A stretch of 64,000 nucleotides of DNA from Gnetum montanum (Eukaryota > Plantae > Gnetophyta). Location of the stretch: NCBI GenBank assembly GCA_015680685.1, contig MNCI01001083.1, positions 591,158 to 655,157 on the forward strand, written 5' to 3'. Shown one piece after another: positions 1-64,000 of the stretch. The notes beneath the pieces were generated by a model. The model made no database searches. It was not told where the DNA came from and worked only from the letters and a program-made list of their open reading frames with translations. A program made the translations under genes and the position numbers. Numbering within the stretch: position 1 is the first letter of the stretch; every line of letters begins with the position of its first letter.

Positions 1-731
1 TCCTTAACATTTTGCAATTAATTTTAGTTTTGTTCATTTCCATCTTGACATCCACTTCACTGATGTCATAGTTGTCCCTTTTTACCTATCTTTCTTACTC
101 CTTTTCTTTCTCCATTCTCACGCTATCGGAGGTTCGCGATTAGTCATGGGGGTACGGGGCCTGATTTTTCGATTTTCCTCCTAAGCTCTGAATTTTTTTG
201 ATTTTCTTCTTCACCCCTACACCTTCGGTAGTCATCATCTACATTTCCCCAGATCCATATCAGCCATACCACAACCTAGCCAATCAACCTACACCGAAGC
301 AAGGTATTATTTACTTAATGATTCAATTACCCTTGTTAATGTATGATTGTGTTGTGTGTGCAGATGGCAATCATACAACAACGGAATGGATCTGGAGCAA
401 ACACTTGGAATGGAGCAGCGCTGAAGCAGCTATGCAAGGAGGAGAATGGATAATGCGCTTATGGATGGACAATGGAAGGCGCAATCTAGGTGTTGGCAGC
501 AGAAAGACTCTTCTTTCTTCTTCTCTTCTATTCTCTCTCCTCTTTTCTCTCAGCTACCAAATGTGGCCTGATGTCATTGTAATAAGGTGTTCACACTTGT
601 TGTCTCGAACACCAGTTTGTTAAGTCTTGTAATAATGAACCGTTCACATGTTATTCCATTAGTTCCATTCCCCTCAATAATCCCATACCTAACTGATATC
701 ATTGTAAGGAACTCAAGGATGAGATTTCATT

Positions 732-745
732 CAGTCATGGGGGTA
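732..745 (+). promoter_or_regulatory. PPT of element A
   Basis: CAGTCATGGGGGTA directly abuts the TG of the LTR. The equivalent in element D is TAGTCTTGGGGTTA (46186-46199). Confidence 0.7.
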
Positions 746-1655
746 TGATGAGACACAGATTGCACAAGCCGCGATATCGCTTACGCGATATCGCGGTCCA
801 CCGCCATATCTATAAATAAGAGGTGGCACTCCCCTTATTTATCATCTTAGGCATAAAGTAGCAAAGCTCTGGCGGATTGATCACCCCAGAGATAGAATAT
901 TTTCCATGTGCCCACAGTAGGAGTCCCCCAAGTGAATGGTTCTTTATTCGAGCAGCTTTGTACCTGGACGCAAGTTGTGTACGACAATAAAGACGAACTT
1001 TGTGGATAAACCTTGCAGTGCATGGATAGGTTTAATTAGTGTTATTTACTGCTTTCCTAGTAATGCGGCATGAGTACGACTTGGTTACGAGCGTTGATGA
1101 ACGTGTACGGCTAGCCAAGGAATTGGCTACTCATCGCGAGTAGATTCTCTCAACCCTTTCCTCCTAGAACGTGGGACAAGTACGACTTGATTACGAGCAT
1201 CTACGGAGGTGTACAGCTAGTCAAGGAATCGGCTGCTTGTCACACTTAGGTTAGTTAAGTGCCTCAGTACGACTGCTTCGAGCACGTGCGTTACGTGTGG
1301 TGATCCCAATAACGATTAGCGTTTGGTAGCCACAGTTGCATAGTTCAGGGTGTGTACGGCAAGTGGGAACGGATGCTAACGCTAGGACTTAGTGTTGTAG
1401 TTAGAGTTAGTTAGTTTCTCAACCCTTCACCCTCATAGCTTAGGAGATAAACCGAAAAATATGAAAAAAATCATATATCTCAAACTTGCTTAACCATACA
1501 TCATGACACATACAAGCAAGCCTGGGAAGACAACGAACGATTAACCCCAAGCGTTCTTTGTGGCGTTTAGGCATTTAGTTTGTGGAGTTCGACCGAATCG
1601 CGCATGCTATGCTCGTTTCGTATGGTTGAGTGTAGGGGTACCTCGCCAGTCATCA
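746..1655 (+). repeat. 3' LTR of element A (910 bp)
   Basis: TGATGA/TCATCA inverted termini, TATAAATA at ~811, preceded by a PPT and not followed by a PBS. Internal ~65-bp direct repeat at ~1072-1137 and ~1180-1245. Confidence 0.85.
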
Positions 1656-2850
1656 CTTATCAATGCTCAACAATAGCCAACCACCAAGAAAACTCATATA
1701 ATCCATTATTATATATTGTACATGTTTCAGGTAATTCTACATCGACATTTTTTTATGATGGAGAGAGATCCTCATATTGTCTAACACCAAGCTTCAATGT
1801 AGAATGTATGGTTGTCGCATTGATGTTGTAGGCTATAGCTCCTGTAGGTGCCAAGACAAGTAATGCATTTTGATTAAAAGCACATAGATTTTTAAAAGCA
1901 TTGTGAAGGTAACTTATAAGAAATGATTTTCCGGTACCTAGTGTTCCTTGAATTATCATTTGTAAAGGAGGAATACCTTCATCTTTATTTTGTGATACTA
2001 TTAATGATCCATTATAGCCCTAAAGCACTTACTCTGCTTTAAGCCAAGCTTCTTTGAATCAAAGGTAGAATAGTCATTATTAATGATCATTGTAGATCCT
2101 GATGCTCTACAACTGGAAACAAAAGCTCTTGCATACTTAGCAAAATCTTCTCTAGCATAATCTATCGACCAAGTATACAACCTATCAAAATCTTGACAAC
2201 CTAGCATCTCCAACTTTGTCCTTTGAAAATGAAGAGATATTAAAAGATAACGATTAAGGATTTTGAAATCATATGCCTCATGATCTTGCACTTGGGATGA
2301 GATCTTTGAATACTAGTTCTTCTTCTAATCATGATTAAAATCTTCTTCAAAATCATAGCTCTCACGTTCATAGTTGTGATGAACATAAAGCCATTTTGAT
2401 TCTACCTCTGCATCATTCCTTCCAATATTGCTTTTAATATCCCTGAAAGGGTAGTATAGTAGTAACATATCCTAATAGTAATCCATCCATCCATCCTCTC
2501 CTTGCCTAGGAGGAATGAAGAACCTTGGATATTTTCTAATAATAGCCTACGATTCTCTTAGTTTCCATGTAGGTGTTTCCCTATTTCTTAAATTGCAACT
2601 ATATTTTTGAACAACTTCAAACAATAATAGATCTTCCATATGTAGAGGTCTTCTTTGGTATGCATTAATAATTACAATAGAATTTTCTTTATCATCATTT
2701 TTTTTTGGATTAAAAATAATTTTCTTGTAGATTTCTCGAGATACATTCAAAGTGTGGAAGATTTGACTACATTCAACCAAAGGAAGTTCATACAACATAT
2801 GATAAACCTTCATCACCCCTATATCTTTGTCTATAGATAAAGATGGCAAC
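1656..2850 (-). pseudogene. Pif1-family SF1 helicase fragment of a Helitron-like (Helitron2/Helentron-type) RepHel
   Basis: Walker A IIQGTLGTGKS and motif LLVLAPTGAIAYNINATTIHS (ORF 1753-1959). Frameshifted degenerate Walker B YIIMDYMSFLG..LLSIDK ends at the LTR junction (1656). Upstream DKDIGVMKVYHMLYELPLVECSQIFHTLNV resembles the RDxxAQExxHxLxxLPLxxxSRxFxxLN motif of RepHel proteins. Multiple stops and frameshifts. Confidence 0.85.
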
Positions 2851-3581
2851 ATGCATGCATGCCTGCTTGGTGGGAGGTGATCACGGTGGGGTAGAGTGGT
2901 GGTTATGATAGGTGGAGTGGTAGGAGTTAGAGGGTGGCAACGGAGTGGAGTGTTAAAGGGTGGTGGCCCTTGAAATGAGGGCTACATTGATCCTTAAGGC
3001 CAACACAGCCCCATGTAGGGCTATGCTACTTTGTAGCCTCTGTAGGGCCTACATGACCCTTGTAGGGGTAGCATGGTTCTTGCTGCCTGCACATCGTCTA
3101 ATTTTTTTAATAAATAATAAATGATATTGGGGTTTGGGGTTAAACTTGTGACCTTCCATTTTTTTAATAAATAAAAAAAATTAAAAAATTGAATTTAAAA
3201 TTTTTAAAAAAATACTTTTTAATTCTAAAACTACACATAACCCAAGAAATGCTCTATCTCCCAAAATGTAAGTCATATTTTGAAAAAATTGGTACCGTTG
3301 GAATTGTCTCAAAGAGCACTATGGTTTAGCTAGAGATAGCACTATTTTGGTTGACTTATCAATCACAAAATCATGAAAAGCATGCATTATCTTGATTAAA
3401 TCATTAATTAACTTAAGTTGGCACTTCCTCTTTTTCTATGCTAAGATTCTTGCTATTTTTTTTTATAAATACATAAGAAAACAAATCTTTGCCATCATAG
3501 CACAACACTGGTGAAAGATTGAAGGATTCTTCAAGGATTGTTGAATTCCTAAAAGTGACATCAAAGATTCCAATTAACATT

Positions 3582-5683
3582 ATGACCCTAAAGTGTTAGG
3601 CTACTTCTCTAGCTCCTTCCCACGCCCAAGCTTATTTAGCTCCTTCAAGTAATGCCAAATCAGTATCCATTTTTCTGTATCAAAATAATGCAATTTTTGC
3701 TTCCAATCATGTGCATAGTTTACTTAAGAAGGAGGAGTTCTAGTATCTTATGTCTTCATGATTGTTTGAATTACTTGTGTTCCTTGTTTTCAAGGAAAGA
3801 TATTCCAAAAGCTTAATAGTTGAATGGTGTGATCAATATAATAAAAATGGAATTTCTACTTCATAATTAATTTTTAGATTAGTAGTAATTCTTCCTACTC
3901 ATGTTTGGATAATGTGTGGTTTTCACTATGGGGAGGATCCTTTAATTCCCTTAATTTTCTCTCCTAAGTTTAAATTATTTTGCCAAAAAAAATTATTCAA
4001 TTATGTTTGTGCTTCTATTATTTGCAAAAGCCAATTTTTTTGTAAAGATTTCATCAATGAAATTCATTTTGAGTTGTGCCAATTCATCCATCGGATGGTT
4101 TTATGGCATTAACACCAAATTCATGTTAGTGCCTATTTCATTTACATACTTCATGATGCCATAATTGGCAGAGTTTGTGATTGGTCATTATCTTGTTTCT
4201 CTATCTTGTATAATGCCATGGATGGAGTTGCTACTACCTTACAGAATCTCAATAAACCTTATACCATATGTTGCACACTTTTTATTATGTGTTTAATCCT
4301 AAGTTATGACCATTTAACCAAATGTTTTAGTTGTTACAATCCCTATTTATGTCCTAAATTTCTTGAAGAGGTTAGAGTTATAAAAAGCTAGATCGAGGGT
4401 GTAAGGAGGGGTCAAATGGTTTTCGAATAGGTTAAAAATCAAGAGGGAAGTAGCGAGGTATATATATGTGTCTATGTGTGTTTTGAATTCTTATTGTTGC
4501 TTATGTTTTTTTATGTATTGACAGTGCAATCTAGGTTGCAGAATGAGTCGGTTCAAGGTGCATAAACTAAGGATGTTCAAGGTACTTCATCTATTTAAGG
4601 TGCTTCAACCTTTAGACAGGTTTAGGCCTGAGAAAAAATCGAACTTACCAACTTCAAGGTATAAATACATACATACATACATACATACATACATACATAC
4701 GTATATATATATATAATTGCCTAGTTCATCGTTTTACTTGTATATTTACTTTTCTTATACATTTTTTTTTACAGAGGTAATGTATTGGGCAAGGTTATAG
4801 CAGCCTAATAGTTACAAGATAAAAAGGCCAACAACAAGCCCAACAAACTTCCACTCCTTCATCTTTCACTCCTCTATCTAAATCACTGCATGTGGCATCT
4901 ACTCATGCGACCCCATCTATTCATGCAACCCTAGTAAGGGGTTCCTTACCTCAAGCAGTGTTGACATTAGTTGTTGTGTCTATTCCAGTAACTCCTTCGG
5001 TCTCTATCTTGGGTTCCTCTTACTTACTCAGATAGATGGTGATGGCTGTTGAGAGAGAACTTGTTATTTTTCAACATCTGGATCATTAGATCATGCAGAA
5101 CATACCTTATTTTGTTCTCGAAGAGATCTTCCACATACATGACTCTCGAACATGCGACTTTAAGAAAGATTATGAACAGGTAAAAATTAGTGCTCCATCG
5201 TCCTTTCATCCAATTCCTGAAGATGCTTCAGAGGTTGTTAAAAATATGGAGCAACTCTTAGAAGAGTTGGAGAGTAAGACATGTCTTACTTGCTATCTAC
5301 TGACTCGTGAGCGATTCCTTCAAGTGGAGAGTAATTGATTGTTGGTGAGTATTTTTGCTCTTCTTTTTCTTTCTTCCATTTGATCTTCTTATTCATAATT
5401 CATAAGTTTGAATTTTGTTTTGTGTATGCAAAGGAAAGAAAAAGAGTGGCAAAAATACATGAAAGATTGATCTTTACAAATGGATGTGTTGGAGACCCAA
5501 CTGAAAAAGAGGGAGGAGGCATTGGTTGCAGCAAAAAGAACTAGTAAGTACATGAAGAAAATGTGTGACAACTTGGTGGGATGCAAAACAATGCTCTATA
5601 AAAAGGATGCCACTAATGAAGAATGGGAAGTGCAATTGAAGATAGTTTCAGATTTTCTTGATGTGTTCCAACAAAATGACTGA
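3582..5683 (+). pseudogene. Four-exon accessory gene antisense to chromovirus B1 (Transposase_32/PMD-like N-terminus, coiled-coil C-terminus), decayed
   Basis: TATAAATA ~3464, ATG 3582. Introns 4458-4524 and 4659-4774 (GT..AG) and 5345-~5433. Stop at 5681-5683, AATAAA ~5797. Exon/intron layout is conserved in copy B2. The last exon, MDVLETQLKKREEALVAAKR, is coiled-coil-like. Confidence 0.7.
4666..4715. repeat. (TACA)n-(TA)n microsatellite in intron 2 of the B1 antisense gene
   Basis: Directly visible. Confidence 0.95.
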
Positions 5684-5841
5684 TCACTGTTGTGCTTCTT
5701 ATTTTCCTTATTTTACATGTTCCCAATTTCTGTGTTTTGCTTCTTCTTTTATATGTATTCTTGCTTGGATGTACTTCTATTTCTTATAATAATAATAATA
5801 AAATAATATTTTCTTCCACTTTGGCTCCTGAATCATGGTTT

Positions 5842-5853
5842 GCTCTGATATCA
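5842..5853 (-). promoter_or_regulatory. Primer binding site, tRNA-iMet (B1)
   Basis: GCTCTGATATCA is the reverse complement of TGATATCAGAGC, one mismatch from TGGTATCAGAGC, and lies 2 bp from the LTR. Confidence 0.85.
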
Positions 5854-5855
5854 AA

Positions 5856-6359
5856 TGTGACATCCCATTCCCAATATTGTAAAAAACATGATCATTGATC
5901 ACTTAATTCATTACCTTCATCACATTTGTAGGTAATATAATAGAAATATCATAAAATAATTTGAATAATGAATAATTGATACATGGAATAGGAAAGAAAA
6001 TAGAAATAAAAATTTTATTAATAAGAGTGATTTATTGTAATGCCCTCTGGGTTATCTTCCCATGCCACTTAAGCCTTAGAGGCAATCCAACATTGCCACC
6101 ATGGTTAGGCTATCTAGTTGAAGGGGTGATTAGTTTCTTCTTGTACAACTTCATCCAACTCTCATCACTTGCCATTCCAGGCTCTACAACTCCATGCCTA
6201 GCATGGCCTCTAAACCTAGCCTTAAATGGCATAGGTTAAACCCATTCCCAAGGAACACATGAATAATTGTAACTTCTCATAATAAGGCATCCTTTTATTT
6301 AAAGGTTAATTACACTTTTACAATACATTTCCACCCTTAACAAGGGACAAGATGTTACA
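5856..6359 (-). repeat. 5' LTR of chromovirus copy B1 (504 bp)
   Basis: TGTGACATC...GATGTTACA inverted termini; homologous to 6917-7395 and 51396-51886. Confidence 0.9.
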
Positions 6360-6640
6360 CAAGGAATTCTATATAGAAAATATTTTAGAGGAATCTTTCT
6401 AGAATGTGTATTCAAGCAAAGAATTGAAGAAATCCTAAATCAATTTCATGATGATAGGGGCTTGTATTATGAATCCCCAAGAGCTACAATGTAACATATT
6501 CAAAGATATGGATTTTATTGGGTTACAGTATATAAGGGCTTTCAAAATAAAATTCTAACTTGCTATAAGTGTCAAATTCATGGACCAAAGCTAAAAAGAG
6601 TAAGTGCTTTATTAATGCTAGTAGTTGTAGATAAACCTTT
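6360..6640 (+). pseudogene. Ty3/gypsy integrase N-terminal zinc-binding fragment (outermost element)
   Basis: Translates as QGILYRKYFRGIFLECV..IEEILNQFHD...YGFYWVTVYK....LTCYKCQIHG, an HHCC-type region. Confidence 0.75.
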
Positions 6641-6916
6641 GGTATGAAGCTCACATTTGTAAAGGTTGTGGGATCCTTTAAACCACATTTTGAGCTTGTC
6701 AAGGCTTTGCAAAGTTGAGTGGTTTCACAGCAACGAAACATTCCAGAGTGGAGCTCAAAGCTTGTAAAGGGTGTGGTATCATTGAAACCACATTTTGAAG
6801 AAACAAAGTCTAGAGGTGTGCATAGATTCTACCCTTTGAATGTGGACATATCCAAGTTGAAGAACCATGTAAAATTTGTGTTTATTTTTGGTGGCTACAA
6901 CATTTTAAATTGGGCA

Positions 6917-7395
6917 TGTGACATCTTGTTTTTAGATGCTAAAACATGATCAGTTGTTGCTTAAATCATTGTACCTGTGAGTGTTATAATGGAAATATAA
7001 TAAAATAACTTGGTACTAATGCATTGAATTTAACAAGAAGGAAAATATAGGGAAAACTTTTATTATTGAAAATGGTACATCATAATGCCCTTTGGTCCAT
7101 GCCACTTAGGCCTTAGAGGTAATCTAGAATTGCCACCATGGTTAGGCTATCTAGTTGAAGGGGTGATCAGTCCCTTCTTGTCTTGCTTCACCCAGCTCCC
7201 ATCACTTGCCATTTTTTGCTTCACAACTTCATGCTAGCATGACCTCTAAGCTTGGTCTTAAATAGCATAGGTCAAACCCTTTCTTGAGGGGTACGTGAAT
7301 AATCGTGACTCCTCATAATGAGGCACCCCTTCATTCCAAGGTTAATTACATTATTATAATACAATTCTACCCTTAATAAAGAATAAGACACTACA
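6917..7395 (-). repeat. 3' LTR of chromovirus B2
   Basis: TGTGACATC...CACTACA; colinear with 51396-51886. Confidence 0.9.
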
Positions 7396-7538
7396 TTCTA
7401 AACCCCTTAAGCATCTAGCTCATCCTCAAGCTCTTCTTTTATGTCCAGGTACTCAGTTGTTGCTTCACCATTATGCTCCTTAGTTTCAACTTCATTATTA
7501 CCTTCATTATCATCTGTACAAACAACGAATATAATTTA

Positions 7539-10500
7539 TTAATTTAATAATAAATAGAATTTATCATTCAATATTATGATGAGCAAAATTTTGGGGTAAG
7601 TGTTGAGAATGAACTCCATGTTTTTCCAAGTTTGTTGATCATCGTTTGACCATTGGACAAGTACTTCATTGATGATTTTATTACGAAGCTTCTTGGTTTT
7701 GTGATTCTTGATTACAATTGGCTTAACTTCAAAGTTCACATTGGATCTCAGGGGCAAGGTGTTCCAATCTAGCATATAAGGCACATCATTGTCATGAAAT
7801 TTCTTTATCAAACTTACATGGAAGATTGGGTGAATTCTTAAGGTTGTTGGAAGATTTGATGAACAAGCTACTTCAGAAATTCTTTGAGAGATTTTAAAGG
7901 GTGCACAATATTATGGGGCCAACCTAGTATATTTTTCCAATTTAAGGGAACTTCTGGTGGGTTTTACCCTTAGTAGTACTTGGTCTCCCACTTAGAATTC
8001 CTTCTTAAGTCAATGTTGGTCCACATATTCCTTATATTAGTCTTGGGTAGCTTGCAAATTTTGATTAACTCTTGTAACAATATTTTCCATTATTTTCATT
8101 TCTTCTTCCTTTCATTCCATTCTTAAGGTTGGATCTACCCAAGTCAGTGGTGTATGATAATTATGCCCATATATTACTTTGAATGGTGTTTGATGTATGG
8201 AACCTTGATAATTATTATTGTAGGTGAATTATGCTAAATGCAAGTAATTATTCCATGTCTTTAGTCTACTTCCAACATAGCTTCATAGAATATCTTCTAA
8301 TACTCTATTCATATGTTTGGTTTGACCATCTATCTCTGGGTGGTAAGCTATGCTAAATTTTAGTTGGGTTCCATATTCCTTGAATAAATTTTGCTAAAAT
8401 TCAAATATGAACTTGGGATCTTGATCCAAAGTGATAGATTTAGGACACCCATGTAATCGAGAAATTTCTTGTATAAATTTTTTAGACTACTTCATCGACT
8501 GTGTTTGTAGATTTTAAGGCTATAAAATGAGCCATCTTCGATAGGCAATCAACCACTACCAAAATTGAGTTATTTCCATTTTTGGTTACTGGTAATCCCA
8601 TAATGAAATCCATGGTAACACCTTTCCATTTCCAAGTTGGGACTTCCAAAGGTTTTAGTAAGCCACTCAATTTCTTTTGTTCAACTTTTATTATTTGGAA
8701 GGTTGTGCAATTTCTAATGTATGTGGATACATCATTCTTCATTCCAAGCCAAAAATAGGATTTTCATAACATCATATAAGTTTTGACATAACCTGGATGT
8801 CCTATGTATGATACTTTATGGGCTTCACACAATAGTTTAGGTCTCTAACTTCCTTTTGGTATATATAGTCTTTGTTCTTTCATTAATAGACCATTAAGGG
8901 CAAGTTGATAATGAGCTCAAAAAAAATATTAGTTAGGATCTTCTTAAAGTAAGAGTCTTCTTTTATTTTTTCCTTAATTCCTTCTTTGATAGGGGTTGTC
9001 ATAGCATCGATCATTAAGCTCCACATTCGACTAAGGGTATTGACTACTACATTTTGTTATATATTTGATTTCAAAATCATATTCAGCCAATAATTCTACC
9101 CATCATCATTTCAGGTATTCAAAATAGATTATCTTTGCAAGTATTCTAAACTTTTATGGTTTGTTTTTAGTACAAATATTTTTCCATAAACATAGTGTCT
9201 CCAAAATTTCAAAGTATGAATAATTGCCAGTAATTCTAAATCATGGGTTGAGTAATTTACCTTAGCTCCTCGTAATGTATGAGATTCAAAACATACCACT
9301 TTATCTTCTTGAGAAAGAACTATACTGATTCCAAATCCATAGGCATCTGTAAAGACTTTGAATGGTATTTTTTCATTCGAAATTCTCAGAATAGGCATAG
9401 TTGTGAGTAGCATCTTTAATATGAGGAAAGCTTTCCTGCATTTTTCATCAAACCTAAACACATGTTTTACTTATAAAAGGTTAGGTAAGAGGGCTACCAA
9501 GGTAGAATAATATTTACTAAAACATTAATAAAAACCTATTAAGCCCAAGAAACTGCAAACTGCTTTAGCATCTTTTAGTTCTGGCCAATCTCGAACTACA
9601 CTAACTTTTGCTAGGCCTACTTGTAATCCTTTTTTAGATACTATATGTGGTCCAAGTATGAAAATTCTTCTTTGAATAGTTTACATTTACTTAATTTTTC
9701 TTTCAAATGATGTTCCTTAAGGACTTCCATTGTAATGTTAAAATGTTTAATATGTTCTCCTCTTGACTTAGAGTAAAAAAGTATATCATCCATAAATACT
9801 ATAACAAATTGATCAAGGTACTCATGAAAGATATTATTCATTAATGCCATGAATGTTTTAGGTGTGTTAGTTAATCCAAATGGTATCACTACAAATTCAT
9901 ATAATCCATACCTAATTCTAAATGCACTTTTCTCAATGTCTTTTTCCTTAATCCTTATATGGTGCTAACTTGATTTTAAATCAAATTTTGAAAAATAACA
10001 TGTGCCTATAAGTTGATCAAATAGGTCATCAATCCTAGGCAAGGGATAAGTGTTTTTAATTGTCACTTTATTCAATGCCCTATAATCGATGCATAATCTG
10101 AACATACCATCTTTCTTTTTAATGAATAAGATTGGTGCATCCCAAGGTAAGATGCTAGGTTGAATCTTCCCTTCTTCCAACAATTAATCTAATTTTATTT
10201 TCAATTCTCTTATTTCATAAGTGGAAAACCTATAAGGGGCTTTAAAAACTAGTTGTATACTAGGAAAAATATCAATAGTGTGTTCAACATTTCTTTTAGG
10301 AGGTAATTCTTTGGTTTCACCAAATAATGAATCTTTCTATTCCTCAAGTTCTTTTGGAATCTCAATATCAAAAGGATTTTGAGGTTGAGTTACTTTAACA
10401 ATCAGAATAGTAGCACCCTTTTTGATCAATCTCTTAGCTTACTTAATAAATATCATGTGAATTTGGTTTACTGTTCCTACCTCCCTTAGACCCCTAACTC

Positions 10501-12046
10501 TGTTAGTGGTTGGGACTTTTAAAATACATGTTCCAAAGTGGGCAGTAATATCAAATTTTTGCAAAAAATACATTCCTAAGATTGCATTGAATTCACCTAA
10601 TTCAAATTCAAATAATTCATCAAGAAAAGGCATGTCTTGCAAAGTAGGTGATTTCTTCATACCTAGTGTGCTTACTTACAATCGTTCCATCTGCAAGTTT
10701 TATCCTAATGACTTTCTTGGAAGGTAAACTTAATTTCAATAACTTTATTAAAGTTGGAGAAATAAAGTTATTACTAGCACCATTATCGATCAAAAATTTA
10801 ATTTTCTTACCTTTAATTGATCCTTCAAAAATTAATAAAGAAAATTGAAATTTTCTTAAACTTGACTTAGCTAATGCTGAAATCTTCTTCATAGCTGTCA
10901 CAGTGGATTGGACTTTTCTTTTGGCCATGTTTGGATTGGGTTTTTGATTCTTGATTTTATTGTTGGTATTTGTGCTCATAATTTTGGGTAATCTCATTTG
11001 AAATGATCTTCACCATAAGAAAAACCTCCTGATCGAGCTCTCTTGGTTGGTGTTTCTTCTATCATTGCTTGTTAAAGGGTAGCTTGTACTTGATTTGATT
11101 CTTCATAGTCCTTAGCAAATCTATAAGCTTCATCAAATGTTTGAGGGTTATGCTCTCATGTCTAGAGTTGAAGTTGTGCATGTAGGCCACCAATAAACTT
11201 TGAAGCTAATTCTCCCTTATCCCAGTGGCTTACATACCAAGAGAGATCGCAAAATTCTTTGTAGTAATCTTCCACAGATCATCTTCCCAATCTTAAGGAA
11301 TCAAATCTCATCTTGTGCTCTTTGAGGAAGGAATCTAGTACAAATTTTTATTTAAAATATTGACAAAAGTTAAGCCAATTTGTAATCAATCCTTGAGATC
11401 TTAGTCCATTTTACCATGTTATTGCAAGTTCTCTCAAGTATAGGGAGATGACTTCTAAATGTTCTTGGCTTAACAAATTCAACAAAGCAAAGTAATTTTT
11501 CATTGTATCAAGCCAATCTTTCACCTTGGCACTAGATCTAGGGGCTTCATCATGTAGTGATCTAGTTTCACCTTTTTGGCATGAACTTGGGTTAGTGATT
11601 CTCTTGGTGCATTTTGCCAATTCCAAGATCCCTCACTTTTAGATTCCATTCTTTAACCTAATGAAGGGACATTTGCATCCTGATGTCCAATAGGTGGGGA
11701 TTGGTTTTTATGTTGATCCTTTGGGAGAAGTTGATCTTGATTTCGATCTTTGCAATGTGGGGATTGATCTTGGTGTTGGTCCCTTGGTGGAACGTGGCTT
11801 GGATTAGAAGGTTGGGAAAGATGGTCAGTTAATTACTTTATGAAGTCTGCAAAAGAATCCATCTTTCTTTGCACTTTCGACCATTTTTCTTCTAGACTTT
11901 GGGATAATTTCCTAATTTCTTTAGACATGTTTTGCATCTTTGTCTTGAATCCTTGATTTTATTGATGATGTTCCTGTTAGATACCCATAAGTTCATTAAT
12001 TTTTTCCTCAAGGACATTCATTCGATCATTAACTTGGGTCTCCATC
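7539..12046 (-). pseudogene. gag-pol of chromovirus B2 (Gag, aspartic protease, RT, RNase H, integrase, chromodomain)
   Basis: Gag KVKDWLDTMKNYF; protease FLIDNGASNNFIS; [52 protein letters not shown]; RH VFTDAYGFGI..NYSTHDLELLAI; INT WKGVTMDFIMGLP..ILVVVDCLSKMAHFI; chromodomain EVLVQWSNDDQQTW. Interrupted by stops and frameshifts. Confidence 0.95.
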
Positions 12047-13019
12047 TTTCTCCAATGTACTCTTTAAGTTCTAAACATTGGTAAGTTGAAGAAATCAGGT
12101 GTGTTGGTAATCCTTAGTCTCTATGGCCCTCTTTATGGGTCTCGAGGTAGTTAATTAGTTCCACGAGAGGCTAGAATTATCATGAACTTTTGCCCGACCA
12201 CAGAATCCTAATTTTTTCAAGATCGCAATTGATGCCTTAAAATTAATTTTTCATTGTTTGAAAGCTAAATTTGATGATTCCATGGTGTCCAAAAGGTTCA
12301 AATCTATTGAAAATGATTTTTGTTTGGTTGAAAAAAAACTCCAAAATCATGATTTATGGTCATTTTAGGTTTAAAAAAATTTCACATTTTTTAAGACTTC
12401 TTGAGAGGTCACCCATCCTAGTACTACTCTAGGATGAATGTGCTTAATTGTGAAATTTTTATCTCACATTCTGCTAAGGTGCCAATTTTTTTCCTTTTAA
12501 CAAAATTTTCCTAATGTCCATTTTAAATTTTGAATTCTCCATCAGTTGACGAAAAATTTGAATTTTCTATTGATTGATGAAAAATCTGAATTCCTTGTTG
12601 GTTGACAAAAAATAACTTTTTCATCATTGGGGGTAGGGTTGAAAAAAAGCAAGGATAGTGGTAGTGGTCATAGGGCATGGGAGAAATAGCTAGGGTGCAC
12701 AAGGAGAGTGGTAGCATCAATGTTTAGTGATGGACAATTGGAGGTGGGCATTGGTAGCACAAGTAGCTCATGTGCAATCCTCCTAGGACCCATGGGACGT
12801 AGGTGGGCTTGCATGCCCTTATTCAAGACTCACATAATCCAGGATGGGCTTTTGTAGCCCTTATATTAAGGCCAACGTGGCCTAGGCAGGGCTGGTGTAG
12901 CCCTTACCAAGATTTGGGCGATTCTCAATGTTACGTACATGGTAGTGACAAGGGTTTCCTATAGGGTGCCAAAGGCAATGATGATTTCTACAAGGTGCCA
13001 GAGGCAGTGATGATTTTCA

Positions 13020-13500
13020 TGGGGCATTAAAGGGAATGATGATTTTCAATGCTAGTGGTGTCCATAGTGTGCTAGAGAGGGTCATAATTTTCGGTGCTAG
13101 TGGTGTCTGTAGAGCATTGAAAGGGGTAGCAATTTTTGATGCTTGCCATGTCCCTGGTGCACCATAAGGGGAAATAATTTTTGACATTGGCGGTGTTTGT
13201 GATGTGCTAAAAGTGATAGCAATTTTGAGTGTTGGTAGTGTTTGCGCTATGCTTGAAGTGACAATGATTTCAAGCATTGGTGGTGTCTGCAGTACACTAG
13301 AAGGGGTAGTGATTTTCAACATTGACAGTGTCTACTATGTGCCAAAAGGATTAGAAATTTTAGGTGTTGATGATGCATCGGAAGGGACAATGATTTACAA
13401 CACCAGTAGTGTCCATAGTGTGCTAGAAGGAGTAGTGATTGTCAATGTCGATGGTGTTTGTAGAGGGTTAAAGAGATGAGAATTTCTAGCACCGACGAAC
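13020..13500. repeat. Degenerate 45-bp tandem array (~11 units) in the chromovirus leader
   Basis: (G/A)ATTT anchor recurs at 13041, 13086, 13131, 13176, 13221, 13266, 13311, 13356 and onward. It appears as a 15-aa periodicity in ORF 13017-13322. Confidence 0.9.
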
Positions 13501-14108
13501 AGTGATGCTAGGAAAAATGATAACGCGAAAGGTAAGTGAGGGCAACTACGATGCAGGGAAAGGGTGGACAATGATGCAGGGTGAGGTGGATAATGATGCA
13601 AGGTGAGGATAGATGACACAATGTAGGATGAGGTGTAAGGGTGTAGTGGAGGCATTGGTGCAAGAGTAGTAAAGGCATTACTTTGGCTGGTCAAGCAACA
13701 ATGTTGTGTGGCTAGTCTTTCGACCCTACTAGTAGGTAGGCTCTCATTGGTAGATTGGCCAACTATAATGCTACACAGTTGGGCCTTTTTCGCCCTTGTG
13801 TGCATTGGCACAACAGGCGTTGCTATGATTGGCTTGACGCGACCATCTTTGTGAATTGTTAGGGTTAAGGCCATGGCCCTAAAATGTTTTTTATAAAGTT
13901 TACAAATTAGGGGCTAGGTTTGAACCTAGGACCTCCCTCTTCAATTTTTTTAAAATTAAATTTAAATGTAAAAGTGAAAAAAATATTTTAATTTTAAGAA
14001 TTACACGCAACTTGAGAAACGTTGTATCTCTCAAACCATAAGTCAAATTTTGATGAAATTAGTATTTGTTAAATTGTCTCGGAGAGAACTACACATTCAA
14101 CTAGAGAT

Positions 14109-15551
14109 TGAAACATCACCAAAATCTTCATGTTGTAACCATTTTGCATCTTGTAGCCTTAACCCCATGAAACTTGAGGTAAAACTTCATGTAAACATGA
14201 AGATTGCAACCCATGGAGGGCAATCTCATGTATCTCATATTTTTGGGACTGAAAAATGCCTCATAAGTGCTCAAAGCCTTATCTCCTAAGTGGAAAAATT
14301 CATGTACTATCTATATTTGGGTTGGGGGTGTTAAAAATGCCTTTTGGGATGCCAAAAATGGCAATTTGATTTTATGGGGGGCATAGCACGTTCTATGCTA
14401 AAGATGCATGTATGGAGAGGTGTGGTTCACCTACCCCTAGCATGGAGGGGTATAGCCCACCTACCCCCAGCATGGAAAAGGTGGCAATCATCATGCACAA
14501 CGTGGAGGGTGGTTTGACCTTCTTCCCTAGCATTGAGTTTCTTCCTTCGAGTGTTGATGCATCATCACCGCAATGTAAAACCAACATGACCTAAATTTCA
14601 ACATTGCATCAACTCTAGTTAGGATCTTGTATGCTAATGTAGAAGGTTGAAGGTCTAGTGTGGAAGAACAAGGCAAGCATGGATGATGTGTCCCAATTAT
14701 TATTTATAGTAAATAGAATGACCATGGAGGTATGATATTTTCCATACATAGTAACCCCCCCAGTTTGGGCATCCATCTCACCTATACATGTCAAAAATTT
14801 GCAATAATTTTTCAACCAGATTCCAACCAATTTGTAGCCCCATTTATGATCCAAAACTTATAAGACCTAAACCCCAACACCATTTTTAGGTTCCACACCT
14901 TTTGCATTTTTACATTTTGGCATTTGCAGCATTTGAAAGCTCTTACATACTTGCAGAAATGTAGCTTCTTAAATCCTCTTAGTGTGGAACTCTTATGGTC
15001 TTATAACCTCCATTACATCCCTTGGGATTTGTGAGTTTGTGGCTTCTATGCTGTGCTGTTGGAAAAATCCACTAACAATGTTGCCCACTTTGGTAGCTCA
15101 AATTTCTCATACTTCTCAACCCCCTAGTAGTAACCAACATTGTAGATTTGGAGTAGTAATAGAGGAGGCTTTAATAACATTAGGACTGATGAAGCATCTA
15201 GATCATGGAGTGGATTTTATCGGCTTCAATGGACTCTGAATCCCTGTCCAAGTAAATGCCCCTTTGCTCTCCTATGGATGCTTCTTATACACATCTCTTG
15301 AACTCGTTCTTTATTTTTTAATAAATTTTTAAGATTTTAGTTTTGTGTGAAATTTGTATTTGCTGTTGGTTATTTAGATCTGTATTTTTCTTTTTGCATT
15401 ATTCATTTTGTATTCTCTAAGTCCCTGGGTGATATGTGTGATCATCCAATGTGCCTTGAATTCCATTTTTTGGAGGCCTTGAAAATTTGGGATTGAGGTT
15501 GCTGTGCTAAGACGTTCAATTTTCCAACGATTAAATTTTCTGGTTGCAATA
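14109..15551 (+). repeat. 5' LTR of element C
   Basis: TGAAACA...GTTGCAATA, colinear with 47339-48779 (10 mismatches in a 60-bp sample, almost all transitions). Confidence 0.92.
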
Positions 15552-15557
15552 GTTTTC

Positions 15558-15575
15558 TAGTGCTAAAAGGAGGGC
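15558..15575 (+). promoter_or_regulatory. Probable decayed PBS of element C
   Basis: TAGTGCTAAAAGGAGGGC just after the LTR; reverts by transitions to TGGCGCTAGAAGGAGGG, a Tat-type PBS-like sequence. Confidence 0.55.
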
Positions 15576-16338
15576 CTTTGCTCAATTTCTACATCAAATC
15601 TTGTAACCATCATTGCCAACGTTCCCTCTTAGCTTTAAATTTGGATTTTCTCAAAAAAAAAAAAAAAAAAACCTTGAAAACCTAATGCTACCACTTACCC
15701 TCTACAATAGAAACTTTAGCATGGAAGTTTCAAGTGTTTGGGTGTTGGATTTTTACAACACATGCTGTGAATTTCTAAGTTAGGGCTAGTGTTGAAAACC
15801 AGCTATGACCATTCTAGCTCTTGCTGTCATATTTTCTCAGCAAGGTCTATCTACGTTGGTGATTTCAACAATTAGACCCTCATGTCCCCCCTTCCTTGCT
15901 ATAAAAATTAGCAACTTGCAAAAACTATTTTTGGTTGCAAAATACTAACTTTTTACTTTGGTTTTTAACATCCCCCCTTCACCAATGTTGGTTAGGAAGG
16001 TGTGAGATCTCCCTCTCTCACCTTCCTTTCTTTCCCCCTACTATGCCCAATGTAGGTGTAGCTAAGAAGCCTAGCATGAGTAAGGTTTGCTATAACTTTT
16101 CATTTTGGGTAAAGGGGTGTACCTCCTTTGGCAACCCCCTTACTATTTATAGTAAGTGAATTATTGTGGCCATTTTCACCATTTTTTTGACTTTTTCCAT
16201 TTCCACTTGTTAGAATTTATACTTTTGGCCATCCATCTGTAGCCTATATATAGTCTTTTTAGCATCGTAATCATGTCTTTCCAATAGTTGACCAAGTTGC
16301 CTTTCACATTCACTGATAATGGGTCTAGTAAATAAGCC

Positions 16339-19300
16339 ATGAGGGTACACAACCTCAAGGACCCTGCTATCATTAAGTGTAGGCAGTCTTTGAGGCTTAG
16401 GGGATGAAGTTCTAAATTTTTAGTCATAAATGAAGATCATTCCAATTACATTTATGCCAAAATGCAAGCTAGCATGTTGATTCCACATGTGAAAGCAGAA
16501 GCCAAAAGTGAGTTTGAGCTCATACATTGAGATGAGAAGGAATACATCCATTTCTTGTATGAACAAATTTCCCTCAACGATGCCTATACTTGCATCTTAT
16601 CTTAGTTGATTAAGATGGATGAAGAGGATGAAATACATAGCTTAAAGGAGCAAGAGGAAGAGGAGGATGAGTTTAGGGTAGAATTTAAGCCTAAAAACCT
16701 CCTAGGTGGGTTGTTCCAAAAAACAACCCCCATGGCCACAGAGCCTTTCTCTATCCCATTTATTTCCTTCATGGCCTAAATTCCACCATCCTTTACCTCC
16801 TCCTACTCAACCACGTGCAATTCCACACTAGTCATCGCTACACACCAAACACAATCGGTGCTGTAGTCAACCATGTTTTACTTCACCATGCCATTGGCAA
16901 CCCAACCTAGGTCAGTACGACCATTTTTGGTAGTGGTTCCATGACCAACTCATTTACCTCTTAGATGGAGATAACAATGGGGCCCCAAGTGGCCTAGGGG
17001 TCATGTACTCCTTTTGTTCTATTTGTGCCTCAATTACCAGCACAAACCTCATTTTCTCTATTTGTGTCTCCCCTCTGTCCCACAACCGATAGCATGGCCA
17101 TAGGCCTTCCAAGAAATACCACAATTCTTTGTTCATATCCCACAACCTACAGGGGCATCATAGAACCTAGATTAGGCCTTCCAGATGATCCTGGGCTTAA
17201 CGGAGGAGTTGAAGAGGCTCAAAGCCTCTACTTCTCAAAGAGTTAAGATCATGGATTTTTACTAGGATGATCCTGTTAGTCATATGGTCCCACCATTAAC
17301 ACTTCCTGCTAGTGTCCCTATTCCTTAGTTTACGAAGTATAATGATGAGGGTGATCCCAACGCTCACCTTATAACTTTTTGTTAGGAGTGCTTGTTATTA
17401 CAGACTTGGCTACATACTATTATGAGGATTTTCCCTATGTCCTTGACTAGGAAAGTGCTTGACTGGTATTGCATTCTACCTAGAGGATCTATATCTTATC
17501 TTAAGGACCTGATAGCCTAATTCATTAACCACTTCTAGTATAACTTAAAGCCCAATACCACACTTAACCAATTGATGAAGGTCAAGTACGGATCCCTCAA
17601 ACCAGTGTAGAAGTTCATCCAATGATGGAATGGTCTACTAAATGAGATACTTGACTCTATAGTTGAAACCTACCTTTTGGCTATATTCACAAGAGTGGTC
17701 AACAATTTTATTAAGTTCAAATTGTATTACCTTAACCTGTGGTTGATTAGTCAAGCTTTCTTTCAAAAGAAAAACATAGACGATGCTATGGAGGCTAGTC
17801 ATAACCCTGCCTACATGGCATACAATAATAAACACACCCAGAAAAAAAAAAGAATAGAGGCAAGTAAAACAACATGGTGATGGCAACTATGACCAAAGAG
17901 GCTAGCACAACCAATTGAGGGCCAAAAGCCAATCCATCCAAGGCCCCCACTAATAATTGAGATAACCAACTAGTGATCTTTAGGGCCACTAGATCAGCTA
18001 CACCTAGGTTAAAGTTTGAGCAGAAGGACTACAGCAAGTACACTAGCTTACCCTTGAAGCCATGCGAACCACTAGATCAATTGTTGAAGAGTAGGCATAT
18101 ACAATATAACCAAATGACTAAAGTTTCTAAAAAGAAGTATGAGCAGTTATGTGAAATACCCAAAGATCCCACTCAAGTGACAAAGGATGACCTCAACTAC
18201 CTAGGTACTTTAAGCTAGATCACTTTTGCCATTATCATCAATTGTTTGGTCATGACATTAACTTCTACCTTGTGTTGAAGGATGACCTACAAAAGGTGAT
18301 AAATAGGAGAGAGTTGGTCCTAGACACTTCCAACTTAGTTTGACTGTAGAATTAGTTGATGTAGGTATATAAGGACTTGTTGAACACCAATAAAAGCCCC
18401 TACATTATATTAGTGTTCAACATCGATGATAATGGGAGGTCTGTGAGGGAATCATTCATGATTTGGATACCCCCTTACAATGAACAGGCTCTTCAGCTTT
18501 AATCAGCTTAAGATTCCCATTTGTTATAAGGATAACCTTGCAAGCATCCCCAAAAGAACCTTTTGTCATTAGGATGTCCTAGCCCTCTACAACACAACCT
18601 ACCTTAACAATAGAGCAACAACCCCTCATGGTGGCCAACACAATGTCTTCTTCCTTGAAACCAACTAGGCATAATAAGTAACCTCCAACCAAACAATGGA
18701 AGAAGGCTATGCAAAAAGCCAAGAACAACATTGATAAGAAGTCCAAGTTAAGGAACGAAGTGGGCCTACTAAAGCCCAACCCCATCTCATCTATTCCCAT
18801 GACTTCCACAACCTAGGATGCTTCTACAAGCAAATCATGGAAATAATGCAAGAGCCAAGAGAATAAGAAAGAGAAAAAGCCACAATAGCCTAAGGTTGAA
18901 GTACGCATTTTGGGATGCATGAAGGAAGTAAAGCATAACTAGGTTAACAAGTGCATGGCCAATGAAAAAAGCTTTTCAATGTGATGAAGCAAGTCAAGTA
19001 GTCTCTCAAATAGAGAAATAAAACCTTGAGCCCACATGACTTGATCATGACTTCCACTACATATCATGAAACGCTAGTCAAAATGTTGACTTCTAAATGC
19101 ATTAGTAAGAACATCCTTGCTAACGAGGAATCCATTCATGTGGTAATGGTTCCTTCTTCATCAAGGGAAACTAAATTAACATCACTAGTATTTAGCGATA
19201 GCAAAGTCAAAACCAGCCCCAAAAATGCCAAAGTAACTAGCGCTCCTCTTTTCTTAACCATATGCCTAGGATAGTACAAGGTGCATCAAGTGCATGTTAA

Positions 19301-19965
19301 AGATGGTGCCGTAACTAATGTTATTCCATGTACCATTGTTGAGCACTTAGGCTTCACTAAGCAAATAGAACATACAACAACATTGGCTCTCAAGTCCTTC
19401 AATGAGTTGAGGGTAGCTATCAATGGGTCTCTCTCTTTGGATTTTGTTGTATGGGAGCAATTCCCCACAATCACCAATTTTTTGGTGCTGGAAAAGATGC
19501 CAAGATTTAAGCTTATCTTGGGAAGACCTTGGTTAGCCTAATTATAGGCTGTGTCTTCACCTATTCACCAAGAGATTCACATTCCTTACAAGGGAGGTAA
19601 AATCATCATTCACGGTGATAACGTGGTTCCCTTGGCTATTAACAACATAGATATAAAGTAGGGATCTAAAGTGGAGTTTTAAGAGCATAATCCCAACCAT
19701 GAAATCTAGCAGCCTGAGAGAGTAGAGAAAGTCAAAAGTGACAATGATGGAACACACTGTGGGAAGAGCTTTCCTTCAACATTGTTAGTGAAGAGGATGG
19801 GAAATACAAACTCATGCATAACAGGCCTTATACATTTCCTAATCTTTCATAGATTACAAAAATTTTGCACAAGTGAGGTGCACCCATGATCTTCCAGATT
19901 ATGCCCTTTTAACCTTTTTCACCATGGACTGATAGCCAATTAGGCTAGATTTCTTTTACTACCTA
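16339..19965 (+). pseudogene. gag-protease of Ogre/Tat element C
   Basis: FTKYNDEGDPNAHL..MRIFPMSLT..LDWY (retrotransposon gag, ~17330-17540); FCHYHQLFGHD knuckle (~18225); protease VHVKDGAVTNVIP...FKLILGRPWL..AVSSPIHQ. Start codon uncertain. Confidence 0.85.
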
Positions 19966-20649
19966 TTAAGTCTTTTTGTTTGCTTGCTTTGTTCTAACCT
20001 TTTCAACACATAGCCTAAAAACTTACTTTTATTTGAATTTCTATTTATTATGGCCCTTTTCTTTCTTTATTTTCCTTATTTAGTAAGATATAAACCAGAA
20101 ATTCCATAAAAAAATTTAAAGTAGAAAATCATCAAAAATATAAAGATGAGTTTCCTTTCAACCTGGGCCTGGCATGACCTAAAATTGGCAAAATGCATGG
20201 CTTGTAGAGGCCTTAAACTAGCACCATAGTTTGCTAAGACTCTAAACTAGCACCGCAGCTTGCCATGGTCTTAAACTGGTGATAAATGTATGTCTTTCCA
20301 TGGCCTAAGGTTGGCAAGCAACCCTCATTCTATAGCCTTTTGTAGTCTTATAGTTTAGCCATTTTCTACATAACCAATGTAACCACTCTCAACATAGTTA
20401 TTTACAATATTTATAGCCTTAAAAACTTAAAAGAGTAAAGTCATCAATAACATATATTACCCAAACCAAAATTGAAACTTAAAATTCAAAACATATAAAA
20501 AATATATATAGCCATGATTACAGTGTGTGGCATAAATATTAAAATAATAAACCATAAGTGTAAAATCATATACAACTCAAATGTTGGTCAACATTAGTTG
20601 TATAACATGTAACATGGAAAAATAAAATAAAATCAACAACAAGGGTTAT

Positions 20650-23600
20650 CACATCAAGCATCTAGTGATTCTAAGGAGGCATCTAGAAGAGGAGGTGGTT
20701 GATCATCATCATCGTCCTCATCGTTGGGGCTGCCAATATCATCTAATGACTATGATGCAACAACATGCAACCAATTAGTAATTGATAGCCAAAACTATAA
20801 CTTAAATAAATCCAAAATTTAAAGGCCATCAGCCCTATTGGGAATCTGCTCCATGAACTCTTAAGGAAGATGTTGAAGGCTAGTCTCGAAATGATGGAGA
20901 ATCTGGTCTTTCGTCATGTTGGCCTAGTGAACATCCCCAAAATTGATGTTAGTGAGGATGTTTGTCTTGCCAATGATGGTGGCTCCCATGAGACTGTAGC
21001 TATAGAAACCTCGTCCGTAATCGCAGTGACCTAAGGAGAAGGAGATTCAACTACCGTGAGAGTGCTCTCAAAGAGTTTGTAAGAACTCTTAGCCTAAATA
21101 CCCTGAATGAATAGCTCCATCTTACACTGTTCAATCATCTTCTTCTTCAACCACTTCAGGTATGTCTTCTGATCAACCTTATATTTCCTCTTATGATCTT
21201 TTTGTGCTTGGCTCCACTTTAGGACCCAGGCATTATAATCCTTCCAGTCTTAGGCCTTTCAAGAGATCAAATCCATCTACATTTGCTACTCAGCCAATCC
21301 CTAAAAAGGCCCACCTTATCATGGATGGTGTGAAAGTAGCGAGTGCCCATGATCTCTTTGGTCTGTAAGTTCTCTGAGTTATCCACTTGGGCCTTCACGA
21401 AGCTCTTACAGTCCTTGAGATCCTAGATCGTTTTATCTTACCTTTTATTTTCCTTCGTTAAGGCCATAACTTTCTTCCATAGGGTTTTGTTGGACCTCTA
21501 AAACTCCCATGAAGCTTTTGCACATGAAATCGAAAGATTAGTGGTAGTTTCATATAGCTTTATGAGAAAATTTGGGGTGTTAGAAGGAAGTTTAGGTAAG
21601 GAGTGAAATTTCATGTGTCGGACTAGATCCCATGCAACTAATGGCATTGAAAATAATAAGTATAATCATAAAGACAACATACAACCTAAGATAGCCATAA
21701 TTATAAATAAAAATTATAGCAAAACAACTAAGGCATATTAAAACATACCTCTTACCAATCTTAGGTGCAACCTATTGTAGCCAATTGATGATGTCATTTT
21801 CTACCTTGTGCATGAATTCCATCTTGCCTGGGACCTCTATGAATAACTTCACATGAAACATGGATGTAGAGGCCTTCACTAGTGGCTCAAGAACTACAAA
21901 GAGCATAATAGTTATCGAGAGGTTAGAATAAAAACCAAGCATAAAACCATAGGCTGTAAGAAGTAGGTCTAAGGCATAGGCATACCTGGATTGTCATCCT
22001 CATTAGGGATGATAGCTGGGAGCTCCCTGGGTAGTGACTCACCAAACAAGGCATCTAGATCATCCATATCAACATTGGCCAACCCTTCAGCCTCATGTTA
22101 CTATAAGAGTGCCTCCTCTGCATGCCTTTGTACTTCCGCTGTTGCAGTGGCCACATGCCTTTGCTCCTTAGTAGCACATCTTTGCTCCTCCTTTACATGC
22201 CTCTGCTCTTCTTTCATAGTGGTAGCTTGAGCTACAATTTCCTACCACTAGTATATATCCATAACCAGTTAGAGAACTTAGCACATGTAATCATAAGATA
22301 TAAAACATAACATAGCCAAAACATTAAAAATATAGCTAAACTTACCTAAAACTACCTGATGTGATCAGTTGAGCCTGAAGAGGATCTTCTGCTTGGTGGA
22401 TGGCTATGATGTTGGTGATGCTTCCTCTGTGAGCTATTTCAACTTGGCCCTAACTATCCTATTAGCCTTGGAACATAATTGTGAGGCCCTTAGGATGTTC
22501 GTTGGAATGGTCAAGGACTCCTCCACGTTGTTGTCAGGGGATTCACACCACATACCATCAAATCCTTTGGTGATAATAGATAGTGAGTCTCCCATGTCCT
22601 TTGGGGGATTCTGGGCTTGCATAGTTGGATAAATATGCTTTATCTAAGGCCTAGAGAGCTATTTTGGGTCCTAGCTTATCCATCATCCATTCCTACTGAC
22701 CACCAAGAATTCTATGAATCATTTTAAATAACCTACAAAAAATGCATAATGCAAGTGGATTATTATGAAGGTGTCTTGAAAAACTTTGAGGATTTCCACC
22801 TTGAGGCCTGTAGCCAAGGAAGCAGCCTAGTTGAAGTGTGTGCCCTTTGTCAAGACCTTTTTGAAGGTCCATCCCTATGTGATATCGATTACCTTCTTTT
22901 GTAAAAATAGTTTAGAAAAGGCGTGGGATTGGAATGGAGGATAAGATTCCTTTGCTTCTAGATTTATGAAGCCATCTAAGGCAAGTCCAGAGTGGCCCTT
23001 GTTGGCACCAAGCGACTCTCAACTTCCTTACAATGGCAATCCTCCATCACTATTTTGGTGGCAACCATTATCCCATTAGTGGGAAAACTAAATAAGTCAT
23101 AGAAGGTTACCTCACTAGTGGTAATGGTGATCGATATGCCTCGTATTGTAGTGTGGAATACATTGGCTCCTATGTTGAAAGAGTCAATGATGTTCAACAT
23201 CTTTGCATAAGGGATGGAAGGGCTAGGCACCATGAAGACATCAAGAAAACTAGCAAGCACGATGTTTGCTTGAATGTTCTCAAATGCTTATCCCCTCAAC
23301 CACTCCTACTCTCATCCCACATCACCAAACTTTAGGATGCAAGTATCTGTGGAGCAACAAGAGAGGGGTACAGTGACCTCAAAAGGAGTGTAAGGTCTTG
23401 CAAACTAATGATAACTTTCCTAACATCAATACAAGCATGTTTAGATCATAGATGAAGACCATAGGATACTTAAGACCTAAATGACCATAAAACATTAAGT
23501 ATAAAACCATTCTTATTCTCACCTCTCTTCTTCTTACTTGAAAAAGCTTGTGTGGGGGTTCTAGTGGCAATGCCTTTGTCTTTGACACTCTTGGAGGCCA

Positions 23601-24360
23601 CCCACCAACTGTGTGCTGTCTTGATAGCTAAACACTTCTTGTAGACAGGGTTGAAGTTAGTGGTGTATTTATCAAAATCCCCTCTCAACTATTCATACAT
23701 AACAATTGGAATCTTGGGGCCTTTAGTAAATACATTTAGGGTGGTTTGAGCTATTGCTAAGGTTTGATCATTTATGATCAAGCCTTGATCATTGACCCTA
23801 TACCTGCAAAAAGTTAACAAAACTGACAAGTTAGGAAAAATAACCAAACTAGTAAAGCCAAAATATCAAAAACCTATAATAATCATGCTTATCCTTGTAA
23901 TTGATACATGTTACCTAGAAAATTATTGAATAAGGTATGGACTCTATGCACCACCATCAAAGTATTATCAAGGTTGTATTGAGAATACTCTAGCATCCTC
24001 CAGATCTTCGAGAGGTAATGTGTATCAATGGTGTTCCTAGTCTCCACCAGTTCTCTTGCTACTTGGGTTACTGGATCATTAGTTATGAACTTGGTAATTA
24101 GCCTTATAGACCCAGGTAGTAGGGTCGCCACTATGACCCTAGCCACATCTACAGACATGAGTGACCATATTATCATACTAAAGTTTTGTAAGAGGTAGGT
24201 AAGAAATTCCCTTTGCCTGGTTGAAACCAGAGTGAGCCCCTCTTTAGGACCATGTTAGCCAAAGGAGGTATTAGCCTTAGGTTGTCCTATGCAACATAGG
24301 ATGCCAACCAGCTCAACCATGATGAGTATCTACTTTAGTTGGGCCTTGCATGAAGAAACA
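20650..24360 (-). pseudogene. Multi-exon antisense accessory gene inside the PR-RT segment of element C (Transposase_32/PMD-like plus coiled-coil/acidic region)
   Basis: Minus-strand GT..AG introns 21894-21985 and 22242-22345, extra donors at 21748 and 23522, acceptor at 23804. Peptides TIRGISITIT..FYDLFSFP, HFN*AASLA..LHYAFFVGYL, and KEEQRH repeats. Possible TATA ~26056-26063 and upstream exon ~25700-26030. Confidence 0.65.
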
Positions 24361-26689
24361 AGAACATTGCTAAAACCATGTCTTAACACTTAGAATTTCC
24401 TTATGAAATTTGCAAAACATCTTAGTTGGGGGTGAAATTAGCCATTGTTAAAAAATTTAAAACATTTGTTAAATTCATTTAGAGATTTGGAAACAATCGT
24501 GTTGCAACTTCCATAGCCATCAATCACTATAGCCAAAACATCATAATCAAATTATGCCTTAGTTCAGACCATATATCAATGTAGGAAAACCTCAAAAAAC
24601 TAGAAATAGCCATAGCAAAAACATCACTAAAAATAGTAAAAAGTTTTTATCTTTTATGAAATCTATTTTAGAGCATAGCTAATATGTTTTGGCATCCCTA
24701 GTAACATGGGATATTGATAAGAAAAATTCTTAAGCATGTCAACATTGCCATCTCTAAGGGGTAAAGTTGATAGAACTAGAAATTAAGCCTAATTAATGCA
24801 ACCTTAGTTAGAATCATTAAAAATTCATCCTAGCTTCGATTTCAATGATTCCACCATAGAAGGAATCTTGAAATCACAATAGTTTTAGCCATAATTAGTA
24901 TAATGGAAAATTTGCAACCACTACTACGTGAGACATAGCCAAAATTGCACAATTGTAGTCGTCAACATAAACCCCCTTTTGTGTAGGGTTGGAAAAAATT
25001 TGTCAAAAATTCATTGGAGCTCCAAATGGAGTTATTCCACCACTTTTTGAAACCTTGAATCAATCCCTACATACCTACATTTAGCAAAAGTTCAAAAAAT
25101 TTCTTATTTTTTGAAAAAGTCATGAAGATTCATGAAAATTTGAAAAATGACACAAGCCTTAACCGCACAAGCTAACTAAAACAACCATAACTTCGTCATT
25201 ACCAATCCAAATTGAAAAAAAAATCATAATCAAGGGAAACCTTAAACATAACAGTAAAGGCTCATAACCTTAGATCTTGGAAATCCCTAGCAATTTTCAT
25301 AACAAAAAATTCATAACTTTGCTTGCTTTTTTCACCAAAATATTCATTAAAGAACACAAAATTTGTAAAACCTAATTTAATTTAGCCATGGATTAAAGCC
25401 AAACATGCAACAAACCTTAAATCTACATGAAAAACGATCAAAATAGAGGATGGGATTTTGTTAAAATTGAAATTTGACAAGTATTGCAACTTAGATTTGA
25501 CAAAACCAACTCCACCACCAAATTTATGGAAAAAGCACATGGAACAACAAATCTAACTTTAAAATCGAATCAATTGAAGCATAAATAAAGAAAAAACCTT
25601 AGATATATCTAGAAACCATAAAAATACAAGGTGGCATTTCATTAGGATTTTATTTTATCAATTTACTTAGCATAGATCTAGAAAAAATGGCCCCTACCCT
25701 GGTAAGGAAAGTATAAAAATAACTAGGAGACTCAAGAAAAATGGCTAGGAATGGCCTATCTTGGAGTGGTCATAGAAGATGCTTGGATATTGACCAGCTT
25801 GCATAGTTTGGAGATTTTCTTTGTAGCCTCATTTGCCTCTTGAATCCTTGGATTTATACTACTGCATCTAAGCTCCTTCATCTTTGCTCCAACAACATTG
25901 AAAGGGCTAGGAAATCTAGAAGGTTGAGGCATCTACATTGGCTAGGAAGAAGATCTGGTGCTTCCACGCTGAAGAGTGGATGGTGTTTGCTACAAGAGTC
26001 TTAATTAGAGCTCTCCTCTAGTGCATAGTATGTTGAAATGAGAGTTATGATAGCTGTTTATAACAAATTTGATCATAAAAATAAGATTCAAACTTAAATA
26101 CTTTTACTTATGCCCATGTTGCCAATTTGGTGCACTGGAACTCAACATGCATTGATGTGCAAGGTTGGGGGGTGGGGGCAGGGGAAAGGTGGGGTGAGGA
26201 GTCTTCTCTACATTGAGAATTATGGAAAATAAAATACAAGTTTAAATTTTTAAATTTTTGGTAGTGGGCCCCATCATACGTCCTCATGCATGATGTTCTA
26301 AGCTAGGAAACACCATCCATGCTGTAGGTTTGTCCCCTTGGAACACCCATGACCATGAAAAAACCCATCCACCTTTGTATCCATGCTAGGAAGCATGTAG
26401 CCAATGTGGATACCATCCTCCATTACCTCATAGTATTCCCACACTGACTCCCTTGCCATTTTTGGCAGTTATGGCCTACATCATCCAACACCAAACTTTG
26501 AAAGGGGTTTAGATCTTAACAAAAGTTGACATTTTGGGCGTAACATCCATACTTATTTTTTAGTGCTCATCAAACCTAGATATTACCCTCGGGGTGGACC
26601 CACAAGACCTAGAATCTTTCTAGTCACCTCCAGTAGCCTTGAAACCTCATCAAACCTAGTCAAAAGTGCTTAAAACTTTCAAATTTGGT

Positions 26690-28960
26690 TAATCCATGCT
26701 GGGGGGGGGGGGGGGGGGGCGACGCTCCCTCCATGCAAGCTAGCATGGAGTGAGTGTGTATGGGTGGGGGAGGCCTTGAATAGCCAAAACTAACCACCTA
26801 ATTATTGCTTTTGGACCTACAAACACCTTGACAACCTTTGGTAGCCTAATTTTGTTTTAAAACAAGTCAATTTCACACCTATATCCTTCTCCATGTTGGT
26901 GAACCCCTCCTCCATGCTACCTAGCATGGAGGAAATGTGGAAGCCCAATGGGTATGTAAAAAACCTAGTTTTTGGCCAAAAATTTCCTACCCTAGTGAAT
27001 TCTAGACCTTATTGGAGCATGGCAAAGCCTTCAAACAACTTGAAATTGATCAAAAATGGAAAAAATGCCATCACCCCCTCCCATCCATGTAGGGGCCACC
27101 TTTCCGAGCATGGAGAAAAGGGGGGATTATTGCATGGACACTTAGGAGGCTTCAAACTAATGGATTTCAATGCCAAATCTTAACCCTCGATCCCTTATAG
27201 CCCCAATAGCCTTTAAACCTCATCAAATCCTATCAAAATTAGCTCAAAACTTGAATCCAAGTTCATCCACATTAGGGAAGCCTCTCTTCCATGCTAGCCA
27301 GCATGGATAAAGGGGGGAATAGTCAAAACTTCTAGGATTAGCCTTGAAATGGGCTTCTGTTGACTATCCAACCTTCTCGAAGGCTCTAGCAACTAAAACT
27401 TGGTAAAAATCATCCCATTTCAAGATCTTTCTAGCTTCCACACTAAGCACCCATTTATTCCATGCTAGCTAGTGTTGAGCCACCATGTATGCAATTATGA
27501 AGGTTCCTAAGAGATCACAAACACTTCAACACAATACCACATTGCCACCACACTAGTTGACAATAATCAAAAAATGAAAAAATCTAGTTCCCCAAGGTCC
27601 TCCATTCTCGGTAGCATGGAGCCACTATTGAATAAGGGGGTAAACCTGAAAACCATCTAAAAACTCTTACCAAGACTCGATCCTAGGCTTTAATAATGAA
27701 CATAAAAAAACCTAAAGATGTGCATGCATAACCAAAATTGATTAAAAATTGCCAAAATATGATTGCTTTTAATCCTCCACATTGGATCTACACTAGCTAG
27801 CATGGAGCTAGTGTCGAACTAAGGGGGTAGCTCATAAAACCACTTAGAAACCATTCAAATTACCTAATTTTGACCCTAAACCTTAGCCCTTGATACTGAC
27901 AACCTTAGGAGCTAACATGCATGGTTGATTGCTACTAAAATTGGCCTAGATCTAATATTTATGATTTATCCATGCTACGAACCCCATCTTCCATGCTAGC
28001 CAACATGGATGAGTTGCCTTTTTTCCTTTGATAGCAGATCGACATTCTAGGAGACCAAAAATCTACACCAAAAAGCTTAACATCTTAAAGCCTCAAGTTT
28101 ATGCTTGTTAGATCCTATTTTGGCTATTGAATCTCATCAAATCCCATGCTTCACGTAGGAGAAACCTTCTCAACGTGGATCAAGGGGATGGGGGATAACC
28201 TTGCATGGCATTAAATAGCCCCTAAAATTAGATAAAATCAGTGAAAAACTTGAGAAATCATAATTTGCAGCTCTAGGGGCCTAGAAGCTTGCTTGATTTG
28301 CTCGCCAAACCAACCTAGGACTAAAAAGTAAGGGTACCACCTTTGCTCCATGATGGCTAGCATGGATCTAGCATGGTGACTATCCCAGACTTGATTTAAC
28401 CCTTAAAACCCTACCTAAATGACTTCAAAACATAGCTAGGGGATGCAAAACTACTAGATCTTGGTTCCAAATGCTCGTCCAACCCTATTTGACCTTGTTT
28501 TGGCTTAGATTTGGATCCTCTATGCTAAGCCCCCTCCCATCCATGCTAGCTAGTGTGGAGATAAAGAGATGTAGATTGAAAGCTTACTTTTTGACCATTT
28601 TTGACCTTCAAAGTGACCAATTTCAATAGATCTAGCCTTGAATTATCTTAGGAAGGCTTTAGAATCCAAATTTTGACCTCTTGATGTCATGTAACATACT
28701 TCCCTTGGTCTTCATGTTGGCTAGTGTAGATCTAGTGTGGAAGATATTTTTAGGCTTCAATGAAAAATTTTGGGGGTTAAAACTAGTGCCAAAAGTAGCT
28801 TATTCCCTTCCCCAATCAATTGTGCTAACATGCAAGCTATAAAAAGTTAAAAACTAGCCAAAACCAACTTGGAAAACTATTTGGATGCTTCATCCATGTT
28901 GGGGATCATCCCTTCCACACTGGCTAGTGTAGGCCAACGTGGGTCTAGTGTGGAAGATTT
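26690..28960. repeat. Degenerate ~180-190-bp-period array of the palindrome TCCATGCTAGCTAGCATGGA (inferred ancestor TCCACGCCGGCCGGCGTGGA)
   Basis: Motif copies at ~26730, 26911, 27288, 27459, 27601, 27788, 27990, 28347, 28540, 28711 and 28914, with weaker ones at ~27100 and ~28170. Confidence 0.8.
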
Positions 28961-29576
28961 AAAAGCCTTGCTTTTTTAGTCTAAATAGCCTTGAAATGGC
29001 CTCTCTTGATGCCCAACCTTATCCAATAGCCTTGTAGCCTCAAACCATGGTCTGCTAAGGCATAAAATTGGAAAAATCTAAATCTTTTGACCATTTTTTA
29101 ATAGAGATTCACTATATGTATCCCACTTTACCTTATTTAGCCTTGTTTCATCATATCATGACCTATTTTGACCATTGATGTATTGGTGATCTTATTTGGC
29201 CTCAATACTATCTCTAGTTCAATGTATTTACTTTATTCTCTATATTATAGCCTTATATAGCCATTGATTGGTATTGAATGGTGGGGTTTGACCTTCCTTG
29301 ACCACCATTTAGCACCATGTGACCATGGCCCTCTAAGGCTTAAAACTTGCATCATGGCTTGCCAAGGCCTGAAATTGGCAAGCTTGGGACCTTAGTTGAC
29401 CATATTTTAGCCTTGTTTAGCCTTTTATTGGACTTTTTTTAGCCTTCATGTCATCTTATTAATCTCTTTCTATCTCTTATAGTCTTATAAAACCTTGTTC
29501 CCTTATGTTTGCACTTTATAGCATGCATTTGCATTATTTTATAGATTCTTGATATTATTTACTGATATTTACCTAG

Positions 29577-32500
29577 GTGCCACTAAATGTGCTTATGGTT
29601 GGTATGCAAGAGTTAAGTATGAGCACCTGGAAGTAGATTAGTTTGCCTTTTAGCCTAAGTGACCTTATGATGTTGTAGAATGATGTATTAACCTTGATTG
29701 TCTAGATCTTGAGCCTGAGATTCTTATTGACCACATAGCCTCTATTGAGAAACCTCTAGAATGGCTTGAAAACCTTGGTAAGACCCTTGACCTAGAGGTT
29801 GGTGACATTATTGAAGACCCTCTCATTGAGGTTCTTGTTACAACACATAGTGAAGAGGAGAAAACCCTAAACCTAAGTTTCTCACTAGAACCTCAATAGG
29901 CTCAAGACATCACGAAGGTCCTACAGGACAATGTTAAGGTCTTTTCCTAGTCATATGAAGATATGCTAGGCCTAGACTTATGCTTAGTGAAAAAAACATC
30001 ATACTTGACATTAGCATTAGACCAGTTAAGAAAAAATTTTGCAAGATTAGACTTGATTTGGCCCTGGCAATCTATGATGAAATCATTAAACTCTAACAAG
30101 CTAGTTTCATTAAAGCTATTGACTATGTAGAATGGGTGTTCAACATAATGGTAGTTCCTATGAATAATGGGAGTATCCATATTTGCATCTATTTCTAAGA
30201 CCTAAATAAGGCAAGAATCAGGGATGACTTTCTTTTGCCTAGTATTAATCAACTTATTGATACTACAGTTGGACAGGCCTTATTATCCTTTATGAACAGG
30301 TTCTCAGGATATAACCATATTAGGATCAATCCAAAGCACCAACTTAGCATAACTTTCATGATCGCTTAGGGTACCTTTTGCTATATCATGATGCCCTTTG
30401 GTCTAAAGAACATGGGAGCAACCTACCAAAGAGCTATGATGTATATCTTTAGTGGCTACATGTTAGATTTGCTCAACGATTACATAGATGATATATTTGT
30501 TAAGTCCAAAGTGGTTAGTGACCATGCTAATGACCTAGAAAATGTACTTAAACTATGCCTTAAGTATGAACTTATGCTCAATCCGAAAAAATGTGTCTTC
30601 AGTCTCAACACTGGTAAGATGCTTGGCTTTGTAGTATTTGAAGTAGGGATACATGTCAAGCCTAATAAGGTTAAGGCCATATCCAAGTTAGCAGTGCCTA
30701 CTAACATTAAGGATCTTTAGGGATTATAAGGCAGATTCCAATTTATCCATAGGTTTATTGCTAGGGTTACAGATAAGTTACAATCCATGCAAAACTTACT
30801 TAAGAAAGGGGTTCACTATGAGTGGATGGCTCAATGCTAAGAGGTCTTTGAAAACCTTAAGAGTTGGCACATTCGTTGATGGTCTATCCTCCATAAGAGG
30901 GTAAACCATTCTACATCTACCTTGTCATCTCTAACACTTTCATTACTTTTCTACTCTATTAGAAATGTGATGATGGAGTAGAGAGTCTAGTATACTACAT
31001 CAACCATGCATTAGTTGCCCATGAGACATGATACATTGAAGTGGAGAAGTATTGTCTAGCACTAGTCTTCTCATTGAAGAAGTGGAGACACTACCTCTTT
31101 AGAAGCCAGGTCAATGTCATTTGCAAAGATAATGTGCTTAGAGCCATAACAACCAACATATATGAGAATAGCCATATAGCTCGATGGAAAGCCATAACAG
31201 TAGAGTTTGACATTCATTACATCTCTCAATCTTAAATAAAAGGTCAAGCTATAGCTATCCAACTCATGAGATCACCCATTGATGATCAAGAAACCATCCT
31301 GAGTTCCTTGATGAACATCTCAACATTGTTAGCTAAGTGCCTGAGGATTATGAGGCAGTTATGCACTTTGACAGAACTTCAACTTCCCATGGGGCTAGTG
31401 CTACTCCCATCATAACATTCCCATCCAGTGAAATCTGATCCTTTGCCTCATGCTTTGAATTTCCATGTACCAACAACATAGTAGAGTATGAAGGTTTGAT
31501 TAGGGAAATGATGGTAGCTTGTGACATTGGAATTAAGTGATTAATGATGAAAGGTGACTCACAACTTGTGGCCAATCAAGTAGCTGGTGTTTATGCATGT
31601 AAAGCCAAACATCTACAACCTTACTGTGGCCTAGGAAAGCAACTATTGCAAAAATTTCCAGATGTGGACATCCAACACATACCTCAAAATGAAAATGCCA
31701 AAGCTAATGCCATTACAACATTAGCCCTTAGTGTTATGCCAAATCTATTTATTAAGTTATCCACCTTAACTATGAATTGTGCTATACACATCATGTAGAG
31801 TGCTAAGGATACCTTTGTGGCCATGGTTCATGTTGCTCCTATCAAGGAGTGGTATGATGATATCAAATTTTACATTATGCATGGTGAATCTTTGCAAGGC
31901 ATGATTGTTACTTAAAAAGATGTTGTATGTAAATGATCCAAATAATATGTCATAATAGGTAATAACATGTTATGTCAATGGTCCTATGATGTCATATTGT
32001 TAGTGTGCTTAGGTAAAATTGAGGCTAGAACAGTCCTAGAGTAGGTTCACAAAGATGTTTGTGGAGGACATATAGGACTTAGAGCCATGGTCATCAAAAT
32101 TAGATGGCTAGGTTACTATTGATCCTATATGGAAACCTGCCTACAAAAGGTTAAAAATTGTGACACATGCTAGTGACGTATCAATCTTATTCATTTATAA
32201 CTAATTGAGTTGCATACTACTCAAATGACTTGGTTGTGTCAACAATGGTGGTTGGATATCATTAGACCTATAATGCCTAAGTCTTTTGTAGGGCATAGCC
32301 TAGACATTAAGCATTCTTTCTCATCACCTTATTATCCATAAGCCAATGGATAGGTAGAAGAAAGAAACAAGGCCATCATCAACTTGCTCAAGAAGATGCT
32401 CAATAATAATAAGTGCAAGTGGCATGAGTAGCTTGTCCATGCACTTTGGGCCTATTGGAAAACTTATTGTACGACAACTAGTGTAATACCTTATAGCCTA

Positions 32501-32899
32501 GTTTATGGCTCTAAAGCCATTTTAACTCTTGAATTACAAGTGTCATTGCTTTAAGTAGCCTTGATTGACTTCATTAATGATGAATAAAGTAAAGGGTTGC
32601 AAATCGCAAACTTGGACTCGGTGAAGGAGTAATAAGTGTAGACACTTGCTCACATCGAGTAGTATCAAGAGAGGTAGAAATGAAAACACCATCATAACTT
32701 AACCAAGAATAAGATCAAGGAAAGTGATATGGTCCTCAAAGCCATCTACAAGCATGCGGATAAATTCTTAGATAACTAAGAAGGGCTCTTCATAGTCACC
32801 AAAGCCTATGACAACATAGCATTTAGGATTGCAAACATTCACAAGAATGAGTTGGCTAATCCAATTAATCATTCCTATCTTAAGCCATATTACATGTAG
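29577..32899 (+). pseudogene. RT, RNase H, additional archaeal-type RNase H and integrase of element C
   Basis: RT MPFGLKNMGATYQRAM..YIDDIFVKS; RH EKYCLALVFSLKKWRHYL; aRH MHFD..CTNNIVEYEGLI..GDSQLVANQV..HIPQNENAKANA; integrase with the core partly deleted at ~32300, ending LKPYYM*. Confidence 0.92.
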
Positions 32900-33837
32900 C
32901 CTAAAATGACCTTCATAGCCAACATCAAGCAAGCATGTATGAATATTTTGATGTCCTGTTGAGCCTTAAACTAGCACCATAGTCCACTATGAACTTAAAG
33001 TAGTAACATGGCTTGCTAGGGCCTTAAATTGGTACTCTAGCCCACCATGGCCTTAAATTGGCAACTTTGGTATCCTAGGTGGCTTTGGATTTATTCTTCA
33101 TCTCATCATGCTATGTGCTTTGTATGCATTGTAACATTATAACATGCTCTATTTGCTTGGTTTTCTTATCTTCTTAGAGTTATGTTTGTAGGATGAAGCT
33201 TGAAGCCATCGCAGAGGTGTAACCCATCATGGTAACAAGCCATCACATGAACTTGATACACAAGATTTGGTGAGTTCATATCTTTGTGTCAAGCATGTGT
33301 ATACCATTATCCTCCATCTTGTACCACTCCTTGGGCCCAACCCCATAGCTTGATTATAACCTTCTATACCTTGAGCAACAATGTTAACCAATATATGACA
33401 TTCATGCATTTGTGGCCATATCCTTTTGTCATGCTTTACCTCCAAGTCCACTTGAATGTAATACATCTTATTTAGTGGAAAATCATTAAGTCCATTGGAT
33501 GTAACACATCTCATTCAATGGGAAAACTCCAAGTCCGTTGAGTGTAACAAAAGTCACTGAATGAGAAAACCAGATCTACTCAACCTTGGAGAAGAGACCC
33601 AATGAAGATTTCACCCCATAGAGAAAAACGAAAGAGAAATGGAGATGCAAATTGCCAAGCTTGATGGCTAGTAAAGAGTAATATCTCTAAATATAAAGGA
33701 AGAGTCTAATGGCCAAAGAAACCTTGGAGTGAAAGTGTTGGTTTCTCAAACACAAAAAGTATATAATCTAAGGTTTCTAATCTACATGTTAGTGCAATGC
33801 TATAGCCCTGGTGTCAAAATTTAGAATGCATTGTTAG

Positions 33838-34764
33838 TGATGAGTCATAGTTTTGTGGGCTCCATTGATGAGGCCTTGTCAATGTGGCCTTATCAACTAG
33901 GCCTTGCTGATGAGGCCTTGTCACTGCATCATATCATGCGTCAACAAGGTCTCGTTGATGCAGTGTCCTTATTTTTCCTATAAATATGTGCCTACTAGCC
34001 ACATTTATGGCATCCAGATTTTAGTAGTAGTAAAGCTCTTGTAGTTTTTTCATTTGAGAGTTAGAATTTTTCTCTCGAGTGCCCATAACAAGAGTCATTT
34101 AGTGTACGGATCTTTATTCGAGCATTGTTGTACCTAAGCACAATAGTGTGTGCAACAATAAAGATGAGCTTTCTAATAAACCTTGTAGCACTTTGGATAG
34201 ATTAAATATTTCTTTTATGCATTTAATATTTTCAATTATTTATTAAATTATTTTCAGTAATTAAGCTAATGAAGCAATTAAGTAAGTTAAGTGAGATAGA
34301 TTAAACACATAATTATGACTAGTTTGAGTGTAATGCATATTTTCTTGGTAATCTCAATAGTGTTATTACTTGGTATGCCAAGTAGCATAGCACTTGGTAG
34401 CCCAACAGTGGATACGTGGGTTCAAGATGTGTGCAAAAAGTAGGACTAGATGCTTATGTTAGGACTACTTAGACACTAGTTAATTAGTTAATTTAAAGTA
34501 GTTAAATCTAATTACTTTTATATTCCTTTGAACACTAAACCATGAAACACAAAATGATAAAAATTAGATGACTCAAATTACACTTAGCCATACTAGTGTA
34601 CGTCACAAGTGTAATTGGAAAGATAACGATTGACATTAAGGCAAAGATTCACTCCCTAGAGGACTACTACATAGGAAACTACAAAGTTTGTGGAATTTGA
34701 TTGGATCACATGTGAACGCTTGTGATTCATATGGTTGGGCATAGGGGTACCTTGTCATTCATCA
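33838..34764 (+). repeat. 5' LTR of element D
   Basis: TGATGAG...TTCATCA, TATAAATA ~33979; 7 mismatches to the 3' LTR in a 60-bp sample. Confidence 0.95.
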
Positions 34765-34765
34765 T

Positions 34766-34783
34766 TGGCATCGTTGCTGGGAA
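34766..34783 (+). promoter_or_regulatory. PBS (tRNA-Asp type, Athila)
   Basis: TGGCATCGTTGCTGGGAA is a deaminated form of TGGCGCCGTTGCCGGGGA. Confidence 0.8.
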
Positions 34784-34916
34784 CTTTGTTTGTTGAAGCA
34801 TGCACTATCTAGGATTAGTGAATATTATTTATATTATTGGATGAACTCAAGGTCAACATCACTTACAACAACGTATAAACTACTAAGCACACTAATAATT
34901 TTATTCATTTTACAAA

Positions 34917-37900
34917 ATGTCTTCTTCTTTCCATAGATGTGAAGATTTCAAACCGCCAGCCCCATAGGAGTGCAAAGTGGTATATACTCATCCAGATGAG
35001 TATGCACCAAGCTTCACCTTCATCCTACATTAGGATGAACAATTGCGATGGTGTGATATGGAGGGAAACATTGTCTTGCCCCCCAATGGATTTGTACCTA
35101 GGATGCTGCTTAAAACTCTTCAGAAGTTGGGCATTCCAGATCTTCACGAAGAATATGTTGTGGATGGTTATGAAACTTGGGATTATCATCCCACTAAAAC
35201 AAAACGTAGGTGAGATTGACATCGGAGGAAGCACCACGAGTTTACAAAGGGGAAGTACTTTAGTAATCCATTATTCCTACTAAACTAAAATGATAATGAG
35301 GATCCTCCTCCTGAAGGTTCTTAACATGAAGATTCTTCATCCCTTCTTATTGGTAATGAGGGTGTGACCCTGAACTTGCGATCAACTATTCATAAAATAG
35401 GTTCAGGAAAAAGTGACAATCAAGGTAGGGACTCAAGTAAACATCACAATAGCAAGGGATCTAAGGATGGTGATTGTAATAAATGAAACATTGGTGGTGG
35501 ATACCATAGTGGCAGTGGTGGTCCACCTTCCTCTCCATCCTCTTCATTCAATTCTAAACATTCGTCTTCATCTTCCAGTTCTCATAGAAGCTCCTATCAA
35601 ATGAATCGTGTTGAAGGTAATTAATGAGATAATAATGACTGTGAAGGCCACCAAGATTGAAGGGGTGGCTGAAACCATCATCGACATCATCAACACAGCG
35701 ATGATGAAGAACCTTTGTTGGTGACTCGAAGCATGCTCAACATTGCAGAGGTAATTAGAATTCCAACTAGGCATATGAAAGATAGTAGGATCAAGCAAGT
35801 AGACATGAATAATATCTCAAGGTTTGAGGGAGGATATAACTCTGATCCGCAGACACATCTACAAGCTTTCCATGGTGCCTATGCCTTACAAAACATAGAA
35901 AATGAATGGTAGAAACTGAAGCTCTTCCCTAGGACACTCATCAAGGAAGCTGAAAGTTGGTACTGGTCCTTGGAACCAGAATCCATTCACCAATGGAGTA
36001 CCATGTTACAGTTATTTAATGAAAAATACTAGACATACTTTAGAGTGTCTAATTTGAAAAGAAAAATTCAAAGCTGGAAACAGGGAACACATGAACCCTT
36101 GGATGTTGCCATGGGTAGATACTATTCACCCTTACACTGATGCCCCATCCATGGTTATTCTTAGAGAAAACAACTTCACCACATCATAGATGGGCTCAGA
36201 GTAGAAACTAGAACTCTTGGGGTGTATGCCTAAGGAAGACTGTCTAAACTAAGAGCTCATCAGATCGAAAGGCTAATTGAGTAGGTAATAAAGAAGAAGA
36301 TGAGCTACAAAAAAGAGAAAGTGCAAAAGAGTATAATAGGGATCCTTCCATTAGAAAATGGGATGTCTAATTTTGTGATAAGGAGGAGTCACCACTTGAT
36401 GAAGTGGTGAATAGGAAAACCTTACTCATCCAAAAAATTGTTTCTCATATTTTGCCAAAGGTTGATAAATTATGGGACTCTTTGGATGAAAACTTTCAAA
36501 CTACTATGAAGATCGTTGAAGAATCCAAAGAGAAAAATAGTGATCATAACCATAGGAGGCAAAAAGAAGTTGAACATGCCTACCAAAGAGGTAAGGGCAA
36601 AGTTGCTGCTATAGAGGAAATTGTGGGGATAGACTTCGAGGATGATGCTAATTGTGACATTTGTCAATATGAGCATCCAAAGGGTTGTTTCCCTGTGGTG
36701 TCACACTTACAAGAGTCTGGGGTTTATGCATTGAATCCTTAACTAACATGTAGGCAAGCACCTAGATGATTGCCTTATCCTCAAGGCAATCCAAGGTAGT
36801 TCCACTAGCAATAATAAGCTTACTACACAAGTGGAGCTCCACCATAACCTTATGAACAATATCAACAATGGTACCAACCACAATCATGGGAAATGCCACT
36901 ACCAAGGTAGTAGAACCCTTATAGGCAACCAAATTCAAATGGGTACTATGTTCAACAACCCATTTTTCCAAGAAGTTTTGCAAGTCATACCTCATTTTAG
37001 CATCACTATTACCTTTTAGAGTATCACTGAACACATTCATCATCTGCTTGAGGGGGGAACCCATATTCATACCACCCTCTGCATCTGTCTACACACATAG
37101 CTTCACCTTGAATCCATTTACCTCCTACTTCATCCATGCAAGGTGAGATTCCTCCATAGCCATAACAATGAAATGCTACAAGGGTTGTACATTCACAACT
37201 GGCTTTTTAGCTGAGTGGTTTAGACAATCGATCTAGAAAAAGATCCTTCTTTTGACCTAGCAGTCCTCTCTAACCCTCACAACCTAATACGGTTGATCAT
37301 CCTGCACCTCCAATACCCTCATCCTCTACATCAAATACCTTCAAGTTCCGTTCAAACCAAGTGCCACCTCGAATTTATGCCGTAATGCTAACTCATGCTA
37401 TTTTCGACTAGATCAAGGTTAGCAATGTTCCCATCAAAAGATCTGACCCAGGAAGTCTGCTCATTTACCTATAGATTGTTAGACATGAGCCAAGTAAGGA
37501 TTTTTTAATTCTGGTTCTAGAGCTAATCTCATTTCCCATGACATGTACAAGGCCTGGAGCCTACCACCTCTCAAGAAGAGCAACATCCATCTATAATTGG
37601 TAGATCAGTTAATTACTGTTCCTATGGGATTAGTATAGGACATTATGATCACAGTTTGTGGGTGGTTCTATCTTATTAATTTTCTAGTGATCAAGGTTAA
37701 GAACTGCAAAAGTGACTTCCCCATCATTATGGGAAGAGCTTGGTTAAGCATAGTGAACGCACATATGGGCATAAGGGATCTCTCTCTAGAAATCTCCAAA
37801 GAAAATGAAATGGGCAAGATAGAGAAGTGCATTCCATGCATCGCATATAGTGATAACGAGTGCAATTGTGTGCAAAATATATGGTCTATTAAAAGTACAT

Positions 37901-40900
37901 ACATTAAAGCATGCAATTAGTGTGCATAAGAAATCAATATTCAAAGGTATCTATACGTAGTAGCCACAAAATAAGAGGGCACCTAGTGGCTGAAAACTGA
38001 CTCAGATAGTAGTACATTATGCATGGAACTAACTGAGAGCCTAACATGTGCTTATGTTAATGGCATAGATAAATTTGAATAAGTTCATCCTCAAATCTTT
38101 GATGAAGATGATGATACCTATTGGGAAGAGTTGGAAATCCTTGATAACTTCAAATAGCAACCCCCAGAGCTAAAAAATTTACTAATAAGCATGGAATATG
38201 AATTTTTAAACAATGGTAAGCTAGTCATAATCAATGCCAAACTTGCTCCTAAATAAAAAGAAAAGTTGTTAAAGGTGGTTAGAAAATGGCCAATAACCTT
38301 TGCTTGGTCATATCCTAAGCTAACAGGAATCAATCCAAGGATATGCCAACATTGCATTTACATCGACTAGGCCATGAAGCCTAGAAGGTAGTCATAGAGA
38401 TGATTGAATCCCAAATTGAAGCAGAGTGTTAAAGAGAAAATTGAACAACTCCTTAAGGCAAGGCTCATCTATCCCATTGTGGATAGTGAGTGGGTTAGCC
38501 CACTCATAATTGTGCCAAAGAAAGATGGCAAGTCGTGGGTTTGCATTGACTTCAGGCTATTGAATATGGCAATGTTTAAATATCATTTTCCATTGTCATT
38601 TGTGGATCAAGTGTTGGATACCATATTTGGACATTACCATTATAGCTTCTTTAATGGTTATAGTGGCTATAACCAAATCCAAATTGTGCTAGAAGATCAA
38701 GCCAAGACAACATTCATGAGTTCTTGGGAGAATTTTGCATATTGTAAGATGTGATTTAGTTTGTGCAATGCCCCTATAATATTTCAATGTCTAGTCCTTA
38801 GTATTTTCCAACAATAGATCGGTAGTGATGTGGAAGTCTTCATGGATAAATTTTCCACCTATGAAGCTACATTTGAGCAAGCCTTGGACTACCTTAAGCA
38901 AGTATTCAAGAGATGTATTGAAATAAGCATACGACTCAATTGGCAAAAGAGCCATCTCATGATCCAAGATGACATTGTATTGGGGCACCGAATTTCACAA
39001 AAAGGGATTGAGAAAGATCTAGAAAAGATAAGGATCATCCAAGGAATTAGACGTCAAATAGAGATAGTCAAAGATGTCAGATCATTCCTTGGATACACTG
39101 GCTACTACCAGAGATTCATAGAGAATTTCTCTAAGATCACAAAATCATTGGTAGAGCTTACAAAGAAAGATGCACCTTTCATCTAGAGTAAGGAATGTGA
39201 ATATACATTCCAATAGTTAAAGGAGAAACTCATAGAAACACCAATACTATGAGCACCAGATTGGTCTAAACCCTTCCACATCATGATGGATGCATCTAAC
39301 TATGCCATGGGAGTGGTGCTCATGTAGATGGATGATAGGAAACACCCATATTACATCCACTGTATAAGATGAAGCATTGTGGAAGCATAATTAAATTACA
39401 CCACCATAGAAAAAGAACTAATGACCATGGTGTATGCTTTGGAAAAGTTTAGGCACTATGTGCTTGGCTACAAAGTCTTTGTGCACATAGATCACAATGT
39501 AATCTACTTCCTCATGAACAAGCTGGTGGTGAGTCCTCATATCATACAGTGGCTTATGATCTTGTAGGAATTTGATATCATGATGGTAGATTGAAAAGGG
39601 ACCAAGAATGTAATGATTGACCATCTCTCTCACTTAATTTGGGATAATAAAGAGAAGGAGAACCTACTCTCTGATTAGTTTCTAGATGAAATCCTCTTTA
39701 CAGGAGCAATAAATGAAAAAACGCCCACAGAAAAAACATGGTATAATGGCATTCTCATTTATCTTCTCAATCAGGAGATTCCATAAGATTTTGACTTTAG
39801 AAAGAAGCAACAATTTCTTCATTGGGCCAAATATTTCATGGAGATCAATAGATACCTTTACAAGGTGTGCATTGATGGCCTAATTCATTGGTGTGTCCCT
39901 AACGAAGATCAACTGCATGTTTTCCAAGATGCTCATGAAGGGCCTTGTGGAGGCCACTATGTAGGGAGACCCATGACCATAAAAATCCTAATGGTAGGAT
40001 ACTATTAGACTACACTCTCCAAAGATGCCCACTAGTTTGTCAAATCTTGTGAACATTGTCAATGTGATGGGGAGATGACTACTCACATGGAAGGTCCTCA
40101 ATAGTGGATTCAACCATTGGAACCTTTTGACATATGGGGCATTAACTTCATGGGTTCCATCACATCCATGTTCAATAGAAAGGCATATATTATTATAGCA
40201 GTCGAATACTGCATAAAATGAGCAGAAGCAACAGTTGTTACTGATTATACATCATCCATTGTTGCTAGATTTATACAAAAAAATATTGTAAATAGGTTTG
40301 GGGTGCCACGTTCACTAATTTTTGACAATGGAACTCATTTCATAGGTGCCACTTTTAGAATGTTAATGCTACACTTGGGGGTTGAACATAAATTAACAAC
40401 ACCCTACCACCCCCAAGCCAATGGTCAAGCAGAGGTAACTAACTAGAGGATCATAAAAATACAAATGCGGGCTATTAGAAAATATAGGAAATATTAGAGT
40501 ACAAAACTTAATGATTCCCTCTGGGCTTACCATTCAACATGGAAAATTCCTATTGGCTACTCTCCCTATGAGTTGGTGTACGGAAAACTTCCAATGTTCC
40601 CAATTCAATCTGAGCTTCATACACTCTCAACATTTTGTGATCTAAATCTTGACCTAAGTCTATCACAAAAAGAAAGATTTATCAAATTGAATGTGCTAGA
40701 TGAAAATTGATTAGTGGCCCTATCTTTGAATGAGGTGCATAAGGCATTCAATATGTAATGTCATGACCTAGGAATACAAAAGGTAAAACTTCAACCAGAA
40801 GATAAGGTCCTCTACTAGAGCCCCACACATATACCCCAAAGGGTAAAATTTCAAACATTGTGGGAGGGACCTTATCTAAGAAATCAAACCTTTTTCTTTG

Positions 40901-40990
40901 GGGTCATGTTAATCTACAAACCTAAAATCTAAAATAAAAGGCAATTGATCAACATGCAATAAGTAAAACCTTTCCTTGAACCAAGATAAG
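34917..40990 (+). pseudogene. gag-pol of Athila-type element D
   Basis: Gag DPQTHLQAF..KLKLFPRTL..AESWY; protease SDPGS..FPIIMGRAWL; RT IYPIVDSEWVSPLIIVPKK..CIDFRLLN..GYSGYNQI, EVFMDKF; RH MMDASNYAMG..NYTTIEKEL; INT HEGPCGGHY..FDIWGINFMG..FDNGTHF..TPYHPQANGQAE. Start uncertain. Confidence 0.92.
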
Positions 40991-43113
40991 CCAGTGCAAC
41001 TACCACCTTGATGGATGTACAACCATGTTCCATTTTCAGATCTCTTCCTTTCAACTTAGTTGTGGGGGAGATGGCCATCCATTCTAACAATCCATATGGA
41101 TTCTCAATTTTTTCTACTTTTTGTTTTCCACATTTTTGATTTTACAAGTTATTTATTTTACAAATTTTTGATTTTCAGATTTTTCTAGTTTTACATCATC
41201 ATTAATACCTTTGAAACCTTCTTGATCATTTTACACTTTCTTATATATTTTACTTGTTTTTATTTTTTTCAACTATGATATCTCGTCATGTTTGCTAATA
41301 AAATTGCTTTATTCCCATAGGACACAATGTTGTTGTTGTTGTTTACTAATGATGGTTTGTGCTTAATGTTGTGGTTGTTGATGTATGGTTTCTATTTTTG
41401 AATTTTGATGTGTGATGACTATGACATGGTTTATTTTTCATGGAACAGGTAGTGAGTCCACATCATCCACCCATCCAATAGACTCTATGGTTTTTCTTGT
41501 TTTGGGATTTTGAGGTTCCTTCCATTATAGAAACTTTTAATCAATCAGTGACCTTGGTAGTTATAGAATTAGGAAGGATTCAAAGGTTTGTAAAGGGTGT
41601 GACTTCAAGGGAACTCAATACTCTTCATACTCTTCTACTTTCTTGAGTGCTTGAGTGTTTTTCACGGACTTCTTACCATTCCATTCCAACCACTAATAGG
41701 AAGTCAAATAAAGTCTTTGCATGATGTGATTCCCATCCAGAAATTCAAAAAAAAAATTATGAGAATTCAAAGCATGCCTTTTAGACAAATAAACAGGTTG
41801 CAAACACTAGTTATGGGACTAAAAAGACATGCACCCATGGCTAAAGGTCCCCTCTAACTAAGGTCATCTCTCACTTCCTAATTCTCTCTTTTCTTCTCTT
41901 TATGGATCGGTGGTTGTTTTGTGGAAGCAGTCTCATGTCTTGTGTAGGTGGGCCAGTCTTAGAGTGGCGATGCAAAGTCACTGAAAGTAGCTGGTTTTAG
42001 TTTGGACTAACGATGGATCTTCTTAGGTCATTTTAAACACAAATCCCACAAGTCACTTCTTATGACCTCAATTCGGAATTCCATTCCACCTTCCCTAGCA
42101 TCTATCCATGCTGCCATAAATCACCTTGCTATTGGGTTCTATGTTATGCTCTATGTCTTGGTCTGATGTGCTTGAATTCTTAGATAGATTCTTTTTGGTC
42201 AGTCCTTAACTTTTCATGACCATTAATCAACTGTGTGACCCATGGACTCCTTAGTTGAGGTTATGCAAGAACAACAAGGGAATGAGCTTGCTGTAGGGAG
42301 GACCCACTTGCATAGCTCTTGGTTTGGTTAGTTAAGATTCCTTACCTTAGACATTGCTACAATCCTATTTTTTGCATATTCCACTATGTATTCCACTTAG
42401 TTCTCCTTAACCTTTTATTTCATTCATCCTTTGAATCATTTTTCTCCATTTTTCCAAATTTATGAGCTCCAACATCCTCTTCTCATATTTTCATATTTTT
42501 CTTGGCCTTTTAAGCTTTCATTTGATCCCAATTTCGTTCAAAAACTCTTTGTATTTTGTAAGTTTGATCAAAGTCAACGGTTGTTTATAGTGGTCAATAG
42601 CTGCATCAATGAGGCCTCATTAATGTAGTGCAAAACTCCTATATATACCACTGCACACTTGGAAATTTTTGTCATTTTCCTCATAACACATGGGGAGTTT
42701 TTGCCATTTTTCAAAGCCCAAAACCTTTCAGAGCCTTTCAGAGCCCTTAACTTCCCACTTGTTTGTCCAAATCATTTCATTCTTTAATCCTATAGCTACT
42801 AGAGGTAAGCTCTTTATCATGGGGGCCGCAAATCTTAAGGTATCCAATGAAATTTTTTGAAAATTTTTCTAACTCCCCCAAAGGGTTAATAACCCTAACA
42901 ATATACAAACATCAATTTTTTTGAAAGTTAACCCTTTCAACAACCTCTAGGATGATTTATTAATAGTAGCACATAAATAAAATAATGATTAGAGTAATTA
43001 AATCAACCATAATCACAACTTAGCCAAGTGTAACTATCCTAAAGAGATAAAGGTATCCCAATTACATCATGTTACATAACAATTGCTAACCCATGGTCTT
43101 ATTGTAATTATAG

Positions 43114-45960
43114 ATGGCACCAAGACCTAAGTGCCTATAGGAAGGAGAACCTTCTCAACCAAGGGAGAAATGGCCCAAAGCTAGAAGGGGCCAACAAGAA
43201 CAAGCCCAAGAACTACTAAAAAGAACCCATGCAACAGGACCTCTTCATGAGAAGCCTGAAGTGAAATCTATTCGACAGATTCTAGAAGAAGAAGTGCCCA
43301 TAGAAAAATAATAGCAAGGAGAAGTGTCAGGATTTGCGCCAAGGTTTGAAGTCACTTTGACTTAAGCTTTCCTTCACATTGTTAGGTATCGAGAGATTCA
43401 ACAATCAGTTCTTTAGGAAATAAACTTTAAGCCATTCTTAGAGAAAGCTCCAGTAGATGTCAAAACACAACTACAAATCCCTTCCATATGGCCAATCATC
43501 ACATCTAGTGGGGAATGGTACATGGGAGAGACATATCTCTTTTGGAACAATAGAAAGTTGGGGTTCATAGTCAAAATCAAGGATATTTAGGTGGCTTAGC
43601 TAAGGTTATCATGTAGGCACTAGGGTTTCCTAACATTGGGACACAACTAGTAGAGCTATTAACGAAAGATGATCCTGAGGCCAAAAGAAGTGGACTTAGT
43701 GGTGCTACGGGGTCAACTGTAAGGAGTACGATGTGCTCACATCGATGGACTACATCTATTTCAAAATTGTGGTCTATCACCTCAATCCAATGGTGAGGCC
43801 TAGCAAGTTAATTGTCTTCTCCACTTGAGCATGTGTTGCTCTAAGTGGGAGATTTCTTATCTATAACTTATCTATTTGGAGATTGAAATATGTTTCAAGA
43901 AAAATGAATATGGAAGAAAAACCCGACCCTTTCCATGCCTTATTCGAAAACTCTACAAAAGTGCAAGAATTTTTTGCTATGCCAACAACACAATTAGGCA
44001 TGCTCCTTTGGCCTCATGGTCTAAAATCATGAAGGAAAAGATGCCAATTACAACTCAAGAAGAGGAGTAACTTCCACCACACCCTACTAAAGAAATAATG
44101 AAAAAGGCCCATGCAACCATTAAGCACTTGCACAAAATATGAGAGTAGCTCTTGCATGAGCAAGAGCAACGTGCAAGGACAAGTAGTGCGAATCCATTTG
44201 TGTACTACCTAGAAATGAGTCACCTTAATGAGGTGGCTTGAAAAATCAGCTAAATGGAGAGGGATGGATCAATTTTCTTTTCCCAATGAATGAAGTTGCC
44301 CATGAGGTCTAATCCAAATGCTCAAGAGGTGATGGTGTCATTATCTCATTACCATTTATTCCTAGAAATCTCTAGGAATGTTGCCACCTTCTTGATGCAT
44401 TTGGAGGAAGGTGAAGGGGAAACTATCCTAGCGATGTAGCACCAAGGGGAAGAGACAGTGATTGAAGTGGTTGCTAACCATGTCATCAAAGCACTAAATG
44501 CACCTGTGGCATTTGTACCTGATGTATCTGCACTTTAAGATGTGCAAACATTTGCAGGCATGGTCAGCAAAAAGTTTAATGCAACCCAGTATAAAGAATT
44601 ACTGAATCAATTGGTGGGGATTAGGCAATCGATTCTAGATATTTTTGATTTTTCAAGAAACATCACCACAACCTAGTTGAAGTTGTTGTAATCAAGGGGA
44701 AAATGCATCATCCTAGAGGGGAAACTAAAAATGACTCAAGCACAAAATCAATGCTTGACTATGGAGGTTGTTGAATTAAGTGCCCATCTTGCTGATCCTA
44801 CAATCCTTAGCCCAACAACAACCAGAGAAGAAGCTTTCCAACAGCTTTAAGAATGATTCAAGAAGGTTGAGGAGGAAGTGGTAATGGCCATCTTCAACTA
44901 GTTCATATCAGAAGCAAAGGCGTATTCAATTTAGAAGAACTTGGCTTAGATGCACTAGGAGAACGAAACTCTGACTGCATAGAATCATCGCTTGTGTAAT
45001 GTTGATGTCTAGAAGGAACAAATGTAAGAATGTATTCATCAACAATAGGAGCAGCTTGCCAAGGTGAACACTGAGGCAAGGAGATTGGATGTAGAAAATT
45101 AGAATTTTTCAATGGAGGAAGTTTGTGCCATGTGCTAGAAATCTACTATCAAGATCGCCTCCTGGAAAAATAAAGCCTTGAAATTTGAAAAAGTCAAAAA
45201 TCACTATAGAGACTAGTTTGGTTTGTAGAAGGAAGTAAATGAAAAGCACATCCAAATGATGAAGAAAAAAAAATAAATGAAGCTCTCCAGTAACTCCAAC
45301 AAGGAAGAGAAGTTTGGTAGCCCATCGTTGATGGGATTAATGCCTACAACAAAGTAGAGATCTAGCTAAAGGAGTTGCAGATAGAAGAAATGATAGAATA
45401 CATTGAGTTGGCCAATCTTTGATATGCGAACCTAGCTATGTTGACTACCAAACAGCCATAGTTAGAGTTAGAGAAATAAGTGACTAGCTTGTATTTGCTA
45501 TATGAGGAAGAGTTCAAGCATCATAAAGACACCAAGCAGAAGTTTGAGATTGCAAATGTTGAACTCAAAGTTTTCAGAGCATAATTCACAGATCAATGAT
45601 CAACTACTGAGAACCTAGCCAAAAGGATGAATGATTACTAGGAGTTGAAGGATACAGTTAGAGTGTTCAACATTGAATGCAAATAATTTTTTTCTGTTTT
45701 TATTAATGCAATGGAGCTATTTTCAGCAATTTTGTGTCCCTAGGATGTGCCTATTCTGACCCACATTAGCGAAGTTGCATGGATAGTGCATGATCCTAGA
45801 AGTAAGGACGAGAAAATGAAAGCACTACTAGATGCTTTCTACCTTCCACTAGAAATCATAGCAATAATAGGACAATTGTAGCTGCTTGAACCGCTACACG
45901 TGTGTGAAGCTAGTAAAGGTCCCTTAGAACCTCAAGAGCTATTATCTCTTGGGATTGTTT
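43114..45960 (+). pseudogene. Sense-strand accessory (env-like position) gene of element D, Transposase_32-like plus long coiled coil, with its own promoter and leader intron
   Basis: TATA CCTATATATA ~42638; intron 42805-43113 (GTAAGC...CTAAC...TAG) directly before ATGGCACCAAGA; motif RPFPCLIRKLYKSARI; E/K-rich heptads 44600-45660; further acceptor TTTTCAG ~45726. Confidence 0.7.
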
Positions 45961-46199
45961 GATCTTCTCCACCAAAGTTCATGCCATCAAGGAACGTGCT
46001 ATCCAATTTTGAAGAGTCATGTTATGGTGTTCAATTTTGTGTCATGAACACCACCATTTTTGTAATGTGTTAATCCATACACTCAGGCACTTCGTTTTTG
46101 TTAAGTTTGTTTTATTTGTGAAAGGTTATTCAATAATCCCATACCTTTCCAATTTTGTAAAAGAACTCAAGGATGAATTTTCATTTAGTCTTGGGGTTA

Positions 46200-47130
46200 T
46201 GATAAGTCGCAGTTTTGTTGGCTATGTTGATGAGGCCTCATCAATGTGGCCTTGTCGACTAGGCCTCATTGATGAGGACTCATCAACGCATTGTATCATG
46301 TGTTGATGAGGTTGTCATCGACACAGTGTTTGTATTTTTCCTATAAATATGTGCTTGCTAGTCACATTTATGGCATCAAGATTTCAATAGTAGAAAAGCT
46401 CTTGTAGTTTTCATTTGAGAGTTAGAATTTTTCTCCTAAGTGCTCGTAGCAGGAGTCATTGAGTGTACGAATCTTTATTTGAACATTACTGTACTTGAGC
46501 ATGATAATGTGTGTGGCAATAAAGACGAGCTTTTTGATAAAACTTGCAGCAGTTTGGATAGATTAAATATTTCATTTATGCATTTAATGTTTTTAATTAT
46601 TTATTAAATGTTTCTAATTATTTATTAAATTATTTCCAGTGATTATGCTAATGAAGCAATTAACTAAGATAAGTGAGATAGATTAAACACACAAGTACGA
46701 CCACTTCGAGCATAATGTGTATTCACTTGGTAATCCTAGTAGCATTATTGCTTGGTACGCCCAGTAGTGTAGTGCTTTGTAACCTAGCAATGGATACATG
46801 GGTTCAAGACATGTGCAGAAAGTGGGACTAGATGCTTATGTTAGGACTAGTTAGACACTAGTTAATTAGTTAATTTAAATTAGTTAAATCCAATTAATTT
46901 TATCTTCCTTTAAACACAAAATGATAAAAATAAAATGCCTCAATTATACTTAACCATATGAGTGTACATCACAATTTTAATTGGGAAGACAACGATTGAC
47001 CTTAAGACAAAGATTCACTCCTTAGAAGACTAGTGTGCCAGAAACTACAAAGTTCGTAGAATTCAACCGGATCATGCATGAACACTTGTGATTCATATGG
47101 TTGGGCATATGGGTGCCTCGTCACTCATTA
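46200..47130 (+). repeat. 3' LTR of element D
   Basis: TGATAAG...CTCATTA; preceded by PPT and followed by TSD. Confidence 0.95.
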
Positions 47131-47338
47131 GTTAGCCTCCATAACCATCTTCCTATGAGCTCATTACCATTTCCTTGTCATAACCTTACTCCATCATCAT
47201 GAGTACTCTTCAGCATGGTTCAACATGACTAGATCAAGTGCAGAGGAAAAATGTTGGTGGTCCACATGTAGTGGTGTTTTGTATTCTTTGTTAGTGTCTC
47301 TCAAGTTAATCCCCTAAACACCAACAAAGAGGGGCCAT

Positions 47339-48779
47339 TGAAATACCACCAAAATTTGCATGTTGTAGCCATTTTTCATCTTGTAGCCTTCACCCCATGA
47401 AACCCGAGGTAAAACTTCATTGTAAATATGAAGATTGCAATCCATGAGGGGAAATCTCACATATCTCATACTTTTGGGATTGAAAAATGCCTCATAAGTG
47501 GTTAAAGCCTCATCCCCCAAGTAGAGAAAGTCATGTACTATTTATATTTGGGCTTGGGGAGGGTGTCAAAAATGCCTTTTGGGATGCCAAAAATGACAAC
47601 TTGATGGGTTTTATGAGGGGTATAGCACTTTCTACACTAGAGATGCATGTATGAGGGGTTGTGGTTCACCTACCCCCAACATGAAGGGGTACAACCCACC
47701 TACCCCTAGTGTGGAGGAGGTGGCAGTCATCATGCACAATGTGGAGGATGGTTTGACCTTCTCCCCTAGCATTGAGTTCCATCCTCCCAGTGTTGATGCG
47801 TCATCCACCCAGTGTAGAACCAACTTGACCTAGATTTCAATGTTGCATCAACTCCAACTATGATTCTGCATGCTAGTGAAGAAGGTTAAAGGCCCAACAT
47901 CAAAGAACAAGGCCATCATGGATGATGTGCCCTAGTTACTATTTATAGTAAATGGAATGCCCATGGGGGTATGGTATTTTCCATACATATTAAACCCCTC
48001 CAATTTGGGTAACCATCTCACCTATACATGGTTGAAATTTATAGTAATTTTTTAGCCAATTTGCAGTCCCATTCATGGTCCAAAACCTATAAAACCTAAG
48101 CTCCAACACCATTTTTAGGTTTCACACCTTTTGTATTCATATGCTTTGGAATTTGTAGCATCTAAGAGCTCTTACACACTTACAGAAATGTAGCTTCTTA
48201 GATCCCCTCAGCATGGAACCCTTGTGGACTTGTAACCCCCATTACCCCCTTGGGATTTTTGAGTTTGTGGCTTCTATGATGTGCTCTTGGGAACCTCCAC
48301 TCCCAACGTTGCCCACCTTGGTAGACCAAATTTCTCATACTTATCAATCCCCTAGCAATAACCAACATTGTAGATTTGAAGTAGTAGTAGAGGAGGCTTC
48401 GATAACATCAAGAGTGGTAGAGCATTTGGATTTTGGAGTGGACTTCATTAGCTTCAACAGACTTTGAACCCCTGTCCAAGTGAACCCTCCTTTGCTCTCT
48501 TATGGGCACTTCTTGTACACATCCCTTGAACTCATTCTTTATTTTTTAATAAAGTTTTAAGATTTTAGTTTTTTGTGCAATTTGTGTTTGCTCTTGGTTA
48601 TTCAGATCTGTATTTTTCTTTTTATATTATTCATTTTGCATTCTCTAAGTCCCTGGGTAATCTACTAGACCATCCAAGGTGCCCTCAATCCCATTTTTTG
48701 GAGGCCTTAGGGATTCGAGGTTGAGGATGCTATGCTAAGACTTTTGATTTTCCAGTGATCAAATGTTCTGGTTGCAATA
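47339..48779 (+). repeat. 3' LTR of element C
   Basis: Colinear with the 5' LTR; preceded by a PPT and followed by the TSD. Confidence 0.92.
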
Positions 48780-49412
48780 GAGACAACACTGGTTTTCCTA
48801 ACCTATCAACCAAAAAATCAAGAAAAGTAAGCATTAACTTTAATTAATTATTAATTATCTTAAGTTGAAACTACCTCTTTTCTCATAGTTAAGATTCTTG
48901 GTTTCTTCTATAAATACATGAAAGAAGAAATGTTTGCCCATCGTAGAATTAGTAAAAAGATTGGGAGATTTCTACAGGTGATAAGATTTTTACAAGTAAC
49001 ATCAATGGCTCCTAAGTGTCCTTTACAAGCTTCTTCTCAAGCGTAAGCTCCTTTAGGTAGTCCTCAATCAGTGTCTATTCTCTTGAATGAAAATAATGTA
49101 GTCATTGCTTTCGATTTTGTGCATAACTTACTTGGAGTGATGATTTTGATATCTATCAATGTTAGGATTGTCTCAGCTACTAGTCTTTCCTATTTTTAAA
49201 GTGTCATATTACAAAAATCTAATAGTACAATGGTGTAATGGCTATGATAGAAGTAAAAGTTCTTCTACATAAATGACCTTTGGACTGTTAGTGATTACTT
49301 TGGTTGATAAATGTAGTTTTAGGTTTTTAGTTAGGGGAGAATTCCTTAATCCCTTCTATTTTCTTTCTTAAGTTTTAAAAGTTTTGCCAAAAAGAGTTAT
49401 TTGATTGTATTT

Positions 49413-49518
49413 GTGATTCTGCTATCTACCAAAGTTAGTTTACTTTCGGTGATTTTATTAATGAAGTGATTCTGCTATCTACCAAAGTTAGTTTACTTTT
49501 AGTGATTTTATTAATGAA
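49413..49518. repeat. 53-bp tandem duplication in exon 1 of the B2 antisense gene
   Basis: GTGATTCTGCTATCTACC...ATTAATGAA occurs twice with 2 mismatches; single copy in B1. Confidence 0.9.
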
Positions 49519-49903
49519 ATTAATTTTGAATAATGTCAATTTATTCATAGTAAGGCTTTATGACATCCACACCACTCCTATGTTAGTGCCTATTCCATCT
49601 ACATTCTTCATGGTGCTAAAATTGGTAGGGTTTATGACTTGTCATTATCTTATTTTTCTAGCCTTTCATCTTGCCATGGAATGTGCTACTACTACAAAGC
49701 AAAATCCACAAAACCCTTACATGTTCCAGTGATCATGGCCTTAATTTTAAGTTACAGTACTTCAACCAATATTCTTAGTCATTTCAATCCTAGTTTACAT
49801 CTTGAGTTTCTTGAAGAAGAGAGAGTTGTGAGGAGTTAGATCAAGGATGCAAAGAAAGGTCACAGGGTTCTTAAATAGGCCCAAAATGTAGAAGAAACTA
49901 GTG

Positions 49904-49906
<3 letters not shown>

Positions 49907-49938
<32 letters not shown>
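49907..49938. repeat. (TA)n microsatellite in intron 1 of the B2 antisense gene
   Basis: Directly visible. Confidence 0.95.
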
Positions 49939-49943
<5 letters not shown>

Positions 49944-51395
49944 TTTATTATACTTATTTGTTCATTATGTATTTTTATGTATTTATTGGTAGTGCAATTT
50001 GGGTTGCAAAATGAATCTATGGAAGGTGCTCAGACTTTTGAAGGGGACCAATCAACTTCAAGGGCAGTGATAAAGCTCAGTTCTAAGGTTTATATATCTT
50101 TGGACTACTTTACTATTTCTAATTTGTATATTTTTTTTCTAAATTTTTTTCTCTTTTTTTTTTATGAAAACAACATATTAGGAAAGGTTCTAGTAGTCTA
50201 GTAATTTTAAGTTCCAAACAAAAGGAGAGTGCTAAAAAACAAAAGACTAGCACCAAACAAAAACATAAAGGAAAGGAACTTGAAGGAAATTTAATCATGT
50301 ATGAAGGTTTAAATACTTTACTTCTCTTCTTCTTCTTGTGTGGTGTTGACTTCGTGTTCATTATTTTATGTGGCAGATCTCTCTGGGTCAAAGGTACTTC
50401 ATTCAGAAGTTGCATAGGAACACTATTATAGAGACTGAATCTACTCCAACTCCTCCACCAAGACCACCAAGCATGACTTCACCTCTTATGATCCTAGTAA
50501 GGGGTCCTTTTTCACAAGCTGCATTGGTGTCTCTTGTTCCTAAACTCCTATTACCATTATGGATTCCCCTTTCTCTCTCTAACAGATGGTGGTTATTACT
50601 AAAGAAGAACTTGTTCTTTTTCAGAATGTTGGTCAACGAATTGCAAGGAATACTCCTTATTCCATTTGTGAAGAAATGTACCACATGAGGGAATCTAGGT
50701 CTTGTGACTTCAAAGGAGATTATGAATTAGTGTGGGTTGGTGCTGCATCTTCTTTTCATCTAGTTTCTACGAATGCTCCATGAGTTATCAAAAATCTGGA
50801 ACAATTCAAAGGAGAATTGGAGAGTACCACATGTCTTACTCATTGCTTATTAAACCAAGAACATATTCTTCAAGTTGAGAATGATCAACTTCATGTAAGT
50901 TCTTTTCCTTTCTTTATTTCCCTTATTTTTATCTTTACACTCATTATGTTGATTGATGTCATTTTTTGTATGAAGAGGAAAGAAATAGAATGGCAAGAGG
51001 ACATGTCCCAATGGTCTATTCAAGTAAAGTTGTTAGAAGCCAAACTTGTAAGAAGAAATGAGGCACAGGTTGAAGCTAAGAGTGTAGCCAAATATATCAA
51101 ACAACTATATAACAGTTTGGCTAGGTGTCAGGTAGTATTTAATAAGAAGGACACTAGCGAAGAGGAATGAGAGGCCTAGTCGAAAGCCATTTCAGATCTC
51201 CTTAGCATCTTCAAATAGAATTGATTCTTGTTCTACTTTCCTTGTTTCTCTATTCTACTTCCTCTAATTTGTTCCGTTTCATTTTCTTACTTTTTATGTA
51301 TTACACTTCAATGTATTGCTTCTTTATAATAATAAAATTTTAATAGTATTTTCTTCCACTTTGGCTCCTAAATCATAGTTTGCTTCAATAGTAAA

Positions 51396-51886
51396 TGTGA
51401 CATCTTGTTCCTAGATGTTGTTAAAACATGATTGTTCACTACTTAAATCATTATAATCATGAGTGTTATAATGGAAATATAATAAAATAACTTGGTACTA
51501 ATGCACTAAATTTAATAGAAAAGAAAATAGAGGAAAAAAATTTTATTATTGAAAATGGTACATTGTAACGTCATTTGGGTTATCTTCCCATGCCACTTAG
51601 GCCTTAGAGGCAATCCAACACTACCACCATAGCTAGTTTATCTAGTTGAAGGGGTGATTAGTTCCTTCTTGTCTCACTTCATCTAGATCCTATCACTTGC
51701 CATTTTTAGATCCACAATTACATGTTGGCATGACCTCTAAGCTTGATCTTAAATTGCATAGGTTAAACCATTTCTAGAGGGATACATGAATAATTGTGAC
51801 TCCTCATAATAAGACACCCCTTCATTCGAAGGTTGATTATGTTGTTATAATATAATTCCACCCTTTATAAGGGATGAGACATTACA
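51396..51886 (-). repeat. 5' LTR of chromovirus B2
   Basis: TGTGACATC...CATTACA, adjacent to the decayed Met PBS (GCTTCAATAGTA). Confidence 0.9.
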
Positions 51887-51928
51887 TGGTAACTTATTCA
51901 ACCCCCTTCTAAGTTCTCAATCCTCAAG

Positions 51929-51940
51929 TGGTATAAGAGC
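51929..51940 (+). promoter_or_regulatory. PBS tRNA-iMet of SIRE-like element S
   Basis: TGGTATAAGAGC, 2 bp after the LTR end CCTCA (51926). Confidence 0.8.
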
Positions 51941-51982
51941 ATGGTACTCTCAAGTTCATGCTTTAAATTTCAAGAGTCAACT

Positions 51983-53590
51983 ATGAAGGAGACGTCTTAC
52001 AAAAAGCCATCAATTTTTGATGGGTTTGAATTTTCATATTGCAAGGAAAGAATGCAAGGATTCTTTGAATCAATGGAATTCAAAGTGTGGGAATTAATTA
52101 TTGAAGGCTACACACTACCCATTGACAGCACCACAAAAGCTCTTAAGCCATGAATCAAATGGACTTCTAAAGAAACAGATAAGTTCAGGTATGAGTTAAA
52201 AGAAAAAAATTATTTATATTGTGCATTAAATAAATCTAATTTTAATAGAATAGCTAGGTGTAAAATTGCTAAGGAAATATAAAAAAAATTAAAGACAATT
52301 TATGAGGACACTTCTATAGTTAAATAATCAAAACTTTTAGTATTGCAAAGTGAATATGACATGCTTAAGATGAAGGAAGGAGAAAAGATAAAGGATTACT
52401 TCTCTAGGGAAAATGATCTTTTCGTAGCAATTAGAGGGATGGGCAAGGACTTGCCAAAAAGTGATGTAATTATAGAAATGATTAGAACATTATAGCCCAA
52501 ATTCATATTGAAATTCACTACCATGGAAGATATTAAAGACTTTTTAGTGCTAAAATTTGATGAACTTCAAAGTGCTCTCATTGCTTATGAGATGAATCTC
52601 ATAAGTGAAGCAGTAATAAAAGAAAAGCCCATTGCCCTTAAATTTGCATCAAAGGAGAAGGAGCCATTTGAACAAGAAAAAAAAAGTGAAGATGAACTAG
52701 CTCTTTTATCATGGAGATTCCAAATACCTCTTGCAAGGAAAGGATGAAGCTTTAATCAACTAGGTCCCAATCAATCCAAAGGTAAAGAGAAAGGTAAGAA
52801 TTTTACAAATTCAAATTTTGATGTATTTTCTATATAATGTTGGATGTGTGGTGGAAGAGGGCATGTGACCTTCACATGTCTTAGTATGAGAAGGTTGTAA
52901 CAAAAAGATTAAAATGAAGTTGATTTGAAAAAGAAAAACTTGAACACTAGTTAGGATGATGGACAACAAATTGAGGAAGAGGTAGATAATGCTACAAAGG
53001 ACTTACATCTCATATGCATGACCCTCACAGATGAAGATTCTATAGAAGTCTTTAATGAATCAAGAGGTAAAAATGATGAAAGATATAGTGAACTACATGA
53101 AGAAATCATTATTTTGCATTATCTACTTAGAAAGGTAAAGTAAAACATGTAGACAAAGATCTTTAAACTTTATGCTTTATTCTCGAAGTTAAAAAGGAAA
53201 CTCTCATATGTTAAAGATGAGGTTCAAATAGTAACCCATTTGGATGAGAAGAAATGTAGGAATACACAAGAAGAAAGGATCAACAAAAATGAGAAGAAGC
53301 ACCAAAATAAACGTATATGTGAAAAATTAGAGAAAACCTCTCAAAAGAATGCTTGTACTAGTTCATTTTCAAAGAAAATCAGGTTTGATTATCCTATTCA
53401 ATTTAGAGATAACTTATATTCTTACTGTAAAAAATGTGATCATGAAAAAGATTATTATTATTATACTCATTTAGAGATACCTAATATTGTGAATACTTGG
53501 TCTTATCAAAAGGAATCTAATAAGTGTATCTTGCAGGGTACAATAGCTTGGAAACCAAATGAGCAAGAATGTGGAGTCCTCACATCTTAA
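51983..53590 (+). pseudogene. Copia-type gag (DUF4219/UBN2-like plus CCHC knuckle) of element S
   Basis: KKPSIFDGFEFSYCKERMQGFF..KVWELIIEGY; LKFDELQSALIAYEM; CWMCGGRGHVTFTC at ~52838-52880. Many stops. Confidence 0.85.
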
Positions 53591-55625
53591 AGAACATAAA
53601 TGTGACAAATAAGGAATTTTATATGAGTTTGAGGACACATAAAAAGTGCTAATAAAATAATATTGCATGGTAAGTAGATACTCTATGATGGGGGATCTCA
53701 TCTCAAACTCCATTAGTCATATTCATATCATGAAGAAAGTAAGTAATGGTAAATTTTTAGTACCTTGCTTACTAGACTTAGTATAGATTAGTTTTTGTTT
53801 TAAATTTTTTGGGATAAAATATTTTTTTTTTAAAAAAATAGATCTTCTATGAATACTTTAGCTATCAAAGAAAATATAACCTGATCATCCAAGATGTTGA
53901 GCTGTAGAAAAATATTTCAATGTAAGATCAAGTAAGATTATTAAAGCCATATCTTATGATCTACATTATCTATTGGAATATAAAGCCGTAATAAAAGTCC
54001 AAACTATTTTTTAAAAAAATTTTCTTTCTATTCATTTGGTTTGGAACCTTTATGCAAATGAGTTATGATTAAAGAAACTCTGTATTTAAGATCCAAAGGA
54101 AAATTATTCCATCTATGTTAAAAGTTTTTATTCTATCTTTTATCATAAGATACTACTAACATGAGACTTTGGTTTGTAAAAATTCTCCATACTTGATCTT
54201 AGTGTTGCATTGCATATTGGTTGATATTTATTAGTGAGATTCAAAGGAGCATCTCTACAAAGGCAAAGTGAGACATGAATGGATGTTTAAGCAATTTGTT
54301 GATGTTGTTATGATTTTTGCCTACTGATTTCTAAAAATAAGTTCATTACTATAAGCATTAAAATATTATGATCAAATAGCATGAATATCTTAAAAGGTTT
54401 ACGGTGAGATTACCACTTTCTCTAAAATAGATGAATTAAGAAGTTGGGACACATATGTAGGAGGAGCTTGCACCTCATCAATGATCATTATCTTTTTCAA
54501 CACTAGTGAAGGGGGAATCTTTGAAGAATATCATTAAAAGAAACTCAAGTTATAAGTCCTTCCACTCTAGCATCCACAACAACAAATGAGTAAGAAAGAA
54601 GTATGTTATACTTGGTAAAGAATCTAAGGTACCTATGTGTGCCTACTTTTTCAAATTACTTTTTGACCTTTTACCCTAAGATGGATTTCTTTGTGAGACT
54701 TTTTGAAATTGACATTTATTTCATGAGCATATTATTAAGGATATACTTTGTGCTTAACTTCTGATTCTATCATTTTAATTTTTGGATAAAGAAATGCATG
54801 TTGTTTTTGAAATTCTTACCTAAGAAAACTCAAGCACTTTCAATGGTACATGTAGCAAGAGAAGGATATCATGGAAATTATGATCAATATATTATTAAAC
54901 AAGTCACCTTGAAATTTATTTATGATTTTAACATGGCCATATTAATTTTTTGTATGGACATCCTTGTGATTTGATCTAAATTACTTTTTGATCTTCTACA
55001 ATATCTAGCATGATCATTCTTGTGCATATAAATCTTTGAACTTGAAATGTTTAAACGTTGTTTATGTATACTCTCCTTAAAATGACATTTCTTTGTCCTA
55101 TCCTTTTTATGTTCCAAAGAGAGGGTAATGTTGACAAGGTCTCTAAAATTTTTACTTAACAATCACATCTAATGGAGACTATTTGTTTAGATTTGGTTTT
55201 ACAGTGATTATTTTTTAGGCCCAACTTTCCTTTTGATGATGTCCAAAAAGGGGAAAGAATTTTGTGAATATTGTGATGTGATTTTATGGGCATATGAAAA
55301 TTATGTATAAGGTAGTTATAAATATATCGTTACATAGTGATGCTTTCTATATAGTAGATGGTATACATAGTAGACAGACAACTTGTGCATATATATTAGG
55401 GACAAGTCCTAAATGGCTATCTTATAAAGTCATAAGGCTTTAATTATACGTATTTGTGTTTAATGATAATGTGCTATATAACATTCACCTTAGCCTTATG
55501 AAACCTTTACTGAAGGATGCATACTCTTTAATAACTAATCATCTCTGTATTATCCTTACCTTAAACATTTTGGGATATACTAACTCATTTTCTTAAGTTT
55601 TGGACATCACTAGAAAGGGGGAGAT

Positions 55626-56670
55626 TGTTGACCTTTTGGTTTGTCCAAATGTTAGAGAAAATGAAGAATGTAGAATGTATATGTGTGATTGTGATCTTGC
55701 AAGACCATAAGAGAGTTAATTAATAAGGGACTTCAAATTGAGAGACAAGACTTTAAGAACATGAGCTACCATGATGAAATGAAGTCTAAAAAGGATAAGA
55801 TAAGAACATGGATGTTAAAAATGTTTTGAGGACTATCAAGAAGCCCAAGGATCAAAGAAATGCTTCATATTTTAAAGTGTTTCTAGAAAGTAGACATCTT
55901 TCTGAAATAGTAGAAATCTATCTTGCATAGTAGACGTCTATAGGAAGACATCTCTCTTGCATTTGGAACTATTCTTTAGATGTATAATCTTCGAAGTAGA
56001 TGTAATGTACTAGCCATTTGATAGCCATTGCATGAACTTAGAGGAGTTTTAGAAAACTTCAAGTGTATAAGACAAAGTGAAAATCTTGGAAATTATGCAA
56101 ACACTATTCATTGAAAGATTTATTATTGGCTACTCTAGAGAATTTTTCATTGTTCTTCATTGTATCATCATTTGCTTGTATTGATTGTATGCAGCTTCAA
56201 GTGTAAGGGATTTGTAAACCAAGTTACACTCCTTCCATGTTCTTTCTCTTTATTTCTTGTAGCCCTGTGGGGTTGATGTGCTTCTTATGAGAAGACATCT
56301 TCATTGAGCTTGTTGGGACCCTACAAGGTTAAGTGGCTTTATGATAACGAAACACGCCAATCTAGAGCTCATGTTTGTAAAGGTTATGGGATCCTCTAAA
56401 CCACATTTTAAGCTTGTTAGGATCCTGTGGGGTTGAGTGGTTTTGCAACAATGAAACACTTTGAAGTAGAGCTAAGAGCTTATAAAGGGTGTGGTACCCT
56501 TCAAACCACATTTTGAAGAAACAAAGTGTGGAGGTGTGCATGGATTTTACCCTCTAAGTATGAATGTACCCAAGTTGGGGAACCACATAAAATTTGTGTT
56601 TATTTTTGCTAGCTCTAGCATTTTGAATTAGGGAACTTAGTCAATTCCCCTTCTAAGTTCTTGATCATCA
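55626..56670 (+). repeat. 3' LTR of SIRE-like element S (~1045 bp)
   Basis: Starts TGTTG after the PPT AGAAAGGGGGAGAT. Contains two ~104-bp tandem units (~56306-56514) and AGACGTCT-type palindromes at 55890-55990. Confidence 0.8.
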
Positions 56671-56930
56671 AGTTTTTGTGAAATGCATCAATACAGAAGC
56701 GACGGTTTGATTGCCAAGTGGAATGGAAAGCGTTTAGAGAAGGCGAGTTGGTATTATTATAGAAAATTAACAAGAGCAGCAAACATATAAAATTTTTAGT
56801 TAAATTAACTGGGCCATTAATGATTAGATAGTAAGTAGTAGATAACACGTTCAAGCTAGCTACATTTTATCAATAAGTATTAAGTTATTCATTTAATGTT
56901 CTCCATGTGAAGCATTATTTTAGGCAACTG
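56671..56930 (+). pseudogene. Ty3/gypsy integrase C-terminal (GPY/F) fragment, probable continuation of 6360-6640
   Basis: IQKRRFDCQVEWKAFREGELVLL...KFLVKLTGPLMI...NTFKLA...FNVLHVKHYF, on the same strand and starting right after the SIRE-like 3' LTR. Confidence 0.7.
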
Positions 56931-58449
56931 CCCACTTGAAATAGCTTAATTAAGATTGACCAAAATGTAAATATGTACATAGTATCTTGTAACTAATTTT
57001 CTTAGGACTAAGTAGGAATAAAAAAGTTGAGTTATAAATTCTATAGGTTGGTTGATTCACCAACAGTCATGGTTGGAAATGCAAGGCCCATAGTTAGAAG
57101 GAGATTTTTCCCAAAACTAAGGGAAAAAATGAAAGCAAGGTCTTCATTTGGTATCTATTTGTGTGCTATCTTGAAGATGTTTATAGAGTATATTACATTA
57201 GAAGGTAAAGGAGAATCAAGCTATTTTTGTTCAAATTAAAGATAGAACTCAAGAATTAGTTAGAGTGGTTACAAGGAAACAAGACATATTGATATAATAC
57301 AAAAAAATATTTCTTAGAAAATATGATGATATCATTTGTAAGAATAATGAAAGAAACTAATAAAAAGAAATTAGAGTTGGAATAGACTTGTTGAACTATA
57401 GGAGTTGCATTGAATGAGTTAATTAATTTACTAACTAGATTAGATGTTGGTAAAATAGGAGTTGAAGATGTTAATTAGAAAGGTGATAACATCGAGATAG
57501 CTACATTGAATCAAGCCATAAAAAATTTACTCAATCATGGGAATTTAGTTCAATCATTACCAATAGAAGGACTCTAGATCCAAAACATGAAGAAAGATTA
57601 TTAGGAAGTTAAACAACTATTTAATAACTTGTATATAAGGAAAAAGTAAGGCTAAATAAGCCATGATGATGTAACTACAAAAAGCTACTATATAAAGCTT
57701 TGAATAGTTTTGTAAAGGTGGAAAGAATAGGAGAGAAAGAAGCATTTCTTTGGTAAAGGCTATTTCTATAATGACTTTCTAAATAAGTTCATCTTATCTC
57801 TTTTGGTTTTTCTCTTAATTTTTATTAGAATTAAAGAACTTTATGTACTTTTGAGCTTAAACTATGCATATGCTACATTTAAGTGAATGATAGGTTTTGT
57901 ATAAGTTATTTTCTCTAGAAGCTAAGATTTAACTTATTCTTGTTATTCTGATTGAATGGGATAGCTTCTGTAAGTATGAATTCTAAATAAGTTTAGCATA
58001 GAATTAATATCATATTTTATGTAATTTTGATCTTCACGAATGATTTTTCTATCTTAGATTCTTACTCTATTTAGCAAAAATTTTATGAAATTTAGTTTTA
58101 GGAGGTTTGTTGATAGATAGCTCAAAATGAAAGAATGACATATTCTATAAAAATATTTTATTCACTGTAGTAGTTATGTAGAATTTAGAATTATATGAGT
58201 AGAAAACTATTAATTTTCATATGTTGAGGGATAACTAAAAGGAGAAGCTAATAGTTATATACAAGATAACACTTTCTTTAAAGTATTTTATCATAATACA
58301 GATTTAGCCATAATTAGCTTATTTAAACTAGTAAAAGCTATTTGAGGATATCCATGCCTTGATAGAACTAGAGGCCACCAACCACCTAAAATGAGTTATC
58401 TAGATTGTTCCTAGAGTGAGGTTGTAATCCTACTCCAACAAAAGAACTA

Positions 58450-61400
58450 AAGATGAATAGATAATTAAATTTGTTAAAAGTGTGGAAATCATAGTTTTTG
58501 GATTAAAGTTAAAAGATGTTTGCCAATATATATAGATTTTCATGACTATTATTTTAGAGTTCTAATTAAAAAATAAAGGTTTAAGTGTTAAATTTGAGAA
58601 AAAAAAACATGACACATCATATTGTATGATACATTATGATAGTGGTACTATGACTTATGAATTAGCATGTAATGATATCTTTAAGTTTGTGGATCATCAA
58701 GTTAGAAGATTGCATATTGTTAAAAATAAAGGTTCATTGAGAAAATGGCATTTCAGACTTGGAAATGTTAATACAAAAAAATATAACAAAAATGCATTAG
58801 TTTTACTATGAGATTCTCATGTTTAATGAAAAGAAGATACTTGATTATGCCTCTTGTAAGTTTGGGAAGATGCACCATTTGCCATTTACAAGACATTGTG
58901 AAATTAAGATAATAAGACTACTTGAGATAATACATTCAAATGTACATGCATATTTTTTATTGCAAGGAATAATAAATGAAAAGTACTTTATTATTTTTGT
59001 TGAATGATGTGGCTTTATGGAATGGTCCTAAAGTTTCAAGTCTTGGAAAAGTTCAAACATTTTAAAATGAGGACTAAAAATAAAAAGAATGTTACGATCT
59101 GTATGTTAAGATTTGATACTGGTGGGGGATATGTTTTGAATAAATTCAAATAGTATTATGATAAGTGAGGTTTAAAAAAAGAATTCATGGTGTCATATAC
59201 ATCATAGCAAAATGGAGTTGTAGAAAAAAAATAAAAATAATAACAGAAATGATAAGATGCATGTTAAATAATACTCAAGTGCTAAAATCATTTTGAATAG
59301 AAGCTGCATATTATGCTATTTACATTATTAATATAATTTTAACTACATATTTGAATGACATCCCTCTAATTGAATAATGGTATGGAAATAGGGAATCATC
59401 AATATCACATCTTCATCCATTTGAAGAAACTTATTATGTTCATGTCTCACAAGCACACTAGACCCTAGAGCCATGATACGTTTGCTACTTTATTACTCAT
59501 TAGACTACAAAGCCTAATGAGTATGGAGCATAAAGGATCACAAGTTGGTGGAGTTACATGATGTTTTATTTGCAAACATCTTTAATAAATCTAGTAGCAT
59601 CATAAATCATGGTGCCATTGATAATAACATGGTTATCCCCAACAAAGCTAATACTAACTTACAATCAATTGTGACTCTTTATAAAGATAGTGATGATGAA
59701 GTTGGTGCAACTAAGACTTCTAATTCTTTAGAATCCTTAGCACCATGGCAACCATAGTGGTTTAAGAGTCACTTAAAATATTTGAGACTGATACAGTTGA
59801 AACATATTAATGTAATATTGATGAAATTATTATGAAGTAGAAAAATATTTATAACTAAAGATCATTTGTGATGCGATTGAATCATATATGATATTTAAAG
59901 TTGGAGAATACATGAGTGTGTAATAAATAATGCAAAATAAATATTGGTATGAAGTAATGAATGGAGATTGAAAAAATGTTAATGAAGAACGACATATGAG
60001 AATTAGTCAATAGTTCACTATAGTTCAAAGTATTAATGTGTAAAAGGTTGATAACATAGTGGATAAGTACAAATATTGATTGGTTATAAGAGGTTTTGAA
60101 CATAGGAAATACATTTATTATTAAGAAACCTTTACATCCATCATGAAACAACAAATTATATAGTGTATTTTTTCTTTGGCAACATCATATGGCTGGAAAC
60201 TATATTATCTTGATAACTAGTGTAGTGGTACCTCTTTCAATCACCTTATTCTTCCATGCATGTGAGTTTTGTATGTTTTGATCTTTGTGAAGATATCTTG
60301 AAGGTTAAGGAGATGCCTTGGATGGGAGTGAAGTCTTCACAAAAGGCATTTTTAGTTTGGTAGGAGAAGTTTGGGAAATAGAGGAGACACCTTACCTATA
60401 GAAGAGACATCTTGGGGGAGATATCTTGCCTATAGAGAAGACATCTTGAACAAGATGTCTTACCAATAGTGGATATATCTTGGACAAAAAGTCTTGTGCT
60501 ACATGAGATGTCTTATCTATGGAGGAGAATCCTCTCAAAACTATAGATGTCTTGTTCAAAACTGATGCTTTTGTAGAAGAAAACTTGAGAAGACCAGAGA
60601 TGATCCATATAGTTAGGAAACTTTCAGATTTGGCGATTCCAAGTTGAAAAATAATCAAGAGATGGGAAAAAAGATAGTAAAAACATGGGAGCCCTATGTT
60701 GAGACTATGGAAGGTTTTCCTAGGTTTTTATGTTATTTTTCTTAGTAAATACATTGGTGTTTCATGCTTGAAAAATAGATATAATAGAAAGAGTGAGGAG
60801 GGCTTGGAAAGAGTGTGATAGAGCATATTGAGTGAGTTTAGGAATGGTTGTGGGTTTAGGGTCAATGTGTGTAAATTAGTCTATTTGTTCTTATCTCTTG
60901 TTTACTTCTCTGTATTGAATCTTCGTCCCTAGTTATGAAAGATGTTTTTCTTCAGTTGTGTCTTACATTAAGAACAACCATTGAGTGATTGTAAAGCCTC
61001 ATGTTTTGCAATATCATTTGAGTGTTTTGAGAGGTTTTTGATGTTTTTTGGGTTTTTGGAACCTTGTTGTAATCTTATAATTAAATAATTGAAGATAGTT
61101 AGTTTTCTTATTTTCTAGCAAATCATTTATCTTTTAATAATATGTGGATTTAGTATTTGAAGGTGATTTAATATTGGAGTGAAATTACTTCAATGAAAAA
61201 TTTTCCTTTTTAAATGAAGATTTGTAAGAAGAAAATTTTATGTACCATCTTAAAGGATTTATGAATTCTAAGTTTAGTAATTATGTCTACAAACTAAAAA
61301 AATCCGTGTATGGATTAAAGCTAGCTCCTTGCAAATGGTATATAATATTTGATGAATTTGTACATGAAATGGGATTGAAATAATCAAATACAAATTTTAA

Positions 61401-62360
61401 TATTTATGTTATGAAAATAAAGGACTCAAGGAGAAGTGTAATCATTAGGGAGAATGCTTAATTAATAAATCATGGTAAAAATTAGTTAAAAATGAAGTTT
61501 GAAATGTTGGACTTTAGGCTGATCAAATACATTATTTGTTTTAAGATTTATTAGTTAATGGGCCACATATGAGTTATACAAAAGAAATACATTTTGAATT
61601 TGTTTGAAGAATATTTTATGTTGAACTATAAATCTTAATCAACACTAGTGGATTCTAATGCTTCACTATGTGTAGATGACTCCAAATATATTTCTGGTCT
61701 CACATTATATTGGAAGTTTATTAGGAAGTTAATTTATTTAACTAATACTTGACTAGATATTTTATATTTTGTTAATGTATTATCACATTTTAATAAAAAA
61801 CAAAGTAATATACAATTCAATTTGGCCTAGGGTATATCAAGATATGTGAGGGGCATAGTTAATTTTTATTTATGCAATGATTATCCTTCAAAGTTTGATT
61901 TGGAAGGTTATACTGATGTAGATTGTGATGGTGATACTTCATCATGATGTTTGACTATAGGATTTTTGATTAAGAATCATAGGAATATAATCTCATGATT
62001 GTTAACAAAATAAAAAGTAGTTTCCTTATCTTCTACAGAATTAAAATACAAGGTTGCAATGAATCAAGTTACTAAATTGAAGTGTCTCCATAAATTTAAA
62101 GAACTCAAAGAGGATATTATGTTACTAATAACTATTCATTGTGATAACTAAAGTATCCTCAAGTTTAATAAAAATCTAATGTTTCCTGAAGAACCAAACA
62201 TGTAGAAATTATAGTGCATCATATTTAACATGCTTTTGCCAAAGGGTTAATCTTGCCTACCTATAGCAACACCAAAGATCAACTTTTTGATGCTTTTATT
62301 AAGACATTAACTATTAAAAATTTCAATACTTTTATAAATGAATTGAATCTATGATTATTG
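58450..62360 (+). pseudogene. Highly decayed Ty1/copia pol (GAG-pre-integrase, integrase, RT, RNase H), interrupted at ~60218-61192
   Basis: KWHFRLGNVN; CKFGKMHHLPF..LLEIIHSNV; LRFDTGGG; *QNGVVE; RT WKLYYLD|..FLNEDL*EE..KLKKSVYGLKLAPCKWY; RH LEGYTDVD..VSLSSTE..IHCDN..TKHVEI. INT precedes RT, as in Copia. Confidence 0.9.
60218..61192. mobile_element. Probable solo LTR inserted in the Copia RT
   Basis: ~975 bp of non-coding sequence splits the conserved LD-x-K..FLN motif. TGTAGT...ACTTCA termini, repeated AGAYRTCT palindromes, TATA-like site ~60745. TSD not cleanly resolved. Confidence 0.6.
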
Positions 62361-62637
62361 TAGATTAAATATAATGTTTTTTTTGCATATTATATATATT
62401 AATTCTTGTATCAAAAATCTTCATTATGTTTTATATTAATGCTTTATCTATTTCACCATTGTACACCTTGTATTTTATGTTTTAGCACCATCATAGTGCT
62501 ACATTATTTTTGTTTATCTAACTAATTGTTATTAATTTCCTTGTTGGTACTTTGTCATAACTATTACTAGCACTTATAGTTGGTCATTTTATTAGATGCA
62601 ACATTTCATATATCTTAAATATTAAGGTAGAGGCATT

Positions 62638-63987
62638 TGATGTGTGTCTTACTCCTCTTCTCTCAGAGATCGAGATTGTTTGAGTTGCTCATCATTGATC
62701 CTGTAAACTTCACACAAATAATAGAGACTCTAGCTAATCTACCATGGATAGTAAATGATTCAAGAAAAAAATGAATAGAAATTAAGAGCCCTATTGGACA
62801 ACCTCAACATAAGAAACTTGCAACTTTGGGAAAGTAGCATTAAAAGCAATCGATGTAAGAAGAACCATCACTACTAGGCATCACATGAAGATCTGCACCA
62901 AACATTTAGAAGATCCTATGGGATTTTTGATTTTTTGTCATATTTCTAGATGATTTTTTTGCTGTTTTTTTACTCACTCAATTGTATGATGCTATGTAGC
63001 ACTTGATTTGAGTTAGTCAGTTAGCTGATTATTTGATTATTTGTTAAGCTAGATAGTTCTATCACCTTCACTATTTTGTAATAAAATTTGTTGCACTTTT
63101 ATTTAACTTGAGAATGAGTTTTTAATTAATCATAGAGTTATGATGAATAATTTACTAGTCAAGAATGATATTGTATGCCTACCTATGATGTAATTAATAT
63201 GACGTATTTGAGCTCAATTATGCCTATAAATTCTAGTTACCTGTCATACCAAATAAACCTTTTTGTTTATTCTTACTCATACTTTTTGTAGTTTTATTTC
63301 ATGAAGTCATAGTTAGTTTTTGAGTACTCAAAGTAGAATCATAAATAGTTGTACAACATATTTATTTGAGTAAAGTGTATTTCTGTAACATATTTATTTA
63401 GAAACATAAATAGATTGTTTATGATTTTTCTAGCATATTACTTAGAATAGTTTTACTTTTACTTTTTATTTACTTTACAATGTTATTTACTTTTCCTATG
63501 CAATTTACATTTTCATTGTATGTTAGTAATTTGAAGGAATAACTATGATTGGTTTCAAGTATAACATATAATCATCTAGTAATCCAGAAGTAACTTTGTT
63601 TGATTTGCCTAGGAACAAGTTTCTTGGTAATCCTAGTGATGGTTATACTAGCCAAGACATGTATGGTAAGCTAGGATCAAATACTTACCATTGTAGGCTA
63701 GACTAGCATTTATTTTTGTTATCTCTTAGTTAATTAATATAATATTCAATCTATAATGTTTTACCTCTATATCATTTGAGCTAAACAACATCATTGTATC
63801 ATATACCTTACTATAAGTTGAACCATATACTTTGAGAATCACTAAATCTAGTAAGAAGATAGTGATCAATGATCTTTATATTAACTAGCTACAACACATG
63901 TTTTCCCATTCATAGATTATGATCTAGTCATGTTCATATGCTTGTAACTTGTCTAGTTGGGCACTAGGTATCCTCATCCATTCATCA
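62638..63987 (+). repeat. Diverged LTR of the A/D Athila-type family
   Basis: 63220-63987 is homologous to the D LTR (CCTATAAAT, TTTATTTGAG, TTGGTAATCCTAG, terminal GTTGGGCA..CATTCATCA). The left end at TGATG (62638) is tentative and no matching TSD was found. Confidence 0.65.
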
Positions 63988-64000
63988 TTGTATAATTCTT

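Follow-up and report, generated by a model that had tools for sequence, protein, structure and literature searches.

Spliced accessory genes and family-specific motifs in three nested Ty3/gypsy retrotransposons of Gnetum montanum

A 64,000-nucleotide stretch of Gnetum montanum DNA (contig MNCI01001083.1; hereafter the window) holds three Ty3/gypsy retrotransposons, one inside another, each with an extra gene and with repeats near it. The locus raises the question whether these genes are real and whether their products could act on the repeats of their own element. What the extra ORFs of plant LTR retrotransposons do is itself posed as a question in the portions of PMC6317226 and PMC7264820 on which we draw.

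Three nested lineages

Within the window, an Athila element lies in an Ogre/Tat element, which lies in a chromovirus (copy 1); an additional, truncated chromovirus is copy 2. Every element is decayed, with LTR pair identities of 83-84%.

5858..6359, minus strand: 5' LTR of chromovirus copy 2, with the primer site to its left; element truncated near 2850
6917..7396, minus strand: 3' LTR of chromovirus copy 1, 84% identical to 51395-51887
51395..51887, minus strand: 5' LTR of chromovirus copy 1, completing the pair
7400..12100, minus strand: gag-pol of the chromovirus, decayed, with a chromodomain at its C-terminus (RVT_1 E=5.5e-23, Chromo E=0.006)
14109..15551, plus strand: Ogre/Tat 5' LTR of the pair, half-sites at 14437-14536
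47337..48779, plus strand: Ogre/Tat 3' LTR of the pair, half-sites at 47676-47775
30103..31750, plus strand: Tat RT, RH and additional RNase H (Pfam matches RVT_1, RVT_3)
33833..34762, plus strand: Athila 5' LTR of the pair, matched part
38461..39690, plus strand: Athila RT-RH (Pfam)
46196..47128, plus strand: Athila 3' LTR of the pair, matched part, TATA at 46342

The sequence-only reading had taken these for three distinct lineages, and both the RT recognised in each, with pairwise identities of 23-29%, and the nested LTR pairs bear this out. The chromovirus has an RT and, after the integrase, a chromodomain whose match is weak, under the curated cut-off and dependent on piece boundaries (a differently cut piece gave none). 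In Tat, an additional RNase H stands between RH and integrase (RVT_3 E=5e-12 at 31301-31750) and gag-PR is separate from pol, the PR having been identified by eye, without a Pfam match; the target duplication is 5 bp long with one mismatch. The third element combines a non-chromovirus RT-RH, no additional RNase H and a sense ORF after the integrase, and we take it to be Athila from its RT signatures rather than a reference tree. The primer site of chromovirus copy 2 is presumably of the tRNA-Met type.

Accessory genes, introns and promoters

The accessory genes in all three elements are real. That they are separately promoted and intron-bearing, as had been proposed, is supported, although the Athila intron is confined to the 5' UTR.

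3465..3472, plus strand: TATA-like site of the copy 2 chromovirus gene, aligned with 48910 of copy 1
3582..5683, plus strand, antisense to the element: copy 2 chromovirus gene, exons 3582-4457, 4525-4658, 4775-5344, 5432-5683
49005..51224, plus strand, antisense to the element: copy 1 chromovirus gene in the 5' leader, introns 49906-49992, 50088-50168, 50307-50376, 50895-50975
19825..29576, plus strand: non-pol interval of Tat between PR and RT; the PR-like frame runs out near 19820 and pol starts again at 29577
20800..24320, ends approximate, minus strand, antisense: Tat gene, six exons, frameshifts in exons 3 and 6
23914-23804, 23522-23397, 22345-22242, 21985-21894, 21748-21638, minus strand: Tat introns, all GT..AG
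25853..25858, minus strand: candidate TATA of the Tat gene (tentative), the sole TATA(A/T)A(A/T) match on this strand in 24320-26400
42603..42646, plus strand: single Athila palindrome, then a TATA-like site at 42640 (motif scan)
42805..43113, plus strand: 5' UTR intron of the Athila gene, GT-AG, ending at the ATG
43114..45960, plus strand, sense: Athila accessory ORF, about 950 codons, 50 stops, coding part without intron

The chromovirus gene can be compared between two copies. Their start codons correspond in alignment (ATG 3582 = 49005) and four splice sites are in exact register (4458/49906, 4524/49992, 5345/50895 and 5431/50975), copy 1 having several frameshifts, and copy 2 having 14 stops and a decayed last acceptor. 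Stops are nevertheless depleted, at 14 in 610 codons versus a background of 7.0 per 100 (P=1.5e-7, with the best frame picked per exon). Past purifying selection acted on this gene: dN/dS between the two decayed copies is 0.31 over 445 codons. One splice junction was seen in RNA: six reads of the oligo-dT run X20, from a related chromovirus copy and read by eye, skip the last intron, but the tool called no such joint for any of the accessory introns across six RNA runs of very low coverage.

The reading of the genes as chance patterns in decayed AT-rich DNA draws on the facts that all frames are broken, that no database relative was found and that the chromovirus copies are no more alike in their exons (identity 0.63-0.83) than in their introns (0.69-0.81). 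We consider it very improbable, given the stop depletion, the dN/dS, the aligned splice sites and the spliced reads, together with an unguided minus-strand scan of the Tat gene in which the only five T-rich segments were its five proposed introns, 5/5 with GT..AG; for the chromovirus and Tat genes it is largely refuted.

The Tat gene lies in the interval between PR and RT, which is likely, judging from its borders, an expanded Ogre intron (described in PMC4408406) of 9.75 kb that houses the gene; the interval has a phase-1 AG acceptor, and its phase-1 candidate donor is GC. No spliced read was observed for it among reads mapped to stretches that took in at most one of its ends. The coding-region introns of the chromovirus and Tat genes have probably persisted because, by strand logic, antisense introns are not spliced from the genomic RNA, and by the same logic the sense Athila gene would retain an intron in its 5' UTR only. 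The Athila ORF opens with the ATG at 43114 and has a single frameshift near 45270; TAG is enriched among its stops (29/50, P=4e-5). No spliced reads across 42805-43113 were found among RNA runs with very low coverage. The internal TATA and the LTR-type palindrome upstream of this ORF suggest that it has its own promoter rather than being expressed by LTR-driven splicing. A copied LTR segment as the source of that promoter was considered and set aside, the score of 103 being only marginal against a shuffle maximum of 101.5.

Repeats shared by LTRs and accessory genes

26380..28933, no strand assigned: 20-bp palindrome, 12 dispersed full copies in Tat, spacing 142-377 bp
33862-33961, plus strand: Athila 5' LTR palindrome array, 14-bp period
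46224-46311, plus strand: Athila 3' LTR palindrome array, TATA 46342 downstream
13004..13480, no strand assigned: 45-bp tandem array, about 11 units, the period of 45 being the autocorrelation peak

The sequence-only reading had placed a palindrome both in the LTR and just before the accessory gene of Tat and Athila. For Athila this stands in full, with five and four palindromes in the two LTRs and one at 42607, and palindrome followed by TATA is the layout of LTR and accessory gene alike. For Tat it stands in part: the 12 full palindromes (0.04 expected; reached in 0/100 shuffles) lie 2.0-4.6 kb from the first coding exon and 0.5 kb from the candidate TATA at 25858, and the LTR holds only half-sites, with a 30-bp period. 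A family-specific motif is thus common to LTR and accessory upstream region, as a whole palindrome in Athila and as a half-site in Tat. The family specificity claimed earlier held throughout the window, with 26 Tat half-sites in Tat and none in the chromovirus, Athila or elsewhere, and 12 Athila half-sites in Athila, none in Tat or the chromovirus and four in the flanks. Putative CpG columns of the motifs show a mix of TG and CA.

The array reported upstream of the chromovirus gene is present and, with the Tat insertion discounted, sits some 0.75-1.2 kb before the accessory TATA of copy 1, but its unit occurs nowhere else in the window and is absent from all three chromovirus LTRs; we rejected it as a cognate LTR motif. 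The truncation of copy 2 precedes the array position. Contig depth at the array is 23 versus hundreds to thousands alongside, a measure of depth and not of copy number. Repetition of a family motif in noncoding regions, the VANC-type arrangement, is found in Tat and Athila, the chromovirus array being limited to one place.

One way to read these motifs is as promoter or CpG-island elements for host factors, copied to the LTR and the accessory promoter, while the proteins serve otherwise, in RNA export, in particle or integration help or in the dampening of RNA silencing. The Athila palindrome directly precedes a TATA, and the parts of PMC2829016 used here describe palindromic CpG boxes before the LTR TATA and the env-like ORF of Sireviruses (Ty1/copia; Bousios et al. 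2010, PMC2829016; 2016, PMC4728375), which its authors read as a promoter or CpG island; a sunflower Tekay 5' ORF has been linked to dsRNA-binding folds. Yet the motifs are wholly different between families of one host, and the 12-copy Tat array covers 2.5 kb, beyond simple promoter needs. We give this reading appreciable weight, though clearly short of even.

Protein domains and known systems

A common Transposase_32/PMD pattern followed by a coiled coil, earlier seen by eye in all three proteins, was not confirmed: every pairwise and profile test was insignificant, and the heptad signal was weak, its best region being reached by 9/200 shuffles and the other six by 17-119/200. Pairwise similarity of the three domains was at chance, with 215-235 of 500 shuffles equalling the local scores. 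Pfam gave one spurious match among 15 long frames; of 15 shorter pieces, two Athila pieces matched Transposase_32, one Tat piece had unrelated weak matches and 12 were blank (three of these in the wrong frame).

43759-43971, plus strand: Transposase_32-like stretch of the Athila accessory ORF, weak Pfam match

Transposase_32 (PF20167) was the sole Pfam match of the two Athila N-domain pieces (E=0.01 and 0.065), at 16.2 bits under a 45-bit cut-off and over the C-terminal half only, in a query with stops. The Tat domain had no Pfam match to PMD, Transposase_28 or Transposase_32, and its nearest named Atlas clusters, ATHILA and Transposase_32 at 0.80, are a lead only; the chromovirus domain had no usable Atlas match and no Pfam match. 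A soybean Transposase_32 profile detected none of the three domains, Athila included, its top match being a spurious antisense integrase frame. Among the best 120 of 1011 matches of a follow-up profile search, all were close relatives and the named ones soybean, so the profile is narrow. Of 120 loci from a metagenome scan, 13 had long open frames and 11 were aligned; both of the two tested were Transposase_32. Word-based protein searches with the chromovirus and Athila domains and a full HMMER search found no relatives, PDB sequence searches returned chance rows or nothing, and viral-contig scans were empty. AlphaFold models were of unusably low quality (pLDDT 44 and 52), and fold searches gave no clear match, which says little against a VANC-like fold. 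The domains being distant and decayed, the similarity tests are low in power, and we weakly infer that the N-terminal domains may be of a Transposase_32/PMD-like class.

Chance-level pairwise scores are also what three independent captures of unrelated folds would give, with the repeats as replication slippage by-products, RNA hairpins or small-RNA hotspots. The three genes differ in how many introns they have and in where they lie, the portions of PMC6317226 consulted record extra ORFs in 314 unrelated groups, and those of PMC4728375 present Sirevirus palindromes as siRNA hotspots that may aid silencing. We nevertheless think this unlikely, in that two of the three domains (Athila and Tat) give weak leads toward one family; slippage, moreover, fits the Tat palindromes poorly because they are dispersed and irregularly spaced, with unlike flanks.

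Much of what the window contains has counterparts. As in the available account of Sireviruses, family-specific palindromic CpG motifs precede the LTR TATA and recur upstream of an extra ORF, fully in Athila and with LTR half-sites in Tat; this is a likeness of layout only, the present elements being Ty3/gypsy and not Sireviruses, with full Tat palindromes internal only and with spliced extra genes, two of them antisense. The extra ORFs of Tat/Ogre/Retand, as given in the parts used of PMC4408406, PMC6317226 and PMC11963269, carry PMD or Transposase_28 plus a coiled coil; like the present Tat gene they are often antisense, combine a conserved N-domain with a helical C-terminus and have repeat arrays close by, but their place is 5' of gag or 3' of pol, whereas the gene here is found between PR and RT and is interrupted by five introns. 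Maize Grande gene23 (PMC7264820) is an accessory gene that likewise runs antisense, is driven by a promoter of its own and has a nuclear product, but it lies 3' of pol, and the portion used of its description mentions no introns. The published Athila 3' ORF with Transposase_32 (PF20167; PMC11728184) is also sense, after the integrase and comparable in the weak PF20167 match, but has 487 codons against about 950 here. Tekay 5' extra ORFs (PMC11728184) resemble the chromovirus gene as selection-maintained genes of the 5' leader; the present gene is antisense with 3-4 introns. In VANDAL/VANC (PMC5735166), too, an element-borne extra gene goes with family motifs repeated in noncoding regions, but those are DNA transposons, and binding and demethylation, demonstrated for VANC, are putative here. 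The reported structural resemblance of PMD to the DUF1985 domain of VANC makes the comparison with VANC a reasonable one, and host PMD proteins (MAIN/MAIL; bioRxiv 2024.09.27.615353) sit on DNA motifs. As far as the sources drawn on go, PMD/Tr28-plus-coiled-coil ORFs, the PMD-VANC likeness and the CpG palindromes of Sireviruses, placed in the LTR and again ahead of the extra gene, are already in print; what is unusual here is multi-intron antisense genes, one within a likely 9.75-kb Ogre intron.

A possible role and its implications

We tentatively favor, at somewhat less than even confidence, the explanation that the product of each accessory gene was a nuclear protein, probably a dimer, which would act on the repeats of its own element and so maintain the element's transcription. 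Internal promoters appear to reuse the LTR motif, and LTR and accessory gene would therefore be co-regulated. Gene structures, selection, motif specificity, the Athila layout of palindrome before TATA, the weak Transposase_32 leads and the six-read junction speak for the proposal, as do, from the literature, the PMD-VANC likeness, the host PMD proteins on DNA motifs, the predicted DNA binding of TRP28 and the statement, in the part of PMC2829016 used, that a common host factor for the Sirevirus motifs was not found. Points against it are the dissimilar domains, the relatives not found, the absence of the chromovirus array from LTRs and its very low contig depth, the lack of RNA joints called by the tool (at very low coverage), the weak coiled-coil signal and the nature of VANC targets, which are 8-9-mers, nonpalindromic and not CpG-rich (PMC5735166).

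A bolder version, by analogy with VANC, would have one ancient mobile cassette of PMD/VANC fold across plant Ty3/gypsy, whose dimeric product binds the family CpG palindrome and shields the element from methylation. We judge it improbable; pairwise, profile and HMMER comparisons of the decayed domains gave a single cassette no statistical support. If true, it would widen VANC-type anti-silencing to include LTR retrotransposons, account for the extra ORFs, long without an assigned role, and the LTR palindromes as the two halves of a protein-motif pair and make antisense placement a means for a retroelement to carry an intron-rich gene.

The window supplies concrete candidate protein-motif pairs from three lineages in one host, and at least one family, by the six reads seen by eye, still gives spliced transcripts; the self-binding idea can therefore be tested with natural copies. 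ORF-based surveys, which in the portion of PMC6317226 used set a minimum of 250 open codons, would overlook antisense genes with several introns, and such genes may therefore be undercounted in plant LTR retrotransposons.

Nested elements of similar age

Base composition in the window is plant-like (GC 25-43%, CpG strongly depleted), and the longest open frame is at most 172 codons. Self-comparison returned three LTR pairs, 83-84% identical and differing mostly by transitions, and the elements are arranged as follows:

6917-7396 and 51395-51887, minus strand: LTRs of chromovirus copy 1, which contains Ogre/Tat within its 5' leader
14109-48779: Ogre/Tat element (Tat), inserted in the chromovirus 5' leader and itself containing Athila
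33833-47128: Athila element, nested in Ogre/Tat
5858-6359: LTR of chromovirus copy 2, truncated near 2850, next to a PIF1-like fragment

RT was detected in the chromovirus, Tat and Athila, with pairwise identities of 23-29%; Tat has an additional RNase H after RH, the chromovirus pol terminates in a weak chromodomain match, and the Athila lineage label, read from RT signatures, is presumably right. The K2P distances of the three nested LTR pairs are nearly the same (0.187, 0.184 and 0.197), which places the insertions within one period.

Around these elements, the PIF1-like helicase fragment (1552-2850, minus strand, E=2.7e-5), beside which chromovirus copy 2 stops, is probably Helitron-derived, and 51940-61000 holds a decayed Ty1/copia element with a gag match at 51977-52750 (E=2.7e-17). 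A fragment at 674-1036 is akin to the Athila LTR and matches it from 46130, so the Athila 3' LTR may start ahead of 46196. A near-perfect 28-bp palindrome at 769-796 retains its CpGs and lies within the one part of the window where the CpG ratio is high (0.75 vs 0.07-0.34 elsewhere).

Intron-containing accessory genes

The sequence-only reading had proposed a spliced accessory gene in each lineage, and for the chromovirus such a gene is real. The TATA, ATG and four splice sites of copies 1 and 2 align exactly, and over its 610 codons copy 2 shows 14 stops, the window rate being 7.0 per 100 (P=1.5e-7, with the best frame picked per exon). Between the copies, dN/dS is 0.31 over 445 codons (0.33-1.84 in shifted frames), and in all three exons tested variation peaks at the third codon position. 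Two splice acceptors have decayed, and a scan for T-rich stretches marks parts of exon 1 besides the introns. Even with the counter-evidence that exon identity between the copies is not above intron identity, we consider it very improbable that the accessory genes are an artefact.

The Tat gene, too, is real: on the minus strand, the unguided T-rich scan gave five segments, and these are the five proposed introns, all GT..AG. Four exons contain 1, 1, 2 and 1 stops (P=6e-4, 0.009, 0.057 and 0.15, respectively), and exons 3 and 6 are frameshifted. The gene sits in the 9.75-kb PR-RT interval (19825-29576), which combines a T-rich phase-1 acceptor with a candidate phase-1 GC donor. According to PMC4408406, Ogre elements carry a spliced intron between PR and RT, and the interval may be that intron, expanded to 9.75 kb and housing the entire antisense gene. 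A ~29-bp repeat occurs near both interval ends (20197-20280 and 29290-29400) and directly after the integrase stop (32951-33062); a 43-bp tandem repeat of three copies (33440-33570) lies in the Tat 3' region immediately ahead of the Athila insertion.

The Athila gene holds up as one long frame with a single frameshift; its stop depletion is slight (38/719, P=0.037; 12/229, P=0.18), and TAG makes up 29 of 50 stops (P=4e-5), as expected for a true frame decayed through methylation. Its sole intron, however, is upstream of the coding region and terminates at the ATG. A retroelement would shed sense-strand introns each time its spliced RNA is copied; the introns in the coding region of both antisense genes and the lone pre-ATG intron in the sense gene fit such a loss, and strand orientation would account for where accessory introns persist.

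Six RNA runs labelled as the same species, four aligned to 42000-52000 and three to 4401-24400 with one run common to both, gave few reads, mostly <95% alike to the window and thus derived from other copies. From these few reads, the alignment tool called no splice junction at any accessory intron, but by eye, among the loose ends listed for run X20, at least 6 reads pass from the end of the third chromovirus exon directly into the last, skipping the 87-base intron. Such reads occur in one of the three runs on 4401-24400 and could also come from an intronless DNA copy; the matching exon of copy 1 is covered by 14 and 4 reads in two other runs. A 37-base stretch at 12395-12432 attracted ~3000 and ~1900 reads in two runs, the read flanks being different sequence; this pile-up probably reflects brief identity to some abundant transcript.

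Protein folds and cis motifs

The anatomy read from the sequence was largely correct. A fold shared by the three proteins, in which that reading had seen a Transposase_32/PMD-like pattern, did not emerge from the tests. Pfam reported Transposase_32 for the Athila domain alone, at 16.2 bits (cut-off 45), and profile-profile and pairwise comparisons scored no better than chance except for Athila vs Transposase_32, where 1 of 40 shuffles attains the score. In the Atlas, the closest of the named clusters to a Tat piece were ATHILA and Transposase_32 at 0.80, a value that shuffled proteins often attain; a chromovirus piece had no match there, and three database searches with the accessory domains were empty. 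Run over 1278 tiles, a profile built from 122 Transposase_32 proteins of soybean type picked up none of the three domains, negatives that are weak since the profile barely detects Athila, and structure models gave no clear fold match at pLDDT of only 44 and 52. As for the coiled coils, C-terminal regions are E/K/Q/R-rich in 5 of 7 pieces, but heptad periodicity is weak. By eye, motif order in the three domains is like the Transposase_32 alignment and, presumably, like a PMD pattern; this likeness is a lead. A single VANC-fold cassette blocking methylation across all three lineages is doubtful. It is also unlikely that the three genes are unrelated captures and the repeats incidental.

In Tat and Athila, a family-specific motif had been noted both in the LTR and before the accessory gene. 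This is so for the whole Athila palindrome, found 5 and 4 times in the LTRs and once at 42607, directly before the accessory TATA. Tat has 12 full palindromes within 26380-28933 (0.04 expected), but the Tat LTRs show no more than half-sites, 8 and 10 of them at one mismatch (~1 expected), and the chromovirus 45-bp array, though real, has no copy in any LTR, copy 2 being truncated ahead of the array position. Within the window, all 26 occurrences of the Tat half-site fall in Tat, and the Athila half-site is present 12 times in Athila, never in Tat or the chromovirus and 4 times in the flanks. The proposed former CpG richness was supported by TG/CA mixtures in the putative CpG columns, which also show that these copies had been methylated. 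The motifs could possibly be read by the host, with the accessory proteins serving an unrelated role.

Parallels and possible role

In the literature, extra ORFs are frequent and diverse, Ogre encoding PMD, Retand Transposase_28 and Athila ORF1 (PMC6317226); Tat lineages have ORFs with PMD or Tr28 plus a coiled coil (PMC4408406; Ogre background in PMC6431247 and PMC9289625), Grande has an antisense gene driven by its own promoter (PMC7264820), Retand TRP28 has predicted DNA binding and adjoins repeat arrays (PMC11963269), and sunflower has Athila Transposase_32 and Tekay 5' ORFs (PMC11728184; PMC12844716). Other papers liken VANC DUF1985 to PMD and propose an anti-silencing role for element-borne PMD (bioRxiv 2024.09.27.615353; PMC13547354; PMC5418596), describe VANC motifs (PMC5735166) and place palindromic CpG boxes of Sireviruses ahead of the LTR TATA and upstream of the extra ORF (PMC2829016; PMC4728375). 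Within this literature, the Sirevirus boxes are the nearest parallel for the cis side of the window's elements. The passages searched contained no multi-intron antisense accessory gene, no accessory gene between PR and RT and no LTR-element protein tried on its own motif; any of these may be in print, Steinbauerova et al. 2011 being reportedly the main survey of extra ORFs. Overall, we tentatively suggest that the accessory genes may quite possibly be self-acting regulators of their own element.
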